Shown one piece after another: positions 1 to 64,000 of a DNA stretch of 64,000 nucleotides (positions are counted from its first letter, which is position 1; the number at the start of each line of letters is the position of its first letter). Below the pieces are notes generated by a model, which made no database searches, was not told the origin of the DNA, and saw nothing but the letters and a program-made list of their open reading frames with translations. Location of the stretch: positions 1 through 64,000 of the forward strand of contig NW_019218625.1 of assembly GCF_002571385.2 (NCBI RefSeq), read 5' to 3'. The position numbers were made by a program, and so were the translations under genes. This stretch comes from Stylophora pistillata. Its lineage: Eukaryota.

Positions 1-147
1 TTAGGAAAGCTTGATTTTTGTCTTTCCAAAAGCTAAATTGCATACTTGAGTGAAAAACTGTTATAGCGGCTAATATATCTTCTTTTGTTTGCTAAAACTA
101 AATTGCACTTTTAAGGTAATGACTACAATTCTTTTACAATCAACAAG

Positions 148-3100
148 GCATTTGTGAAACTCTGAGAAATCCCTCCAAGGGAAAAGTGCACGGGAAGAAT
201 CCTTCCGGCCGTTTCCTTGACGGAGATGTAGCAACGTTCTCTTGCGACAATGGTTATGACTTGTTTGGTAAAAAGAGAATTCGTTGCGTTGGCAAGAAAT
301 GGGACTCCACCGTACCTCAATGTAAAGGTGAGTGTATTTCGTACACATGCTGATGGATACGCGTCAATAGCTTTTCAGAGCGACTTCTGAAAATGGTTCG
401 CATGATGTTCATTTCAAGTTTAATAGCTTTATTTAAGGTAAAGAACAGGTCTATGCACCCATAGAACTGATTTAGAATGTAGAAAAATTCTGTTTCTTTC
501 AAATAAAAATTGTACTTAGATGAAAAAAACTCTATTCTCACTTCATCCACGAAAAAGACATACAGGAGCCACAAAGTTTCTTTCTTTTTAACTTTTAAAA
601 GGAAACCTATGAGAACTATCAGGTCATAGTTTCTAAAAAGATAGATCTTCCAGACATAAAATCGCATTTATTCCCACATACTGGTTTTAGGTAATACCTA
701 AAGACGCAGATTCATATTGGTTGACTCCTTATTTGCAGCTCGTTGCAGAGTTTCAAGAAGACCCGTTAACGGTTATGTCAAAATAGGCCCAAAAAACATA
801 GGGGAAATGATTAAGCATGGCGAAAATATCACCTACGGTTGCTTGGACTCTTACACCATTGAGGGAAGTAGTGCTCAAATATGTGACAATGGTCGATTGA
901 CAAATGCTGTTCCTAAATGCAAAGGTCTGTATCGATTTATTTTTGAAAACGAACTTAGCAAGCACTTACGGGACTTTGTTGGGTACAAAACACTTAAAAA
1001 CATTTGGTGCAAGAGAAAGCTTTCGAAATGTTTATAATAATCTACTAAAATCTTAGTGAAACTTGAAAATTGGCAGAACTTATGAACATAGTTGATAAAC
1101 TATGGCAATCGTTCACTGNNNNNNNNNNNNNNNNNNNNNNNNNNNNNNNNNNNNNNNNNNNNNNNNNNNNNNNNNNNNNNNNNNNNNNNNNNNNNNNNNN
1201 NNNNNNNNNNNNNNNNNNNNNNNNNNNNNNNNNNNNNNNNNNNNNNNNNNNNNNNNNNNNNNNNNNNNNNNNNNNNNNNNNNNNNNNNNNNNNNNNNNNN
1301 NNNNNNNNNNNNNNNNNNNNNNNNNNNNNNNNNNNNNNNNNNNNNNNNNNNNNNNNNNNNNNNNNNNNNNNNNNNNNNNNNNNNNNNNNNNNNNNNNNNN
1401 NNNNNNNNNNNNNNNNNNNNNNNNNNNNNNNNNNNNNNNNNNNNNNNNNNNNNNNNNNNNNNNNNNNNNNNNNNNNNNNNNNNNNNNNNNNNNNNNNNNN
1501 NNNNNNNNNNNNNNNNNNNNNNNNNNNNNNNNNNNNNNNNNNNNNNNNNNNNNNNNNNNNNNNNNNNNNNNNNNNNNNNNNNNNNNNNNNNNNNNNNNNN
1601 NNNNNNNNNNNNNNNNNNNNNNNNNNNNNNNNNNNNNNNNNNNNNNNNNNNNNNNNNNNNNNNNNNNNNNNNNNNNNNNNNNNNNNNNNNNNNNNNNNNN
1701 NNNNNNNNNNNNNNNNNNNNNNNNNNNNNNNNNNNNNNNNNNNNNNNNNNNNNNNNNNNNNNNNNNNNNNNNNNNNNNCCAATAGATCATGAGTAGGAAG
1801 CAATAAAATCGCGTGTGTAAATCGGTTTATTTATTTCTTACATGAACCTTACCTTCTAGATTATTCTCAATGTGGTGCAAGCCCAATACGGCTTCGAGCA
1901 CGAACACGACGAATGGTTGGTGGTAAAAACTCAAAAAAAGGGTGGTGGCCCTGGATGATTGGACTACGCAGACTGAACAGCAAAAGTAATTTAACAAACG
2001 AAATTTTATCTTTTTAAATCTTTTTTTAACTTACAATTGAAACCGACTGTATAAAAGCCTTCATCGACTTTGTGAAGACTAAAATTAGATTATAATCAAT
2101 TTCGCCCCGGTTACAGTAAAAGAAAGATTTTCTCAATTTTTCTTGTGGCAAATAGAGAACGATTCACCGTGTATTTATCCCTCTTGCATTCTCTTCACAC
2201 CCTCTTTCCAAATATACAGCTAATATATACCCACCAAAAACTCCCTATTTCACTGACGAACTCTGAGTTTATAGCCAGGATTTTTTTTCATACTATTTCG
2301 TGTCTCATTAGAACATGTTTTCTGATATACACTTACTCTTTGCACTCACACTAAATTTTCAAGCTTTTGAAAAAAATACTTTTACAATGAGAACTTTATT
2401 AAGATATTTACCATTGAGACTGAAACATATTTTTTTTTTTTATTTCTGTTCACCTTCCGTTTCTTAGTGGAAAATGTACTTATCTGTGGAGGTGCTCTGA
2501 TTTCTCGTCGCTGGGTTCTGACAGCTGCACATTGTTTTTACCACCAAAATTTTCTGGGGGCTCGTGTTCTCGACGATTTATCCAATAAGTAAGCACTAAG
2601 TCCCTTAACTTTTTTACGTTTTGAAGTTTTAAATAACCATTTTATATCTATAGATATCATTTTTTATTACATTATTTAAAATTTCTTATCTAAAGAGAGA
2701 GAAAATTGTGCGAAAAGAAAGGTTTTCGAATTTCTGATCCTTCACAAGGAATAACTCTCGAAAAACTTTCAAAACCAGCCGTTCCTTAATTAGTGAAGCA
2801 AACCTGGCTCTTTGACACGCAGGTACCACGTGACAGTGGGTGACCACCACTTGCAGAGAGTTGAAAAGTCTCAGATGGAAGTGGAGGTGGAGAAGATATT
2901 TGTTCATCGAGATTACATTGATACCAAGCTCACAAATAACATCGCTCTTGTGAAACTTCACCAAAAAGTGGAACTTGGTCGCTTTGTACAGACATTGTGT
3001 ATTCCGGAAAAGGATGATGGTGATTCGGCAATCCCTAGAAAATTCGGCATAGCAACAGGTTGGGGTGTAACACAGGCCTTGAAACTTGGAGAAAATCCCA

Positions 3101-3429
3101 AAGAAGAAAAACGCTACTCAGCCCGTCTTCAATACTCAGCCTTCACAATTCAAAGCGACCAACTCTGCGCTAACAAGTCAGTGCCGTACTTTTTTAACTC
3201 TACGGTGACGTTCTGTGCTGGGGATGGAAAGGGAGGAAATGATACTTGCCATGGCGACAGTGGAGGAGCTTTCGTCCGTGAGGTAAAAAGAGGAGACAAC
3301 TTCCGTTGGGTGGCTTCTGGGCTGGTCAGCTGGGGAGTGGGCTGCGCACAAAAGGATCAGTACGGATACTATACCAGGGTGTATCCATTTATTGATTGGA
3401 TAAAGAAAACTATGAGAGATAACTCTTAG
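148..3429 (+). CDS. Gene A: 3' part of a secreted CCP(sushi)-containing trypsin-family protease homologue, paralogous to the factor B-like protease domain; catalytic Asp replaced by Asn; 5' end outside the window
   Basis: Exons 148-327 (CCP, ICETLRNP...WDSTVPQCK), 739-924 (CCP), gap 1119-1778, 1860-1985 (CGASPIRLRARTRRMVGG...WPWM), 2468-2588 (LICGGALISRRWVLTAAHC), 2823-3429 (NNIAL...DTCHGDSGG...SWGVGC, stop). All have AG/GT boundaries with compatible phases. Confidence 0.85.
1119..1778. other. Assembly gap (660 N)
   Basis: Run of N. Confidence 1.
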
Positions 3430-4889
3430 GAAGATAATTTGGCTTTGTTACAACTAGCGCTGCATACTTGAGATGAATGTTAAAAGCTTTTTATTTCTTT
3501 TCTTTGCAAAAGTATCTTAACAGAGCCCTATTTTAAGTCAAACGAGGAGAATGTTAACTACTTCTAAATTCATGAATTATGTTAACAGAATTCATGCATT
3601 AAAGATGTCTGAATAAGCCTTAGACGAAATAATCAAGTGTGGGATAGACTAGACTCGCTTACTGGCCTACTAGCGCAATATGTAATTTTTTTGGGAAATG
3701 AATACCTTGATGTTAAGGAAGAGAGCTCTTTAAAGATTGTGCATGGTGTTTGGTCGCCCAATAAAAGCAGCATGCAGAGACTTTTTAGCTTTTTTCCGCG
3801 TTGCTGGTTTTTTTTTTTTTTTTAAAATACTGTACATCTCACGATCCTGGTAAAAACCGAGACAATACCTCATCCTCCCTTACAATATAGTTTCTATGAG
3901 TCTGTGACGATAGCACGCCATAAAGGTGGGCGCCCTCTAACACACACAAAACACCAAGCACAAACAAGCCAGAGAAGACACGCCACAACACTATTAAACG
4001 TACGCCTACAAATATTTATTATCCTAAGTAAAACAATAAAGCGACCAACAATAACGATAATACAATGAGCTGAATTATTTATCCTAATTACAGGAACACG
4101 ATAATTTAAACTACAATACACTAAAACTATTTACAAGAGTATTACTATTAAGATATAAAAAAAAAAGGTAGGTGTTTTTTTTAGTTCAGTTCAGTTCAGT
4201 TCACCCTCGCGTCCCTGTGCTTGCCCTGTCCTTAACCCAGCCACTTTCCACCAACAAACGACTGATAAACCAAACAAACGACTGACAAACCAAACTCACT
4301 TTTAACCCAGCCAAACGTAGAAGTTTTCAACTTCACGTAATTCGGTCTTCGCCTAGATCTTTCCTTGACTCAGATGTCTTCACTGGCTTACTATCTGACC
4401 AGAAGATAATCTTTTCCATTTCCTGCTTCTGCGCTTTCTTCGACCAGCTTCTCGGCACACATAAGCCCCCCGGCAAATGAATTCTTCGTTGTGTAAACGA
4501 ACGATTTTACTGAATGACTCTTCAGTGATTAGAACGTGCTCTGATCCGAACGAGTCTCCGTAGCTTTCAAGTCTTCACCGCCGGTGACCTTCTCTCGAAA
4601 CAGGGAGAAAAAAAAAAACCTCACACCGCAACCACCCGAATCCTTATATACATGGCACAGTGAAGGCAAGGTGCCAGAAAAGAATGAAGAAAACCATTTC
4701 ATATATAAAATAAAGTTTAATTACACAACAGGTTACACAAGTGAAGAATACAAGTTACGTAACAGATACAAATATCACGCACTACATTGATCCTAGGAGA
4801 ATAAAATAATTATTTACATATCCCTAAATAAATTCTTTTGGACGCTTTCATGACAGAGTCTTCATCAAACTTAGTCTAACTGACTCATA

Positions 4890-5085
4890 GTAATTTGGTT
4901 ATATCAACTCAGCTGAAATTCTAAATTGGCCACCGTAACGAGTTAAACTGAAGCTGATGTTTCAAGTCCCTTCGCTCTGACGCCGAAAGGGCTAACGCTC
5001 GAAACGCCAGCTTTTCATGATCAACTCGTTACGGTGGCCAATTACAATTTAAACTTAGTTGATATAACCAAATTACCTTGTTACC

Positions 5086-5120
<35 letters not shown>

Positions 5121-5142
5121 TTCACCCTTTACTCAAGAGTCA
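4890..5142. mobile_element. Palindromic short interspersed repeat with a Penelope-type hammerhead-like core
   Basis: Arms gtaatttggttatatcaact...ggccaccgtaacgagtt / aactcgttacggtggcc...agttgatataaccaaattac around ctga...aagggctaacgctcgaaacg. Related copies at ~10950-11125, ~29370-29558, ~41431-41520; shorter relics at ~12045-12142 and ~20593-20692. Confidence 0.7.
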
Positions 5143-6249
5143 TAACATAACTGAGTCTTCATCAAAACACAGACAGAGCAAAGTGACGGTAACTGACCTT
5201 CTGTAAACAATGGCGAAAATTTAACATCAAATGTGCGTCACAATATGTCTATGAGAAAAATATTAATTGTAACAAACTGTTTACCCATCGAATAGAAGAT
5301 GCAGACCTGGGTTGAGAGTTTTACGCAGGATCCAGACACTGCCTTCAAAAGATGATCACCTTGCTACATTCTAATATAAAGGACATTATATTTGTTACCA
5401 CCTGCCATACCTACGTACTTATAGTGCATCGCCGAGTAAATAGAATTGGAATTATTAAAGAGAGGGGAAAGCTCAAAATGAATTCACAGAAAAAGACTTT
5501 TGACAAAGTTGCACTGACAGAGTAACTTTGGACTATTTACACCCCCTCCCATTTCTAGATCTTGACATGCAACACTTGGCACCTCCTCCGTCGACTTTTA
5601 TGATCGTTGCATGACGCGAGGAACGAGTCAGCAAAACGGAAATGTCCCTGACTGCCGACCCATGTACATTAGAGCGTTAGATGATGATTCAAACTCGGTA
5701 ACCACCTAACCCCTGCTACTTTGCAGGATTCATTCTCGTCCCAGATCAGTCAGAGAGCATTTTATCACTCCCTCCAGTTTTCAAGCTGGTGATCTATGTC
5801 AGCACATAAATTTTAGCGTGTATTTAAGATGTCATATAAAAGTTTCTTATTGACATTGAGGTAGATGTAAATAGCGGTTTAAAACTACCCTTGTAGAGTT
5901 GAAAGACTTTTGCTTCAATCACATCGGCAATATTCAGACTTGTCATGTGAAGTTGCAGCCGCCAGTTCAATTTATTCTGATCAACTATCTAGTATAGTAA
6001 AACGTGATGAAAACCGTACACTTAGCCTTTCTTCCTTGTGGCGTTAAAACATTTGCGGATGTTGTTATCTTGACCTTTAGACATTTAGGTTCAGTTTCAA
6101 GGGAAGTATAAATCAAATTTCACAAATTTAAAGAGCGCGCACGACAAGGTTGAATAAGAACATCGTTGAGATCCGCAAAAGTTTTGTATTTCTTGACAGA
6201 CTCTTACTTCACCAGGCACCAACTGAAAAACTATTGCTTGGCTGTAATA

Positions 6250-8088
6250 ATGCTAAAGAAATACCAGTCCCTTGCATGCTTCTTATATATTTCGGTGGTG
6301 TACGTGTCTTTGGGATATGCTGGTAAGTAGTAAGTTTAATTCCAAAGCTATTACTGCTACGAGCTGGGAAATCGTTAGGTTTCAGTCTTACTGACCTATG
6401 GAAAATCCTGCTTAGCATGAATAATTATAGAGAAATTCATGAGGTGGGTTACCAGTCTGTGATTTAGTGAATATTCCTCTTCATAGCAGTCACAAAGGAA
6501 CATCAGATGTATGTATCTAATGTGTTTCATTTTGCGTTTCTAACTGGTCCATGTTTCGGAAGACTTTTAGACATATTTGTGACTCTTCATGTACTCAAAC
6601 ATGAAAGCACAAGCACTAGACACATTATTAATTTATATTGGGGAAGGAAATTAAGCGTCACGCACGTTCGATAACGTAACTTGCGTTGACCTTTACCAAA
6701 TGAAAGAGACCTTTGGTAAAACATTACATTTAAAGACCATAATCTCAAGGCAATCTGCCGTTTACGACATGATCTTAATCGTCTTTCAGACTGCGGCGAT
6801 CAAGGCATTCCTTTACCTCCAACTTCACCACAAATCCGACAGTGCTTAACTGCTGGACCGGTATCGTATTTTTATCTCAGCTTCCCCATTGAATATGAGA
6901 TTACAGCGACGAAGATCTACATTTCAGAAAGCAAAGTTCAATGGATTGAATTGCAGGCGCTACTGTCAAATACGTATGTGAATCGTGATCATTTCAAGGT
7001 AACAGCTTGTTCAGTTGTACTTCTTTCCTTATACGCTCTTCGATTTTTTTTTTCCGGCCTAACTAAAAATCGAGATATCTATGTGAAATGATTGATGTTA
7101 ACTTTGCTCATGGAGTATTCGACTTTTTTTTCTTTTCAGCCACGACACGGTCCTGGGTCACAAGAGTTAGTACTTTCCAAACCAGTCATAACTAGGTCTT
7201 TACGAATTGTGCTGGGGAGACCCCACCAGACCCGCCCCACCCGAATTTGTTTTCTTGGGGTAGTGTATGGATGCGAGGCAACCCCTCAAGGTGAGAGTGT
7301 AGAAAGTTGTGGATAGTCAATTTGAATTAAGTTATTCGATTAAAAAAGCTTTAATAACTATGACGGAAGAAGAACGCTTTTGAGTTCAGATAACTTCTTC
7401 TCCACAAGCAATTTGTGAAAAGCTTCTTTTACAATGAAATGTTAATATTTATGAAATAGTCACCATAGGAGATGAAGCACATTATTATCTATTGTTAAAC
7501 TTTTTTTTTGGTTGTATCTTATCATCATATTAGACCATGTAGGTCATACATAATTCTAATCCTACAGTGTTTTCTCTAACACCTTTCCCGCCTTTTCGCC
7601 CAAAAGCACAGTGCTAAGCTTACATTATTGTATGATGAATGATATAATGCCTTTATTCAAGAAACTGCTCGTAAGATTTCATATCCGCTATTTGCATGCA
7701 ATTAATAAATATATTATTGTCTCGCCTTGTGTTTTATGTCCTTACCGTTTTAGGTTGTATTATGCCTGGCTCTCCAGTCCTCTTCAAAGATGGAGGGAAA
7801 TACTTGAAAGGGCGATTTTCGTTGACCACGAGGCGTTCCGGATGGGAGATTGTTTATGGAGAGAAATTCATCTATAATAACAAAAATATCATTCTTGATG
7901 AGAAACCACCAAGCGTGCTCCTTGAGGGAACTGCAGTCGTTGGGAAAGATTCGGAAGGGAACTTAAGAGAGGGAAAAGCAAAACAAATGTGCTTGTATCC
8001 AAATCAATGCACGGTCGAGACCAACGGTGTAGAATGGCAAAGTAAGTTCGATGACGTCAGGCTTTTGACGGGAAAACTGTGTAAATAA
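6250..8088 (+). CDS. Gene S1: secreted protein (~255 aa), signal peptide + divergent discoidin/FA58C-like domain + Cys-bracketed tandem-Tudor-like module
   Basis: Exons 6250-6322 (MLKKYQSLACFLYISVVYVSLGYA), 6790-6998, 7140-7290 (PVITRSLRI...VYGC, like a discoidin C-terminus), 7754-8088 (CIMPGSPVLF...VRLLTGKLCK*). Open frame across GT-AG joins. Confidence 0.8.
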
Positions 8089-9185
8089 TCTGCGTCTACG
8101 ATCGTTTTTGATATTTAACTCCCTTTTGTCAGTCTTGTTTTTTCAGTTTGTGTTCTTCGCCCGATTAAAACCGGTTTTTCAGCGCTGAAATGTTTTGTAC
8201 ATTTTATGTACTTCTCTCTTCTCAGTACAGCATTCTTTGTTCTAAAAGCTAGAGTACTTTTCATTTCAAAGTTATTTCTATATGATGAAAATAATTAAGA
8301 GGGATGTTTGAGTGCTTTTAAAACTTGCCAAAAGAAAAAACTATCTACAAAGATGGAAGACCTTCGTTCTCATAAATTGATCGATCCTCCACTTCACGAT
8401 CTAGCCGGAAGTCAAACTTGCCAGGAAGAGATAAATTTATCATAAAATACCTTCATATAGAATTGATTCTCGTTCATATTCATTTTAGTTCTCTATATCT
8501 AGATATGGTTAAATGCTTAATAAACATGAAGGAGAAAATGTCATGTTAAGGAATTTTATTTCTAGCAAAAGAAAGGGATTATCGGCAATTAAATAATGCT
8601 TGAACTTGGATGTAAAAGGCACCAATTTGCAATTTTGCGATCGAGCTTTTTGGAGCTTGACCGCTTAAACTGAGATTTAAGCATCCATGAATGATGGAAT
8701 CATTCTGTGTGTGGCTACGTTTGAGAATTAAATAACGTTAACCCACATAACTGAGCTAAAAATAAAATTGTACTTAGATCTCTAAGTAGAGCGGAAATTA
8801 CCGTTTGATAGGTTTTGACCTCTACTTCGCCTGGTTTAATAAGCTTATTCCATAAGAAAATGGTTCATTCAGCTTTTGTTAATAAGTCAAAGTTTTCATG
8901 AATTTTTTTACTTTTATGATTTGCTAACGCGTTAACGCGTTGAAAGTCATATCCAGCTTTGCGCGTCTGTGGAGCAAGAGCATTAATTAAGGGAAGTCGT
9001 AATCATAATTGAGTATGATTTGGCATGTTTTCAGACAAACGCACTGAAGGGATCGGCCTCTGACTATTAATGTTCCGCTTCAGGAGAAGTAACTTTTACA
9101 ATAGAGATAAAGCTCACCTTCAAGTTCCTTATTTTCTGCGTATCGTTATAAGTGTAGACGTCTTATTTTGCTACACAAGCGCCGT

Positions 9186-10786
9186 ATGAAATGGGTCAAG
9201 TTGATTACAAGGAAGTCAAAGGAAATGAACTTGTATGCTGCTTGTGTCGTTTACTATTTAGTGGTTGACTCTATTTCGGATTTATTGGTAAATAGCGGCT
9301 CCTGTTGTATGAATAGGATTTTAACAAATTTCAAATAATTCTGAAAAACACCCACGTAAAGGTAGAATACATTGTATAGGTGACAGCATGACTGGCAAGC
9401 CGGTAACATTGCAAAATACCACCTACAGGTCATACCATTATTTATTTTATAATAGAAACCGAGAAACCTTCGGTAACGCACAAGAGACCTTCATTTCCTC
9501 GGGTTGAAGAAACAAACACAGGCGTCTGCATTCGTACAACCTGTTCTCTCCTTTTTCCTTCACCGTGTTGTCATGGTAACCTTACTATACCATCCATCCA
9601 TGTTATACGACTGTTACACTAAAATAGTGATACTTTCAACCGATCAAATCTCTTCTGCGGCAACCAAATTATAGTCGATACTCTGAACGTATTGCAAATT
9701 AAATATCTTTTCACAAGAAAAGGCGGAAATATGAAATCTTTTATGATATTTTCGCCAACAGATTGACACAATTTAGATTTTTAGCTCACATCACTGCCTA
9801 GTTTGACATTAGCGAGATGATCAAAATATAAACATTTAAATAGAAGTTTACGCAAACTTAGAACTCAAACTGCGCTGATTAAGAAAGACATTTGTCATAC
9901 CTGTTCAAATGTGCCATGGTGACTTGTTCTTGTAATGGAACCAAATTCCTTTATTACATGTTGTAGGTAGAGTGTCAGCTATTGAGGTTATTATCTCCTC
10001 CTCTCATTCGGAAACATGGTCATCAATTCTTATTTAGAGTCAAAAGTCATCTTGTCTGACGAGAGTTAACGCGCTTTCCTACAAAGTTTCTTCGCACTAT
10101 CTTAGTCGTCGGTGAAGCATTACACAGTAGGAATAGATAATAATGTTCCCAAATGGTATAGTGAAGGCCATATTTGTACACCAAGTCAATCCCTTGGAAT
10201 TTGACCTTCTTTCTTATCTGAATGCTTTCCTTTGTGTAGTAAACTTACTCACTGGCCTATTTAAATCCTACAACATCTCTCATAATATCATATTACTCTT
10301 TCCCCCCTCCCCTCCCTTATTAACCAAACGTTTCCTCGATTCCGATTTCCATGCGATGAATACATGGGCCCAAAATGTGGAAAAAAAAAGGTGATGTAAA
10401 ATACTGTGGGACATGCAGCGTGTATGACGGGAAAAGAAAAGTGAAAAGTGTCCCTCAGCCGCTGACTACAACAAACCAAAGTTGGGCCAAATGCTTTGAT
10501 TCATCACCACTCTTGCGATAAGTTTGGAATGCAAAGTAAACGAATCCCAAACGAGAGTATTACAGCATCATCTTCAAAACGGACAGGTAACTCCTCTGAC
10601 CTTAATTAGGCGTTTGGACGGCCCAAGAGCCGTTTACTTTGCGCCAAATGACAAATTTTCTTACAAACAATCCAGCTGAAAGAAACAAAAATTATAACAA
10701 CTCAAAGAGAGCTCTTCTCATTGGGCATAGGTGACAAAATATGGAGTCATTTCCAGGAAAATGGAACATGGAAAGGATACAATAAG
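9186..10786 (+). pseudogene. Gene L1: truncated pseudogene copy of gene L2 (signal exon + first FA58C exon)
   Basis: 9186-9287 matches the L2 signal exon but is 1 nt shorter. ~10520-10786 matches L2 exon 19074-19360 with the acceptor lost, stops and indels. Downstream exons are absent; intron-like similarity to L2 continues to ~12390. Confidence 0.8.
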
Positions 10787-10949
10787 GTTCCCTTATTTAC
10801 AAATGTTTGGTTTTCTTATTTTTTATTTGGTCGTATTGTATCAAGATAGCTAATTTAACATATCTTCCTTTTTATACGTTCATGTACGAGGGGAATATAC
10901 GAGAGTCAATTGATATTTTTTTTTCAAAATGAATAAAGGGGGTAATTCT

Positions 10950-11125
10950 CTAAAGAAACTGTGGTGCTGCGTCGTTGGGGTAACAAAGTAACTTGGTTAT
11001 ATCAACTAAGTTGAACTTGTAAATTAGTCACCGCTCTGAAGAAGGGCTAAAGCACTAAACGTCAACTTTTTAACTCTTCACGGTGTCCAATTAACAATTT
11101 CAACTTAGTTTATGTAACCAAATTT
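10950..11125. mobile_element. Copy of the palindromic hammerhead-core repeat
   Basis: ctgaagaagggctaaagcactaaacgtc core with the same arms as 4890-5142. Absent at the equivalent position of L2 (~19505). Confidence 0.65.
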
Positions 11126-12623
11126 TTTTTTTAAAGTCAGGTTTACTGTTAGTTCTATATCGGACTTATATATCACAAAAAGAAATAAATGCTTCGAATC
11201 TTTCAAGATACTTTGTCGCGGGCGCGAGTGAGATAAAAAGCTGTAATCATGAACTAAAAAAAAACCTTCTGTGTTTATCGTCTGAATATATTAACCCTTT
11301 AATTCCCTCCTTTAGCTGCCGTATATGCCTATAAATCAGTTACAAGAAAATGGTGTTAGATCAAGATATTTTCTTCGACCTGATTAGTTTGCGCATTCTC
11401 ACAACCTGTTTGCTTGATAATATATATAACTAACTGCATATATATTATATATATATGCATTATATATATAATGATATATATATGCATTATATATATATAA
11501 TGTGTGGTAGTCGGAAGAAAACAACTACATATGCATCCCTACAGACCTGTTTCGTGGTTGCCCACTCATCAGGGGATTTTAATATATATCAAAAGAGAAG
11601 TATAATCGTTTGTGTCACGATGTGGTCACTGAAAATGTGGATCGCAATGTTTCGACTGTATACTCCTAATCTTATTCAGGTGATATGTCGATTGGGTACG
11701 CATCAACTATAAACGGTTGTGCTCGGCTTTGACCGGATGGAATTCCACGGTCGTGATTGATGCATGTCAGGACCAGGTTTCCCCTACGGTCCACCACCAC
11801 GCGTCTCCTGATCACTTGTTGTATTTCTTGATCATCGGCATCAAGACTTCTGGGATTTCGATATAAAGATATAGTGCCTCACGATACGGTCGCATGACGA
11901 TAGGCTTCCATTTAATTTTAACCCATTTAATTACGTCCTTTTGCGACGCTGAGTGAAAGAGAAATAAAAGAATTTATGTTATGTTAAGATGTGATAGTTG
12001 CAGCATGTTAAGGTCGTGTAATAAAAGGCGGAAGTATTAAAAAAAATGTGATGCTGCGTTAGGAAGGGAGTAAAGCTAAGAGAGATACTCTTTACAGTGG
12101 CCAATGTACATTATTAACTCAGTTGATAAAACCAAATTATCTTTCTATTTATATATGCCTAAGGCTTCACACAAACCAAGGTTAATGCAACAAAACGCTG
12201 CAACAATACTTGTCAAGCGTCGTTAGAAAACGATTACTACTGACCCCAACGAGGAAATGAGAACTACATGAGAAAGAAAAGATTACTACCAGAATAGCTG
12301 ACACCCCAAAGATGAAGTGAGGGCTTTAGTTTCATTGCAGGCACACTGTGGCGTCACTATGGTATGTGGCGAGCATCAATAGTTTCTATGTACACCAAAG
12401 CTTTCTTCCTTGTGGCGTTAAAGCATTTGCGGATGTTGTTATCTTCACCTTTTGACATTTAAGTTCAGTTTCAAGGGAAGTATAAATCAACTTGAACAGA
12501 TTTAAAGAGCACGCACAACAAGGATGCACGAGAACATCGTTGGTATCCGTAAAAGCTTTGTATTTCTTGGCAGGCTCCTACTTCACTAGGCACCAACTGA
12601 AAAACTCTTGCTTGGCTACAATC

Positions 12624-14577
12624 ATGTTAGAGAGAATCAAGCCCCTTGTATGCTTCTTTTACTTTTCAATGGTGTACATCTCTTGGGGATATCCTGGTAT
12701 GTAGTGAACTAAGAAAAAAACTATTATTGATACGAATTCGGAAATCGTTACTAATGTCGGTCTCTCTCCTCATGGAAATTCCTGCTCAGCATAAACAATT
12801 ATAGAGAAGTTCATATGGTGGGTTACCAGTCTGGGATTTAGTGAATATTCCTTTTCATAGCAGTCACAAACGAACATCAGATGTGTATAGCTGATGTGTT
12901 TCATTTTGCGTTTCCAACTCGTCCATATTTCGGGAGAGTTTTAGATACATCTGTGACTCTTCCGGTACGCAAAACATAAAAGTAGAGGTACTAGACATAT
13001 TACTTATTCAGTTTGGGGAAGAAAATTAAGCTTCACGCATGTTAGATTTGAGTCAAGAGATCTTTAATGAACCGTTACATTTAAGGACAATAATTACAAG
13101 ACATGATGTTTTTTATGTTTAAGACTGCGGCGGTCGAGAAATCCCTCTTCCTCTATTTCCATCACAGCCGTGCTCAACTACTGGACGGGTATGGCATTTT
13201 GATTTCAGCTTCCCCACTGAATATGAGATTACTGCGGTGCAGATCTACGTTTCTGACCAAGTTACTGGCGACAGCAAAGTTGAATGGATTCTATTCCAGG
13301 CGCTTCTTTCAAACACATATGTGACTCGTGATTGGTTCAAGGTAACAACTTGTTTTTGTTTTCAGTTTTGTTTTTTTTTTCTGACCTTTACTAAAAATCG
13401 AGGTAACTAAGAGGATGGATCGAAGGTCGTTTTACTCAATGAATATTTGACCTTTCTTTTTTCAGCCACGACACGGTTTTGGGGAATTATTACATCGTGG
13501 CTCCATTATTGAGGTAATAGCTCGTTCACTTGCAATTCTTACCTAAAGTCCCGCCCATTTTTTTTCTGGCTTAACTAAAAATCGAGGTATGATTGAGGGT
13601 CATTTTACATAAGGAGTATTCGATCTTTCTTTTTACAGGCACGAAACGGTTCTGGGAAAAAGTTAGTACTTTCCAAACCAGTTATAACTCGGTCTTTGAG
13701 AATTGTGCTGGGAAGACCCCGCCATACCCTTCGCACCCGAATTTGTTTTCTTGGTGTAGTGTTTGGATGCGAGGCAACCCCTCAAGGTGAGAGTGTAGGA
13801 AGTAGTGGACAGCCAGTTTGAATTAAGTTATTCTATTGAAAAAGCCTTATTCGAATAAACTTTAACTAAAGAAGAATTGAGCTTTTGAACTGATTCCAGA
13901 AAACTTTTTCCCCATAAGCAATTTGTGAAAAGCTTCTTTTACAATGTTAAAATTTTTCAAATAAACACCATAGGAATCAGATGAAGCGTATTATTATTTG
14001 ATGTTAAAAAGTATTAGTTGCTTGTGTCATATCATCATATTAGACCATGTGTTTTTTCTAACACCTTTCCTACCTTTCCTCGCCAAAAGCACAGTGCTCA
14101 GCTTACATCACTGTATGATGGATGATAAAAAAGCCTTTATTCAAGAAACTGCTCGTCAGATTTCAAGTTCTATCCACCATTTGCATGCTAAGAATATTTC
14201 TACTGTAGTCTCGCCTTATGTTTTATGTCCATATCCTTTTAGGTTGTATTATGCCTGGCTCTCCAGTCCTCTTCAAAGAAGAAGGAAAATATTTGAAAGG
14301 GCGCTTTTCGTTGACCACGAGACGTTCCGGATGGGAGATTGTTTATGGAAAAAAATTCATCTATAATAACAAAAATATTATTCTTGATGAGGGACCACCA
14401 AGCGAGCTGCTTAAGGGAACTGTAGTCGTTGGGAAAGATTCGGAAGGGAACTTACGAGAGGGTAAAGCAAAACAAATGTGCTTGTACCCAGATCAGTGCA
14501 CGATCGAGACCAATGGTGCAGAATGGCAAAGTAAATTCGATGACGTCAGGCTTTTGACAGGAAAACTGTGTAAATAA
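12624..14577 (+). CDS. Gene S2: intact paralogue of S1 (~257 aa, or ~273 aa with an extra 48-nt exon)
   Basis: Exons 12624-12696 (MLERIKPLVCFFYFSMVYISWGYP), 13124-13341, optional 13466-13513, 13639-13786, 14243-14577. The frame stays open with or without the mini-exon. Confidence 0.8.
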
Positions 14578-16046
14578 TCTGCGTTTACTATTGCTTTTGG
14601 TATTTAACTCTCATCCCGCAGTCTTGTTTTTTTCTGTTTGAATTCTTCACCAGTTTAAAACCAGTTGTTCAGCGCTAAGATGTTTTGTCCACTTTGCGCA
14701 TTTCTCTCTTCTCAGTACGGCATTCTGTGTTTTAAAAGATAGATTACTTTTCATTTCAGAGTTATTTGTATATGATGTATGGAGGAGGAACGTTTGAGTG
14801 CTTAACTTGCCAAAAAACAACTATCTACATAGATGAAGGCCTTCGCTCTCACAATGTGATCGATCCTCCTTCTCACGAGCTGCTGAAGTCAAATAAGAGA
14901 TAATTTTATCATAAGAACGCTTTATATGGACTTATTTTAGATCATAAAAATCAGGGTCTCTGTACATATATTTAAATGCTTAATAAACCTGAAGGTGAAA
15001 AGGTGTTGTTAAGGAATTATACTTCAGACGAATTGAGCGGGGGGGGGGGATATCGGTAATTAACAGGAGCGAATTTGGATGTAAAAGGCATTGATTCGCA
15101 ATTCCGCCATCGAACTCGAAGGCACCTAGCCATCTAGCCATATATGTTTTTGTACCCCTCTATTCTATATAGTTTGAATAGCGTACCACAATTGCTAAAG
15201 AAACCAGCAAAAGGAATGTTGAAGAAGATAAATTACCCAAACAAATCTTTTGCTTTGCTAGGATGCATAGATAGGGAAACAATTCCCTTCCCCCGTCTTT
15301 TTTAAAAAAATTGATAGTAGTCAAATGCCTTGCGATTTTTTAAAGGGAGAAGACAATTGGCGGAAGAACGTGATACACTTATGGTCTCAGTGCTTAGTTG
15401 GCCGACAATTAAAAAGTGTCATTTTATGAGTTTACCAGAAGATAATTTATAATGGCAAGGTTTATTCAAAAATATCTTTGTTGGGCCCCAACCACCTAGA
15501 CTGCGATTTAATCAACCATGAATGCTGCAATCTTTCTTTCTGAGCCTACCTTTGAGAATCAAATGACGTTAACCCACAAAACTGAGCTAAAAATAAAAGT
15601 GTAGTTTGATCCCAACATAGAGCGGAAATTACTATTTGAAAGGCTTTGACCTCTACTTCGCATGGTTTAATAAGCTTATTCCATAATCCCATTTTATAAT
15701 TAGCAAAATTTAGTCCATAAAAACAATAATCAGCTTTTCTTGATGAGTCATAGCTTTCATAATTTTGTTTACTCTTATCATTTGCTAACGCGTTAACGTT
15801 TTCAAAGTCATATCCAGCTTTGCGCGCCTGTGGAGCAAAAGCATTAAGGGAAGTCATAATCATAATTTAGTATATTTTGGCAAGTTTTCAGACGAACGCA
15901 CTGAAGGGATTGGCTTCTGTCTATTAATTTTCCGCTTCAGGGGAAGTGAATTTTACAGTAGATCTAAAAAAAGCCCATGTTCAAGTTCCTTATTTTCTGT
16001 GAATCGTTGTTAGTGAAGACGTCATATTTTGCTAGATGAGCGCCGT

Positions 16047-19000
16047 ATGAAGTTGATCAGCTTGATTAAGAGGAAGTCAAAGGACATGAATTTCTATGCT
16101 GCTTGTTTCGTTTACTTTTTAGTGGTCTCACTCTGTTTCAGATCGACTGGTAAGTAGCTTGTTAAAAAAAAAAAAAACGTTTGTTTTTCTATGTAAAGAG
16201 CCAGACTTTGCCCTTTCTTTTGCTTTGGGTTTAGTATAGAGCTTGCGATCAATTTCCGTTGTATGAGAAGGGTTTTAACAAATTTCAAATAGTTCTGAAA
16301 AACACCAACGTTAAAGTAGGAACCATTCTATCTAAAACATCGTTATTTATTGAAATTGAGGTGCATTAGAACTAAATCAAACTGCGAAACAGTAAGGTAC
16401 CTTTGGGACTACAAATTTGTTTTAAGATTTGTATAGATAATAGCATGACTTGTAGTGGTATTTGGCATAAAAACCCCTCCATTAATTTTGGCGCGATTTT
16501 ATTGGTTACCTTACGTCACGTGGTGCAAAATCACAGAACAGTTATCACGCAATAACCCCGTCTGCGTCGATGTTTGTCCTCCGATTTTTTTCCGTGAAAA
16601 AGAGACATAGTCAAGACCGTCAAGAGTTTCAACTTTTCCGTTCTCCTATTTACATGGAAGGAAACCAAACTGATTTTTTTTTTTATTTTTGCTTGCTTGC
16701 GTCAATCACGCGCACTTGCCATCAGATTACCACTGGCTTTTTTACTGTGTTTACGCGCAGTTTAATTACAATGTTAAAATTAATGGGAGGGTTATAAAAT
16801 AAATAAACCCCGTTCTGGCTTGCTGGTATGTCGGCTGATAATGTCCTTGGCTGAGAGATTATCCTCAAAATTTCATATTTGCCCTCGAAGCTTCGCTTCT
16901 CGGTCAAATATTCATTTTTCGGACAATCTCTCAGCCGCGGACATTATCAGCCGACATACAAGGCGCCCGAAGGGTTTATCTACTAAATAACATACCGCAA
17001 GTGATATTTTAAAATTATCCAAAATACCACGAGCCGCGAAGAAATGTTAAGAGCCGGTAATATCGCAAATACCGCGGATAGATCATCCTATTATTTATTT
17101 CATAATAGAAGCCGAGAAGCCGAGAAACCTTCGGTAACGCACAAGAGACCTTTATTTCCTCACGTTTGAAGAAATAATCACAGGCGTCTGCTTTCGTACA
17201 ATCTTCTCTCTCCTTTCTCACACATCCTGTTGTCATGGTAACCTTGTTATACCATCGAGTTTTGCTCTTATACCACTATTACACTAAAATAGTGATACTT
17301 TCAACCATCAAATCTCCGACATTTCTCGGCTTATGTCATATTATTTTATTATTGTTTCCATAACTGATTCATACTGCGATGTGATACCATCATGTTGATG
17401 CTAACAGGCTTCTAATAAAGCTGAAGCGGGCAGTTGGTTTAAGCTCTATTTATTTATTTTTGCCAAATGAAAACACAACAAACACGCTAAAAACACCACA
17501 AACTTATTTGAAACACAATACATTTATCTGAAGCACAACACAAACACTGTACTGAAAACAGAACACACAAAATGAAAACACAACACACACAAACTGAAAA
17601 CACAATACACACAAACTGAAAACACAACACACACAAACTGAAAACACAACACACACAGACTGAAAACACAACACAATCGTCCAAAACACAACACACTTTC
17701 CAACGCACTAGTTTTGTTTCCGCTGGGCTGTATGATACGCAGGCGCAATAAAAAGTATGAACATGGCGGATAATAAAGAGGAAGAAGCTATTCGATTCTA
17801 CTTTTCGAAGAATTGTGATCACAATACCATTTTGGACTTTCTTGAAAGATGCCACGGACTAAAAATGTCAAAAAGAACTCTTCTGAACTGTCTAAAAAGG
17901 TATGGTCTGTGCAGAAGAGGAAGGGCAATAGATGAACAAATTGTACGCGGAAATATCGCGAGAGAGCTCGACGGCTCCGGATCGCATCTCGGATACAGGT
18001 CCATGTGGCGAAGGCTTCATTCAAAGTCTGGAATTAATCTTCCAAGGTCAACTGTCCAGGTTTTGTTGGCTGAACTCGATCAGTCTGTGTGTGTTGTGTT
18101 TTCAGTCTTTGTGTTGTGTTTTCAGTGTTTGTGTCGTGTTTTCAGTTTGTGTGCGTTGTGTTTTCAGTTTGTGTGTGCTGTGTTTTCAGTTTGTGTGTGT
18201 TGTGTTTTCAGTTTGTGTGTGTTGTGTTTTCACATTGTATGTGTTGTGTTTTCATTTTGTGTGTGTTGTGTTCTCAGTGTTTGTGTTGTGTTTTGCACTT
18301 ATGGGCCACCGTACTTCTGCGGTAAGCAAACTCGATCCATGACTCCGAACGTACTGCAAATTAAAATCGCTTGAAAAGAAAAGCGGAAAGATGAATCTTG
18401 GATTATCGGTTGCCCCAACAGATTGACACGATTTAGACATTTGGTTCATATCACTGGCCTAGTTTGACATTAGCGAGAAGATGAAAATAAGAACATTTGA
18501 ATAGAAGTTTGCGCAAACTACGAATTCAAACCGCGTTGATCAAGAAGAGCATTCGCTATACCTGTTCAAATGTACCACGGTGACGTACACTTATGGAACT
18601 AAAACTCCTTATAACATGTTGTAGAGCCATTCTAGTTAATATCTCCTCTTTTAGGTCGGAAACATGGTCCTCGACACTACGTGAAGTCATTCCCTTGAAA
18701 TTTTACCTCCCTTCTAACGTGAATGCTTTCCTTAGTTTAAATAACTTAATCCCTGGCCCAGTTAAATTTTACAACATTTCTGATAAAATAATAAAATGTT
18801 ACTCCCCCCCCCTCCCCCTTCCCCGACTTACCAAACAATTCCGCGTTTCCAATTTCTCCCTCCCCTCCCCAAATGACCAAATAATTCCACGTTTACAATT
18901 TCCATACTTTGAAGTTAATTAATAAATGAGCCCAAAAAATGGAAAAAAGTAGCTGGGGTAAAAGACTATAAGATGATGGGAAACGTATAAGTGAAGATTG

Positions 19001-22000
19001 TCCCTCAGCTATTGACTCATCGGCAACTAACCCGGGTTGGGCCAAATGCTTTAATTCAACGCCTCTTTTGCAGAGAGTTGCAGCGATGAGCTTGGAATGC
19101 AAAGTAAGCGAATCCCAAACGAGAGTATTACAGCATCATCTTCAAAACGTACAGATAACTCTCCTCACTTTGCACGTTTGGACGGCCCAAAGGCCTGGTG
19201 CTCGGCGCCACATGACAAATTGCCTTACATACAAATCCAGCTGAGTGAAACAAAGATTATAACTGGAATAAAAACTCAAGGAAGCTCTTCGGATTGGGCA
19301 TGGGTGACAAAGTATGGAATCAAGTTTCTGGAAAATGGAGCATGGAAAGAATACAATAAGGTTCCCTAATTTTTAAATGTTTAGTTTTCATATTTTGGTT
19401 TGGTCTTCGGTTTACCACATTGCATCACCATGGTTAATTTAATACAGACTCTTTTTTACACCTTCATGTTCGAGGGGAAGCATGAGAGTCACTTGAGATA
19501 TTTCTTTAAAGTTAGTTAGGTTTAGTGTTAGTTTTATATCCGATTTATATATCACGGAAGCAGAAAAATAGTCCGAATCTTTCATGATTCTTGAAACTTG
19601 GAAATTATTTAGTTCCTCCGTCGCGAGCGCAAGAGAGAGAAAAGCTCCAACCATGGACTGAAAAAACCTTCAGCACTTCCGTTGACTCTTTCAACTTGCA
19701 AGATCCAACCTTTAATTTTCTCCTCTAGCTGCTTCATATTTCCTTATAAATTAATTACAAGAAATTGGTATTAGATCAAGATATTTTCTTCTACCTGATA
19801 AGTTTGAGCATTATCATTTCCTGTTGGCTAGATAATGTATAGATATATATCAAAAAAGTATTATAATCGTTTGTGTAACGATGTGGACATGTACATTGTA
19901 GATGCGGATCGCGACGCTTCTAAAGCAAACTTCAAATCTTCTTCAGGCGATGAGGTCGATTGGGTACACATCACCTTTAAACTTTTGAGCTCAGCTTTGA
20001 CGGGATGGAATTCTTGAATATCCCTGTCATGCTCTTTGATCCTCATCTGCATGGGCCTTCCAGTCTTGCCGATAGAAGGAGAAGTTACAAGTTACTCTTT
20101 CTGGGAATTAGAGGTTAACCACGCTTGAATCTAAAGCGTTAAGGCACAATGACCTTATGTTGCAAATGAACCATCTAAAAACTTATAACTCTCTGAGTTT
20201 CAGGAGTTAGCAGGCAACACAAACGTTAATGGCTTGGGGTCAAATATCCTAGATCCTCCAATCAGAACACAGTCGATTAGAATCTATCCCAAGAATCCAG
20301 TCACATTGGCTGGCCCCGATCCTAAACCCTGTTGCTTAAGATTAGAGCTGTATGGATGTTCTGCACCAGGTATGATTAAGGGATTCACCTATTGGCAATT
20401 TTTCATCGTCTGAAATAATTCAAAGATATAGTGCCTCTCGATACGGTCGCATGAAAATAGGCTTCCTTTTAACCCAGTTGATTAGGTCCATTTGCGACAC
20501 TGAGTGAAAGAGAAATAAAAGGATTTATGGTCTGCTCTGATTTGATAGTTGTAGCATGCTAAGGTCGTGTAATAAAAGGAGGAAGTATCCGAAGAAACTG
20601 TGGTGCTGCGTTAGTAGGGGAGCAAAGCTAAGAAAGATACTCTTTAGAGTGGCCAATGTACATTATGAACTCAGTTGATAAAACCAATTTATCTTTCTAT
20701 TCATATATGCCTAATGCTTCCTACAAAATAAGGTAAATGCGACAAAACACTGCAACAACACTTGTTAGACGTCGTTAGAAAACGATATCTACTGACTCTA
20801 ACTAAGACATGAGCGCTACATATCTCTGGTTGGAAAGAAAAAATAGTTACCAGAATGGCTGACACCCTGCAACATGAAGTAAGCGCTTTAGTCAGTTATA
20901 ACAATCATAATTCACCATGGTATTTGGCGCGTATCAACAGCATTTATGTGCATGGAGCGCCATGATGCATCATCTGGCCATATCTACTACTGCTTCATCT
21001 GCTTTTGACTTTATTTTTAAGGACCTATATGTGAGCCTCCGATTTCTCCTTATGGTTCAAACATCGTTTATCCTGCACAGCAAGGAAACCACGAAAATGG
21101 CAGCGTGGTTGTCTTTTCTTGTGAACCAGGCTTCTTCCTCACTGGGTTGCCAGTAATAAGATGCAGTGGGAACACTTGGACACAAATGAATTTCAAGTGT
21201 TTACTAGGTAAGAGCTGTTTTCTATCTTTTTATCGCCGAACAGTGCCATGATCGAGTTTGAAAAATCAGTCAACCTGAAGCAGTAGAGCGATCGACTGCT
21301 GGTGTTGGAGTAGAGGGAAAATGATTTGTTGTATGACCGACATACTTGATATATAAATGTCAGTGTTATGAGAAGAGAAGCTTATTTAGTTACTCGGAAT
21401 CCCATTCTTAGCTCGTTCGTTGGTTCATTTCCCTATCTTTGCATTTGACAGTTCTTTTTATAGAGAAAATGTGACAAGTGAAAATGTCGACCCTGTTACA
21501 GAAGTATAAACATGCAAAAATTATCCAAACAGCGGTAGAACGACAATAATCAGTTCATTTCGTTATTATTGCTGTCTAAGATTCTGAGCCACTCGGTGGT
21601 CTTATTGTTTAGTTTTTGGTTTATCTGTAACAGTATTTGAATCAAACACACGATTTTTGCGATCCCACGTGATCGAATGACATATGCTGACCAGAGATAA
21701 AGGTAGATTCAGTTCAAGAATTTCTTACGTTATCTGGTGCAGACATTGCATTTTGTAAGTTGTTGTACTCCTCTCTCTGTTTCAAGAGCTTTGCCATGAA
21801 ATATGAGGTATGTTTGATGATCAGGCCGTGCATGTAACATCTACTAATATAATCAAAGCCGCGTCGGAATTTCACTCTTATACAAATTTTCACTTGATCA
21901 GTAGACGTCTTTTTTAAATGTGTTAACGGCAGACAGAACTTGGAATAATTACCTGTTAAACTAAGCCCCGCCTCTTACCGCCCGTCCTTCAAATCAGCGT

Positions 22001-23445
22001 TATGAATAAAAAGATAGCTATGTCCCTCTCCCTTGGTAGTTTTTGAATTTCAATGAAACTGACCCATTGCAAGGGAAACACATATAGCCGAATTCACAAG
22101 TGCTGTTGTACCATTAATTTATTTCCACATTAAGTGTGCAACGAGGCCTTGGATCTCCTCAAATTCAACATCGGGTTCGTACACGGAATATGGGCGACTT
22201 ACATTGAGGTACACCTTCGAAAGGAAAGCTTTATTACAGCGGCAAGTATCCGCCTGAAAGATAACAGACATAAGGTTCGACAGATTTATTTAAAGGCGCG
22301 TATTTCCAACAAATGGGTACAAATTGGTCGTCATTTTAAGGTAACATTGTTTAAATTCTTTATGATTATATCTACATTATTATCGCCCTTTTCCCTTACT
22401 TTGTGTATTACTGGCTTCGAAATATTGTAAGTCTGACCCACCCGCAGACCATAGGGAGACGGAGTTGATTCACCTCTCCAATTTCTTATTCTTTTGCACA
22501 AAGTATATCCAATGCCGCTTTAATTTTGAGGAAAGGAAGAAATACTTACTCGGCAAAATATGAAAAATTAACTTCCAAAAAGCATAGTTACATTTTCCTA
22601 AACGAATAAAATGTGATATTTTTTCAGCCACCCGTCAGTGAAGCGGAGGAAAAATTTAAACTTTCTCAACCAGTTCTCGCTCAGTCTTTGCAAGTCCTAA
22701 TCATTACACGACATAGTTATGTCTTTACATTTCCAACATCTACAAGAGTGTTTGGATGTAAGCCTGTTTTTCGAGGTAAGAACTAAGATCATGGATAAAN
22801 NNNNNNNNNNNNNNNNNNNNNNNNNNNNNNNNNNNNNNNNNNNNNNNNNNNNNNNNNNNNNNNNNNNNNNNNNNNNNNNNNNNNNNNNNNNNNNNNNNNN
22901 NNNNNNNNNNNNNNNNNNNNNNNNNNNNNNNNNNGAATTAATTTAGAAACCACCTCTTCTTCGAAACCGAACAGTACTGATAGTTGTATGATGTGTGATA
23001 TCCTCTGGTACAAAATCTCTGTTCTAGAAACTATGTGAATTTTTATCGCAGTCGTTATCTCCAATCACGTATCACGTCTGCATCACTTTTAGGTTGCATC
23101 ATACCAGGCTCCGCAGTCCTCTTCAGGGAAGGACAGACTTATTTGAAAGGGCGTTTCATCTCTATCGCGAGGGGTCAACTGCGGGAAGTTGTTTATGGAG
23201 ACAATTTCTTATATAAAAGCAAAGATGAAGTCATTCTTGATGAGAAGCCAAACTTGACTGAACTGCCAGAAGGAACTTCAGTCGTTGGAGAAGATACGAG
23301 AGGGATCTTAAAAGAGGGAAAAATAAAACGAGTATGTAGTTCAACTCAGTGCACCATTGAAACCGATGGTACAGAATGGCAGAGCAAGTTAGAAAATGTT
23401 CGAGTCTTCAGAGGAAATGTGTGTGAGAAATATCTGTATACCTAA
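16047..23445 (+). CDS. Gene L2: secreted protein (~482 aa), signal peptide + FA58C/discoidin + CCP + divergent discoidin-like domain + Cys-bracketed tandem-Tudor-like module
   Basis: Exons 16047-16149 (signal; second possible ATG at 16086), 19074-19360 (CSDELGMQSKRIPNESITASS...AWC...ITGIKTQG...WVTKY), 20204-20369 (PPIRTQSIRIYP...CLRLELYGC), 21022-21207 (CCP), 22135-22340, 22628-22775, 23093-23445. 1449 nt in total, open frame. Confidence 0.8.
16455..17030. mobile_element. MITE-like insertion with an internal palindromic sub-element
   Basis: Ends gtggtatttggcataa / ttatccaaaataccac are inverted repeats; internal hairpin ~16805-16978. The block is missing from the paralogous L1 intron (~9390). 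Confidence 0.6.
17317..18313 (+). mobile_element. Non-autonomous, probably IS3EU-like DNA transposon relic with inverted minisatellite arms and an N-terminal transposase fragment
   Basis: Absent from the paralogous L1 intron (flanks rejoin at caaatct|cttctgcgg). (AAAACACAACACACACAAACTG)n at ~17470-17697 is mirrored at ~18085-18296. ORF from 17757 reads EEAIRFYF...MSKRTL...GYRSMWRRL. The right end is ...gggccaCCGTA. Confidence 0.55.
19861..20090 (-). mobile_element. Degenerate Penelope-like GIY-YIG remnant in an L2 intron
   Basis: Minus strand reads SIGKTGRPMQMRIKEHDRDI, matching the YIGxTxR...RxxEH motif. Confidence 0.5.
22800..22934. other. Assembly gap inside an L2 intron
   Basis: Run of N. 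Confidence 1.
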
Positions 23446-25881
23446 AATGCAAAAACAAAATAAATCTAAGAGACTAGTTATTATTTATCATTTGTAGCTC
23501 ACAGTTCAAGCTGCACACCAACACATTAGTTTTTTCTTAACTGCGAGTAGAAATAAGAGAGGTAAATTTCATCGTAACTCGACCAAAATCCTCCAGCGCT
23601 CCTCCCCCGGTGAAGGGGGAACGGGGGGAGGGTGGAGGGAGTGGGGGAGGAGCTAGACTATCATGAAAAAAATCCCCTTCCATAAACTTTAGAATAATAG
23701 TCTAGGAAAGGATATAAACCCTTAGTCATGCTAGGTTAACGGAGGTGGTTCCTTTTTTTTCAATTTATAGCTAGTGACATTGTTAAAATCATATTAAAAA
23801 AACATGTCGGGCTTCCATTCTCAACCTTTTTCGCTTTTTAAGCGTATTCGTACCCTCAGGGTTGTTTGATCCACATATACAAGAATACAACTAGTTTTGA
23901 AACTAAAAGATTCTACAGGAATGATCCAATTCTACTGGGGCTACCAGTATATCAACATAGGACGACAAATTGAAGTCAAATTTAAACTGATCATTTTTTT
24001 AGCCATCGGCACAAGTCGATGTGTCTTTGATTCTTAGATGCTTAATAAAGATCATTTTGAACACATGTATCGCAGGCATTAATTCTTTCCTTTTTTTGTA
24101 TTCACTTTTGGTGGCAAATGGTGCTTTAAAGTTGGATTAAGAGTAGTGCACCCAGGGACGAACTTGTAGGGTACTTTGCACTTTCGGATGCCTGCTCGAG
24201 TCGAGACGCTATCTGATCGTTTCTTTGTTGGCTTGTCTTTTCACATTTGTTTCTTTCATTTGTTGGAGGATTTGTGTTAAATTAATATGTTTTTTCATTG
24301 GCCAGAGTATTTTCCCCACCCTCAGACACTTTAGGGGTTCCACTGAAACGGCTCCAAAATTAACTAAGTTAAACATTAGATTTAAAAAAAATATTGCTTA
24401 AAACGAGATGAGCTCCCGATTTTGGAAGGACTTTCTGAATGGCACCAAACGAACTGTGAAAGAAAACTGAAGAAAGACATATTTTTAGCGACATAAATGA
24501 GATAAATATGTCTAGAAAGGCACCTTATTGAGGAGGGTCCTCTTCGCAGCAACAACGCACGCGCAGCACTAAAGCAAGTAAATAAACGGTCCGCTCACAG
24601 TACCGCGGCCCCGATTAACTCAGTAGGGCGAGCCAAACGGGATAACTTCCTCTATAGGGTTCCATGCAAACGAAGCAAAGTATAAATCGGAGCAAAAGGG
24701 ACATTGATGTACGAACAGAATTAAAAGTTTTGAAAGGGGAAACGATTTGCTAACATCTCAGCACTCAGTGGCTTAAGAACACCCTCTAAATAAGCACACG
24801 TTATTCTTGTTTGAAACCTGGCTTAGTTTCTAATCGTAATTCTCACATTTACACAGTTAGGGTGTTAGCAGCCATTCGCACAAAACTTCATCAAGATTTT
24901 GGGGTCATCCTCGGTGTAAAAACCTGACGACGTTTTCTTTGTTTCATGAGCTATTGTTTTGCTGTATGCTATTGTTTATAATATTTTGTTGTCATTGCTC
25001 TTAGTCACTCGTGAGCTTCACTGGTTTTTACACCGAGGATGAGCCAGATTTTGTAGACAAACAGGGATATCGAAAACTTCTCGGTATGGATTCCCAAAAT
25101 CAAATTGCGAAACAGCCTGTAGGTGACAAAGGGCAGCAGAACAATGTCTACTTGTTAGAATAATAATGCATTCGAAATACACTACCGAGAGCACGCAAAA
25201 ACGCACCAGAAGTATGTTGCTCTCAGGCTTCAAAAGTAACAACGCGCAAACATCCCAACCAATCGCTAATTTATGCAACAAAATCTTGCTTACGAGGTCG
25301 AAGGTGAAAAATTTTGATACGAAATTATTCATCGCCAGTCGAATACTTGTGGCAAAGAAGTTCACTCATGGCAACGTACAAATATTCCATTCTGTAAATG
25401 GCCGCTTTACATCAGAGGTAAAGCAGAGGAAACTCGAGCAGTGATAACCCCAAAGGAGATTAGGACTTAAATTACCTCCCTTAAAATGTAGTCTATTTGC
25501 TTCTGTCATGATTACTTAATTAGGAAAGAAAGAAAGAGAGAAACCATTTCATATTCATCGGCGATTTTCTTTGATTACAAACCGAAGAAAAAAGGTACAG
25601 CCACACTATCAATCTGCGCATTAACCCGCTACAAAAGCCCCGGCTTTCCAAGCAAAATGCATAATTGGACATCAGAGTAACTTTGAGAAATGATAAAGCA
25701 ACTATTTTCGTATGAGCTTTAAGAATGTGTTTAAATGACTTCTAAATCAGTATTAAGCCTCACTAAGCTCACAAGGAAATTTTTCCCCGGCACTATCACC
25801 GCACTTGTTACAAAAGATAACATTTATTTTAAAACGAAAAAGAGACACTCGAACATGTATTGAACCAGCTCAGTCATTTTC

Positions 25882-26872
25882 CTATAAGTTGTTCTCGATA
25901 GTTTTCTTTATCCAATCAATAAATGGATACACCCTGGTAAAGTATCCATACTGATCCTTTTGTGCGCAGCCCACTCCCCAGCTGACCAGCCCAGTAGCTA
26001 TCCAACGGAAGTCTTCTCCTCTTTTTGCCTCACGGACGAAAGCTCCTCCACTGTCGCTATGGCAAGTATCATTTCCTCCCTTTCCTTCCCCGTCACAAAA
26101 CATCACTGTTGAGTTAAAAAAAGTATTGTGCTGATTTGTTAGGGAAAAGTTTGTCGCTTTGAATTGTAAATGCTGAGTATTGAAGACGGGCTGATTAGCA
26201 TTTTTCTTCTTTGGGTTTTTCTCCAAGTTTCAAGGCCTGTGTTACACCCCAACCTGTTGCTATGCCAACAAATTAGGGATTGCCAAATCCCTGTCATCCT
26301 TTTCTGGAATACACAGTGTCCGCACAGAGGGGCCAAGTTCCACTACTCTTTCATCGTCGAGTTTGACCAGAGCAATGTCATTTGCGAATTTATTATCAGC
26401 GTAATTTTGATGAACAAAAATCCTCTCCACCTCTACTTCAATCTGAGATTTTTTAACCCTCTCCAAGTGGCGGTCACCCACTGTCACTTGGTATCTGCGA
26501 GATGAAGAGTAGTTGTTGTAAATACAGTAAGCCAGGTTTGCTTCACCTACTGCGGAAAGATTGAGTAGTAGAGGTTTTTTGAGAAGTATTCACCCTGTGA
26601 GTGATTTCAGAAATTCGAAACCAATTTTCTCGCGGAATTTTCTCTGCCTTTGAATGTGAACTTTCAAATACAATAAAAAATGATATCTAATTTGACTACA
26701 CATATACAAAAGGCTCTTTAAACTTCAAACGTAAAAAGGATTCGTGCTTACTTATTGGACAAATCGTCGAGAACACGAACCCCTCGAAAATCTTTGTGAT
26801 AGAAACAATGTGCAGCCGTCAGAACCCAACGACGAGAAATCAGAGCACCACCGCAGATAAGCACACTTTCCA
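25882..26872 (-). pseudogene. Pseudogenic duplicate of the last two protease exons of the factor B-like gene
   Basis: Exons 26872-26752 (TAAHC) and 26494-25882. The last exon is split over several frames; GDSGG has become SDSGG. No upstream exons. Confidence 0.9.
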
Positions 26873-27299
26873 CTGAAAAGGAGAAAGTAGACAGATATAA
26901 ATTAATTAGTAATCTCCACTAATACATTTATATATATATATATATATATATAGTCGTTAATGGAACTCTCAGGCCAACAAAGATGCACCTTATATATATT
27001 TAGTATAATTTCAAAGCTGAACAAAGAGTTTCCCGCAATCTCATTGGTCGAGCGGTTCCTTATATGACGCTATATAAACCGCACCGCTCCGCGCGGTTTA
27101 TATAAAATGTTAAACTAAAATGTTAATAAATGTTACTAAAATGTTATGATTTTAGAAATTTTTCTGTTGTTCGCTCTGAAATTATACTAAAACAATTATT
27201 CGCCTCAGGTTCGGTGAATATTGTCGAATAATCACCTCGACTTCGTCTCGGGGAGTATTCGACGATATTCGCCTCGCCTTCGGCGAACAATTTTTAAAT

Positions 27300-28241
27300 A
27301 TAAAGTACGTGTAAAACGATGAAACATGAAGCAAACTTTTAACTGTTCCAGCTTTAATGTGGCGACGTTTCGGCCTTGGGCCTTCTTCAGGTGGAACGTA
27401 TTTACATAAAAACTAAAAACTAAAAGTCCCAGTAGGTTTACAGAATGACCTGAATTTATACTAAACGTAAGAAATATAAATAGTATTGCTTAGTGCATTC
27501 CAGACCTAAATAATAGGATATAGTAATGAGTAAAAGGCAAGAATGCGCAAGGGGCGAAATAACCACGATTGGTTGCGAAGAACTCAATTACATTGTGTAA
27601 ATGATGCCCTAATTACGTATTATAGCGGACGCGATTTTTGGATCTGAATTCGCGTCTTTTGTTAAGTCCGTGGGGACTAAGTGTACAAAGTTGTGCGGTC
27701 CAGTAGGCCTCTCTCGTAAGTAATAATCTATCTGCGTCCCTTGGCTAGTAATTTTCTCAATAACAATAAAATTAATGTCAGAAATTTCGTGTTTGGTACA
27801 ATTGAAGTGGTCTGCAAGCTGTCACGTTTTTTTGTTTGTTCGCATAGATGACTTGTGATTACGAAAACGCACCTTCATTTCAGTGGAAGTAGAACCCACG
27901 TATTGTAAATTGCATTTCTTGTACGAGGCCAAGTAAACAACATTTCTGGGAGAGCAAGACAAGTTTTGGCAAATCTTATAGGTTCGGCCTGTGGAAAAAC
28001 TCTTAAATTTGGAATCTTGAATTAAAAAATTCTTGCAAAGGTTGCATCTATAACAGCATTTAAAACACCCTCCCGTTACCTTCTCTGCCTGACTAACTTT
28101 CCCACCTACATAAAATCTAGAAGGCGCCAAAATGTCTTTGAGGTTTTTGGTAAGGCGATATGCTGGAAAAATCGATTTTGCTGGAAAAATTTCCGATAAC
28201 TCAGGTGACGATCTTAGGAGATGAGCCATTTTTTTGTGCAT
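27300..28241 (-). mobile_element. 5'-truncated Penelope-like retroelement (GIY-YIG endonuclease C-terminal part + 3' region with a hammerhead-like core)
   Basis: ORF 27822-28241: CC..CNLC...NVVYLAS...CNLQYVGSTSTEMKVRFRNH; the downstream frame has REAYWTAQLCTLSPHGLNKR. CTGAAGA-aGGCCcaaGGCC-GAAACGTC at 27390-27364. Confidence 0.85.
27364..27390 (-). ncRNA. Minimal type I hammerhead ribozyme core associated with the Penelope-like element
   Basis: CUGAAGA, stem II GGCC/GGCC, GAAAC, GUC. Helix I pairing looks imperfect. Confidence 0.55.
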
Positions 28242-28465
28242 TACTAGCTTCGAAATACTCTAAAAGTTTGACCTACCCGCAGACCATGGAAAGAGACAGA
28301 GTTGCTTCACCTCTCCAATTTCTCATTCTTTTACACAAAGTATATCCAACGTCGCATTAATTTTGTGAACAGGAAGAAATATTTACGCGGTAAAATATGA
28401 AAAATTGATTTCAAAAAGGCATAGTAACATTTTCCTAAACGAATAAAATGTGATATCTTTTTCAG

Positions 28466-29204
28466 CCACCTGTCGGTGGAAAAATTGAAACATTCTCAAC
28501 CAGTTCTCACTCAGTCTTTACAAGTCCTAATTATTACACGACATAGTTATGTCTTTACATTTCCAACATCTACAAGAGTGTTTGGATGTAAGCCTGCTTT
28601 TCGAGGTAAGAACTAACATCATGAATAAACTTTATATTCTTGTCCTCTCTACCTCTTAAATAGTAAGTGTTTGAATTAACATTAAAAATCACTTCTTCGA
28701 AACCTAACAGCATTGCTTTTTGTATGATGTATGAGATCCTCTGGCACGAAATCTCTGCTCTAGAAACTACTGGTTCAGCTTTAATATACATACAGTGAAT
28801 TTTGTCTCAGTCGTTATCTCGAATCACGCGTACCACGTCTGCATCACTTTTAGGTTGCATCATACCAGGCTCCGCAGTCCTCTTCAGAGACGGACAGTTC
28901 TTTGAAAGGGCGTTTCGTTTCTATCGCGAGGGATCAACTGCGGGAAGTTGTTTATGGAGACAAATTTTTATATAAAAGCAAAGATGAAGTAATTCTTGAT
29001 GAGAATCCAAACTTGACCGAACTACCAGAAAAAACTGCGGTCGTTGGGGAAGATCCGAGAGGGATCTTAGAAGAGGGGAAAATAAAACGAGTGTGTAGTT
29101 CAATCTAGTGCACTATTGAAACCGACGGTACAGAATGGCAGAGCAAGTTAGAAAATGTTCGAGTCTTCAGAGGAAATGTGTGTGAGAAATATCTGTTTAC
29201 CTAA
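28466..29204 (+). pseudogene. Gene L3: orphan, frameshifted duplicate of the last two exons of L2
   Basis: 28466-28605 is 140 nt versus 148 nt in L2. 28854-29204 has a 2-nt deletion and a TAG at 29106-29108. Confidence 0.9.
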
Positions 29205-29369
29205 AATACAAAAATAAAACTTAAGTCTAAGGGACCAGTTATTGTTTATTACCTGTAGCACACAGTTTAAGCTGCACACCCAAAATTTGTCATTTCTTAA
29301 CTGCGGTCAATTTCATCGTGACTCGACCAAAATCCTCCAGCCCTCCTTCCCCGGTGATAAATAATGACA

Positions 29370-29558
29370 TAATTTGAATATATCAACAAAGTTGAAATGG
29401 TAAATTGGGCCACCGTAACGATTACAAAAGCTTACGTTTCGAGCGTTAACCCTTCGTCCTTCGCTCCGACGAAGGGCTAACGCTCGAAACTTCAGCTTTT
29501 GTCATCGTTACGGTGGCCAATTTACCATTTCAACTTTGTTGATATATCCAAATTATGG
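29370..29558. mobile_element. Near-perfect palindromic repeat with two inverted hammerhead-like cores
   Basis: ataatttgaatatatcaacaaagttgaaatggtaaatt...cgtttcgagcgttaacccttcgtc / gacgaagggctaacgctcgaaac...aatttaccatttcaactttgttgatatatccaaattat. Confidence 0.7.
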
Positions 29559-31448
29559 TNGGGCCTCCATTCTCAACCTTTTTCGCTTTTTAAGTGTATT
29601 TACACAATCAGGGTTGTTTGATCCATTAATAGATGACTGCAACTAGTTTTGAAACTAAAAAATTCTACAGGAATGATCCAATTCTGCCATTCAATTAACA
29701 CAGGACGACAAATTGAAGATTTAAACTGATTATTTTTTTTTTGGCATTCAGCACAAGTCGGTGTATCTTTGATACTTAGATGCTTAATAAAGATCATTTT
29801 GAACATATGTATTCGAGGCATTAATTCTTCCCTTTTTTTGTAATCAATTGTGGAGGCCAATGGTGCGTTAAAGATTGATTAAGAGTAGTGCACCCAGGAA
29901 CAAACTTGTGGAGTATTTTGCACTTTCGAATGCATGCTTGAGTCGAGCCGCTATCTGATCGTTTCTTTGCTGGCTTGTTTTTTCACATTTTTTTCTGTCA
30001 TTTGTTGGAGGGTCAGTGATATGTTTGTTCATTGGCCAGAGAATATTCCCCACCCTGGGACACTTAGGGGACTCCATTGAACGGACAATTAACCAAGTAG
30101 AACATTAGATTTAGAACAAATATTGGTTTAAATGAGATAATGTATTCAAAATGTCTTTCCCCTTCAGTTTTCTTTCACCGTTCTTTTGGAGCCATTCAAA
30201 AAGTCCTTCCAAAATCGGGAGCTTAATGAGATAAATATGTCTAGAAAGGCATCTTAGTAAGGAGGTTCCTCTTCGCTGCAACAACGCACGCGTAGCACCA
30301 AAGCAAGTAAAAAAACGCTCAGCTCACAGTACCGCGGCCCTGAATAACTCAGTAGAGCGAGCCAAACGGGATAGCTTCCTCTATAAAGTTCCATGCACAC
30401 GCAACAAAGTCTAAATCGGAGGAACAGGGACACTGCTGTACGAAAAGAATTAAAGAATATGAAAGGGGAAACGATAACATCTCAGCACTTAGTGGTTTCA
30501 GAACACCCTCTAAATAAGGACACGTTATTTTTGTTCGAAACCTGGCTTAGTTACTAATCGTAATCCTCACCTTTACACTCTTAGGGTGTTAGCAGCCATT
30601 CACTCAAAACGTCATCAAAATTTTGTCGACAGAAGCAGCGAAATCGAAATTCTCTTGGTAATAGATTCCCAAAAGCAAATTGCAAAACAGCCCGCTGTAG
30701 ATGACAAGAGGCAGCAGAGCAATGTCAACTCGTTAGAATGATAATGTATTCGAAATGCGCTACCGAGAGCACGCAAAAATGCACCAGAAGCATGTTGCTT
30801 TTAGGCTTCAAAAGTAACAACGCGCAAACATCCCAACTAATCGCTAATTTATGAAACAAAATCTCCTGCTCCAGAAGCCGAAGGTGACAAATGTTATACG
30901 AAATTATTCATCGGCTGTCAAAGACTTGCAGCAAAGAAGTTCACAAATCGCAATGTACTGAAATATTCCATTCGGTGAATGGCCGCTTTAGATCAGAGGT
31001 AAAGTAGAGGAAACTCAGGCAGTGATGACCCCAAAGGAGAATAGGACTTTAATTTCCTTCCTTAAAATATATTGCTTCTGTCATGATTACTTAATTAAGA
31101 AAGTAAGAAAGAAACCATTTTATATTCATCGGCGATTTTCTTTGATTACAAACCGAAAAAAAAAAGACACAGCCCTACTATCAATCTGAGCATTAACCTA
31201 CAAAAGCTCCGGCTTTTGAAGCAAAATGCATAATTGGACATCAGATTAAAGTTGAGAAATGATATAGCAACGATTTTCGCATGATTTTTAAGACTTTGTT
31301 TACAAACGACTTCCAAATCAGTTTTAAGCCTCAGCCCATAAGGAAATTTTTCCTCGGCACTATCACCGCACTAGTTACAAAAGATAATATTCATTTTAAA
31401 ACGAAGAAGAGATACTCGAACATGTATTGAACCAGCTCAGTCATTTTA

Positions 31449-34400
31449 CTATGAGTTATCTTCCATAGTTTTCTTTATCCAATCAGTAAATGGATACATC
31501 CTAGTATAGTATCCATACTGATCCTTTTGTGCGCAGCCCACTCCCCAGCTGACCAGCCCAGTAGCCACCCAACGGAAGTCTTCTCCTCTTTCTGCCTCAC
31601 GTACGAAAGCTCCTCCACTGTCACCATGGCAAGTATCATTTCCTCCCTTCCCATCCCCGGCACAAAACATCACTGTAGAGTTGAAAAAGTATTTCCCTGA
31701 TTTGTTAGCGCAGAGTTCGTCGCTTTGAATTGTGAAGGCTGAGTACTGAAGACGGGCTGAGTAGCGTTTTTCTTCTTTGGGTATTTCTCCAAGTTTCAAG
31801 GCTTGCGTTACACCCCAACCTGTTGCTATGCCGAATTTTTTAGGGATTGCCAAATCGCCGTCATCCTTTTCTGGAATACACAGTGTCCGTACAAAGGGGC
31901 CAAGTTCCACTTCCTTGTCGAGTTTGACCAAAGCAATGTCACTTGCGAATTTTTTATCGATGTAATCTTGATGAACAAAAATCTTCTTCACCTCCACATC
32001 CATCTGAGATTTTTCAACCCTCACCAAGTGGTGGTCACCCGCTATCACTTGGTACCTGCGAGATGAAGAGTAGTTGTTTTAACGAAAATAGTTTGGCTAA
32101 ACGTTTGGTTCACCAACCAAGGAAAAGCTGGTTTTGGTCATTTTCCGAGAGGTATTCGCCATGTGAATGATATCAGAAATTCGAATGCCTTTTTACCACA
32201 GAATTTTCTCACCTTATAAATGTGAACTTTAAAATCCAATAAAAAATGATATCTAAAACCATAGATGTTAAAAGTTACTTTAGACTTCAAACGTAAAAAG
32301 GATTGATGGACTCGGTGCTTACTTATTGGACAAATCGTCGAAAACACTAGCCCCATGAAAATTTTTGTGGTAAAAACAATGTGCAGCCGTAAGAACCCAA
32401 CGACGAGAAATCAGAGCACCGCCGCAGATAAGCACAAGTTTCCCTGAAAAGGAGAAAGTAAACAGATATAAAAACAATAATTAGTAATTTTCGCTAATAA
32501 TTACTTATCAAAAAAAAAAAAAAGAAAACCGCCAAAAGAGAATTGAGCCCAAAAAACAATCACGCTTGTTGTGTGGGGTTTATATGCAGAACAATGGAGT
32601 CATTCTATTAGTGGGAACAAAGTAACGTTGATACCACGGAGATCAAGAGTTCCCAATTCCAAAGATAAATCTTGGTTCTAGAGTATTTTTGAGTAGTTTT
32701 CCGAAATGCCCATATGTAGATGTAGGCCGCAGACTGCCGTGTATGGGGTAGAATAATATGCCCAAATCATTCAAAGCAGCATATGGAAATATGATGGAAA
32801 TAAAATGTTATTCGCGCTTTTCTTGTATGTACAGCATTCAATGAATGGGCTAACCGAAGCAAATCTCCAAATCAAATTACCGTCTGAGTTGAGCCTGCGT
32901 AGTCCAATCTGCCAGGGCCACCAGCCTCTTTTCGAATTCTTGCCACCGACCATTCTCGCCCTCAGGTCAACCGGACTTACACCACAGGGTTTATAATCTG
33001 TGAACAAGAAACAAACATAAAGTCATAATCACTTCAAAGTAGACCGGTTTACTGCAATGCGCTTATATTCTTTCTTTTCTTGTCCTATCTTTTCTGTATT
33101 TTTAGATAATACTTTGTGGAATAAGATGGTCGATCTCAGCTTTCAATTAACACTTCACTCTTCTACACCCTTGAACCGAAACCATTTTGAATCAAGAGCC
33201 CCGATTCATAATTGACTGCAAAATACAGAGGAATCACAAGCGACGGAATTTAAGCTGATATTATCAATTTACGACATACCGATCTTGATGTAAGTCGCTC
33301 TCTTGATGGCTTTCTGAAGATGATTGTAGTCTCTGACATGGAGCACATGATTATCGGCTGCTTCAGGTGAGGCTATATCCATCAGTTCACGAGCGCGAAC
33401 TTTCTTTCCAACTCCTACAGGGTAAGATGTTGAGTGATAGTGGGCAAAACGAAAACTAGTGATAAAAACTAGTGATGAAAACTAATGGTAATAATAGCGG
33501 AAAAACCAAGTTAATACATCGGTGTCATTTAAAGATAGCGCTCCTCGCATTGCTAAGAGTTGAATTCCCCTTTAGCCCAACCTCAGAAATGAGGGCTGCT
33601 TACAAAAATGATAATCGGAACTGGAGGTAGAGACCGTAACACTGTGAAATTACGTCGACTATATATCTGAAGGTAAATAACCCTACAGAAATAATATATA
33701 GAAGTGTAAACTGTACTCTTCCAGGGTGCTTGGGTCCAATTATGGGGAACGAGCGCTTGTGTGAATGTCAGAAAAAAGAGTAAAATGTCTTCCCAAGAGC
33801 GTCCTTTAATAAGTTTCTTAAACTTAACTTTCTAGAAATCTTCAAGTGCCCCTGTTTCAAATTACTGCCAAGTTACTTTACCTATTGCGTAGATCTCAAA
33901 GTTTTCCTGTTCACGAAGATGCTTCGCTAACTTTTTAGGCGGACCCCCAATGTTAGACATTCCATCGGTGATGAACATCAACACACGGTGTCTGTCGGGA
34001 CGAGCTTGTGGCACAACGACATCTTTGACCTCTTGTAAAGCAAGTGCTGAGGCCGTAGCTCCCCCAATGTAGATTATATCATCAATGGCTTTGATTGCTT
34101 TATCCATGGTGTCGACCTTTGCGTCTCCTAAGTTAAATTCAACTTTCACGTCCGTCCCAAAAGTCACGGCTGCTACTCGTGTTCCATCAGCTCTACGAGG
34201 AGGTTACAAAAACTGAGGATAAATTTCTTGATGTTATAGCTAGTGATGATATTGCTCACAATGAGCATCTATTAAATAGTTAATTTGGTTAGGCAGGGGA
34301 TGTTAAAGAACCCACTCAAGAGAATACTGTGATGTGGTCTGGCCTGTTTGCTGGAATTAGGGGGGGGGAGGGGGGGTAGGGGGCATCTTCAAATATGTTT

Positions 34401-37400
34401 CCTTCGATTATTGTAAACTGCTGATGCAGTCCGGCCAAAGTCCCCCGAAAAGTGTTGGGATGCGCATTTGATCATATCCACATGTTAAATTGCGCAATAT
34501 AAATCTTAAATTATTATTATTATGATATGAGCACTCTTAGGATAGTTAGAACCGTCATAAGCTATTTTTAGCTAGTAACAATGACAAAACTTGACAACGG
34601 TTTCCTCGAATTTGCGGTCATTAAAATTTCAAGTAGTCTCACATTGTAGCATTTATTTCGCATCTTATTCTGTAGAAATTGTGGAAACTATCTCCTCTGG
34701 CTTCTCTCTCCATGAGGTCTTGTGCTCTCAACTTTCAAACTTACGACGTGGACATTTTCAATGCGGTTACACCAAGCAAAGGAGAATGGAGAAATGACCT
34801 GTCTCGTGCATTAATGGTCATTGAGAAGAAGAAACAAAGTTACGAGATTTATTCTTCTGATTTACCTATAAGGGGTACATTCCACAACCGTTCTTAAGAC
34901 GCGAGCCATTTGCTTGCGTTTTGGACGTTATAACACAAGAAATTAAGTTTGAAGTGGTTTGTAAACTACTCCATCCGTGTGTTCAGCTCCTTAATTAGCG
35001 ATATACTTATTCTTCAAATTATTAACAGGTTGAACAAGTAGAAAAGAACTCTGTCCCTAAAAATTAATCGTACCTTTTGCTGGCGCCAATGGTTCTAACC
35101 AGCTCTTTTGCAAATTCCAAACCAAACTTGAAATCAGTCAGCTTTCTCACACTGCTTGATGCATCGATGACGAACACAAGATCTAAGCCACCCCTTGAGT
35201 TCAAATTAATGGCTCTGCCTCTGAAATCCATGACACGAATACTTGTCCTGTTGCATCCAGTGCTGTTATCGCTGTTACACGTGTACTCTGATAAAGGATC
35301 AAGCAGATTTTTGCGAAGATTGTAGGCAGTGACGTTAACACCCTTAAACCGATCTTCGAATTCATCTGTAGAAACAAATTGATGGAAAGAACTCTGAGAA
35401 AACTGCAGTTCATCAGAGCTAACAGCACATGCTACTTAGAAATGATTTCGTTTGTCGTATACTAAGGCTGCAGGTAAAAGAATGCGACTTTTGTGCGACC
35501 TGCACTTATCATTACCCCGACAAATTGCGTCCGTGCCATTCCAAGCTCCGCTATCCAAGCATTTTCTTACTGCGGACCCCTTAAGAAGAAACCCGCGTTT
35601 ACATTCGAATGATACAATGTCTCCCTTGTTGTATCCGCTGCCGTATTTACGTCCGCTTATTGGAGTACCTAGAACGGGACAGTCGGTATCTGAAAGAGAA
35701 TTACAAAAAAAAAGTTTTTTTAGTCGAGGATTCACTTTTGATAAATCACTGACTGATTGACCGACGTACTGACTGACAGACTGACTGAACTGAGCGGAAA
35801 GTCAGTATCTGAAAGAAATATAAAGGGCAAAGGCTCTTCAGTTGACTGACTAACTAACCTACAGGCTGACTAATTGACTGATTGATTGACTGACTGACTG
35901 ACTGATGAAGTACGCAGTTACTGACTGACCAACTGGCTTACTGACTGACTAACTCACTTCCACCCACAGACTGACTCACAGACTGACTGACTAACTGAAT
36001 GGAATAGGATAGTCATTACTTACAAGAGATGTAAGGAGAAAGGCTCCTTCGTGGAAATTGCCCTTTTGCTTTACCCCATAAGGAACACTACTGATTGACT
36101 GGTTGACTGATTGGGTGAGTGACTGACTGACTGACTGACTCTTTCACTGGTTGACTGACTGACTGACCAATGGATGTCCCGGCCGGACCAATACTCATGG
36201 TCTTAAAATAAGTGGGGAGAATTTGCTACCTTTCTATGGTAGAAATGGATAGATATACTAGTCTTCTAGGATAAGGACGAATAAACCGTAGGCCCCGTCT
36301 CCTGCAGGGTTAGGGATAGGAGACGTTAATTTCCCACGCACGAGATTACTGGGGGGTGGATGTCCTCCCGTGGGTGGGATGGGTGAGTGTTGTCCCTGAA
36401 AAGCCCTTATGGGGAGTGGTCAGTTAACCTATGTATGTATGTATGTATGTATGTATGTATGTATGTATGTATGTATGTATGTACTGACTGAAGGACTGAC
36501 TGACTAAAAGACTGGCTGACTCAAGCATTGACTGACTCAAATACTGGCCACCTTATTATAACACTGACTGACTAACTAAATGACTAACTGACTGACTAAC
36601 TGACTTACTACTAAACTGACAATCTAATCAAAGAGATTTTTTATCTCACTCTGTCCTTACTTGAATTGTGCTGGGCTATTTATGCCTGATTGGCATAAAC
36701 AGCCAGCTTTATCTATATAAAGCCGGGATAATACGAGAAGTAAAAAAGAAATAAAGAGCGAATAACCATTGCCACTCTCTACTGCATTTCAGAGAAGCTT
36801 AAGAAAATTCTGACTTACTTCCATCTTGACATGTGGCCAAAGTTCCATTCCATTCCTTATTCTCCTGGCAAGTCCTTTCCCTTGAGCCAGACAATTGGAA
36901 ACCAGACTGGCAGGAAAACTGCACTGTACTACCAATTCTAAAATATCGATCTTGATAGTAACGATCACCATTCTCTGGTCTCCCAGGATCTGGACAAGAT
37001 TTTACTACAAAGCAGTATCGTTTATGGTTACGAAAATAATAACAATAATCATTTCTTTAAAACTTGATAACATCACGAAATGTTATCAGTGGGATATTCA
37101 TGTGGATATTTATTTTCCAAAGCCTGTTGTCGTATCTGATTGGAATTGAAAGACTTAGCATTTTTGGAATGATGAACAACTGTGCAAAGATCATCCTTGG
37201 TGATGATTGGTAGCTAGGTTTTTGAGGACATTGAACAACGCCAAACAGAGTACCGGTATACATGTAACTCTAGGGTTCAGTTTCTCAAAAGTCCCAATAA
37301 CTTAACGGGCGTTTCAAAATTTAAAGGATAGGAAAGCAGGTTCTGGCACCCAAAAAATTCCTTTTTGTTTCTTCGGCAGATAGTTTTATTGTATCATTTT

Positions 37401-40400
37401 CACAACTTTTGAGATCCCCATCTTGAATGAAAACAGAACAGCTTTATGGGCCGAATAAGTTAACAGGACTTTCAAGAAACGGGCCCCAAGATTGAAAGTC
37501 AACCCAGACCACAGCACTGAGGGTAAACCCTTGAACTGATAAGCCATTCCTGTCTCTTTCTCCCACATAATTAATTAAATCATTATTTTATTCCTTAAAA
37601 CATGCTTACTAGCGCAATATGGTGATCTTCTGGGGCTCCAACCAAATTTGAGGCAAGTCATCGTGTCACTGCCTCGTAGCTCATACCCTTCGTTACACTC
37701 AAATGCAAGGGTAGCTCCATACAGGTATTCAGGGTCAGAGGTGGTGACATTTCCATTTCGAATGACAAGTCTTCGTGGCTTTACACAACGGATTTCTGTA
37801 AACAAAAATGAAATACTATTTAGCGATGTGGAGAGATTTCCATAAATGTGTAACACTAATTCTAAAACAGTCCTTGTCCCAAAGCAAATAAACTGTTTCG
37901 CCATTATTTTTATAAAGAATTGTATGCATACTGAAGTACGGGGTTATATGGAGATCTTTCCAGTTACATTCCCATTCTACACAATTTGAAAGCAGGACCT
38001 CCATTAATAATTTTGCGGTTAAAACGATCTTTTGTGCTAGCGCATCTCTTTCAGTTTACTTACGTGTACAAGTCGGACCACTTGACCATTTCCCATTATG
38101 AAGACACGTTCTCCTTTCCGGTCCATGAAGTCGATAACCTTTTGAACAAGTGTATTTTAAAGTATCCTCGTAGTTATAACTTAAGCCGCTCACGTTAGCA
38201 TTAGGAATGTCCTCGGGTTTTCCACATGATCCTAACGGAGAGAACACAAATATATATTTTTAACCCCATAACAGGCGAAGAGGAAGAACCAAAGATGAAT
38301 GCCGGGTTACTCTGGAGCACACTTACGCCATCTCTCGCATTAACTGCGACAACACAAATGAATGGGCGTGAAAGAGGATTAACGTAGCGGCCATTTTGAA
38401 GCTATGTCCATCCATTATGGCCGCTCCTGATCGCTACAAACAACTAGCAAGAGAAGAGGAGCATTTGCTGACAAGGTGAAGTAATTGTCGCTAAATTGGA
38501 AATTTTAGTCCGATTGTAAGGTACTCTCCTTGCCTATTCAATTTTGGTATCTTTATATCGGTTATTCCAATCACAATTAGTTTTAAAATTGTGAGTGTTG
38601 ACTCTGTTGTCTTCCAACGCATATTTTCAGCCTGATATCTTCTAAGAGCTCTTATCTTTCAAGGACTAATCGGTGCGTGTGGCGTTTTATTGTCGTCTCT
38701 ATTGGAAAGATTCTTGTATAGCCCAAACAAGGGATTTGAACTCTACTAACTATGAATAAATACAGGAAAAGTTATGGATGTATATTCATTTCCTTTGTAT
38801 TTAATTTGCAATTATAGCCAATTCAGTATCGAAAGAAGCTTGTTAATGTTGTTGCATTTTCACTCAGACAATAACTTTAGGCGAACAAAATAAAAGCATT
38901 ATTGTCGATTTGGATTGGAGCAATTAGAGTGCTTTTCGATTGAGTGCTGTGAAATCCTAGTCAGGTTAGATGTCACCAGGAGCCAATGAGAACTCGAACT
39001 GAAGTAAAAACAAGCAAACTGCCTGAAGCGTGGGAAACGCAAGTGACCAAAATCGTTAATAGTTTTGGTTTTGAATCTCATTGGTTGAGAAAGTGGTAAG
39101 AGTTCTCCGGAATAATCAGCTGACGATAACAGCAAAACCAAAGCAACCCCGGATAACTTTCGCAACTAAAATTATTGTTGTTTGTGCACTTGTATTAAGA
39201 TTATCGGATTTAGTCATGAATTTAACTCACTTGGTGAACATTTAGGAGCCTGGGACCACTGTCCGTCTTTTCCGCATTTCCTTCTTTTTGGTCCTTCGAG
39301 TACATAGCCATGATCACATCTGTACTTTATTTTATGGTTGGCGCTGAAACGGGAACCAGAGAATGTGGCGTGTGGAATGTCATCGGGTTTGCCGCAATAT
39401 ACTGATAAAAAGAATGTGAGGAAATATATATGAGATTAAATATGCTAACAGTTTTTTACGTTTTAAATCATAAACTAAAACTTAATCATGGATTAGTGAA
39501 GTGCGTTCGATCTAGCTTTGGAATGGACATTTTTGAACCTTTGTAACAAAGTCCAATTTATGATTCAACTTATGAAGTTCAAATGTTGGCGTGGCTTACA
39601 GTTTTAATTTATAATTAGAGTTTTAATTACAGTTTTAATTTATAATTAATCGTACTCCTGATACTCTAAAATCCATGGTAGTTTATCAATTTTCTTGTGC
39701 GGGATGTAATTTCCGTTGTATTGACGAAACTAGTCGCCACCTCTCTACTNTTTGTCGGCTATTATTCTAAAATAGCGAACCTCAAACTCCGACAACTCAC
39801 TAAGCGCTTTTGTAAATCGGACCTAAATATCAAACTAGTTTTCACTTCTTTCAAAATTAAAAACATGTTCAGTGTTAAAGATCGTACTCCTGATGCTCTA
39901 AAATCCATGGTAGTTTATCAATTTTCTTGTGCGGGATGTAATTCCCGTTATATTGGCGAAACTAGTCGCCACTTCTCTACTAGGATAAAGGAGCACACGG
40001 AAAGCGATAAAAACTCGCATATTTTTAAGCATTTTAACACATCTCCTTCTTGTAAGAACAAATACTCCCTTTCTTGCTTTAGTATTCTGGATTCTGCCAA
40101 CAACTCAATTGATTTAAAACTCAAAGAAGCTTTTTATATAAATAAGATCAAACCTGAACTCAACAAACAATTACAGCATTATAACACTTTTCTAGCATTT
40201 TAGTTCACACCTTTAATTTCATGTTTGTTGTCACGCTGTAATTAGTACCCGCTTTTGTATTACATCATACTGTAAATATTTTATTCATCTACTTGTCTGT
40301 TATATAATTACTCACGTTCAGTTACTCATTGATTGAAGGTGGCATAAGCATGCCGAAACATGTCTCTAAAAAAAGTTGTTTATTTCTTACAATATATATT

Positions 40401-42616
40401 ATAATTAATCATTTAGTTGGATTAGTTCGATCAAATGGCTCTAATTTATCCAAACCGAAGCGAGTCAACCCGCGGGACTTCACCTGAACACTTGGGTGTT
40501 TTGCTTGCGATCCACTTTCCATTCTTGCAAGTTCTTATGTCAGTTCCTTTTCGGCAAACGTATCTTGCCTTACAATAACCAGTGTGTATAGCCACTCTGG
40601 ATTTTGGAGGCGGATTTTTTTGGGCTTCACGGAGAATATCAATGCATTTCTTGTCACATTCTAACACAAGAAGAAACAATGTAACTTGAAAGCAAGCATA
40701 TGCCCAGTAAGGTAACATCTTTTATGTAGACAGTTAGATATACTTGACTTGGATTTACTCGCGTAGGTGAGATATGTTATAGGTTTCACCGACCCTAAAT
40801 ATTCAATCTTATCTTTGGGATTTCAAGTTAATTAAACTCATCTTCTGCAAGTGTTCATGAACCGAAATTAGAACTCGCTTCTGTTTACAACCCAGGGTAA
40901 AATCTTACGAAAGGCCAAATAAAGTCTCCCGCCGGTTTGATGTCAGCTGATGCATAAATACGCCCGTTTCTCCTACATAAAATTTCTTTTTAAAAGGAAT
41001 GATTGCAGTTTTGTTAGTAAGCCTCTGTTCGCTATTAGTTTGACGTTAGGACCTACTTATATTAAGCTTTTTACTATAAAATAAAACTATACAGAGATTC
41101 CCAAAAGAGACTGGGACAATAGAAAACAACTTCATTAACTGATGGTTTGTTAACTCTGAATTCAAGGGGTAAACGCTTGAACTTCCGTAAAACTTACTAC
41201 TTTTTCGGCTCATTACATTTTGAGTGGCCAACACCAGTGCAGTCAAAAACACGTACCATAGAATCTAGGAAATAAGAGAAAAGTTCAGTTTCTTTCCAGT
41301 CAATATTTCTAAGCTAAACAAGTGCTTAAAACTCAAGTGCGCGGTAAATTTAGTCATTTTCTCCTCTTTTAGCAGATTAGTTGATATCCAGAGGATCCTC
41401 GCAAATTTGAGGCCAATTTTGTGGCTAGCTCTGTCGAAGGGCTAACGCTTCAAACGTCAGTTTTGGAAAACTTTTTAACGGCGGCCATTTACGTTATCAA
41501 CTCAGTTAATAATACCATAATTGTATTTATTTAATAGTTGTATTTATCGTGTTTGCGATATTTTTGGAACATATTCCTGATTGATTGAATGGTGTTCTAT
41601 GGGAACTCCTTTAATCAAAGATAACTTCATTTAATTTTGAATTGTATGCAGAATGAAAGTTATCCTTTTAACTTAAGTGGGTGTTTGTTTTGAATGATAA
41701 CTTCTCCTTAAAAGATCAGTGCATAATTCAGCGCACGAGTGATGAGAACTGATGAAAAGAGAATTAGCTCTACTCTTTCAGTGTGTTTCTTTGATTAAAG
41801 CCAAAATTCTTCAAACCAGCTTTTAGAGGAAGTGTATAGGAACTCTGTGGGAGAATCAATCTAAATTAACTCGACTATCTTGGTGATAATTATTACATTG
41901 TGAACAGCCTCCATGGTAAAGAATTTTATATGACTGACACCCTCGTATACCTTTCCAACGCCTTTATAGGGTACATACATTTAATAGACTCAAGCCTAAG
42001 CTTTTAAACATGCAGGTATAGGAGTATTTCAAGGAATAATTTTTGTCGCCTTTACTTTCCTTGCTGAAGGAAGAATCTTCCTTTTTAGCTTAGAGAAGGT
42101 TAAAGGTTAGCCAATGTTTTTCACAATACATAGAAACTCTTTGCTTTAACTAATAGCAAAATTTCTGATCGTATAATTAGATACTAAAACTTTTATTTTT
42201 GTCCAGTTTCGATTAAATTGGCATCATCGGAATATGATGAGAGTATTGACTTTTATTGATTAACACTGCTTGCTCTTTGCTGACGTTAAACGTCCCCCAT
42301 CATGAAGATGATTAGTCGGATTAGTAATAACGTTACGTCCTTTTGTTGTTCTGTGCAGTGGCACTAGTCGTTCCATATCACTGAATCTTAATTTATGATA
42401 GTATAATGATAGTTGCGAGGCTTCTTCGCATACTTTTTAATTATCAGGGCTTTTAGAGTAAAAATCTCCTTTAACCCGATGATCGAAACACCCCGTCAAG
42501 ATTAATTAATATTGGTTGATCCAGCACGTATATTTTTCCCTTTTAGTCCTTTCAGCTTTACTTGCGTTGCAGTGTAGAGTAAATTAACATCTTACCTGAT
42601 ATCGAAAAAATAGCAT
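31449..42616 (-). CDS. CFB: Complement factor B/C2-like protease (~910 aa): signal peptide, 6 CCP (the first divergent), vWA with MIDAS, trypsin domain with intact triad
   Basis: 14 exons: 42616-42596, 41264-41198, 40660-40484, 39401-39231, 38231-38064, 37795-37610, 37004-36819, 35689-35516, 35365-35074 (FRGRAINL...LDLVFVIDASSSV), 34192-33882 (GGAT...FITDG), 33414-33280, 32997-32881 (LRARMVGG), 32443-32323 (TAAHC), 32055-31449 (SDIAL, DTCHGDSGG). 2733 nt, open frame. The symbol denotes family, not proven orthology. Confidence 0.9.
35748..36620. repeat. Degenerate (GACT)n microsatellite field interrupted by a SINE
   Basis: Many GACT/ACTG tetramers; (TATG)n at ~36430-36482. Confidence 0.85.
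36178..36482 (+). mobile_element. 5'-truncated tRNA-derived SINE with a (TATG)n tail
   Basis: Body (cccggccggaccaa...ggtcttaaaataa...cccgtctcctgca...ggagacgttaattt) is shared with 50307-50530. Confidence 0.7.
39650..40385 (+). mobile_element. Penelope-like retroelement fragment (GIY-YIG) in a factor B-like intron
   Basis: VVYQFSCAGCNSRYIGETSRHFSTRIKEH...LKLKEAFYINKIKPELNKQ; degenerate hammerhead-like tgaaggtggcataagcatgccgaaac at ~40335-40359; 39650-39749 repeats 39882-39981. Confidence 0.85.
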
Positions 42617-43495
42617 CTTGCTCTGTTTGGAGATTTAACTCTAGATAATGCTCAGAGCTTAGTGCATTCGAAGATATCTCTTTTCTGTTTCCGCTATTCG
42701 CTAGCGTGTCGAGATTGTTAATTCTTTCAGGATATTTTTACCGTCTGAGCGCTGCCTAAACACAAATGAACGGTTGCCAAAGAAAACAGTGTGCGCGCTC
42801 ATTCAGAGCTTGCTGTCAATTTAAGCAGCTACAGTTTCAGCGGATGTTGAGGTCGTATATTGAGAAGTTTCAGGAAAAGGTCTGGGAAGTTATTTTCTTC
42901 CTGTGACAAAAAACATATTTTCTTCGCTTTATTGCGCCATCATTTCCGTCACTTTCGATGAAAACTGTTACATCTGCCATAGTTTCCTACTTGGTTAAGA
43001 CGGTAAACTCTTTATGATAAATGAAATAAAGAAACATTGGAAATATACACAGTTGAGTGTAAAATTTAATATGACGGTTGGCCGACTTAACTGGTCTGAT
43101 TGGTAACACCACATTGCTCAATTCTGATAAAAAGATAAACAGCAGGGGTTGGATGACCTCCAAATACACAGACCTTTTGATGAAATGAAAATGACAGCGC
43201 AGTTTCAGCTATAGTGATTTGGCTCACGTAGGGAAAATTCTGCACTAAAATAACACTTTGATGACAGATTTGTTCTCGTTTCCTGCCCTTGGTATCCTGA
43301 GAATAACAGCGCTCAAAATGAAGGAATCAAAAGATAACGTTACCGTTGACAGCTTGTCCGAATTAGTGTGCTGAAAGGAAAAATAATTTGGCACGTTCTT
43401 GCGTGTTTCTCATTTAATTCCTTTGCGTCTAAAACGCAGAAGCAATACCTTCAAAATACATTTCGTTTTCGTAAACACAGCGTACGGTGAAAACC
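42617..43495. promoter_or_regulatory. Probable bidirectional promoter/5'UTR region between head-to-head genes
   Basis: Only ~880 bp separate the divergent ATGs at 42616(-) and 43496(+). Confidence 0.55.
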
Positions 43496-46400
43496 ATGCG
43501 TTGCGTTGTAAGCTTTATTTTCGGTCTCTTTCTGCTCCAGCTGGCAAGAGGCGAAGAGAATAAATCAGGTAAGTCATTGTGTGCTGGGCGGTAAAACTGA
43601 TTATCTCTATTTCAAGTTTAATAAGTTTAGCAACGGGTATTTGTCATGCAACCATTGTAGATGAATAAAAGAGAAAAAAAAAGGGTGCAGAGACAAAAGA
43701 TGACGGCCATTGAGATTTCGGTTTGAAATTTTGATTACGTTGTGGTATTTACTTAATTCTATGTATCAGTGAACTAAGTGTTGAACGTAACCGGACCTGT
43801 TAAAAATGTTCCTGCGAGATAAGTTTACCTTCCTTTTTTTTCTACGAAAATCCTTGTGTTCGAGCAACTTAGATACCGTGTTGTGTGGGGTGCCGCAAAC
43901 TGAGGCAACCCTTTTAGTCGTGGGGTGAGGAAAAATATGCTTTCCCCAGGGGAGAGCTCTCCAATAACAAAATAGCCCAAGCAGTGGTATGTTAGATTTG
44001 TTCCAATTTCAGCGGGGTGCTTAGGGTAGCAAGGATAGCACAGGAAGTGAATCGGATCATGTAACGCAATAGCCGCTTGCTCGCTCGCTCCCGCGTTCGC
44101 GCGTGGTTATCGCGATCGTACATGACCAACGAGTAATTAGTTACACAGACACGCCGTTTGCGATTATAATATTGATTATTTAAATGTCCTGTCACCTTGA
44201 GCCGAGTCATTCTCTTGACAACAGCAATTATATTGTTTAATTGGTATTCGACGGTACAAATACTCTACTTACTCCTTATTTTGGGCTCAATAAAGAATTG
44301 CACAGCTCAAGATGATGATCTTTTTTTTTTTTTTTGATTATAGTCAAGAAATGCCTTGCCCTAGAAGCTCCGGAAAATGCTGAAGCAATTGGCAATAACA
44401 CAGTTGGTTCTGTTGTCAAATTCTTGTGGAAAAAGGGCTTTTTTCGACTTGGAAGTCCTCACAGAATCAGGTGTAAGTCAAATGGACAATGGACTAAGCC
44501 TAATGTGTCTTGTGTTGGTGAGTACTGATAAAATGTTACTTTCATATATCATGGCTACGACTGTCCTTATGACTTTTTTGTAGCGTGTGTACAATACCAT
44601 CAATCCGTGAATCTTTCCCTTTCTTGTAGTTGCTTGTTTTCTTTTCGTGGTTTCTGTTCGGTAAAGTTGTTTTATTTTGCTGATTTTGTCGCATTATTTC
44701 CCCTAAATGATATACAGTCGTTACCCATGTTTCACTTAGTAATGTTGACGATCCTTTTTTTTGCTCACATTTTGTTTATTTTAATTTAGTCATCGGATCG
44801 TTTTCCTTTTCAGCTGTAAGTTGTGGAGACCCTGGCTCTCCCTTGAATGGAAAACGCATGGGTTGGATATTTCAGTACAATCACAGTGTCACTTTCGATT
44901 GCCATCGCGGTTTTAAACTGGAGGGACCTAAAACAAGAACCTGCCTTGAGAACCAAACCTGGAGTGCCAGCCAGCCAGTTTGCAAACGTAAGATTAGAAC
45001 ATGAAGCAAGATTTTCCCATGTGTTTTAAAAATATAGCTTACAGTTAAAACAAATGATCATGCTCCCGTAGCAATGAAGTCTCTTGCGTAACGAACAGAA
45101 TAAACGATTCCACCCATGATGGTAAAATGGATGATGCAACAAAGAGAGAACCGAGTCCCATTATGTCCTCATAATGAAACAAAACCCAACTTAAATAAAC
45201 GAACCCCCGTTACGCCGAATTAGTTTCCCGCCCTTTAGCACTTCTTCATACGTACCTGGGTGTGCTTATTTTCGGGTTATTGTGGAATCCCCACAAAACG
45301 AATCCCTGACCATAGAGCGTAACCATCTAACCCGATAAAATGAATCCTTTTTTTCGTCCTCGACAACATAGTAGAAGTAAAATAAATGGAATAGTATTGC
45401 GTGAAAACGATCCAACGTTATGACAGAGACCTTTTTTGATCGAAATATTTTAGCTGTTCCATGTGAGGAGCCTCCAAAAGTGGTTGATGCGGTGATGTTA
45501 AGCGGTGGTTTCGTGTTTGGTGCACCCGTGTATTACACTTGTAGTGAAGGGTATAAATTGCAAGGACCAGACACGTTGGCATGTGGAGAAGATGGAAAAT
45601 GGGTCGGTGAGACTCCGGTTTGTAAAGGTGAGTTTCTTGGTTGACTTTCGTTTCATACTTTTATTTTCACTCTACGTAGACGAAGCACGAAGTAAAATGA
45701 AATGGCCAGCTGCTTTCAAAATATTCCGCTCACAAAAAAAATTAACTTTGACAACAATAATCAAACATCAAAAGTGAGACATATTTGTGTCGAACAATAA
45801 ATTCTCGACTTACCGTAACTCAGCGCATGAAATAACCAACCCCAACAAACAACAGCAACAAATGCCCACAGGGAGTGGCGGTGTAGCCGAATGGTTAGGG
45901 CACTAGACTCGTTGTTCCGGGCTCAAGCACTACACCCTGCTACTTACTGGATTTGTTCTCATTTGCCCCAAGTGCAACTACCTGGCTGCACCTTGTAGAG
46001 AACCAACTGGTCTCTCCTCTGCCATTTAGGAGTTTTCAACACTGGGTTTATTTGCAATGTTTGTTTCCATATTTTTTTCTTGGGAAGAGAAGAGTGATTA
46101 GGTAGCAGTCGATTAAGGCCATTGCTTATTATTATTAATTTTGTCGCTATCATTATTGCCATTACTATCATTATCATTAGTAAGTGTTATTACAATGAGA
46201 TTTACCTCCTTTTGCATTCCCCTTTTAGCCATAACGTGTGCTGATCCGGGTACACCCCAACACGGTTCAAGAAATACAACCGGCCCTCCATTCAGTCATA
46301 TGTCGTTAATCTTCTACGAATGCAGTAATGGATACATTTTGTATGGAACTGACAGGCGCTCTTGTAATGGTGACGGGGAGTGGACTGGGGTACAACCGTT

Positions 46401-49400
46401 TTGTGTTGGTAAATAAGTAAAGAGCTCTGCGCCTTCGATTAATGTTAAAGTGCACCTAAACCCAAAAAATTTTTTTCGCTTAACGAAATAAGCGTATTTT
46501 TTGGAGTATTTCTGTACAAAAAATATTTTATTTGCCCAGATCTTCAATTTTCTGTGCCCAGTCAACATGATACGAAAAAATCGGCCGCCATCTTGCTCCA
46601 CGACCGAGTTTAGAGAGGAATGGCTCTAGCGGGTAATGTGTCGTCAAATCGAGAACGCGAAAGTCTGCATTTCACACATTTTCACTTGTATGGGAAGGTT
46701 GTAGTCGATATTTTCCGAAAATATGCCGACTAAGTGTGTTGCAGGAGGATGTAGCAAAGTGCGAAATTTGGAAGAGGGTATCGCGCTTCATACATTCCTC
46801 ATACAACACACCTAGTCGGCATATTTCGGACAATATCGACGACAACCTTCCCAAACAAGTGAAAATGTGTGAAATGCAGACTTTCATGATCTCGATTTGA
46901 CGTCACATTACCCGCTAGAACCATTCTTCTTTAAACTCGGTCGTGAGCCAAGATGGCGGCCGATTTTCCGTATTTTGACTGGGCACACAAAATTAAAGAT
47001 TTGAGCAAATAAAAACATTTTTGCAAATAAATGCTCCAAAAAATAAGTTTATTTCGCTAAGCGAAAAAAAAATTTGGGGTTTCGGTGCACTTAAATGATA
47101 ACTGGATGAAACAACATTTTTTTCGCTTTTTTTATACCTAATGGTGACAATCAGTTTCTTCCCCTACAATCATTGCGCTGTTTTAGTGCTTCTTTCGCTT
47201 TCCCTTCCTCACCGCTAACGACTATTCTCCATTTTATCCTGTTTTCACTCCTCTTCAATCCACTGTCCTTCAATCTTCTTTCCATTTTCTCTCACTTACT
47301 TTTTTCAAGCTGCCTCTCTCTTAACTTCTCAGCTTCAACTTATTAAAGCTGATTGTCATCAGCACGTTGTTGAGAGGAAAAGGCGAATTTAAATACTCGA
47401 GTGTGTTATTTTTCATTCATATATTTTTTATTCTATAGAATGCGCAGGTGTTAACACGCCGGTTTTCGTCAGGAATGGGCAACGTTTCATCCACGGAATA
47501 ATTCAGCAAAAAAGCAAAAATATCGTGACGGTTCTGACTGACTCACCTAAAGAAGAAAGAGATGTTGTGATATTTGGACCTGGAACACAGCATTACATCA
47601 TAGTGGAGGACAAACTCCCATCCTCGAAGAACGTCTTCTTGGGATCGCGTGTGATTGCAATGCAAAGAGGATCGTACATCTTTGCTAAGGTTGACGCGAT
47701 CAATGGTGACAAGTATTCGGTAACATTTGAGGACAGACAGCGAACTAAGCGGACAGTGGCATTAGAGCATATCCGCAACTTGTTTCCTCCAACATTCTGT
47801 GGTACGTAAGTCATGGTGCCTTTAATTAAGCTAAGAAGTGTACTGAAGGGTTGAGGAAATCTTTAGTAGCTACCTTAAACAAAATCTGTCTGGATCATAC
47901 GGTCAATCTGCTCAGCTCAACCTTCCCTACTATCTTATGGAAATGGCCACTACTTTCTTGTGTATCCTAACGGTAAAAAGCCTTACATAGCCTCACCCAA
48001 ATAAGGACATGCTCCTTCTGGTTTGACCGCATCTTAAGAAGAAACTTTCCTATGGCTGTTACGTACCCCTATCAAACAGCACACCGCCTTGATATATTGA
48101 CGTGAGCCACAAATGGAGCCTTTAAGACTTTGGATTAGCCCAACTAACAGTCGCCGTTCTATAAATAGAGCCAAGCTTCTTGGAAATTAACTTTTGGAAG
48201 CACGATTATCAAAGTCTAGGTTTAAATCTATAGATTTTAGAAATCTTGGAAAAAAATAAAAATTTGCACCCAATCTAAGACAGTTTTCTGACATTACACT
48301 GTTAATTTAAACCAATTAAGCAACATGTCCAGACCCTGGAAAACCAGACAAAGGCTTTCGAACAGACAACTTAGAGGAGTTCATAGTAAGGACCGAAGTA
48401 GAATTTGGTTGTGAAATAAATACCCAGCTGCTTGGATCAAGTAAGAGAACATGTCAACCAAATGGAAGATGGTCTGGAGAACAACCGACCTGCGAAAGTA
48501 AGTGTAAAATGATATTTATCAAAATGCATATTATTGAGAGAAAGAAACGAAAACCGCCCTGCAGGTGTCAGTGTTAAGTAAGAGGGATTCGCGTGAGGAA
48601 AAAAAATTCAAAGTACAGACAAACTTTCACCAAAAACTCGACGTCTTAGCGTCATTATGACACAGCTATATCGAGAATGAGGATTAGTCAAAGACAGAGC
48701 TGTGAAGACTTAATAGAGTTGGTAGTTAATAAGAGTCGGAAATATTTTATCTTGATTAATAAATGATCATCGCCTTTCCACCGCCTCGATTCGCCTCTGC
48801 TATTAGCTGTTAATTTGAGAGTCTTTTGTATTTATTTATTTAGTTATTTACTGGCTATGGTTTCTGTGAGCATCTAAAGATCAGACCTTATGAACGTAAG
48901 GTACCGAACAAAGACCCTGGCACAAATGGAGTCAGTTTGCACGCTTAGACACGGGCCTAACCTGTAACGATGCCTTTTTATTTCAGTTAGTCTGAATTTA
49001 AACGTGCATATCAAGATGTAATTTTTAGATGCATGAATAAAAAAAAAAAAAATGTTGCATCTATTTGCCAATAGTTACTTCTTGCTGGGATCTCGATGTC
49101 TTTCCTCCCAAAAACGGCAAACGAATTGGTGATGACTTTTCTATTGGAAGCACCGTAGCCTTTTCCTGTGATGAGGGATATGAGCTTGACGGAGAATCGA
49201 AGCTGACATGTCGTCCGGATGGTCAGTGGTCTGACAGAACGCCTTTGTGTAAAGGTATGACAAAGCAGAACCCCTTCTTTGCTTCAGCCCGTGTTAAAAA
49301 TCAATAACTTTTTTTTACTTTCAATTTCCAACCAGATTCTCAATGGATCGATGTCCGCCAGTTCTTTTACTATCAGCTATTTGAATTTTCTATTCTTTCT

Positions 49401-52400
49401 TTTTGTTTGTTTGTTTGTTTGAGGAGGGAGGAGGGGTAGCCATCGCAATTCTCGGTGATCACTGCAACGTCAACGGGTGACCTCTATATGCTTTTCACGA
49501 CTATGTCCATTATCAACCCCCCCCCTCCCCCCCGCCTTCTTGCATTATTTGGGAATTTGATTAAGGGGGCACGCGTTTGCCTTGGTGTCTAACAAGCTTC
49601 TTTTTCTCTTCCCCCGCCACTTTGACACTTACCTTAAAATGTTCCTGTTTTAATCATTGTTATAGAATATATGTGCAATTTGCCACAAGATTGTGTGTGA
49701 ACGATTACCTAGATATGGAAATTGCAAATTTTACAGATCGCTGCGAGGGCGTGGTTTGTAAACTTGAAGAGAAGTGTGTTTATAACAGCCTCCAAGGGCC
49801 CAGATGCGTCTGCCGTAATAACGTGGACTGTCCTGCCGATTTACAACCCATATGTGGTTCTGATGCGAAAACCTATAACAATTACTGCATTATGAAGGCG
49901 ACTGCTTGTCGAGAAGGCAAGGAGGTGGAGAAGGTCGCAGATAACTCATGTTCTCCTGGTATGTCTTCTTTCGTCTTGCTTCTTCTTTTTTTTTTTTTGA
50001 GGTTTCTTAATGCGTAGGCGACTATCATTCCCTAAAGCTGATGCTGGCTGAATAAAAAAACCCATAACTAATGCGCTTTTCTTTCTTAAGTTGTTTGTTT
50101 GTTTGTTTGTTTGTTTAAAGAAAAAAACATGTAACCTATGCACTAAGGTACTTGTACGTTACATGATCCTTTAGAATGGTTGTGGCAAAAAACAGTGATA
50201 ATAGATAACGGGGCAATCATCATGTTAATTTGGAATGTTGTGGGTAGTTTATTTCTGAAACTCCAGTCATTGTAACAGGTCAAAAACTAATGACAGATTA
50301 TTAACCGCCTCCCGGTTAGCATAATGGATAGAGCGCTGGACTGTTGTGCGGGAGGTCGAGGGTTCGAGCCCCGGCCGGACCAACACTCAGGGTCTTAAAA
50401 TAATTTAGAAGAATTTGCTGCCTTTCTATAACATCAAGAAATGGTTAGATATTCTAGTTTTCTCGGATAGGGACGAATAAATGGAGGTCCCGTCTCCTGC
50501 AAGGTTGGAGTAGGAGACGTTAATTTACAGGGCCATGTATTAGAAAACTGGTTACTGGGTTAATCATGTATTTACCCTCTTAAAATAAAGAACATTGTAT
50601 TGTATTGTATTGTATTGTATTGTATTGTATTAATCTGACGTGTTAACTCTACTTCTAAAATCAGGAGGAATTTGTCAGATAAACCCTGCAAGCAAATGCA
50701 GGGCTTACTTCAGAAATTTCTATTTCAACGTGACAAGCAATGTGTGTGAGCCAATCATTGCAGGTGGTTGTCACCCAAGTGGATGGAATGGTTTCCCTAC
50801 CATGGAAGACTGCAACCGTACTTGTTCTGGTAGGTGGAGTCTACAACATAACTAATTAAAGATTTTCGATCTTTGGGTTCAGGGACCGTTATTATTTATG
50901 GCCGGGAGGGGAAAGTGGGGCTGCTGGAGGATATTGGTTGTGTAACGATAAAATTTACTCGATCCACCTAAGGTTCTGTAACTTCCTTATGATCATCTCC
51001 CCCACCTCTTTCTTTGGAGTTAATTGGCAGTCGACTTTCTATAGTCCACCCATTACGCTCTGTTGACGACGACTGATCCCCGGCCCCTCCGTCCCTCCTG
51101 TAAACCATGTGATCCCCAAAATCTTCCACCAACCCCTCCCTCTCCCCACAGGGGATAAAGAATGCCTGGTCCTTAATTGCTTTTTGAGTTGTCATTGTTC
51201 GACTCGAGAAAAGAGCACTAAAAAATTGCTGAATGGTTTTTCAGTACAATTGTACTGCAAATGAATCGCTCTAAGTTACTATTTGATTTATTCAATGCTT
51301 TCAGTGGACGTATGTAGCCAGCCTACTGAACCAGGTCCGTGTACTAACACCACACATCGGTGGGCATTTAGCCCCAAAGCTGGTCGTTGTAAACGATTCA
51401 ACTATGGAGGCTGTTTTGGCAACGAAAATAACTTTGACAGCAAGGACAAATGCAATAAACGTTGTCCTCCTGTAAATACTGGTAAGGTGTTCCTCCCATT
51501 TGGTATTTTTGTCCCTCGTGATATTTGGACTGCTTCTCTCTTTTCCTTAGTGTGGTTTGTCGAAGTCAAGCAATGTAGTAGAATTTCCTGAGCCGAGCAC
51601 GAGCGAAATAGAAGGCCGTGATAGGCTGCGTAGTAATTAATCTTCTGCGCAAACGGGAAAAGCATGGTGGTGAGAAGAGTGTATTGAACAGGAGTCACGC
51701 GTACTTGTGATTTCAAATCGAACTCGAGCTGTGCGCTCGTTCAATTTTGAAATCATGTGTATGATTTCAGACCAAATTGCACTCCGCTCAGCGCAACCTA
51801 ACTATCATTGAGGTAAAACAGGCACTTGAGAAACCTTGCAGTATTTATTTTTTATTTTTTTTTTAATTACTGAGCATGATGAAATAATGCTGGTTTTTCT
51901 TAGATCGAGGGAACAAAGCCTGTCCAAGATGCGTTCAAAAGAGACTTCGTGAGGCATGCAAATCCAGTAGTATTGGTGAGTTGGCTTGTTGTCGACGAAC
52001 GCTTTCCATAGAATTAAATATTGATAAAAGTAAACTAAAAATTATAGCAATGATGATGATAATAATAAAACGAAAACCCCTTTGTCTCTGTATTTGGTCG
52101 CTGTAAAGGTCCCAAGCAGCCAGTTTCATTTTCACAAAAGCTCGCCGAAACCCTTTACGGTGGAGCTCCTTAACCCATAACAGCAAAACATGTTAAACAG
52201 AATCCCGGTCGCTAGACTGATAAAGTGCTCTCACTCATGATCATTTATTTTTTCTGTCTGGGCTGCGCTGCGAAACGTGCATTGGTCAACACCATCGAAC
52301 AAACTTACCTAGTTACCACTCTCTTAAATATTGATGTTTGTAGCAAGGTGTTTGGTAGGAATAAGATGACTGGAAGGATTAAGTTCGCTAAATTTCGGTG

Positions 52401-52904
52401 AGGAACCCATGTATAGTACGTTTATTACCCAGAGATTGCGACCACAACAAGAATAGATACTGATGGTCTTAGGGTCGACCATGTGCTGAAATTTTGCCTC
52501 GCGTGTTGTTTCCTTTCTCTTGTGTCTAAACTTTTTCTAAACAATTGTCTTTATTCGCAGCATTTGTAGGCAAAGTCGATAAGAAGTTGCCACATGATTC
52601 AGTCAAGAAACAAGCTCGTTATCAGGTCGTGATAAAGAACGTTCTCAGGAATACAGAGGGCTTTCCTACATTGGGAAGTGTTGTCGTCAATGTCCCTTAC
52701 AGTAGGTCACCAGACTGCCCCTGCCCTTCGCTACCCCAAGAAACGTTCTTTCTGATGGGAAATGTCGTGGTTGAACCAAAAGGCAACAATGCAAAAGTTG
52801 GCATAACAGTCACAAAGCCTGCAGTTGTGCAAAAATGGAGCCAAGAGATCCTTCAGAAAATGAATAAAAAATGCAAAGATTTGGATTATCGTGAACTACT
52901 CTAA
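43496..52904 (+). CDS. Gene W: secreted mosaic protein (~824 aa), signal peptide, 4 CCP, tandem-Tudor-like module, 2 CCP, follistatin/Kazal, 2 Kunitz, NTR (WFIKKN-like C-terminal half)
   Basis: 13 exons, all introns phase 1: 43496-43568, 44344-44517, 44814-44987, 45454-45627, 46229-46408, 47439-47801, 48321-48497, 49075-49254, 49737-49958 (10-Cys follistatin, PICGSDAKTYNNYC), 50665-50829 (Kunitz), 51305-51481 (Kunitz, FNYGGCFGNENNF), 51904-51975, 52561-52904 (NTR, CPRC...AC...AFVGKV...CPCP...W). 2475 nt, open frame. Confidence 0.88.
45872..46115 (+). mobile_element. Degenerate tRNA-derived SINE
   Basis: Head ggcggtgtagccgaatggttagggcactagactc is A-box-like and followed by a non-tRNA body. 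Confidence 0.5.
46449..47091. mobile_element. Kolobok-type fold-back MITE carrying the start of a THAP domain
   Basis: Preceded by TTAA; ~290-bp inverted arms (agtgcacctaaaccc... / ...ggggtttcggtgcact). The centre from 46723 reads MPTKCVAGGCSKVRNLEEGIALHTF. Confidence 0.75.
50307..50530 (+). mobile_element. tRNA-derived SINE followed by (ATTGT)n
   Basis: A box tagcataatgg and B box ggttcgagccc, then the same body as 36178-36330. Confidence 0.75.
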
Positions 52905-54216
52905 TCTTCCAAAGTTTTATGGACAAACCACCCTTTTTTAATGTCAATGAAATTGAAAACAAAGTAATTATAAGGAGGATTAGATATTGTGACAGCGACG
53001 GCGTGCTCAAAGAACACTTCCTAAATTAAAAACGTCATAGCTTGGCTTTAAACTCAGAGCATGTGTTTTATTCGGCGTGCGTTTGCTTTGCATTTGCTTA
53101 CTTGTGATAATTTTTTAAAAATAACGTTCGTCGCTTTTTTTTTTTTTGACTTGAGGAACTATGTGAACTGCGTTTTAGTTTAGTAGAGGCCAATATTTTA
53201 TTTTTAAAATAACTCGCTTTGAACCAAAAAGTCTCAAACTATATCAAGGGGGTTTTAGGTGTGTGGTTAATAAAATTTGCATTTTCAAAGAGAGTCTCTG
53301 TTGATTCTACGTGTAGTATTTTTTCCCATGTAAGATCAACCTAATAAACTAGACGTAATGATGGGCACTATCTTTTTTTCTTTTTTTTCTTTTCTTTTCT
53401 TTTATTTTTTTAACGCAGGCCTTGTGCTTGCCTTGTCGCGCCTAAAAACCACCGAGTGAATATGACGCAGTAGACTTTATCGGACATAATAAAGGAAGGT
53501 CTTGGGATGGGTCTCCGCCGCTGGAGAGGATCATTTCTTATTCAAACAAAGCTGCTACTCCAAGGTTTTTCTTTTCTTTCGCTGGGATCCATCTATTCGA
53601 AATTTGTTCCGTATGCTTTCTGTTTTGATTTTCTCTGGCTGTATGACAAGCCTCAATTGGTAACTTTTCATGGAGAGGCTTAGCAGGCAGGTCTTGTTGA
53701 TGTGGAACATGAAAAGCCTCAGCAAAAAACTTGCTTGCCGCTTTTTAGACAGCTTATTAGATAGGTCGCGTTGATGGAAAACAAGAAAAGCCACTTACCT
53801 GAAAGCTTACTTCCCGCAACAGTTCATTTCTATCGTGTGACTAACATGTGACCGAAGCGCGTGACCCTCAATGCGATTGGGACTTAGTCTTCATAAGCTC
53901 AAATACAAGGCGTGGACACTATCCCTGTTAGATTTTTATCATGTGACAGTCATGACGGTGTGATTCAGCGTTAATTTAAAGTCTGCCCACAAAATGTAGT
54001 TCTCAAACGTAACATCGAACGACGGAATAGTTTTGCGGAAGAAAAGCCCTTGCAACAGAAAGGAAAGCTGCAGCTTTCATAAAATTTTATGGCAAATATC
54101 AACTTTATATCACACATACAGTGAACTGTAACTTCACAAGAAAGATGTCGTGACGGTATTTTCCAGTCTTTCTCCAGGTTGTTTTTGCTTGTTTTTTTGG
54201 TCATTCATTTCACACT

Positions 54217-57200
54217 ATGAACGCTATCATCGCCTTGTGTCACTTCTGCGAATTTCATGGACCAAGCGTCTTGTTTTGTACTCAGGTAATCCTTGAAAAC
54301 GAAGTTGTATTTTTACTCCAGCACAGAATACAGGCTCAAAAGATTTGTTCAGTTGTTTCTTGTATGTTTCTGCACAGTAGATCGCTGTCGTCAAATGATA
54401 CCTTTACGTTTATTTTAATGGTTCAAAAAAGTTCTAAACCCTTCCATTCCCAGGAATGACCGATAAGTCATTCAATGGGTCATTTTGATTAGAAAACGTA
54501 ACAGAAAATTTATGAAACATCATTACTGACCTGATTTTGTCTCCAATATTCAAATTTTTTTCGTCTGGGAGATAAATTAAATTGTACGAAGGGTTGAAGA
54601 TTGTGCGCAGGAAACACGTGTAGCTAGCTGGCTTGGCTTTGCTGCTGAACCAGCCCAGTAAAGTTTACCAGCTACAACGTGAACTAATTGCTCCCATCTA
54701 TAATGTATTTTGAAGTCAAACTGTTAAATTCATTTCACTCGTGACAGAAATCACGATGATGTGTTTATGTACTTGTAAATGGAAACACTTTTAAGCTCTT
54801 AGGGCCAAAATGGTTTGATATTTTAGGTGGGACCCAAAAGATGCTCAGCTGATAAATAGTTAGATTACACAAATGGAAGTCATAAAGTCAGCTGCTTGAT
54901 GGTTCAGAGTAAAAATCATTGAAAGGCATGACTACCTAAACATATTTGTATTAATTTTGTGCACGATCCTTGCAGTAAAGAGCACTATTTAAGCAATAGT
55001 GAAGATCAAACCTGAAAAAAATTCAGGCCTGTTTGGAATTCGAACCACTGACCTCTGCGATACTAGTGCAGCGCGCTCTACCAATTGTGCTAACAAGCCA
55101 ACTGGGAGCAGGTCATCAAATAATTAAGTAGACATAAACCTGTGAGATGATAAATCAAACACAACGAATGTATGAGATTCATATATCTGAACTGCAGTTA
55201 TAGAAATGTATATATGCATGATCCTTGCAGTAAAGAGCACTTTTTAAGCAATAGTGAAGATCAGACCTCAAAAAATTCAGGCCTGTATGGGATTCGAACC
55301 ACTGAACTCTGTGACACTAGTGCAGCACTCTACCAATTGAGCTAACAAGCCAACTGGGAGCAGGTCATCAAGTTAATTCAACATAAACCCGTAAGGTGAT
55401 AAATCAAACACAACGAATATATGAAATTCATATATCTGAACTGTGGTTATAGAAACGTATTTGTGCACGATCCTCGCAGTAAAGAGCACTATTTAAGCAA
55501 TAGTGAAGATCAGACCTGAAAAAAAATTCAGGCCTGTATGGGATTTGAACCACTGACCTCTGTGATACTAGTGCAGCGCTCTACCAATTGAGCTAACAGG
55601 CCAACTGGGAGCAGGTCATCAAATTAATTCAACAAAAACCCATAAGATGATAAATCAAACACAACGATTATATGAAATTCATATATCTGAACTGCAGTTA
55701 TAGAAACATATTTGTGCACGATTGGCTTGTTAGCTCAATTGGTAGAGCGCTGCAGTAACACAGAGGTCAGTGGTTCGAATCCTGTATAGGCCCGAATTTT
55801 TTTTCAAGTCTGATCTTCACTTTAATTTACTTAAATAGTACTCTTTACTGTGGGTATCGTGCACAAATATGTTTCCATAACTGCAATTCAGATCTATGAA
55901 TTTCATGTATTCGTTGTTTGATTTATCTTCTTGTGGGTTTATGTCGAATTAATTTTTGATGACTTGCTCCTAGTTGGCTTGTTAGCTCAATTGGTAGAGT
56001 GCTGCACTAGTATGGCAGAGGTCAGTGGTTTGAATCCCATACAGGCCTAAATTTTTTTCAGGTCTGATCTTCACTATCGCTTAAATAGTGCTCTTTACTG
56101 CGAGGATCATGCACAAATATGTTTCTATAACCACAGGTAAGATATATGAATTTCATATATTCATTGACTATCTAAAGAAATAACTGAAATGCAAGAGTGT
56201 AGAATAAGAAAATTGTCTTTTTTTTTCTCTACTCACAGGCATTTCATTGCGAGGCTCATGACCCCTTAAAGGAAACCAATACCTCTGTTCTTGAGTGTGG
56301 AGCTTGCACCAAACGGTAATTGGAATGAATGGCATCTTTTTGTCTTTTTGAATTGTTTTTGTTTTTTTTTCGTTTGATGTGTGTGTTTTGAATTCATTGT
56401 CTTGTATTTTGTTATTTTTACATCTGTTAGACTTAAATATAAATGTGTGAACACACTGCTCGATTATCTAAAAATGCATTTGGGATCAGGTTGAGGACAG
56501 TATATTATAGATGAAAATCTGAACCAATCACGATGGAGTATCATGCTTTGTAGGGTGACATAAAAGACTATTAACGATGAACAGTCAATCGTGTTATTTG
56601 TCTGCCTTGTGGGAAAAGCTGTAATTACTTATTTGTTACAGAACTGTACAAGTCATGTACCTTGCCACTGAAACAACCTGTATTACAATATGTATGCAGG
56701 GATAGATATCTGATTCATTGCATTATCTTTTCCTCAGGAATTTTACAAGGTTTGGGTCAGATACTCCAGGATCAAGTACACAAGGATCGCGTGATGTCTG
56801 GGCATCATCCAGATCAAGCCAGTGTGAGGTATTAAACATCATGTCAGTGGATGGACATACAGATAACCTTTTGGATGTCATAACAAATTAAATGATCTTT
56901 GGGCAAATACATTTGCATCATTGACCAAGCTTGAGGTCAAGATGGCCAGATATTGGCAAAGTTCTTTTTTTTATTTTGCACTTTTATTAACAGAGGCAAA
57001 AAAACTAGTTAAAAAACAAGGCTTGTATCCAGCCATCTTGACTGAACAAGCTTCAGGTCAATGAAAGATTGTTATGTGGCAAAAATATTTAATTGCTTTA
57101 ATTTATAGGAATCAAGTTTGACTTTTTTTTTTCCTCTTTGAGTGCTAGAAATAAAGTCAGTTGTGATGCAGCCTGTTCATGTAAGTTTTCTTTGTTTTGA

Positions 57201-60200
57201 CTGTCTTCTGCTGCTCTCTGCGACTCCAAAGCTGACAATGTCTACAAATTATGAATTTTGCAAGTCTGCTCTATACAACTTTGCATGCAATCAAAGTGGT
57301 GAAGATGGGCCATTTACTCTAACACAGTGTTTGCTTCATGTTACCCTCAGACACTTTCTGCCACATGACAAAATCTATAATAATTGTATCTCTTCAAGCA
57401 CCCATGGGCTACCTAAGTGGGTAAGCTGGACCCATCCTGCCTGCTCAGGATTGCCCACCAGTACTTTGATCCTGTGCAAGAGAAAAAGTGCGTGGAGTGA
57501 ACTTACAAAGTTTGTAACTGTAACTTGAAACAATGAAGTCACAAAAAGCAGCAGAAGATAGTCAAAACACAGAAAATATAAATGATCCTCGTGGGTTTAT
57601 GTGTTACAAACATAGTTGGCTCTCTTTCCTGGCACTTGAAATAATCAAGTAATTCTTGATTCTTATTAAAGCAAAATTGTTTTGCTATATAATTATTAAT
57701 AATTTATATCCTTTATTGACCAAGCTTGTTCAGTCGAGATGGCTGTATATTGACTGAGTTCTTTTTTCGCGTTTTTATGGACCTAGACTTTGTCTCTGTC
57801 TACCATCTTGACCCCACAACTTGGTCATTAACACATAATTCGTTTTTCTAACATTACTGTTCTACTGTAGTCTAGTAGAGGCAACCTTTGACTGACCTGT
57901 GAACTTATCAACGAACTGTACAGTTGTCTGACTAAATGAAAAGGGGGCTGATGGATTTGATTAACTGCCTTATACTGACTTTCTATATACTGAATATTTC
58001 ACGGATGATCATGAGGGACTGGCTGACTCACTTAGTGACCTTCTGATAGGCTGACTAACCAATTGATTGTAAACTTCTGTAACTTAATTACTGCATTGTC
58101 AAGAAGTGATAGTCAGGCTTTTGATAACCCCAAGATCCCCCTGTCTAACGTACATCTAAGTGTAAATCCTGTTTTTATGCATTCTTAGGCTTGCAAGTCT
58201 TTAGATCACACCCATGCAGGATATATCAGTATAGATCATGAAGCACATATCAGTTACTATAGCAACAGATCACCCGAGCAGCCAGAGTTGTACAGTGTAG
58301 TAAGACAGGCTTGTGTTAGGAGGTAAGAACTAGCCTGTAGATAATTTTGATTGGAAGGTGGAGTATCTTCTTATTTTCTTTCCATGCTCTGTTCTATATT
58401 AAATACCACAATTAATAAATGCTGGGTTCTTGCTTGAGAGAAGGAAACAGCACAATTATTACTGTATGCCTAGGTTTCCATAATATTTCAGTGTAATTTA
58501 TCATTTGATCAATACTTTACACTGTAACAGCAGTATGTATAATCTACATGTATATTCTCCATACTGTTCTCTTAACATTTTCTTTGATACTCACAAGGAG
58601 AATTTGTCTTACAATCAAGACCTTCTTGATGTTATTTTGATTCACAGGTGAAACTGTTGGGTCAAAATAATTACATACTTATAGCCCTCTTGGGGTGAGA
58701 AGGGTCAAGAAAGTATTCATCTTGCTCAGTCATTCAATTTCCTGTGGAAAAGTGATTTGTAAATGAAATGTTAAGCTGGCACACATGCCTTGCGTTGTTC
58801 AACACAATACTGGTATGCCTACATGTGCATTCACTTTCTTTCCTTCACCAATGTTAAAGTTAGGCACATGCTAGACCCTGCCCTTCATTGCTGAGTCTCT
58901 GAGGCAGCTGCACCCATTCCCCCCTGATTTCCTTACTCCAGTTGATGCTACATTTCCTCAAAACCTTAGATCTACTTTTTAAAGTTTGTGGCTTTTGGAA
59001 ACAATAAAATAGTGCAAAGGCTCAGTCATTACAGCACATGAAAAAAAGGACAATGAAATTCTCAGAGTGGGACATGATCAAAAAAAGTCCTGAGTCATAC
59101 CAGGGCTTGACACTAAAAGTAGCCCACTAGCCACAGACTAGTAGAAATTCAGTTTTGACTAGTGGTTTTCAATTTCCACTAGCCAGTAATTTGGCTAGTA
59201 AACAGACTGAAATTGTCGTGACATATTCATCTAAGATGTCACTAGCCACTTGGCTAGTAAGTTTAAAAATTAGTTTCGAGCCCTGCACACCCTTCTCTCA
59301 ACCCTTTCACATCACATTGAAACTGTAATTTCTCTCTGTAGTTTGAGCTGCGAGGTGTGTCCAGGTCGTGAGGGTCCAATGTTTTTCGGAGAGGAGACAT
59401 CAGGCTATGTTTTCACTCACACCTTTTTTCTGAAGGATTCTCAATCAAGAGGATTCCAAAGATGGTATGTCAAACAGCAAGAAACAGAGTGCATGTGCTT
59501 CTAGAAATTATTAAAATGCCAAAAGCTGTGTGTATGGGAGGGGTTCAGAGATGTTTAATTATTAGTAGTACCTTTTTGCCTTATACATCAGTCTACAATG
59601 AAACATGGCATCCATGGAACATTGTGTGGAGAGATATCTGCATAACCATTTTACCATTTATTTAACAAAATGACAAAATTTTAGATAGAATGTTTGAAGC
59701 TCCTTGGTCATGATCATCATACAATAGGTTACCAGAAGGAGTGGAAATGGTCTTCTACTTTTACATATAGACACAATCCTTACTTTCACTTTTCTGTTTC
59801 TCCCAAGGTATAGCATAATTGCAGTTATGAAGGATCGCATTTATTTGGTGAATTCATGGCCATTCCTTGTGAGGTACAAAACAGTGCACAGTATTTGTAT
59901 TCTTGTTACAAGGAGGTTGTCTTTCCAACAATGCTGGCAGTGGAGATCACCTCTGGAGTTATCTCTCGTATTGCAGCATTTGCTGACTGAACAGTCCCAC
60001 TCTTGCATTCAAGTCTCTGTCACAGGCAGTAAGAACAAAAGTCATGGCAGAGGGGCGGGGAATGCTACATTTACATGCCTTGGGGAATGTATACTGCACA
60101 TGCAAAGACATGAATGATATGCTGATGACAAAAACAAACACAACTTCTCTGCAACAATGTTTACTTAAATTTACACTTATTTTCTCCAATAGTATGGTAC

Positions 60201-63016
60201 AATAAGTTAGTATTTAAGACTCAGCTGTTAGACCTCGAGTTCACACCTGTAGTCTAGGAACCCCTTTTGACCAACTATTGGTCAGTACCTTAACAGAGAT
60301 GTCACTGTCATTGTCACCATCTACATCAATGTCAATGTTATTATCATAATCAATGCCACTAGTGTACTGCCACTTTCACTGTCACTCTACATGTGACATT
60401 CACTGTCATGGTCACTTTCATTGTCATTGTCAACGTCAATGTGACTCTCATGCCATTGTTGCCATCACTGTATCTTTCTGACACTGATCCCTCTTAAAAT
60501 TACCTTCATTTTTGATTCATATACAGTACATCTGACTTTCAAAAGAATGATATGATGTTTAACAAAGAAAGTGTTTTTTTTTTTCCTTGTTCCAGCAATT
60601 TCAGAGAATTGATAGATGAATTACAGGCCAAGGTACTATATTTTGTATTGTCCTGTTTTACTGCAAAGATTTTCCTTACTTGTATTATCAGTAGCTCAGC
60701 TCAAACTACAGCTGTATTAACCCTAAATGTTCTGCAAATCTACCCACTGGATTATGATGTAATTAAGCCACAAATCAACTAACAAAATATTTATAAGATT
60801 TTTCATGCAGTTAACGTTTAGGCATCCTACAAAATGTGTGTTTAGTAGCTGATAAATTGTCCAACGTTACTGTATAGTGTAAATCTCCATAGAAAGCTTT
60901 ACTGTTATGTGTATGCCAACCATGTACATTTGAACAATTATGTGACATTACCCAGTTTTGTGTAACCAATCTTCTCTTATCATGCTAAATATAATTTCAG
61001 GCAAATGCAGTTTATGAAACAGAACATGCAGCAAGTATTCAGAAAGGGCAACATATTCAGCCTAGTGCAAATGGATTCCTTCAGCCTCCTGGTAATGCTA
61101 TGTTTTTATGACAAGTACATGTGAATTATCCAGAGATATATTTTTAGTCTAAACTTTATTCAGTTCTTTCCCCAGTTACTCTTTATTTTGTTTAACATAC
61201 ATGTAGTGTAAAGATTACTTTTGCAATACTTTTACTGTCCTTTTCATTATGATAAATAGATATTTTCAGAAGGCAGCGAGGAGGAAATAAAACTTACAGA
61301 GGGATTGCAGACATATTAGGAGATAAGGTATCAAATGCGTACAGGCTTTCTAAATAGCCAACAAGTTACAAATAGTGTCCTTTGTACACATTTGCTACTC
61401 AAATTTAAGAAAATGCCTTCTTTTTTTTCTTTCTGAACTGCTGAAAAGTCTTTTATTACTCTGTAAACATTTAGAGAAGATTTGCCCCAGGAAGGCAAGA
61501 TTGAGAGTTTTTTCATTAAGAGGAATCAATAAGAGGGCATAATACAAATCCCTGTTGGCCTTGGCTTGACTGCAGTACAGTATCCGCACCACTATTGTAA
61601 AGACATAGCTAATTTTTGATAATTCCTGATGACACTTTAACATTAATTTTATTTGTGTGTATTTTGATCTACCAAAGTTTGAAATGAGCCATTGGCTTAA
61701 CACCCATGATCCAAGAATTTAAAGTGTCTATACGGCCAACAAGGTTTTTATAGTTTTGTTATGTATTTAACATGTAAAATTAAAGTATTCTTAAATAAAA
61801 ATTGGATTCTGACGAGTCTTCGCCCTGAAATCGAGCTTTAAACTTTCTGCTTTGGCTATGCCTATTGAAGGTGACGGTGAGTCGGGGCAAAAAAGAGATT
61901 GGGTTCCAGAATGGGTCGTGACGTGAAGTCAGGAATGCGCCAAATCCCGCCAGTGGTTCATTTCAGTGTTTTCTTCAGTAAAGTAAAGAGTTTTCAGAGA
62001 CAAAAATATGCCCAATACATGTGTTGTAAAAGTACTGCGTTTGTCAAGCAAAGTAACAACATGACGCTCGAGACGCTCCTGGAGTGAAGTCACTCACCAC
62101 CAATCTTCCCTTACATGGTCAACTTCATTGTGCGTGGCCGAAGCGGGAACTTTAAAGCTTGATTTTAGGGTGAAGAGGCGTCTAAATCAAATTTTTTTTT
62201 AGAATACTTTATCACAGGTTAAAGAGACACCAAAACAACGAAAACCCTGTTGGCCGTATAGACACTTTACTAAATGTTTTAAGCAAGTCTATTAATTAAT
62301 ATCTCTTCCTAATTTAAAACAGGACTTGTTTGCTACTCTTCACCAACGGTTTTCATGGATGTTGAAAGCTTGTGGAAACAGAATAACTGAGAAGCTTCTA
62401 GAAGGACCACCAAGAGTATGTACCTTTGCATTTGCCTTCTGCGACAATAGTCAATTACAGTGATTAAAATTCTAATAATTATGCAGTGATCATTTTAGAC
62501 ATCATTTCATTTAGTTGTTGTTGTTGTTGTTGTTTTTTTCATGCTTGTGATTTTGTAAAGCACCATGAGCTCAGGATTTGAGTGCTATAGAAATAAAGTT
62601 ATTATGATGCAGTAAAAACGTCTGTATGCCATATACAATAAAAGCAACACGAGGTGCCGCAGCATAGCCCATGAGCTAATCAGGGGATAAAAATAATAGA
62701 AGCAAAATCTAACATAACTAAAAGCTAAACATCGTCATTATAAAACCTATTAAAAGCGATAATATATTATATGTTGTAGTTCAATTTTATCCTTGGTTCA
62801 AATTGTATTTTCCTTGTTTCAAACTCATTATCATACATTAACATGATTGAGAACAAAGGAAAATGAAATTTGAACCAAGTACTATAAAATTGAACTACAA
62901 CATATTAGATTGTCCTTCTTTCCAGAGTGCGCCTACAAGTTAAATTACCACAGTGACTTTAAAAGTGCACACAATATTTAGAGTTCCTGAGAGACACGCC
63001 TTCTGCATCTTATTTA

Positions 63017-63060
<44 letters not shown>

Positions 63061-63704
63061 TAATAATTGGTGAATTTGTTTCACTCACCCTCATGTAGAT
63101 GATTCATCATTCCACCATTTCATGTACATTGCATGTTACATGCCCATGTTTATTGTTGTAGGAAGAACTACTGACAGATCTTGAAGCTCAGTTTGAGGAT
63201 GATGATCTCCAAGGTAGTTAAGTCGACTTGATAATAATAAATGCAATTTATGATTACGTTTCTGTCAGCATCGAGCACCATAGTTATAGAAGTTTACTTT
63301 CACATTTAAGCTTCCCTCAAAAAGTTGATTCCTGCTACTGCAGTCATCATTTAACTCTCTCTACATTGATTAAAAAGTGATACACAATACACTTTTTTTT
63401 TGTAATATGTAGTTTGTTTATTCCATCTAGCAGAAATTATGTACTTAAAAAATCTTATTTAAGGTTAAAAAAAATACATATTATTATATTTACAATTACA
63501 ACATCGATTCAAAATTGATCTACAGTACATTTGATTTTGAATTTGTGGATATGAGGGGTAAAGATGATAGGTAAATGATAAGAAAAAATAAAGAATAACT
63601 ATTTTACTCTTGTACACCTTTTGGCTCAATACATGGAGGTCACTGCATTGTTTCTCGTGTTACAGAAACCTCTGATACAGAAAAGGAAACTGAAAGTCAA
63701 GAAG
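54217..63704 (+). CDS. FLCN: Folliculin, 5' part; continues beyond the window
   Basis: Exons 54217-54285 ([23 protein letters not shown]), 56239-56315, 56738-56828, 58189-58322 (VRQACVRS), 59342-59464 ([16 protein letters not shown]...SRGFQRW), 59808-59873 (YSII...[10 protein letters not shown]), 60596-60632, 61001-61091, 61260-61327, 62323-62415 (SWMLKACG...EKLLEGPP), 63162-63213, 63666-63704. Confidence 0.95.
54957..56165. repeat. Array of ~250-bp units each containing a tRNA-Thr(AGT)-like pseudo-tRNA: three direct copies, then two inverted copies
   Basis: Unit starts at ~54961, 55216, 55465 and 55716; orientation flips at ~55722. Plus-strand tRNA-like heads (ggcttgttagctcaattggtagag...ggttcgaatcc) at ~55724-55791 and ~55976-56047. 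Confidence 0.85.
61723..62266. mobile_element. Kolobok-type MITE in an FLCN intron
   Basis: TTAA|agtgtctatacggccaaca ... tgttggccgtatagacact|TTAC terminal inverted repeats. Confidence 0.75.
63018..63062. repeat. (TTA)n microsatellite
   Basis: Direct reading. Confidence 0.95.
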
Positions 63705-64000
63705 GTAATTAAAACTTAACCTACATAAATGACAAAGACGAATTTGTTTAACTGTGTTACTCAATGAAAGCCGGTTGCCGTCTGTATAAGACCTCTTACG
63801 GTCATCTGTTTATCCCATTTCCAGGCACTGCCGATTACACCATCGGCTGCCAGTTATAGAAAAAGTTATTGACACCTCCGGGAGAGGAAGTGATGGCTGT
63901 TTTTTTTTGCATGTAGCAAAATCTTGATGGTGACCTACATTGTTCGTGTGGTCCGAAAATAACATCTACACTACACACATTAGGCAAATCCCGTATAATA

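What the first reader, a model, noticed from the sequence alone, without database searches (positions are those of the whole stretch)
148..52904. Linked complement-like cluster: factor B-like protease, head-to-head multidomain inhibitor, discoidin proteins and a pseudo-protease
Seen: every host gene in 53 kb encodes an apparently secreted mosaic protein, and they are cross-linked by shared parts. Gene A and the Bf-like gene share a near-identical protease domain; S1, S2, L2 and W share an unfamiliar module; L2, W, A and Bf share CCPs. Known: CCP-vWA-trypsin is the factor B/C2 architecture, discoidin domains bind glycans or lipids, and Kunitz/Kazal domains inhibit serine proteases. Inference: this is a co-evolving recognition-activation-regulation cassette (innate immunity, symbiosis or allorecognition), with birth-and-death turnover shown by three pseudogenes.
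Basis: partly seen in the sequence, partly recalled or inferred. Interest (0 to 1): 0.85.

Follow-up and report, generated by a model that had tools for sequence, protein, structure and literature searches.

The report
Coral factor B with conserved partner genes
A stony-coral complement factor B gene sits back-to-back with a secreted multi-domain candidate protease inhibitor, a pairing kept from corals to a sea anemone, which gives a testable candidate for how the oldest complement systems are held in check.

Summary
The observation largely holds. Pfam confirms a factor B gene (six CCP, vWA, trypsin). It also confirms a divergently transcribed secreted gene (four CCP, tandem Tudor-like domain, two CCP, follistatin/Kazal, two Kunitz, NTR). 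A discoidin-CCP gene, two short secreted paralogues (S1, S2) and three frame-broken copies are also present.

RNA reads splice across the first assembly gap in frame, so Gene A (CCP-CCP-protease, catalytic Asp replaced by Asn) is a real transcript without a vWA domain.

New here: the inhibitor/factor B head-to-head pair, with start codons 0.9-1.4 kb apart, is conserved in Pocillopora, Acropora and the sea anemone Actinia. The discoidin gene lies tail-to-tail with factor B in both coral lineages.

- The pair is absent beside Nematostella factor B.
- It is absent beside this genome's second factor B paralogue.
- Gene A, the S1/S2 duplication and the pseudogenes are not seen in the part of the Pocillopora locus I could read.
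- The inhibitor's middle domain models as a tandem Tudor/Agenet fold.

A conserved core trio with lineage-specific turnover is supported. Functional coupling, with the partner regulating factor B, remains an inference. Co-expression and binding were not tested.

The parts
145..3429 (+). Gene A: at least two CCP exons plus a Bf-derived serine-protease domain with no vWA domain. The catalytic Asp is replaced by Asn; His and Ser are kept. Exons: about 145-325, 737-922, 1858-1985, 2468-2588 and 2823-3429. The 5' end is lost at the start of the contig.
   Evidence: Pfam. Splice joints 325>737, 922>1858, 1985>2468 and 2588>2823 in RNA runs, all in frame by coordinate arithmetic. Triad alignment. The window is the start of contig C837.
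1119..1778 (.). Assembly gap 1, inside a Gene A intron. It is bridged by RNA and its true length is about 465 bases.
   Evidence: Joint 922>1858 and a 756-base contig covering 903-1118 and 1779-1853.
6250..8088 (+). S1: a four-exon gene of 255 codons (6250-6322, 6790-6998, 7140-7290, 7754-8088). It encodes a signal peptide, a discoidin-like domain with no Pfam hit, and the C-terminal 4-Cys module.
   Evidence: Canonical splice sites and matching phases read from the sequence. Paralogy with S2 and L2. No RNA evidence was obtained.
9698..12000 (+). Broken copy of the 5' part of L2. The discoidin exon remnants at about 10360-10846 lie in several frames.
   Evidence: Self-comparison. DNA match to the Pocillopora L2 orthologue. 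tblastn with P0167.
12624..14577 (+). S2: tandem paralogue of S1 (12624-12696, 13124-13341, 13639-13786, 14243-14577), 257 codons.
19055..23445 (+). L2: discoidin (19061-19360, 20195-20371), CCP (21021-21245), a second discoidin-like domain (22035-22340, 22622-22777) and the C-terminal module (23093-23445). The 5' exon was not found. Gap 2 (22800-22934) lies in the last intron.
   Evidence: Pfam. tblastn with the Pocillopora orthologue P0167. No match to its signal-peptide and laminin-G exons.
25885..26918 (-). Protease pseudogene: a copy of only the last two Bf exons, with frameshifts and stops.
   Evidence: (1 TGA, 1 TAG, 1 TAA inside).
28479..29201 (+). W: broken duplicate of the last two L2 exons. 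The module has a frameshift after its first 10-15 codons.
31449..42616 (-). Factor B (Bf): signal peptide (42616-42596, 41264-41196), a CCP-like exon, five CCPs, vWA with a D-x-S-x-S MIDAS motif, and a trypsin domain with an R|MVGG site and an intact His/Asp/Ser triad. The mRNA is present in poly(A) RNA runs.
   Evidence: Pfam. tblastn with the Pocillopora Bf proteins P0181 and P0199. Closest single-protease relatives are Nematostella and Exaiptasia factor B. Triad. RNA runs hold about 0.30 of the locus words.
42617..43495 (.). An 879-base spacer between the two divergent start codons; the presumed bidirectional promoter.
   Evidence: The spacer is 877 bases in Pocillopora, 1433 in Acropora and 929 in Actinia.
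43496..52904 (+). Candidate inhibitor/regulator gene: signal peptide (43496-43568), four CCPs, a tandem Tudor/Agenet-like domain (47393-47806), two CCPs, follistatin/Kazal, Kunitz-1 (P1 Arg), Kunitz-2 (P1 Thr) and a C-terminal NTR.
   Evidence: Pfam. All exons are collinear in Pocillopora, where one 825-residue product is annotated. Structural model and fold search. Kunitz alignment to TFPI.
54154..60114 (+). Folliculin (FLCN): the unrelated flanking gene that marks the end of the cluster.
   Evidence: Pfam Folliculin, E 2.4e-17, at 59274-59501.

Best explanation
SHOWN
- The window holds the factor B (Bf) locus of a pocilloporid coral.
- Its conserved core is three genes:
  (1) Bf itself, with an intact MIDAS motif and catalytic triad.
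  (2) A secreted mosaic protein transcribed from the opposite strand, with its start codon 879 bases from that of Bf. Its layout is four CCP, tandem Tudor-like domain, two CCP, follistatin/Kazal, two Kunitz, NTR.
  (3) A discoidin-CCP-discoidin-like protein ending in a diverged module, lying tail-to-tail with Bf.
- Around this core the window's lineage made tandem segmental duplications. These gave S1 and S2, three broken copies, and Gene A. Gene A is an expressed chimera of CCP exons with a duplicated Bf protease domain that lacks the vWA domain and the catalytic Asp.

INFERRED
- The short, conserved head-to-head spacer works as a shared promoter, so Bf and its partner are made together.
- The partner restrains Bf, or the protease that activates it, in three possible ways:
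  - Its CCP arrays bind the convertase components, as vertebrate RCA proteins do.
  - Kunitz-1, with P1 Arg, blocks a trypsin-type active site.
  - The C-terminal NTR domain competes for the Bf vWA metal site that C3b engages through its own C-terminal NTR (C345C) domain.
- The discoidin proteins would supply surface (glycan or lipid) binding.
For: - Domain content.
- Bf identity: the nearest single-protease relatives of the last exon are Nematostella factor B (53%) and Exaiptasia factor B2b. Full collinearity with Pocillopora 'complement factor B-like'.
- Conserved pair: Pocillopora, Acropora digitifera, Actinia tenebrosa. Spacers are 877, 1433 and 929 bases.
- The partner's Tudor-like exon is single-copy in this genome and 44-84% identical in the three other species, so these are orthologues.
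- The discoidin gene is tail-to-tail with Bf in Pocillopora and Acropora.
- Both divergent genes start with signal peptides.
- Kunitz-1 aligns with P1 Arg on the P1 positions of TFPI Kunitz-1 and Kunitz-2, and this Arg is kept in Pocillopora.
- A Kunitz domain inhibiting a complement protease has precedent: TFPI-derived inhibitors of MASP-2 (PMC6527154).
- That the C-terminal C345C domain of C3b binds the Bf vWA MIDAS is established knowledge from C3b-factor B crystal structures. I did not look this up here.
- Bf mRNA is present in poly(A) RNA runs from several studies.
Against: - The pair is not present beside the orthologous Nematostella Bf.
- It is not present beside this genome's second Bf paralogue, so Bf can exist without the neighbour.
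- Kunitz-2 has P1 Thr and the Kazal loop has P1 Ala. Neither suits a trypsin-type enzyme (read by eye).
- No conserved non-coding motif was found in the spacer across distant species.
- Co-expression was not tested: the single reads call went to Gene A.
- WFIKKN-type tails in vertebrates act mainly on growth factors, so the partner could have a target unrelated to complement.
Confidence: 0.45

Rival explanations
1. Conserved neighbours without direct interaction. The head-to-head pair is kept because the two genes share regulatory DNA or a cell type. The partner protein acts on other targets, such as matrix proteases or TGF-beta-type ligands as WFIKKN does, and not on Bf.
For: - The FS-Kunitz-Kunitz-NTR tail resembles WFIKKN.
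- Only one of three inhibitor-type loops has a trypsin-type P1.
- Nematostella Bf and the second Bf paralogue lack the neighbour.
Against: - Six CCP modules, which typify complement regulators, together with a C-terminal NTR like that of C3, sit next to the one protease that binds that domain. That is a pointed coincidence.
- Adjacency is kept across the coral/anemone split.
Confidence: 0.35
2. There is no cassette. The cross-links between genes are by-products of local tandem duplication and exon shuffling among neighbouring mosaic genes, and most copies are on their way to decay.
For: - Three duplicated blocks explain nearly all the 'shared parts'.
- Three of the copies are already broken.
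- Gene A's protease groups with this lineage's Bf rather than with Pocillopora's (UFBoot 92).
- Gene A has lost the catalytic Asp.
- L2 has no detectable 5' exon here.
- A similar CCP/module/protease neighbourhood exists on another contig.
Against: - The core trio predates these duplications by a long way.
- S1 and S2 keep intact four-exon frames.
- Gene A is spliced in frame and expressed.
Confidence: 0.2

Closest known systems
Cnidarian complement factor B (Nematostella Bf, BAH22728.1; Exaiptasia Ap_Bf-2b, PMC4840205)
   Same: CCP array, vWA and trypsin architecture. These are the best sequence matches (46-53% in the protease exon), with the same type of several CCPs and no EGF domain.
   Different: This gene has six CCP-type exons, against four or five in the anemone Bf-2 genes. 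The genomic partners described here are not mentioned in that paper.
Vertebrate complement gene clusters: Bf/C2 in MHC class III and the RCA cluster of CCP regulators
   Same: Physical linkage of complement proteases or CCP regulators, with tandem duplication and pseudogenes.
   Different: In vertebrates Bf is linked to its paralogue C2, not to its regulators, and the RCA genes lie elsewhere. Here a CCP-bearing candidate regulator shares a promoter region with Bf.
WFIKKN1/2 (WAP, follistatin/Kazal, Ig, Kunitz, Kunitz, NTR)
   Same: The same order of follistatin/Kazal, two Kunitz and a C-terminal NTR.
   Different: No WAP and no Ig domain was found. Six CCPs and a tandem Tudor-like domain precede the tail. 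It is not a family member.
TFPI and other multi-Kunitz inhibitors
   Same: Kunitz-1 has six Cys and P1 Arg followed by Ala. It aligns with TFPI Kunitz-1 and Kunitz-2.
   Different: Kunitz-2 has P1 Thr. The domains are embedded in a roughly 830-residue mosaic. No activity is known.
C345C (NTR) domain of C3/C4/C5
   Same: An NTR domain placed at the very C-terminus of a secreted protein, the position from which C3b engages the Bf vWA metal site.
   Different: No sequence match to solved C345C structures. Only the Pfam NTR family is matched, at E 3e-6.
Tandem Tudor/Agenet domains (BAHCC1, FMRP, plant AGDP, SETDB1)
   Same: The predicted fold of the partner's middle domain matches them (Foldseek E about 2e-5, TM 0.5-0.6).
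   Different: Those are nuclear readers of methylated histones. This domain is extracellular, closed by a Cys pair and flanked by CCPs. Sequence identity is 11-21%.

Membership tests
Complement factor B / C2 | N-terminal CCP modules, a vWA domain and a C-terminal trypsin-like domain in one polypeptide | tested here: met
   Pfam on exons. All exons are collinear with the 910-residue Pocillopora factor B-like protein.
Complement factor B / C2 | MIDAS motif (D-x-S-x-S) in the vWA domain and a His/Asp/Ser catalytic triad | tested here: met
   D-A-S-S-S is read in the ORF at 35067-35435. His is in 32322-32480. Asp and Ser are in 31452-32078.
Complement factor B / C2 | Closest relatives are characterised factor B proteins | tested here: met
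   Among single-protease hits, the best full-length ones are Nematostella factor B and Exaiptasia factor B2b.
Complement factor B / C2 | Forms a C3 convertase with C3b | not testable with these tools
   Needs biochemistry.
Factor B / C2 (applied to Gene A) | A vWA domain between the CCPs and the protease, and an active triad | tested here: not met
   RNA splices CCP2 directly to the protease linker exon. The gap holds only about 465 bases. The catalytic Asp is replaced by Asn.
WFIKKN | WAP and Ig domains in addition to FS, two Kunitz and NTR | tested here: not met
   No WAP or Ig hit in any exon of the gene, nor in the annotated orthologues.
Kunitz/BPTI inhibitors | Six-Cys Kunitz fold with a basic P1 residue for trypsin-type targets | tested here: met
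   Kunitz-1: Pfam E 9e-8, P1 Arg aligned to the TFPI P1 residues. Kunitz-2: Pfam E 2.3e-18, but P1 Thr.
Regulators of complement activation (RCA) | Contiguous CCP arrays | tested here: met
   Four plus two Pfam Sushi exons.
Regulators of complement activation (RCA) | Binding of C3b/C4b with decay-accelerating or cofactor activity | not testable with these tools
Discoidin (F5/8 type C) | Match to the family profile | tested here: met
   L2 exon 19055-19366, E 3.5e-14.
Discoidin (applied to S1, S2 and the second L2 domain) | Match to the family profile | tested here: not met
   No Pfam hit even at E 10. Only a motif-level resemblance at the C-terminal end of the domain, read by eye.
Tandem Tudor/Agenet (partner's middle domain) | Two five-stranded barrels matching solved tandem Tudor structures | tested here: met
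   AlphaFold2 pLDDT 73. Foldseek top hits are BAHCC1, FMRP, AGDP3 and SETDB1 at E 2e-5 to 1e-4. Weak Pfam Agenet hit.
Tandem Tudor/Agenet (S1/S2/L2 module) | Homology to the same domain family | tested here: inconclusive
   For: language-model look-alikes are Tudor/Agenet clusters at 0.89. The syntenic Acropora orthologue ends in a domain that matches the partner's Tudor-like domain (hhalign probability 95%, E 2e-8). Against: direct profile comparisons of the module are not significant, and its model is poor (pLDDT 47).

The most novel reading that the evidence does not exclude
The divergently transcribed CCP-Tudor-CCP-FS-Kunitz-Kunitz-NTR protein is a dedicated regulator of the cnidarian C3 convertase. 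It would have been co-regulated with factor B through a shared promoter since before corals and sea anemones split. It would combine an RCA-like CCP arm, a P1-Arg Kunitz block and a C3-like C-terminal NTR decoy for the Bf vWA metal site. That would be the first complement regulator identified outside the deuterostomes, and an unusual use of a Tudor-type fold outside the cell.
Probability: 0.25. Interest if true: 0.85.

Novelty: new variant of a known kind. Interest (0 to 1): 0.62.

Why it matters
Cnidarians have C3, factor B and MASP. How they keep this self-damaging cascade in check is unknown: the papers I could search describe no regulators, and none mentions this neighbour.

A gene pair held head-to-head since before corals and sea anemones split offers a concrete candidate regulator. 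Simple experiments would test it: co-expression, inhibition and binding assays.

The locus also shows how new complement-like proteins arise by local duplication and exon capture. Gene A is a young, expressed factor B derivative without vWA or the catalytic Asp. A similar vWA-less derivative arose independently in Nematostella.

Tried and rejected
- The structure model of the S1/S2/L2 module was too poor to search (pLDDT 47).
- Profile comparisons of that module with the partner's Tudor-like domain and with Pocillopora P0220 were not significant.
- The NTR exon found no solved relative by sequence.
- A k-mer search for conserved motifs in the divergent spacer across four species gave nothing above shuffled controls.
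- The word-based homologue search with the module found only two fragments, because of its length filter.
- The Bf profile search was swamped by CCP proteins.
- Five context look-ups found no record, or gave no DNA.
- I could not obtain protein ids for the partner's orthologues. P1 conservation beyond pocilloporids, the Nematostella orthologue and FLCN linkage in other species therefore stayed untested.
- A loose end at 924, where 34 reads run on into a CCP-like start, matched nothing in the assembly. It may be an exon inside a gap or come from a paralogue. I stopped there rather than reconstruct gap sequence.
Exons were searched one by one by reference, and reading frames across junctions were checked by coordinate arithmetic only.
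- Allorecognition was considered and dropped: nothing here bears on polymorphism.
Full report
SETTING AND GAPS
The window is the first 64 kb of contig C837 of a 397.6-Mb assembly in 5,513 contigs. Its DNA, non-coding parts included, is 70-83% identical to a Pocillopora verrucosa chromosome segment, so the organism is a pocilloporid stony coral.

The window has two real gaps, at 1119-1778 and 22800-22934.
- RNA runs show a GT..AG joint from 922 to 1858 in two assembled contigs, three reads of X21 and one read of X24.
- One 756-base contig also covers 903-1118 and 1779-1853. The two sides are therefore continuous. About 465 bases are missing rather than 660.
- I did not read or fill the missing letters.
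- Gap 2 lies in the last intron of L2. The exons on either side are consecutive in the Pocillopora orthologue, and the flanking DNA is collinear with it.

WHAT IS ENCODED
I translated stop-free exon ORFs by reference and scanned them one by one.

On the minus strand, 31449-42616 is a factor B gene.
- It has a two-exon signal peptide, one CCP-like exon below the Pfam threshold, five Pfam Sushi exons, vWA exons with a D-A-S-S-S metal site, an R|MVGG site, and a trypsin domain with His, Asp and Ser in place.
- Its last exon, searched against 1.84 billion proteins, has Nematostella factor B (53%), Exaiptasia factor B2b and unnamed CCP-vWA-trypsin proteins as its nearest single-protease full-length relatives.
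- All its exons line up with Pocillopora 'complement factor B-like'.
- Poly(A) RNA runs from several studies hold about 0.30 of the sampled words of the 9.4-kb locus, which is about the exonic share.

On the plus strand, 43496-52904 encodes a signal peptide, four CCPs, a 120-residue domain without a Pfam family, two CCPs, a follistatin/Kazal module, two Kunitz domains and a C-terminal NTR domain.
- The two start codons are 879 bases apart.
- Folliculin follows at about 54-60 kb.

GENE A AND THE SHORT GENES
Gene A's four observed junctions (325>737, 922>1858, 1985>2468, 2588>2823) are all in frame with the exon ORFs by coordinate arithmetic.
- It is a real, spliced plus-strand transcript of at least two CCPs joined to a protease domain.
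- There is no room for a vWA domain in the gap.
- Its catalytic Asp is Asn, while His and Ser remain.
- Its 5' end lies beyond the contig start.
- Many reads over its CCP exons carry variant letters, and 34 reads of one run continue from 924 into a CCP-like sequence absent from the assembly.
- A 98% copy of bases 1-282 and an 87% copy of bases 1-1100 lie in CCP-array genes on contig C8. Part of the depth over the CCP exons therefore probably comes from paralogues.

S1 and S2 each have four exons with canonical splice sites and matching phases. Each encodes a signal peptide, a discoidin-like domain that no Pfam model recognises, and a 110-residue 4-Cys module ending at the stop. I have no RNA evidence for them.

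L2 carries a Pfam discoidin, a CCP, a second discoidin-like domain and the module. I found no 5' exon. The signal-peptide and laminin-G exons of its Pocillopora orthologue have no counterpart in the window.

DUPLICATION STRUCTURE
Self-comparison resolves the 'cross-links' into three events.
- The first is a tandem duplication of a unit made of an S gene plus the front of L. It gave S1 plus a frame-broken discoidin copy at about 9.7-12 kb, and then S2 plus L2.
- The second is a duplication of the block 'last L2 exons to last two Bf exons'. It gave the protease pseudogene at 25885-26918, with three stops, and the broken W at 28479-29201.
- The third is the capture of the Bf protease exons by Gene A.

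A DNA tree of the last protease exon groups Bf, the pseudogene and Gene A to the exclusion of Pocillopora Bf (UFBoot 92). A protein tree could not resolve this. Gene conversion could mimic the result. In the stretch of the Pocillopora locus that I could read, there is a single L2 copy next to Bf, and no protease pseudogene or W.

CONSERVED LINKAGE
- In Pocillopora verrucosa, an 825-residue product with Sushi, Kazal, Kunitz and NTR lies head-to-head with the 910-residue Bf, 877 bases away. The 686-residue discoidin protein lies tail-to-tail with Bf.
- Acropora digitifera belongs to the other major coral lineage (my own knowledge, not looked up here). There, a Sushi-Kazal-Kunitz product lies head-to-head with Bf (1433 bases), and a Sushi-discoidin product lies tail-to-tail.
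- In the sea anemone Actinia tenebrosa, an 846-residue Sushi-Kazal-Kunitz-NTR product lies head-to-head with Bf (929 bases). The downstream gene differs.
- The partner's middle exon is single-copy in this genome and 84, 52 and 44% identical in the three species. These are therefore orthologues.

Against a strict requirement for the pairing:
- Nematostella Bf falls in a well-supported sea-anemone group with Actinia Bf. Yet it has unrelated neighbours.
- This genome's second full Bf paralogue, on contig C122, has neither partner within 20-30 kb.

THE UNFAMILIAR MODULE
- The partner's middle domain models with fair confidence (pLDDT 73) as two five-stranded barrels. It matches tandem Tudor/Agenet structures such as BAHCC1, FMRP, AGDP3 and SETDB1 (Foldseek E about 2e-5).
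- The Acropora L2 orthologue ends in a domain homologous to it (hhalign probability 95%, E 2e-8).
- The pocilloporid S1/S2/L2 module sits at the same position. Its language-model look-alikes are Tudor/Agenet clusters (0.89). It aligns the same way each time.
- None of those comparisons is significant, however, and its own model is poor.
- I rate it about 70% likely to be a diverged member of the same extracellular Tudor-like family. If so, the partner gene shares this module with L2, S1 and S2.
- Other copies of the module lie on contigs C8 and C1178.

HOW IT MOST LIKELY WORKS
Shown:
- gene content and orientation;
- the age of the core trio;
- the youth of the extra copies.

Inferred:
- The short conserved spacer is a shared promoter.
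- The partner restrains Bf or its activator.

Reasons for the inference:
- CCP arrays are the working parts of vertebrate complement regulators.
- Kunitz-1 has P1 Arg followed by Ala, aligned on the P1 residues of TFPI, and this is kept in Pocillopora.
- Kunitz domains can inhibit a complement protease (PMC6527154).
- The partner ends in an NTR domain, as C3 does. It is established that C3b engages the Bf vWA metal site through its C-terminal C345C domain.

Reasons for caution:
- Kunitz-2 (P1 Thr) and the Kazal loop (P1 Ala) do not fit a trypsin-type target.
- The tail also resembles WFIKKN, which acts on growth factors.
- No co-expression or binding result was obtained.

KNOWN OR NEW
Cnidarian factor B is well described (PMC4840205). 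That paper does not discuss genomic neighbours or regulators. My four literature searches found no description of this partner gene or of the pairing. These searches cover open-access papers only, so absence is not proof.

I class the locus as a new variant of a known kind. It is a complement gene cluster, but one that links the protease to a candidate regulator through a divergent promoter, with an extracellular Tudor-like module.

Noticed in passing
window 4800-5200: A short element with very high depth on both strands in all four RNA runs (contig depth up to about 28,000). It shows many inverted joints and loose ends, and a hairpin at 4925-5042 that stays far below the threshold of any Rfam family. 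It is probably an abundant inverted-repeat mobile element rather than a gene.
   Followed up: partly
window 17491-17696 and 18080-18294: Two arrays of a 22-base tandem repeat in opposite orientation flank an ORF at 17736-18371 that has no Pfam match. The 'Cys-rich' ORFs here are translations of the repeat. It looks like a mobile element sitting where the 5' exons of L2 would be expected.
   Followed up: partly
window 27825-28259 (-) and 39682-40200 (+): ORFs with GIY-YIG nuclease hits, one of them inside a Bf intron. A 92.6% copy of 40046-40207 lies on contig C8. These are mobile-element remnants, not host genes.
   Followed up: no
G000:C8:14000-125000: A second neighbourhood of similar mosaic parts: long CCP arrays with 87% and 98% copies of Gene A's CCP exons, a module copy at 98912-99268 (-), and protease exons at about 84228-84683 and 122939-123538. 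The 98% copy ends exactly at a C8 assembly gap.
   Followed up: partly
G000:C122:154446-165834 (-): A second complete factor B paralogue with the same CCP-vWA-protease layout, 47-67% identical to Pocillopora Bf. It has no Kunitz/NTR or discoidin neighbour within the 20-30 kb examined.
   Followed up: yes
L003 (Nematostella OW051992.1, 12.76-12.79 Mb): A Nematostella CCP-protease gene without vWA ('limulus clotting factor C-like') has a protease domain that groups with Nematostella Bf (92/94 support). It lies 1.07 Mb from Bf on the same chromosome. This looks like an independent origin of a Gene A-type derivative.
   Followed up: partly
L002:11331-11414 and 16407-16895 (Pocillopora): The Pocillopora L2 orthologue has a signal-peptide exon and a laminin-G exon (Pfam E 6e-5) that are absent from the window. 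The window's L2 may therefore be 5'-truncated or use another first exon.
   Followed up: partly
window 924 (loose end): In run X24, 34 reads continue from the end of Gene A's second CCP exon into a CCP-like start that is nowhere in the assembly. It is either an exon hidden in an assembly gap or the next exon of a close paralogue.
   Followed up: partly
window 42617-43495 and the matching spacers of L012 and L013: An 11-base word (TCCGCTGAAAC) is shared by the divergent spacers of the window, Pocillopora and Acropora but not Actinia. This is not above chance in shuffles.
   Followed up: partly
P0220 (Pocillopora, 1188 residues): A WAP plus 17-CCP protein ends in the same Tudor-like domain (weak BAHCC1-like Tudor hit). 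Extracellular Tudor-like ends on CCP proteins therefore seem to be a wider coral theme.
   Followed up: partly

What the first reader, a model, noticed from the sequence alone, without database searches (positions are those of the whole stretch)
7754..47801. Unfamiliar extracellular, Cys-bracketed tandem-Tudor/SH3-barrel-like module shared by two otherwise different gene types
Seen: single exons with phase-1 acceptors at 7754-8088, 14243-14577, 23093-23445, 28854-29204 (pseudogene) and 47439-47801 encode ~110-120 aa with a common pattern: C-x5-V-x2-[RK]-x-G-x2-[YF]-x2-G ... I-x(1,2)-D-x2-P-x(5,6)-G-[TS]-x-V-[VI]-[GA] ... [LF]-[ED]-x-[VI]-R-x(6,7)-C. The second half in gene W (LGSRVIA...YIFAKVDAINGDKYSVTFED...VALEHIR) resembles a Tudor/Agenet barrel. 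Known: Tudor barrels are normally intracellular methyl-Lys/Arg readers. Inference: a barrel pair was exported to the secretory pathway, closed by a terminal disulfide and made into a shuffleable module. It may be the docking unit linking the discoidin proteins and the inhibitor.
Basis: partly seen in the sequence, partly recalled or inferred. Interest (0 to 1): 0.85.

Follow-up and report, generated by a model that had tools for sequence, protein, structure and literature searches.

The report
Secreted disulfide-bracketed tandem Tudor module in coral
Single exons in several secreted coral proteins encode a pair of Tudor-type beta-barrels bracketed by cysteines, a fold that in animals is otherwise described only inside the cell as a reader of methylated proteins, so this looks like an intracellular domain redeployed outside the cell.

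Summary
The five exons are real, at the stated coordinates; the copy at 28854-29204 is broken. The S/L exons are 52-54% identical and have 7 copies in the genome. The W exon is single-copy and conserved in other stony corals.

W and S/L show no direct sequence similarity (BLASTP nothing; trimmed hhalign P 0.066). Both AlphaFold models are confident (pLDDT 86.5 and 90.6). Both superpose on the same tandem Tudor domain, SETDB1 residues 197-316 (Z 11.3-11.8, about 107 residues, 2.6 A). Profiles link W, and then L, to Tudor proteins.

All three gene types have signal-peptide first exons. RNA contigs splice the L module onto FA58C-Sushi-discoidin-like exons, in frame across the intron holding the N gap. 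An orthologous transcript ORF reads signal peptide-CCP-module-CCP-Kazal-Kunitz-NTR.

The genome holds further Cys-bracketed copies, next to CCP arrays and an FA58C domain. It also holds multi-Tudor genes without Cys brackets, whose units are likewise phase 1-1 exons.

One shared mobile module is not shown (AU test p 0.04 against a single clade). W-L docking has only weak in-silico support. I rate it a new variant of a known kind. Function is unknown and the canonical aromatic-cage motif looks degenerate.

The parts
7754..8088 (+). S1 terminal exon: Cys-bracketed tandem Tudor (TTD) module, 110 aa plus stop
   Evidence: It is 53% identical to the L module and a member of alignments A1/A3.
14243..14577 (+). 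S2 terminal exon: TTD module, 110 aa plus stop
23093..23445 (+). L terminal exon: TTD module, 116 aa plus stop
   Evidence: AF2 pLDDT 90.6. SETDB1 TTD Z 11.3, rmsd 2.5 A over 106 aa. RNA joint 22775/23093.
28854..29204 (+). Broken paralogue of the L module exon (2-base deletion and a TAG)
   Evidence: 86% identity to L, 1 TAG.
47439..47801 (+). W internal phase 1-1 exon: TTD module, 121 aa, between CCP4 and CCP5
   Evidence: AF2 pLDDT 86.5. SETDB1 and BAHCC1 TTD Z 11.7-11.8. Single copy in the genome. Conserved in other corals.
16047..16149 (+). L exon 1: start codon(s) and hydrophobic signal peptide, phase-1 donor
   Evidence: The loose end of an RNA contig before 19073 maps to 16119-16148. 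Sequence read. The signal peptide was judged by eye.
19072..19360 (+). L exon 2: first part of the F5/8 type C domain
   Evidence: Pfam F5_F8_type_C 53.5 bits. RNA joint 19360/20204.
20204..20369 (+). L exon 3: end of the F5/8 type C domain
21022..21207 (+). L exon 4: Sushi/CCP
   Evidence: Pfam Sushi 35.1 bits. Joints 20369/21022 and 21207/22135.
22135..22340 (+). L exon 5: first half of the discoidin-like unit (no Pfam hit)
   Evidence: Joints. Weak similarity to the S1 exon.
22628..22775 (+). L exon 6: second half of the discoidin-like unit, ends ..FGC.., phase-1 donor
22800..22934 (.). Assembly gap, inside the last intron of L
   Evidence: It is spanned by the spliced RNA joint 22775/23093 in three runs. 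Not filled.
6250..6324 (+). S1 exon 1: signal peptide, phase-1 donor
   Evidence: read by eye. The S2 counterpart is in open frame 12486-12701.
43496..43569 (+). W exon 1: signal peptide, phase-1 donor
   Evidence: The orthologue ORF P0031 starts with a similar signal peptide.
46117..46413 (+). Open frame holding the W CCP exon just upstream of the module (exact exon ends not determined)
   Evidence: Pfam Sushi 33.5 bits.
48320..48574 (+). Open frame holding the W CCP exon just downstream of the module
   Evidence: Pfam Sushi 37.4 bits.

Best explanation
Each exon encodes a complete tandem Tudor domain (TTD): two SH3-like beta-barrels packed as in the SETDB1, BAHCC1, SGF29 and UHRF1 TTDs. Here the TTD is placed in secreted proteins and carries one Cys at its first residue and one near its last, probably forming a closing disulfide.

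The host is a pocilloporid stony coral. The carriers are:
- W: signal peptide, four CCP, TTD, two CCP, Kazal/follistatin-like, two Kunitz, NTR. This is a multi-headed protease inhibitor.
- L: signal peptide, F5/8 type C, Sushi, discoidin-like unit, TTD.
- S1 and S2: signal peptide, discoidin-like unit, TTD.

The genome has at least four more Cys-bracketed TTD exons. One sits in a CCP-CCP-FA58C-TTD gene, two follow six CCP exons, and one on contig C63 has the same exon borders as W.

The likely source is the pool of TTD-unit exons of cnidarian multi-Tudor genes. These lack a signal peptide and a Cys bracket, and in this genome they are also symmetrical phase 1-1 exons, so they fit extracellular mosaic genes without any change of frame. 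Whether W-type and S/L-type stem from one recruitment or two is unresolved; the tree leans towards at least two.

Mechanism (inferred, not shown): a non-catalytic binding or docking module. The canonical [FY]-D-D-G-D cage motif of the units without Cys brackets is degenerate in both types, so classical methyl-lysine reading is unlikely. Protein-protein docking, possibly between the lectin-like S/L proteins and the inhibitor W, is the best guess. About 0.85 of my confidence rests on what it is and only about 0.25 on how it works.
For: Fold:
- AF2 gives pLDDT 86.5 (W) and 90.6 (L) with the same strand order. ESMFold2, run without alignments, gives chain pLDDT 88-92.
- The Foldseek top hits of both models are tandem Tudor/Agenet structures, E 3e-5 to 1e-3, TMq up to 0.65 and 0.74.
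- VIA-align places both models on SETDB1 197-316 with Z 11.3 and 11.8, rmsd 2.5-2.7 A over 106-108 aa. BAHCC1 TTD scores Z 11.7 (W) and 9.4 (L).

Sequence:
- The W-family profile, searched against 1.8 billion proteins, finds Tudor-repeat proteins: Nematostella A7SWQ8 at 4e-7 and Actinia XP_031571579 at 1.3e-4 over the full module. These carry Tudor_5, BAHCC1-like_Tudor and Agenet above Pfam thresholds.
- The iterated profile scores L-type exons at 20-25 bits (P about 1e-8 at Z=1). The maximum over 4000 shuffles is 8 bits, and L is the top non-W frame among 256 window open frames.
- BLASTP against the coral's own TTD exons: L 30% over 104 aa (E 3.5e-5), W 25% over 119 aa (E 1e-3). L against C63 gives E 2e-5. 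W against C8:283k gives E 3e-6.
- Language-model features of L point to Tudor_3/Agenet clusters at 0.91.

Secretion:
- Signal-peptide first exons are present.
- RNA joints link all L exons.
- Orthologue ORF P0031 is continuous on 2.3-2.6 kb contigs assembled from three sequencing runs, with a signal peptide and Sushi, Kazal and Kunitz around the module.
- The W neighbours are Sushi exons.

Exon design:
- W and C63 both read AA|TGC...TGT G|gt.
- Three TTD-unit exons on C210 are phase 1-1.

Disulfide:
- In both models the only isolated beta-bridges are at residue 2 and at the residue before the last Cys.
Against: - No curated Tudor-clan Pfam model reaches its threshold on W (Agenet 18.7 bits against 27), and none hits S/L at all.
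- S1 and S2 alone score only about 3 bits with the iterated profile.
- C81 is missing in some S/L relatives, so the second disulfide is not general.
- The alignments behind the models are shallow (14-16 rows).
- Signal peptides were judged by eye.
- No protein-level evidence of secretion, and no ligand.
- Docking support is weak.
Confidence: 0.72

Rival explanations
1. One reading: one specific mobile module, recruited once, closed by a disulfide and then shuffled between the inhibitor W and the discoidin proteins, where it serves as their mutual docking unit.
For: - All copies share the same design, with Cys as the first residue, Cys near the end, and a phase-1 acceptor.
- Both types lie in one 64-kb locus, and they may lie on one contig in a relative: hits P0001 and P0027 both list a longest contig of 58,156 bases.
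- The C8:283k gene has L-like architecture (CCP-CCP-FA58C-TTD, with a CEK.Y.T tail) but a W-like TTD (E 3e-6 to W).
- Complex prediction of W-TTD with L-TTD: median ipSAE 0.49 (0.48, 0.79, 0.49) against a best control of 0.07. The runs agree in at least 69% of contacts and the partner pLDDT is at least 88. The mark was reached by 51 of 78 solved complexes and 2 of 108 mismatched pairs.
Against: - There is no direct W-S/L similarity.
- Each is closer to TTD exons without a Cys bracket than to the other.
- In the tree, S/L groups with C63 and W stands apart. Holding all Cys-bracketed rows together costs 18.3 log-likelihood units, p-AU 0.04.
- The tool itself says that passes at 0.60 or under are more often wrong than right, and that neighbouring genes drawn blind passed in 7 of 44 cases.
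Confidence: 0.25
2. The extracellular copies descend from secreted bacterial Tudor/chromo-like domains by horizontal transfer, not from intracellular animal Tudor genes.
For: - Bacterial chromo/Tudor-like domains are consistently secreted, often tandem, and some carry disulfide cysteines (PMC5906684).
- The W profile finds metagenome proteins with a signal peptide directly followed by a TTD (P0056, P0058, P0071).
- The atlas neighbours of L are bacterial Tudor_3/Agenet clusters.
Against: - The coral exons have spliceosomal introns of the same phase as the coral's own TTD-unit exons without Cys brackets.
- They align end to end with those exons.
- W's PPTFCG tail matches the PP.YFG tail of cnidarian copies without Cys brackets.
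- The atlas is mostly bacterial, so its taxa carry little weight.
Confidence: 0.06
3. The module keeps a Tudor-type reader function outside the cell. It would bind a methylated or quaternary-ammonium ligand, such as methylated residues or choline-type head groups on microbial or matrix surfaces, through a residual aromatic pocket.
For: - W keeps invariant Y79, F81, Y92 and nearly invariant F96 and E97 in barrel 2.
- S/L keeps Y16 and F21 as invariants among the five copies of this genome, and Y40 nearly invariant across relatives.
- C63 keeps a canonical W..YY..YEDGD pattern and hits Tudor_2 at 28 bits.
- The bacterial secreted versions keep the cage (PMC5906684).
Against: - In alignment A4 the [FY]-D-D-G-D cage motif seen in some units without Cys brackets reads TFEDRQ in W and IETDG in S/L.
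- Read against the 53BP1-type cage as I recall it, the aromatic after strand 1 appears replaced by Asn/Gln in W and by Glu in S/L. This was not checked in 3D.
- No ligand data exist.
Confidence: 0.12
4. The shared pattern is chance and the fold calls are prediction artefacts. The exons would be unrelated lineage-specific sequences.
For: - There is no significant direct W-S/L alignment.
- No Pfam hit is above threshold.
Against: - Two predictors give confident models.
- Both models match the same 120-residue stretch of SETDB1 at Z above 11.
- Profile evidence with shuffle controls.
- Full-length collinear BLASTP alignments to TTD exons.
Confidence: 0.03

Closest known systems
Nuclear tandem Tudor domains: SETDB1 Tudor pair (197-316), BAHCC1 TTD (8ye8), SGF29, UHRF1 TTD, FMRP/FXR Agenet pair, 53BP1
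   Same: Two five-stranded SH3-like barrels with the same inter-barrel packing. Z is 9.4-11.8 with rmsd 2.5-3.6 A over 105-109 of 116-121 residues. The linker motif hh.D..P and the closing IR.L motif are shared.
   Different: Those are intracellular readers of methylated histones with aromatic cages. The coral modules have signal-peptide-bearing hosts, terminal Cys residues, CCP/FA58C/Kunitz neighbours and a degenerate cage motif. Sequence identity is only 14-22%.
Cnidarian multi-Tudor repeat proteins (Nematostella A7SWQ8/XP_048587640; Actinia XP_031571579; coral genes on C210, C343, C90, C100)
   Same: The unit size is the same, about 115-125 aa. In this coral each unit is one phase 1-1 exon. 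They align end to end at 24-30% identity with both W and L.
   Different: They have no signal peptide at the predicted N-terminus and no Cys bracket (the tail is PP.YFG instead of PPTFCG). Several units carry canonical [FY]-D-D-G-D cage motifs. They form tandem arrays of units rather than a single unit among extracellular domains.
Secreted bacterial chromo/Tudor-like domains (Kaur, Iyer, Subramanian, Aravind 2018, PMC5906684)
   Same: These are Tudor-like SH3-fold barrels in secreted proteins, often tandem, and some have disulfide cysteines. The metagenome proteins P0056, P0058 and P0071 have a signal peptide followed by a TTD.
   Different: They are prokaryotic, linked to peptidases and cell-wall contexts, and keep the aromatic cage. 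The coral copies are spliced animal exons in CCP/FA58C/Kunitz mosaics.
MIA/OTOR/TANGO1 family: extracellular or luminal SH3-like domain stabilised by disulfides (my own knowledge; papers listed)
   Same: It is a precedent for an SH3-fold barrel, normally cytoplasmic in animals, working in the secretory pathway with added disulfides as a protein-binding module.
   Different: It is a single classical SH3 barrel, not a Tudor pair. There is no sequence relation, and it was not tested here.
WFIKKN1/2 (WAP-follistatin-Ig-Kunitz-Kunitz-NTR), for the W gene as a whole
   Same: The tail is Kazal/follistatin-like, Kunitz, Kunitz, NTR.
   Different: W has no WAP or Ig hit. Instead it has six CCP repeats with the TTD inserted between the fourth and fifth. 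Orthology was not tested.

Membership tests
Tandem Tudor domain (Tudor 'royal family', Pfam clan CL0049) | Two consecutive five-stranded SH3-like barrels packed as one unit | tested here: met
   AF2 models. Foldseek probability 1.00 to TTD structures. VIA Z 11.3-11.8 over about 107 residues to SETDB1 197-316.
Tandem Tudor domain (Tudor 'royal family', Pfam clan CL0049) | Significant sequence match to a curated Tudor-clan model | tested here: inconclusive
   - W against Agenet scores 18.7 bits (cut-off 27). The best family member reaches E 3.5e-5, and DUF4819 reaches 1.6e-3.
- S/L has no hit.
- The W-family profile does reach bona fide Tudor proteins in the 1.8-billion library.
- The iterated profile reaches L at 20-25 bits with clean controls.
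Tandem Tudor domain (Tudor 'royal family', Pfam clan CL0049) | Aromatic cage for a methylated Lys/Arg | tested here: inconclusive
   Tested by alignment only. The [FY]-D-D-G-D cage motif of units without Cys brackets reads TFEDRQ in W and IETDG in S/L. Some aromatics are retained. There was no 3D check.
Mobile extracellular module of mosaic proteins (class 1-1 exon) | Encoded by one exon with phase-1 introns on both sides, or a phase-1 acceptor if terminal | tested here: met
   W and C63 read AA|TGC...TGT G|gt. S1, S2 and L have a phase-1 acceptor followed by a stop codon. The RNA joint 22775/23093 confirms the L acceptor.
Mobile extracellular module of mosaic proteins (class 1-1 exon) | Occurs in signal-peptide proteins beside known extracellular domains, in more than one architecture | tested here: met
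   Four architectures were found:
- CCP-TTD-CCP-Kazal-Kunitz-NTR.
- FA58C-Sushi-discoidin-like-TTD.
- CCP-CCP-FA58C-TTD.
- Six CCP exons followed by TTD.
Sources. Signal peptides were read by eye.
Mobile extracellular module of mosaic proteins (class 1-1 exon) | Structural disulfide(s) | not testable with these tools
   The terminal Cys residues are conserved. In both models the isolated beta-bridges lie at residue 2 and next to the last Cys. No coordinates or chemistry were available.
PF16090 (DUF4819, listed as 'Cic' by another tool) | Score above the curated cut-off of 27 bits | tested here: not met
   W scores 12 bits. The best relative reaches E 1.6e-3, and the C8 copies reach 17-19 bits. 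One search lists it as weak.
F5/8 type C (discoidin) domain, for the 'discoidin proteins' that carry the module | Pfam PF00754 above 28.2 bits | tested here: met
This holds for L only, with 53.5 bits on exon 19072-19360.

The most novel reading that the evidence does not exclude
The Cys-bracketed tandem Tudor modules are a heterotypic docking system of a coral humoral defence locus. The lectin-like FA58C/discoidin proteins (S, L) would bind a target surface and, through TTD-TTD contact, recruit the CCP-Kazal-Kunitz-NTR inhibitor W, which lies head-to-head with a CCP-trypsin protease gene. This would localise protease control much as complement regulators do. It would be the first extracellular use of a Tudor pair in an animal.
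Probability: 0.12. Interest if true: 0.82.

Novelty: new variant of a known kind. Interest (0 to 1): 0.62.

Why it matters
Tudor-family barrels are textbook intracellular readers of methylated proteins. The one survey I found states that secreted versions are a bacterial trait, in contrast to eukaryotic ones (PMC5906684). My full-text searches found no paper on an extracellular Tudor domain in animals.

The case is concrete and testable. An intracellular domain appears to cross into the extracellular domain repertoire. The likely route is still visible in one genome: TTD units that are already phase 1-1 exons, addition of two Cys residues, and insertion into CCP and FA58C genes.

It also adds an uncatalogued module to coral secreted proteins in a locus with complement-like parts (CCP-trypsin proteases, FA58C lectin-like proteins, and a Kazal/Kunitz/NTR inhibitor). 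Current Pfam models miss it, so such genes are under-annotated.

Tried and rejected
- **Direct W-S/L similarity.** BLASTP of W against L found nothing. hhalign gave P 0.0038 untrimmed and 0.066 once translated intron flanks were removed, so I dropped the claim of direct similarity.
- **Sequence search of PDB.** It gave only faint hits: the S/L profile against the PHF19 Tudor at E 0.03, and nothing meaningful for W.
- **Spurious profile hits.** P0036 (Ig array) and P0039 (SdrD repeats) scored by summing many weak stretches. I treated them as spurious and left them out of the iteration.
- **Complex prediction of W-TTD with L-TTD.** The verdict was weak support: median ipSAE 0.49, best control 0.07. 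The mark was reached by 51 of 78 solved complexes and 2 of 108 mismatches, but passes at 0.60 or under are more often wrong than right. The runs agree in at least 69% of contacts, and the partner pLDDT is at least 88. I do not count this as evidence of binding.
- **Single-origin test.** Cys-bracketed copies as one clade are marginally rejected (p-AU 0.04). Long branches are in play and the backbone is unresolved, so neither one nor several origins is established.
- **Literature.** No hit for DUF4819 and none for extracellular or secreted Tudor in animals.
- **C63 context.** The exon's neighbourhood within about 5 kb holds only transposon-like frames, so its host gene was not found.
- **Spliced models.** Architectures were read exon by exon by reference, from RNA joints, and from the natural orthologue ORF P0031.

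Full report
**1. The observation**

The window comes from a pocilloporid stony coral. The genome is 398 Mb, and the best named relative of the W exon is a Pocillopora damicornis protein at 91% identity.

Each follows an AG acceptor with two bases and then a Cys codon, which is a phase-1 acceptor.
- S1 (7756-8085), S2 (14245-14574) and L (23095-23442) run into a stop codon.
- W (47441-47803) ends TGT G|gt, so it is a symmetrical 1-1 exon.
- The copy at 28854-29204 is broken by a 2-base deletion and a TAG.

S and L modules are 52-54% identical, with four conserved Cys. The genome holds seven copies: four here, two on C1178 and one on C8. W is single-copy and has only the two terminal Cys.

**2. 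The assembly gap**

The N run at 22800-22934 lies in the intron between the exon that ends at 22775 and the module exon that starts at 23093. Contigs of three polyA RNA runs show GT..AG joints at 19360/20204, 20369/21022, 21207/22135, 22340/22628 and 22775/23093. One 719-nt record covers the last three exons with 0-1 mismatches. The two sides of the gap are therefore joined in frame in the mRNA.

**3. Are the W and S/L modules alike?**

*Direct comparison: no.* BLASTP gives nothing. hhalign gives P 0.0038, which falls to 0.066 once translated intron flanks are trimmed.

*Structure: yes.*
- AlphaFold models built on 16- and 14-row alignments are confident (pLDDT 86.5 and 90.6) and have the same order of strands.
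- A second predictor, run without alignments, also folds both chains at pLDDT 88-92.
- The Foldseek top hits of both models are tandem Tudor or tandem Agenet structures.
- VIA-align places both on the same stretch of SETDB1 (197-316), with Z 11.3 and 11.8 and rmsd 2.5-2.7 A over 106-108 residues. BAHCC1, SGF29 and UHRF1 tandem Tudor domains follow close behind.

*Sequence, by transitive evidence: yes.*
- A profile of the W family searched against 1.8 billion proteins finds Tudor-repeat proteins of Nematostella, Actinia and others. These pass Pfam thresholds for Tudor_5, BAHCC1-like_Tudor and Agenet.
- After those hits are added, the profile scores L-type exons at 20-25 bits. The maximum over 4000 shuffles is 8 bits, and L ranks first after W among 256 open frames of the window.
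- S1 and S2 on their own score only about 3 bits, but they are clear paralogues of L.
- Language-model features of L also point to Tudor_3/Agenet clusters.

**4. Are they extracellular?**

- L exon 1 (16047-16149), S1 exon 1 (6250-6324) and W exon 1 (43496-43569) each encode a short hydrophobic leader and end in phase 1. I judged these by eye. An RNA contig ties L exon 1 to the FA58C exon.
- L then reads F5/8 type C (53.5 bits), Sushi, two discoidin-like exons without a Pfam hit, and the module.
- W reads four Sushi exons, the module, two Sushi exons, Kazal, two Kunitz and NTR.
- A natural orthologue ORF of 718 aa lies on contigs of 2.3-2.6 kb assembled from three sequencing runs. A continuous ORF of that length on so short a contig implies spliced mRNA. 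It has a signal peptide and the same order of domains, with the module between Sushi repeats.

**5. Wider context in the same genome**

Homologues of the Nematostella multi-Tudor proteins exist here. On C210, three successive units are each one exon of about 125 aa with phase-1 introns on both sides. W and L align end to end with these exons at 25-30% identity. In the joint alignment the invariants are a Val in strand 1, D..P in the linker, and the Arg of IR.L.

A genome search with that alignment found more Cys-bracketed copies:
- C8:282841-283218 sits after two Sushi exons and an FA58C domain. It has a tail like that of L but a TTD that matches W (E 3e-6).
- C8:40200-40520 and C8:56395-56709 follow six Sushi exons and end in RPRFC.
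- C63:503937-504284 has the same AA|TGC...TGT G|gt borders as W and matches L at E 2e-5.

Copies without the bracket end in PP.YFG where W has PPTFCG.

The Cys-bracketed tandem Tudor exon is therefore a recurrent extracellular module in this coral. The likely raw material, TTD units that are already 1-1 exons, sits in the same genome.

**6. One origin or several?**

I built a maximum-likelihood tree of 33 units with the bracket residues removed.
- Its backbone is unresolved.
- S/L groups with C63 (support 93/86).
- The W family stands apart.
- Forcing all bracketed copies together costs 18.3 log-likelihood units, p-AU 0.04.

With long branches in play this is only a lean towards two or more recruitments.

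**7. Function**

Nothing here measures function. In alignment A4, the [FY]-D-D-G-D cage motif carried by several units without Cys brackets reads TFEDRQ in W and IETDG in S/L. Classical methyl-lysine reading therefore looks unlikely.

W has a strikingly invariant stretch, GPGTQHYI.VED..P, between the two barrels. That is where I would look for a binding site.

W-TTD with L-TTD gave a median ipSAE of 0.49 against a best control of 0.07, which the tool grades as weak support. The mark was reached by 51 of 78 solved complexes and 2 of 108 mismatches, but passes at 0.60 or under are more often wrong than right. I keep it as the leading guess at about one in four.

**8. Comparison with what is known**

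- The fold is the known tandem Tudor domain.
- Secreted Tudor-like domains, some with disulfides, are described in bacteria and are contrasted there with eukaryotic versions (PMC5906684).
- Metagenome proteins with a signal peptide followed by a TTD also turned up here.
- The MIA/TANGO1 family is a precedent for an exported, disulfide-stabilised SH3 barrel in animals (my own knowledge; papers listed).
- I found no paper on an extracellular Tudor domain in animals.
- No Pfam model captures these exons.

Hence my rating: a new variant of a known kind.

**9. Verdict**

Interest is 0.62.

Noticed in passing
window 17736-18371 and 19072: One RNA contig (run X8) joins sequence at 18015-18044, inside a 212-aa Cys-rich, transposon-like open frame, to the FA58C exon of L at 19072. 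Run X1 instead joins the signal-peptide exon at 16119-16148. This may be an alternative 5' exon or a chimeric transcript that would lack the signal peptide.
   Followed up: partly
window 20590-20700: Inside an intron of L there is a short stretch with very high RNA depth (up to about 2100, against 10-80 on the exons). It has 'opposite strands' joints at 20611/20682-20695 and many different loose ends. It looks like a highly expressed dispersed inverted-repeat element.
   Followed up: no
G000:C8:35500-69900 (L039, L035, L042): Two near-identical copies of a gene with at least six Sushi exons followed by a Cys-bracketed tandem Tudor exon lie about 16 kb apart. They are on the same contig as an S/L-type copy at 98.9 kb and the CCP-CCP-FA58C-TTD gene at 283 kb.
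   Followed up: partly
L038:7135-7725 (-), i.e. G000:C8:285134-285724: The open frame that starts the FA58C domain of the C8 gene runs on into sequence that looks like the tail of a non-LTR reverse transcriptase. This may be a transposon insertion next to or inside that exon.
   Followed up: no
proteins P0056, P0058, P0071 (metagenome contigs): Proteins with a typical signal peptide directly followed by a tandem Tudor unit and an Ala/Pro/Thr-rich linker were found by the W profile at E 2e-4 to 7e-4. They are likely bacterial secreted Tudor-like proteins of the kind described in PMC5906684.
   Followed up: no
window 12486-12701, 13123-13818 versus 6132-7313: S1 and S2 are tandem duplicates about 6.5 kb apart, each with its own signal-peptide exon. 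The two exons before the module have no Pfam hit and are only 29-38% identical to the matching L exons.
   Followed up: partly
Pfam PF16090: The same accession is called DUF4819 by the family scan and 'Cic' by the contig look-up. It gives repeated sub-threshold hits on barrel 2 of W-type and C8-type modules, so that family may itself be Tudor-like.
   Followed up: no

What the first reader, a model, noticed from the sequence alone, without database searches (positions are those of the whole stretch)
42596..43568. Protease and candidate inhibitor genes are head-to-head, 880 bp apart
Seen: divergent signal-peptide exons with ATGs at 42616(-) and 43496(+). Inference: a shared bidirectional promoter co-regulates an Arg-specific protease (S1 Asp in DTCHGDSGG) and a protein whose first Kunitz domain has P1 Arg (SKC-R-AY).
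Basis: partly seen in the sequence, partly recalled or inferred. Interest (0 to 1): 0.7.

Follow-up and report, generated by a model that had tools for sequence, protein, structure and literature searches.

The report
Coral complement protease faces candidate inhibitor
In a stony coral, the gene for the immune protease complement factor B is transcribed back-to-back with a gene for a secreted multidomain protein that likely restrains it, a pairing apparently kept from corals to a sea anemone and a possible early brake on complement.

Summary
Stranded RNA shows two spliced genes transcribed apart, with 5' ends at most ~400 bp apart. Unlike human factor B, it keeps Asp189 and a trypsin-type activation site. 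The partner is an apparently undescribed 824-aa secreted protein: 4 CCP, tandem-Tudor fold, 2 CCP, follistatin/Kazal, 2 Kunitz, NTR. Kunitz-1 has P1 Arg in 18 of 18 aligned relatives, while Kunitz-2 P1 varies. Orientation there is untested. Co-regulation and inhibition are not shown. Head-to-head pairs are common, the genome has at least 27 trypsin-like and 49 Kunitz matches, and no promoter motif beats chance. One correction: the minus exon at 42616 has only 7 codons, and the signal core lies in exon 2. Verdict: real, conserved and testable; inhibition of this factor B is about 0.4 likely.

The parts
42596..42770 (-). Factor B exon 1: 5' UTR plus the first 7 codons (ATG 42616); upper end approximate
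   Evidence: Stranded reads to bin 42759-42809 and splice to 41264
42772..43166 (.). Untranscribed gap of about 395 bp between the two 5' ends; candidate bidirectional promoter; single copy in the genome search; no TATA; GAS-like, CCAAT, ISRE and NF-kB patterns not above shuffles
43167..43568 (+). Partner exon 1: about 330-nt 5' UTR with 5 out-of-frame uATGs, ATG 43496, signal peptide
41198..41264 (-). Factor B exon 2, hydrophobic core of the signal peptide
   Evidence: loose-end joint, hydropathy
35516..40660 (-). Factor B: one degenerate CCP-like exon (40660-40484) and 5 CCP exons (39401-39231, 38231-38064, 37795-37610, 37004-36819, 35689-35516)
   Evidence: model; Pfam 5 Sushi; identical to P0252
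33280..35365 (-). Factor B linker with R434|A435 (factor-D-type site, by position before the vWA) and vWA domain with MIDAS DASSS; 3 exons
   Evidence: joints
31449..32997 (-). Factor B serine protease: RAR644|MVGG, TAAHC, Asp189 codon 31637-31635, Ser195, Gly226; stop 31449; 3 exons
44344..46408 (+). Partner CCP1-4 (44344-44517, 44814-44987, 45454-45627, 46229-46408)
   Evidence: RNA joints; Pfam
47439..47801 (+). Partner Cys-bracketed 120-aa domain with predicted tandem-Tudor fold
   Evidence: pLDDT 88; SETDB1 Z 12.2, rmsd 2.5, 106 aligned; BAHCC1 Z 11.2; Foldseek
48321..49254 (+). Partner CCP5-6
49737..49958 (+). Partner follistatin/Kazal domain
50665..50829 (+). Kunitz-1; P1 Arg codon 50700-50702; non-standard AGGCHPSGWNGF loop
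51305..51481 (+). Kunitz-2, P1 Thr here and variable among relatives
51904..52904 (+). NTR/C345C domain (51904-51975, 52561-52904), stop 52904

Best explanation
A coral complement factor B gene and a gene for a secreted CCP-Tudor-follistatin-Kunitz-Kunitz-NTR protein are transcribed in opposite directions from a gap of about 400 bp that likely acts as one promoter, and the partner likely works as a co-made brake whose Kunitz-1 Arg would plug the protease's Asp189 pocket. Shown: divergent spliced transcription, both domain architectures, the S1 and P1 residues and their conservation. Inferred from accession order: linkage in other hexacorals. Inferred and untested: shared control; cleavage of the coral factor B at R434 and R644 to give a conventional trypsin-like enzyme that, unlike human Bb, a canonical inhibitor could block; tethering of the inhibitor near C3b or factor B by its CCP or NTR domains.
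For: Opposite-strand spliced reads with a gap of about 400 bp. Both exon-1s are present at similar depth in 3 of 4 raw runs: spliced loose ends 5 vs 5 in X21 and 30 vs 56 in X24; X23 covers both thinly; neither in X22. Among 8 other species with named records of both genes, 7 have them on a contig of the same length and 6 within three accession numbers: Acropora digitifera XP_015777233-4/235-6 (241 kb), Actinia tenebrosa XP_031574706/707/708-9 (74.5 kb), Porites lutea XP_073244363-4/365-7, P. harrisoni (two contigs), P. lobata, Oculina G003832/G003834; Pocillopora verrucosa shares the chromosome only. Sharing a 75-kb scaffold by chance is about 2e-4, assuming a 400-Mb genome. Kunitz-1 P1 Arg in 18 of 18 rows (several near-duplicates) and in a jellyfish relative, P1' Ala/Gly, while Kunitz-2 P1 and the Kazal loop vary. 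In 10 of 10 anthozoan factor B rows the R-[AG]-R|[IMV][VA]GG site and the DxSxS MIDAS are kept, and 9 of 10 keep His57, Asp189 and Gly226. Human factor B has Asn189 with the charge at 226 (PMC7914634, passages) and an unformed oxyanion hole in Bb structures (PMC12847986, passages). CCP strings and C345C domains are the modules that handle convertases in mammals (PMC6683126; PMC12847986).
Against: Head-to-head pairs are common and a shared promoter can preserve linkage without any protein link (established knowledge). No tested motif in the gap exceeds shuffles. Targets are many: at least 27 trypsin-like matches, a near-identical protease at 2824-3426 (84%) and a second factor B between two C3-like genes on C122; the genome also has at least 49 Kunitz matches. 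Kunitz-1 is non-standard (Ala at BPTI's Tyr35 position, one-residue insertion, shorter first loop) and its model is unreliable (pLDDT under 50). [quoted passage not shown] P. evermanni has the two genes on different contigs. The partner-linked factor B proteins do not form one exclusive clade in a protease-only tree. The amphioxus relative lacks the P1 Arg. The two A. digitifera partner ids are not among the 2 A. digitifera entries with the RCA motif pattern (PMC6683126 supplement 4; ids).
Confidence: 0.4

Rival explanations
1. The partner works like WFIKKN/GASP: its follistatin and NTR domains would bind a TGF-beta-family factor or matrix, Kunitz-1 would guard against some other trypsin-like protease, and linkage to factor B persists only because the promoter is shared.
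For: The C-terminal order follistatin-Kunitz-Kunitz-NTR matches WFIKKN without its WAP and Ig (PMC3427181). In WFIKKN1 the follistatin domain binds myostatin and NTR binds its propeptide (PMC3906830, passages). The follistatin domain matches agrin and follistatin structures. A colinear amphioxus protein exists (32% over 422 aa).
Against: No WAP or Ig domain in the coral protein. In GASP the proven inhibitory domain is Kunitz-2, here the conserved loop is Kunitz-1. It does not explain six CCPs beside a complement gene.
Confidence: 0.25
2. The partner regulates the same cascade one step away: Kunitz-1 would inhibit the Arg-specific protease that activates factor B (MASP or a factor-B-like paralogue), not factor B itself.
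For: Both activation sites end in R-x-R in 10 of 10 rows, so an Arg-specific activator is needed. No factor D is characterised in cnidarians and MASP was proposed as activator (PMC4840205, passages). Paralogous CCP-proteases lie in the same window and elsewhere.
Against: Linkage is with factor B, not with MASP; no data here tie the partner to MASP.
Confidence: 0.2
3. The two genes are neighbours by history only: a CCP-rich cluster grown by local duplication and exon shuffling, with two independent promoters back to back.
For: The window holds duplicated protease ends and four Tudor-like exons, and related Tudor-like modules end nearby CCP-protease models in Oculina and Actinia. Nearly all partner exons end in phase 1, which suits shuffling. 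No shared motif was found.
Against: A gap of only about 400 bp, linkage kept between corals and an anemone, and similar read depth for both genes.
Confidence: 0.15

Closest known systems
Cnidarian complement factor B/C2, Bf-2/Bf-3 type (Nematostella BAH22728; Exaiptasia Bf-2b; PMC4840205)
   Same: CCP(n)-vWA-trypsin order, MIDAS, Arg site before the vWA; 48% identity to the Nematostella protein; PDB hits spanning CCP to protease are human C2 and factor B.
   Different: From human factor B: 5 CCP plus a degenerate one, Asp189/Gly226 instead of Asn189/Asp226, and a trypsin-type R|MVGG site. These traits are shared by anthozoan factor B. Assignment to Bf-2 or Bf-3 was not resolved.
WFIKKN1/2 (GASP)
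   Same: Secreted; follistatin/Kazal, two Kunitz and NTR in this order at the C-terminus.
   Different: No WAP, no Ig; six CCP and a tandem-Tudor fold instead; conserved reactive loop is in Kunitz-1. A 2012 survey reported no such cassette in Nematostella (PMC3427181, passages).
Regulators of complement activation (factor H, CR1, C4BP, DAF)
   Same: Run of four N-terminal CCP domains in a secreted protein; CR1, CR2 and factor H are the top PDB hits, as for any CCP-rich protein.
   Different: RCA proteins are CCP-only and act by decay or cofactor activity; they carry no Kunitz, follistatin, NTR or Tudor domain (own knowledge) and the RCA motif pattern was not tested directly.
Head-to-head gene pairs with bidirectional promoters
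   Same: Divergent transcription with 5' ends under 1 kb apart.
   Different: Both products are secreted and may be enzyme and inhibitor; true start sites and shared elements are not mapped.

Membership tests
Complement factor B/C2 | CCP(n)-vWA-serine protease architecture with signal peptide | tested here: met
Complement factor B/C2 | MIDAS DxSxS in the vWA | tested here: met
   DASSS, 10 of 10 rows DxSxS
Complement factor B/C2 | Scissile Arg between CCP segment and vWA | tested here: met
   FRGR|AINL, R-x-R in 10 of 10 rows; cleavage itself not tested
Complement factor B/C2 | Intact catalytic triad | tested here: met
   TAAHC, DIAL, GDSGG
Vertebrate factor B/C2 subtype | S1 charge moved from 189 to 226 | tested here: not met
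   Asp189/Gly226 against PMC7914634
Complement factor B/C2 | Mg-dependent C3 convertase activity with C3b | not testable with these tools
   needs biochemistry
Head-to-head (bidirectional) pair | Divergent transcripts with starts under 1 kb apart | tested here: met
   read and contig ends bound the gap from above
Head-to-head (bidirectional) pair | One promoter drives both, with correlated expression | tested here: inconclusive
   bulk co-presence in 3 of 4 raw runs; no motif excess
Canonical Kunitz trypsin inhibitor (Kunitz-1) | Six Cys, basic P1 after Cys2, small P1' | tested here: met
Canonical Kunitz trypsin inhibitor (Kunitz-1) | Rigid canonical loop supported by the Y/F-GGC second loop | tested here: inconclusive
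   A-GGC with an insertion; model pLDDT under 50
Canonical Kunitz trypsin inhibitor (Kunitz-1) | Measured inhibition | not testable with these tools
   needs assay
WFIKKN/GASP | WAP and Ig domains | tested here: not met
   Pfam scan of P0267 and P0182
WFIKKN/GASP | Follistatin, Kunitz, Kunitz, NTR order | tested here: met
WFIKKN/GASP | Binds GDF8/11-type ligands | not testable with these tools
   needs assay
RCA proteins | Three or more consecutive CCPs | tested here: met
   CCP1-4
RCA proteins | M5-M3-M1-M2 motif pattern | tested here: inconclusive
   motif matrices not run; A. digitifera partner ids absent from the paper's list, Stylophora partner id unknown
Tandem Tudor domains | Two SH3-like barrels in tandem | tested here: met
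   (predicted model)
Tandem Tudor domains | Aromatic cage that reads methyl-Lys/Arg | not tested
   model coordinates not inspected

The most novel reading that the evidence does not exclude
Corals and anemones have a dedicated complement regulator of a type unknown in vertebrates: one secreted chain that docks on C3b or factor B through CCP and NTR domains and shuts a trypsin-like factor B with a Kunitz loop, made from the same promoter as the enzyme. It would show how the ancestral alternative pathway was stopped before convertase decay, push the follistatin-Kunitz-Kunitz-NTR cassette back to cnidarians, and put a tandem-Tudor fold to work outside the cell.
Probability: 0.3. Interest if true: 0.8.

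Novelty: new variant of a known kind. Interest (0 to 1): 0.52.

Why it matters
Cnidarians have C3, factor B and MASP, but no factor D is characterised and Bf-2-type function is unclear, with expression tied to symbiosis in Aiptasia (PMC4840205, passages). A conserved gene neighbour with an invariant Arg reactive loop gives a named candidate regulator and a one-assay test of how early complement is held in check, which bears on how corals tolerate symbionts. The partner's architecture also bears on the origin of WFIKKN and suggests an extracellular use of the Tudor fold.

Tried and rejected
The full-length partner model is poor over follistatin-Kunitz (pLDDT under 50) and was not used for loop geometry. 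Orientation in other species: a metagenome scan gave 6 loci of 56 candidate stretches, 1.1-4.8 kb long; the longest begins at the end of partner exon 1 and none reaches factor B. Promoter motifs (patterns recalled, not from a call) in 42775-43166: GAS-like 2 strand hits from one palindrome (shuffle p 0.13), CCAAT 2 (p 0.21), TATA, ISRE and NF-kB 0; CpG o/e about 1 against 0.79 for the window, a weak sign only. The representative search with P0001 was crowded by CCP repeats. ESM Atlas gave no usable hit. The NTR exon has no PDB sequence match. Earlier findings of this scan: none in 3 look-ups. Main text of the S. pistillata cell atlas has no mention of Kunitz, factor B or sushi (PMC8162421, term search); its supplementary expression tables were not seen and may settle co-expression. 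PMC2480602 is not held. Rejected: assembly artefact (RNA joints, single-copy gap); calling the partner a WFIKKN member (no WAP or Ig); calling 42616 a full signal-peptide exon; using runs with small word shares as evidence.
Full report
Setting. The window is bases 1-64000 of contig C837 (102,598 bp) of a 398-Mb genome. The minus-strand protein is identical to P0252, which the source names Stylophora pistillata complement factor B-like, XP_022808245.1, on a 102,598-bp scaffold.

Observation. Raw stranded reads cover the minus first exon from 42596 to about 42770 and the plus first exon from about 43185 to 43568, on opposite strands; no read of 4 runs lies in 42810-43166. Two contigs start the plus exon at 43167 and 43198. 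The gap between transcribed ends is therefore at most about 400 bp, which meets the usual under-1-kb definition of a head-to-head pair (PMC7817982, abstract in listing). Read ends are not true start sites. Both genes occur at similar depth in X21, X23 and X24; X22 has neither and is no test. This is co-presence in whole-colony RNA, not co-regulation. The gap is single-copy in the genome search and has no motif above shuffles.

Minus gene. Fourteen exons give 910 aa: a signal peptide split over exons 1 and 2, a degenerate CCP, five CCP, vWA and trypsin domain. PDB hits that span CCP to protease are human C2 and factor B. Ten anthozoan factor B rows all keep R-x-R before the vWA, the MIDAS and a trypsin-type R|[IMV][VA]GG site; nine keep His57, Asp189 and Gly226, the exception being a probably dead Actinia paralogue. 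Human factor B has Asn189 with the charge at 226 (PMC7914634, passages), and its Bb structures lack a formed oxyanion hole (PMC12847986, passages). I infer that coral factor B can become an ordinary trypsin-like enzyme, a kind that canonical Kunitz domains inhibit.

Plus gene. Thirteen exons, all 12 introns seen in RNA, give 824 aa: signal peptide, 4 CCP, a 120-aa Cys-bracketed domain, 2 CCP, follistatin/Kazal, 2 Kunitz, NTR. The 120-aa domain models at pLDDT 88 and matches tandem Tudor domains (SETDB1 Z 12.2, rmsd 2.5 over 106 residues; BAHCC1 Z 11.2). The NTR exon has one match in the genome. Relatives occur in Pocillopora, Oculina, Desmophyllum, Porites, Acropora, Montipora and Actinia, named only by automatic labels. 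A jellyfish model and an amphioxus protein share the CCP-follistatin-Kunitz-Kunitz-NTR order without the Tudor domain. Kunitz-1 has C-R-[AG] in 18 of 18 rows and an invariant GGCHPSGW stretch; Kunitz-2 P1 takes T, S, N, E, D, F, L or I. An unchanging P1 suggests a fixed, self-made Arg/Lys-specific target (inference). Against this, the loop is non-standard, the model there is unreliable and the amphioxus relative has no P1 Arg.

Linkage. I used contig length and accession order as a proxy. Eight other species had named records for both genes: seven share a contig length, six lie within three accession or locus numbers, P. verrucosa shares only the chromosome, and P. evermanni has them on different small contigs. 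Species with only one of the two records shown (Montipora, A. muricata, A. palmata, A. cervicornis, Desmophyllum, A. millepora, Nematostella, Exaiptasia) were left out. The Oculina record is a fused model whose C-terminal protease groups with the window's factor B (98/93). The proxy gives neither strand nor distance, and the coral species are not independent; the coral-anemone comparison carries the weight. A DNA test failed because the six loci found were too short.

Mechanism. Best reading (0.4): one promoter makes factor B and its brake; after activation Kunitz-1 plugs the Asp189 pocket, with CCP or NTR domains as tethers. Rivals: WFIKKN-like growth-factor binder with another protease target (0.25; PMC3427181 and PMC3906830, passages); inhibitor of the upstream activator (0.2; PMC4840205, passages); neighbours by history only (0.15). 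Base rates temper the claim: head-to-head pairs are common (PMC4773876, passages), and the genome has at least 27 trypsin-like and 49 Kunitz matches, including a second factor B between two C3-like genes on C122. Binding is untested.

What is known. Cnidarian factor B is described (PMC4840205; PMC11312191, passages; horseshoe-crab activation in PMC3351276, passages). I found no paper on the partner or the pairing in searches on WFIKKN/Kunitz/NTR/cnidarian, complement regulators, linkage, six accession numbers (one paper, factor B accession only), bidirectional promoters, extracellular Tudor (0 papers) and convertase terms. The library lacks most subscription journals. PMC3516229 and PMC6071037 (passages) mention WFIKKN but not this protein. 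In PMC6683126 (passages; supplement 4 part 5) 17 cnidarian proteins carry the RCA motif pattern; the A. digitifera partner ids are not among them, and the Stylophora partner id is unknown. The supplements of PMC8162421 were not seen.

Verdict. Observation confirmed, interpretation partly supported. A known enzyme, a common gene arrangement and a new domain architecture with a conserved reactive loop: new variant of a known kind, interest 0.52.

Noticed in passing
G000:C122:120255-198701 (L011-L018): Two C3-like genes flank a second factor B gene (165.8-154.4 kb), all on the minus strand. In Oculina a C3-protease fused model and the factor B/partner pair carry the same chromosome length, hinting at a complement gene cluster.
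   Followed up: partly
window 123-3426 (+): 3' end of a CCP-protease gene whose protease exons are 83-89% identical to factor B and group with it (96/96); CCP exons join the protease without a vWA in view.
   Followed up: partly
window 25048-26924 (-): Broken copy of the factor B 3' end, 85% identical in DNA, with in-frame stops.
   Followed up: partly
window 7675-8085, 14170-14574, 23035-23427, 28844-29186 (+); 10490-10792, 19055-19366; 21021-21248: Four related exons resembling the C-terminal module of an Oculina CCP-protease (only indirectly linked to the partner's Tudor-like domain), two F5/8C exons and a CCP exon in duplicated units; gene models not built.
   Followed up: partly
window 44429: The window has Trp where CCP1 needs Cys; 29 of 47 reads in X24 and both contigs read the Cys codon, so a Cys/Trp polymorphism seems to segregate.
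   Followed up: partly
P0179, P0063, P0181, P0207 (Acropora, Montipora): Isoforms or orthologues lack CCP4 or CCP6 as whole exons, so CCP number varies while Kunitz-1 does not.
   Followed up: no
window 39682-40200 and about 27825-28259: ORF fragments that look like retroelement GIY-YIG tails (label recalled, not tested) inside introns or spacers; reads pile up on both strands at 39.7-40.4 kb.
   Followed up: no
window 59274-60213 and 53974-54456: Exons of another gene downstream of the partner (reads like an SMCR8/folliculin-type protein; recalled, not tested).
   Followed up: no

What the first reader, a model, noticed from the sequence alone, without database searches (positions are those of the whole stretch)
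43496..52904. Unusual architecture: CCP array fused to a WFIKKN-like FS-Kunitz-Kunitz-NTR tail; possible C3-mimicking regulator of factor B
Seen: signal peptide-CCP4-module-CCP2-follistatin-KU-KU-NTR with all introns in phase 1. Known: WFIKKN proteins are WAP-FS-Ig-KU-KU-NTR; CCP arrays typify complement regulators; the C-terminal C345C domain of C3b is an NTR-family domain whose terminus contacts the factor B MIDAS. Inference: the C-terminal NTR could dock on the neighbouring protein's vWA and present the Kunitz domains to its protease, i.e. a C3-independent partner or decoy. I do not recognise this domain combination from described proteins.
Basis: partly seen in the sequence, partly recalled or inferred. 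Interest (0 to 1): 0.8.

Follow-up and report, generated by a model that had tools for sequence, protein, structure and literature searches.

The report
Coral CCP-Kunitz-NTR protein beside factor B
This is a real, expressed coral gene for a secreted protein that joins complement-type CCP modules, an unexpected tandem-Tudor-like module and a Kazal-Kunitz-Kunitz-NTR tail, and it sits head-to-head with a complement factor B gene in every coral and sea-anemone genome I could check, which makes it a testable candidate regulator of early animal complement.

Summary
Window 43496-52904 (+) holds one 13-exon gene of 824 codons. Its order is signal peptide, 4 CCP, a Cys-bracketed module, 2 CCP, FS/Kazal, 2 Kunitz and NTR. 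Each domain has its own exon and every intron is in phase 1. RNA from four studies splices the last CCP exon directly to the FS exon and onward to the NTR, so it is not two genes.

The unnamed module folds as a tandem Tudor (pLDDT 88).

The family is single-copy here. It occurs in stony corals and a sea anemone, carries only automatic names, and no paper on it was found. In all five genomes checked it lies head-to-head with a factor B gene, 840-930 bp apart, with folliculin downstream.

Kunitz-1 has an invariant P1 Arg. Kunitz-2 has a hypervariable P1 and usually a glycosylation sequon in its loop. The NTR is the least conserved exon and its C-terminal tail is long and variable.

My best reading is a secreted Arg-specific serine-protease inhibitor co-regulated with factor B, a candidate complement regulator. 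The scan also noted this cluster on the same window.

The parts
42588..43495 (.). Head-to-head intergenic region shared with the factor B-like gene (putative bidirectional promoter)
   Evidence: Blocks 42588-42646, 42765-42933, 43112-43162 and 43341-43557 align to the same interval in Oculina and Desmophyllum. The gap is 840-930 bp in L001-L004.
43496..43568 (+). Exon 1: start codon and signal peptide (MRCVVSFIFGLFLLQLARG...), donor GTAAGT, phase 1
   Evidence: Sequence read directly. The hydrophobic core LFLLQLAR is shared with the Oculina orthologue.
44344..44517 (+). Exon 2: CCP1. In this assembly the second Cys is replaced by Trp (44427-44429).
   Evidence: Pfam Sushi 25.7 bits; splice sites; orthologues have Cys at this position.
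44814..44987 (+). Exon 3: CCP2, the best conserved N-terminal CCP
   Evidence: Pfam Sushi 42.8 bits; 62.5% identical to Actinia.
45454..45627 (+). Exon 4: CCP3
   Evidence: Pfam Sushi 47.6 bits; splice sites.
46229..46408 (+). Exon 5: CCP4
   Evidence: Pfam Sushi 33.8 bits. Its 3' end is the loose end joined in front of 47438/47439 in RNA contigs X1 and X3.
47439..47801 (+). Exon 6: Cys-bracketed tandem-Tudor/Agenet-like module (121 codons)
   Evidence: AF2 mean pLDDT 88.4, two five-stranded barrels. Foldseek top hits are the BAHCC1, SETDB1 and FMRP/FXR tandem Tudor domains, E from 8e-5, prob 1.0. Only 18 relatives among 1.84 billion representatives.
48321..48497 (+). Exon 7: CCP5
   Evidence: Translation; RNA joints 47801>48321 and 48497>49075 in 4 runs.
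49075..49254 (+). Exon 8: CCP6
   Evidence: Pfam Sushi 48 bits; RNA joint to exon 9 in 4 runs.
49737..49958 (+). Exon 9: follistatin-type module (EGF-like part plus Kazal)
   Evidence: Pfam Kazal_1 35.8 bits; Kazal_CFAI 27.3 bits, just under its 27.7 cut-off. Best PDB matches are agrin and follistatin FS modules.
50665..50829 (+). Exon 10: Kunitz 1, six Cys, P1 Arg - P1' Ala, divergent loop spacing (C-7-C ... C-13-C)
   Evidence: Pfam Kunitz 32.8 bits. Cys-Arg is the same in all 9 sequences that have this domain. 62-85% identity across orthologues.
51305..51481 (+). Exon 11: Kunitz 2, canonical spacing, P1 Thr followed by an NTT sequon
   Evidence: Pfam Kunitz 66.8 bits. P1 takes 8 different residues in 10 sequences, and an N-x-S/T sequon sits in the loop in 8 of 10.
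51904..51975 (+). Exon 12: start of the NTR domain (three Cys: CPRC...C)
   Evidence: RNA joints 51481>51904 and 51975>52561 in X1, X3 and X23; translation.
52561..52904 (+). Exon 13: rest of the NTR domain, C-terminal tail KDLDYRELL, stop codon. The 3' UTR runs beyond 53100.
   Evidence: Pfam NTR 27.6 bits; RNA depth continues to 53100.
31452..42646 (-). Neighbouring factor B-like gene (CCP x3, vWA with DxSxS and TDG MIDAS motifs, trypsin domain with Asp at the S1 position)
   Evidence: Pfam on its exons; ORF translations; first-exon homology to orthologous gene models.

Best explanation
Window 43496-52904 is one single-copy, expressed coral gene. It encodes an 824-residue secreted mosaic protein: signal peptide, four contiguous CCPs, a tandem-Tudor-like double barrel, two CCPs, one follistatin/Kazal module, two Kunitz domains and a C-terminal NTR. 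It belongs to an undescribed family found in stony corals and a sea anemone. In every genome checked it is divergently paired with a factor B gene across about 0.9 kb. I infer that it is a secreted inhibitor of an Arg-specific trypsin-like serine protease, acting through Kunitz-1. I further infer that it is made together with factor B from a shared bidirectional promoter. The CCP array, and perhaps the NTR, would then bring it to complement-type complexes, where it would restrain factor B and/or MASP. That would make it a candidate complement regulator of cnidarians. Shown: the gene structure, splicing, domain identities, fold of the module, conservation pattern and synteny. Inferred: the target protease, the co-regulation and the role of the CCPs and NTR.
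For: One transcript: GT..AG joints link exons 6 through 13 in RNA contigs of three studies and in stranded raw reads of a fourth, and the end of exon 5 is joined in front of exon 6. A transcript-derived ORF, P0034, is 97-100% identical to exons 6-13. Full-length orthologues of 718-846 aa have the same architecture. Synteny: factor B (Sushi-VWA-Trypsin) lies on the opposite strand 840-930 bp upstream in Actinia, Porites, Oculina and Desmophyllum as well as here. Single copy: the module and NTR match nowhere else in the 398-Mb genome. A second factor B paralogue on another contig has no such partner. Inhibitor features: Kunitz-1 has six Cys, an invariant P1 Arg and 62-85% identity across orthologues. 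The neighbour's protease exon reads NDTCHGDSGG, i.e. Asp at the S1 specificity position, so it should prefer Arg/Lys (read directly). The four N-terminal CCPs have 3-4-residue linkers, like the four-CCP functional unit of RCA proteins (PMC4868954 abstract).
Against: There is no direct evidence of binding, inhibition or co-expression. Folliculin, which has no link to complement, is also conserved next to the gene. Adjacency alone may therefore reflect slow genome rearrangement. CCP, Kunitz, Kazal and NTR modules are all widely used outside complement. Vertebrate Bb is not known to be controlled by Kunitz inhibitors (my own knowledge). Kunitz-2 and the Kazal reactive sites are not conserved. CCP1 in this assembly lacks one Cys.
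Confidence: 0.4

Rival explanations
1. The C-terminal NTR mimics the C345C domain of C3b. Its C-terminus coordinates the Mg2+ of the factor B vWA MIDAS and presents the Kunitz domains to the factor B protease, acting as a C3-independent partner or decoy.
For: The NTR is real and C-terminal. The neighbour's vWA keeps DxSxS and TDG MIDAS motifs. The pair is conserved. A weak structural search puts C5, C4b and C3b C345C domains (TMq 0.54-0.61) above the PCOLCE NTR (0.45). Most tails carry an Asp 4-6 residues from the end.
Against: The NTR is the least conserved exon, at 27% identity to the anemone and 48-50% among corals. The tail after the last Cys is 8-11 residues, with a variable sequence and end residue (I, L, E, S). 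In C3 it is about two residues (my own knowledge). The NTR model has pLDDT 64.5 and no Foldseek match below E 0.07. C3 structures are also over-represented in the PDB, so the ranking means little.
Confidence: 0.08
2. A WFIKKN/GASP-like extracellular trap for TGF-beta-family ligands, which binds through the FS and NTR domains. The CCPs anchor it to matrix or cell surface, and the link to factor B is incidental.
For: The tail order FS-Kunitz-Kunitz-NTR is that of WFIKKN without the Ig domain. The FS module is highly conserved, with an invariant CGSD..YN..CIMKATACR motif, and resembles follistatin and agrin FS modules.
Against: No WAP and no Ig domain. A word-based search with the Kunitz-Kunitz-NTR part found only the family itself and no WFIKKN, though sensitivity was limited. 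The WFIKKN1 Kunitz-2 structure is not the best Kunitz match in the PDB.
Confidence: 0.15
3. A general secreted protease inhibitor or matrix protein of mucus, mesoglea or skeleton-forming tissue. It would act, for example, against microbial or digestive proteases, and its position next to factor B is passive synteny.
For: Multi-Kunitz/Kazal mosaics are common in invertebrate secretions. The hypervariable P1 of Kunitz-2 and of the Kazal site fits either diversifying selection against foreign proteases or loss of constraint. Folliculin adjacency is conserved too.
Against: The gap to factor B keeps the same divergent orientation and nearly the same length (840-930 bp) across the anemone-coral split. 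This points to a constrained shared promoter. The gene is single-copy and not expanded, unlike typical arms-race inhibitor families.
Confidence: 0.3

Closest known systems
WFIKKN1/2 (GASP-2/GASP-1)
   Same: Secreted mosaic protein whose C-terminal half runs FS/Kazal, Kunitz, Kunitz, NTR, with only one of the two Kunitz domains likely to inhibit.
   Different: No WAP and no Ig domain. Six CCPs and a tandem-Tudor-like module take their place. Here Kunitz-1, not Kunitz-2, has the basic P1. No detectable sequence affinity beyond shared domain families.
Regulators of complement activation (factor H, DAF, MCP, CR1, C4BP)
   Same: An N-terminal run of four contiguous CCPs with short linkers, and a genomic link to a complement gene. 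Database pipelines name members 'C4b-binding protein alpha chain-like'.
   Different: RCA proteins are built almost entirely of CCPs and have no protease-inhibitor or NTR domains. No C3b binding or motif signature was tested here.
C345C (NTR) domain of C3/C4/C5
   Same: C-terminal NTR-family domain with six Cys. In C3b this domain is the factor B docking site.
   Different: Much longer and variable C-terminal tail, low conservation, and subfamily placement unresolved.
Multi-Kunitz plasma and tissue inhibitors (TFPI, bikunin, HAI-1, boophilin, SmCI)
   Same: Closest solved Kunitz sequences. P1 Arg canonical loop in Kunitz-1.
   Different: None of them combines Kunitz domains with CCPs, a tandem Tudor module or an NTR.
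Tandem Tudor / Agenet readers (BAHCC1, SETDB1, FMRP/FXR, 53BP1)
   Same: The predicted fold of exon 6 is two packed SH3-like barrels.
   Different: Those are nuclear or cytoplasmic readers of methylated lysine. This module is Cys-bracketed, encoded by a phase 1-1 exon inside a secreted CCP array, and only 10-23% identical to them. An aromatic cage was not examined.

Membership tests
WFIKKN | N-terminal WAP domain | tested here: not met
   No WAP hit in any exon or in the full-length orthologue P0004.
WFIKKN | Ig domain between FS and Kunitz-1 | tested here: not met
   The FS exon is spliced directly to the Kunitz-1 exon. No Ig hit.
WFIKKN | FS/Kazal, two Kunitz domains and a C-terminal NTR in that order | tested here: met
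   Pfam exon by exon and on P0004.
WFIKKN | Sequence relatedness of the tail to WFIKKN proteins | tested here: inconclusive
   The region search with Kunitz-Kunitz-NTR returned only the family itself, but that search needs shared 5-residue words.
WFIKKN | Binding of GDF8/GDF11-type ligands | not testable with these tools
   Needs a biochemical assay.
Regulators of complement activation (RCA) | At least three or four contiguous CCPs with short linkers | tested here: met
   CCP1-4 lie in consecutive exons with 3-4 residues between the last and first Cys.
Regulators of complement activation (RCA) | Built essentially of CCPs only | tested here: not met
   Five other modules are present.
Regulators of complement activation (RCA) | Ordered RCA motif signature (Ojha et al. 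2019, PMC6683126) | not tested
Regulators of complement activation (RCA) | C3b/C4b binding with decay-accelerating or cofactor activity | not testable with these tools
   Needs a biochemical assay.
Canonical Kunitz serine-protease inhibitor | Six conserved Cys | tested here: met
   Both Kunitz exons.
Canonical Kunitz serine-protease inhibitor | Conserved, accessible P1 residue after the second Cys | tested here: met
   Met for Kunitz-1, with Arg in all 9 sequences that have the domain. Kunitz-2 fails: 8 different P1 residues in 10 sequences and a loop sequon in 8 of 10.
Canonical Kunitz serine-protease inhibitor | Measured inhibition of a protease | not testable with these tools
   Needs an enzyme assay.
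NTR / C345C | Match to the NTR profile above the curated cut-off | tested here: met
   27.6 bits against a 21.9 cut-off for exon 13 alone.
NTR / C345C | Six-Cys pattern | tested here: met
   Three Cys in exon 12; C-P-C and the last Cys in exon 13.
NTR / C345C | C3-like short C-terminus right after the last Cys, which is used for MIDAS contact | tested here: not met
   Tail of 8-11 variable residues. The C3 reference is from my own knowledge.
NTR / C345C | Placement within the C345C subfamily | tested here: inconclusive
   Model pLDDT 64.5; best Foldseek E 0.075. phmmer against the PDB found nothing.
Tandem Tudor / Agenet | Two-barrel fold | tested here: met
   pLDDT 88.4; Foldseek prob 1.0 to several tandem Tudor structures.
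Tandem Tudor / Agenet | Profile match above the curated cut-off | tested here: not met
   Agenet 19 bits against a 27 cut-off. The precomputed PF16090 hits are weak or faint.
Tandem Tudor / Agenet | Aromatic cage for methyl-lysine or methyl-arginine | not tested
   Invariant residues are listed, but the cage geometry was not examined.

The most novel reading that the evidence does not exclude
Factor B and this protein form an ancient protease-regulator gene pair, more than 500 million years old (date from my own knowledge). Both are transcribed from one bidirectional promoter. The regulator would unite three functions in one chain: an RCA-like CCP head, a Kunitz active-site inhibitor and an NTR that imitates the C3b docking domain. 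It would then be the first complement regulator identified in a non-bilaterian, of a design unknown in vertebrates, and it would carry the first extracellular tandem Tudor domain.
Probability: 0.15. Interest if true: 0.85.

Novelty: new variant of a known kind. Interest (0 to 1): 0.62.

Why it matters
Cnidarians have C3, factor B and MASP, but no regulator of their complement system has been characterised; only in-silico motif hits have been reported (PMC6683126). A single-copy secreted protein that combines complement-type CCPs with a conserved Arg-directed Kunitz domain and an NTR is a concrete candidate. It is also locked head-to-head to factor B from anemone to stony corals. Standard assays can test it: binding, protease inhibition, C3 deposition and co-expression. 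Complement is also implicated in coral-algal symbiosis and in immune challenge (PMC4840205, abstract), so a regulator would be relevant there too. Separately, a tandem Tudor fold inside a secreted protein is unexpected and widens the known contexts of that fold.

Tried and rejected
1. Two separate genes: rejected by the splice joints and the transcript ORF.

2. NTR first exon in the open frame 52216-52398, my own first guess from sequence: rejected. RNA uses 51904-51975.

3. phmmer of the NTR exon against the PDB found nothing useful.

4. AF2 of exon 13 alone gave a poor model (pLDDT 64.5). Foldseek matches were all weak, so the NTR subfamily could not be called.

5. The search for WFIKKN relatives with the tail region recovered only the family.

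6. BLASTP between the exon 6 module and the Cys-bracketed module of the discoidin genes in the same window found no alignment. The profile-profile comparison gave probability 19%, E 0.0012, which is inconclusive.

7. P0060 was checked as a possible factor B protein. It is a different CCP-protease.

8. Synteny look-ups for the Acropora and Montipora proteins found those products not on record.

9. Complex prediction was not sent. The factor B vWA and protease domains are split over several exons, and no unspliced or database sequence of them was in hand. The largest protease exon lacks the His57 part, so a run would have been uninformative.

10. ARAGORN and Rfam on the highly expressed intron repeat gave no hit.

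11. Literature searches for this domain combination in corals or cnidarians found no description.

12. Full-length work used database proteins (P0034, P0031 and others), and the window was searched exon by exon.
Full report
**What is there.** The window is eukaryotic, about 38-40% G+C. The runs that hold it are labelled as one coded organism and 'coral metagenome'. The closest named orthologues are from the stony corals Oculina patagonica and Desmophyllum pertusum.

Between 43496 and 52904 on the + strand there are 13 exons:
- E1 43496-43568
- E2 44344-44517
- E3 44814-44987
- E4 45454-45627
- E5 46229-46408
- E6 47439-47801
- E7 48321-48497
- E8 49075-49254
- E9 49737-49958
- E10 50665-50829
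- E11 51305-51481
- E12 51904-51975
- E13 52561-52904, including the stop codon

E1 is 73 nt and every internal exon is a multiple of three. All twelve introns are therefore in phase 1, and the reading frame totals 824 codons.

The window was searched exon by exon by reference. Full-length comparisons used database proteins.

**Domains.** Pfam, run exon by exon, gives Sushi for E2-E5 and E8. It gives Kazal_1/Kazal_2 for E9, with Kazal_CFAI just under its cut-off. It gives Kunitz for E10 and E11, NTR for E13, and a sub-threshold Agenet hit for E6.
- E7 is a further canonical CCP. The ORF listing missed it because it has no in-frame start codon.
- E12 encodes the first three Cys of the NTR, as CPRC...C.
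- E1 encodes a typical signal peptide.
- There is no hydrophobic C-terminus, so I read the product as secreted and soluble.

**One gene, and expressed.** I laid RNA of four studies on 47300-53100: three sets of assembled contigs and one set of stranded raw reads. They show GT..AG joints E6>E7, E7>E8, E8>E9, E9>E10 and E10>E11 in all four runs. Joints E11>E12 and E12>E13 appear in three of them, and the X2 contig retains intron 11.
- One contig carries the end of E5 plus E6-E9. Others carry E8-E11.
- In two runs the letters joined in front of 47438/47439 are the 3' end of E5.
- All raw-read joints have the first mate on the minus strand, as expected for a + strand RNA in a standard stranded library.
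- P0034, a transcript-derived ORF in the protein collection (537 aa, 177 member sequences), is 97-100% identical to E6-E13.

The refuting condition 'two separate genes' therefore fails. They rest on splice consensus, on colinearity with full-length orthologues, and on a 1456-nt contig that continues upstream of E6.

**The module.** E6 has only 18 relatives among 1.84 billion representative proteins. Nearly all are exon-sized fragments from coral-like assemblies.

With a 17-sequence alignment, AlphaFold2 gives a confident model (pLDDT 88.4) of two five-stranded barrels. Foldseek matches tandem Tudor/Agenet domains (BAHCC1, SETDB1, FMRP/FXR, SGF29, plant AGDP) with probability 1.0, E from 8e-5 and 10-23% identity.

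It is bracketed by Cys residues, and an invariant GTQHY..V.D..P loop lies between the barrels. A tandem Tudor fold inside a secreted CCP array is unusual. Its ligand is unknown.

**The family.** A search with the full-length relative P0004 found same-architecture proteins of 637-846 aa. They come from Montipora, Acropora (two species), Porites, Oculina, Desmophyllum and the anemone Actinia tenebrosa, plus transcript assemblies.
- Their names are automatic only: 'zona pellucida sperm-binding protein 3 receptor-like', 'C4b-binding protein alpha chain-like', 'CUB and sushi domain-containing protein 3-like'.
- The number of CCPs varies: 3 or 4 before the module, 1 or 2 after it.
- One transcript lacks Kunitz-1.
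- The one-domain-per-exon structure is conserved in four other genomes.
- In this genome the gene is single-copy.
- Five literature searches found no description of the architecture. A paper on NTR-protein evolution (PMC3516229) does not mention it.

**The link to factor B.** The minus-strand neighbour has three Sushi exons, VWA exons and Trypsin exons.
- The VWA exons carry DxSxS and TDG motifs.
- The Trypsin exons carry Asp102, Ser195 and an Asp at the S1 position.
- Its tiny first coding exon lies near 42600, by homology to the Oculina and Desmophyllum gene models, about 880 bp from our ATG.

The same divergent pair is present in Actinia, Porites, Oculina and Desmophyllum, with gaps of about 930, 840, 845 and 848 bp. 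Folliculin follows downstream, as it does here at 54217.

A second factor B paralogue on another contig has no such partner.

The constant orientation and gap length across the anemone-coral split argue for a constrained shared promoter. The equally conserved folliculin neighbour warns that adjacency alone could be passive.

**What the conservation pattern says.** Identity of the window's exons to the Actinia exons:

| Exon | Domain | Identity to Actinia |
|---|---|---|
| E3 | CCP2 | 62.5% |
| E8 | CCP6 | 59% |
| E10 | Kunitz-1 | 62% |
| E11 | Kunitz-2 | 62% |
| E9 | FS | 54% |
| E6 | module | 44% |
| E13 | NTR | 27% |

- Kunitz-1 keeps Cys-Arg-(Ala/Gly) at P2-P1-P1' in every sequence that has the domain. 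It also keeps an unusual, strongly conserved AGGCHPSGWNGF segment.
- Kunitz-2 has eight different P1 residues in ten sequences and an N-x-S/T sequon inside the loop in eight of ten. I take it as non-inhibitory or fast-evolving.
- The Kazal P1 position also varies.
- The NTR tail after the last Cys is 8-11 residues, with variable sequence and end residue, although most corals keep an Asp 4-6 residues from the end.

**Mechanism.** The best-supported reading is a secreted, Arg-directed serine-protease inhibitor acting through Kunitz-1 and co-regulated with factor B. The four-CCP head and the NTR would act as targeting modules, making it a candidate regulator of the factor B/MASP cascade. I give this about 0.4.

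| Reading | Odds | Main points |
|---|---|---|
| Kunitz-1 inhibitor co-regulated with factor B | about 0.4 | invariant P1 Arg; conserved head-to-head pair |
| General secreted inhibitor, passive synteny | about 0.3 | folliculin adjacency is conserved too |
| WFIKKN-like ligand trap | about 0.15 | same tail order; no WAP or Ig; no sequence affinity found |

The NTR model was too poor to help with the last reading. No complex prediction was sent, because no unspliced factor B domain sequence was available.

**Verdict.** It is a new variant of known kinds (mosaic Kunitz/Kazal inhibitors and CCP proteins), of above-average interest.

Noticed in passing
window 50210-50597 (intron 9): A repeat with enormous RNA depth, over 60,000 in the contig sets and 160-280 on both strands in raw reads. 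It has many loose ends, some tRNA-like. ARAGORN and Rfam find nothing. Probably a dispersed, highly transcribed repeat (SINE-like).
   Followed up: partly
window 51121-51701: A non-canonical joint (TC..GC) replaces 579 bases, including the whole Kunitz-2 exon, with 13 other letters. It is seen in one contig of X1 and in 24 raw reads of X23, but the shorter side is only 21 letters. It may be a structural allele, another copy of a repeat, or an artefact. Extra depth and read starts near 51733-51900 suggest another transcribed element in intron 11.
   Followed up: no
window 44427-44429: In this assembly CCP1 has Trp where every orthologue has the second CCP cysteine, a one-base difference from a Cys codon. 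That leaves the fourth Cys unpaired.
   Followed up: no
window 2836-3426 (+) and 25888-26481 (-): There are two further copies of the last factor B protease exon. One is intact, 85% identical, and sits at the contig edge next to an N gap. The other is 63% identical with three stop codons, i.e. a pseudogene.
   Followed up: partly
window 7696-8085, 14218-14574, 23035-23442, 28902-29105 (+): A different Cys-bracketed module of about 115 aa is repeated in neighbouring genes that carry a discoidin exon. BLASTP finds no similarity to the exon 6 module. hhalign gives probability 19%, E 0.0012, and aligns the opening Cys and the PVxF.R.G motif. Common origin is possible but unproven.
   Followed up: partly
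window 54217-54459 (+): The first exon of a folliculin gene ([21 protein letters not shown]...). Folliculin is the conserved downstream neighbour in Actinia, Porites and Desmophyllum too.
   Followed up: partly
window 32774-33007 (-): The factor B-like protease domain begins ...DLRAR/MVGGKNS. This looks like a classical Arg-(I/M)VGG zymogen activation site, unlike vertebrate factor B. It has Asp at the S1 position (NDTCHGDSGG in 31452-32048).
   Followed up: no
window 27822-28241 (-) and 39697-40203 (+): ORFs with GIY-YIG-like motifs (YVGSTS...RFRNH, YIGETS...RIKEH), suggesting Penelope-like retroelement remnants. The second lies inside a factor B intron. Judged by eye only.
   Followed up: no
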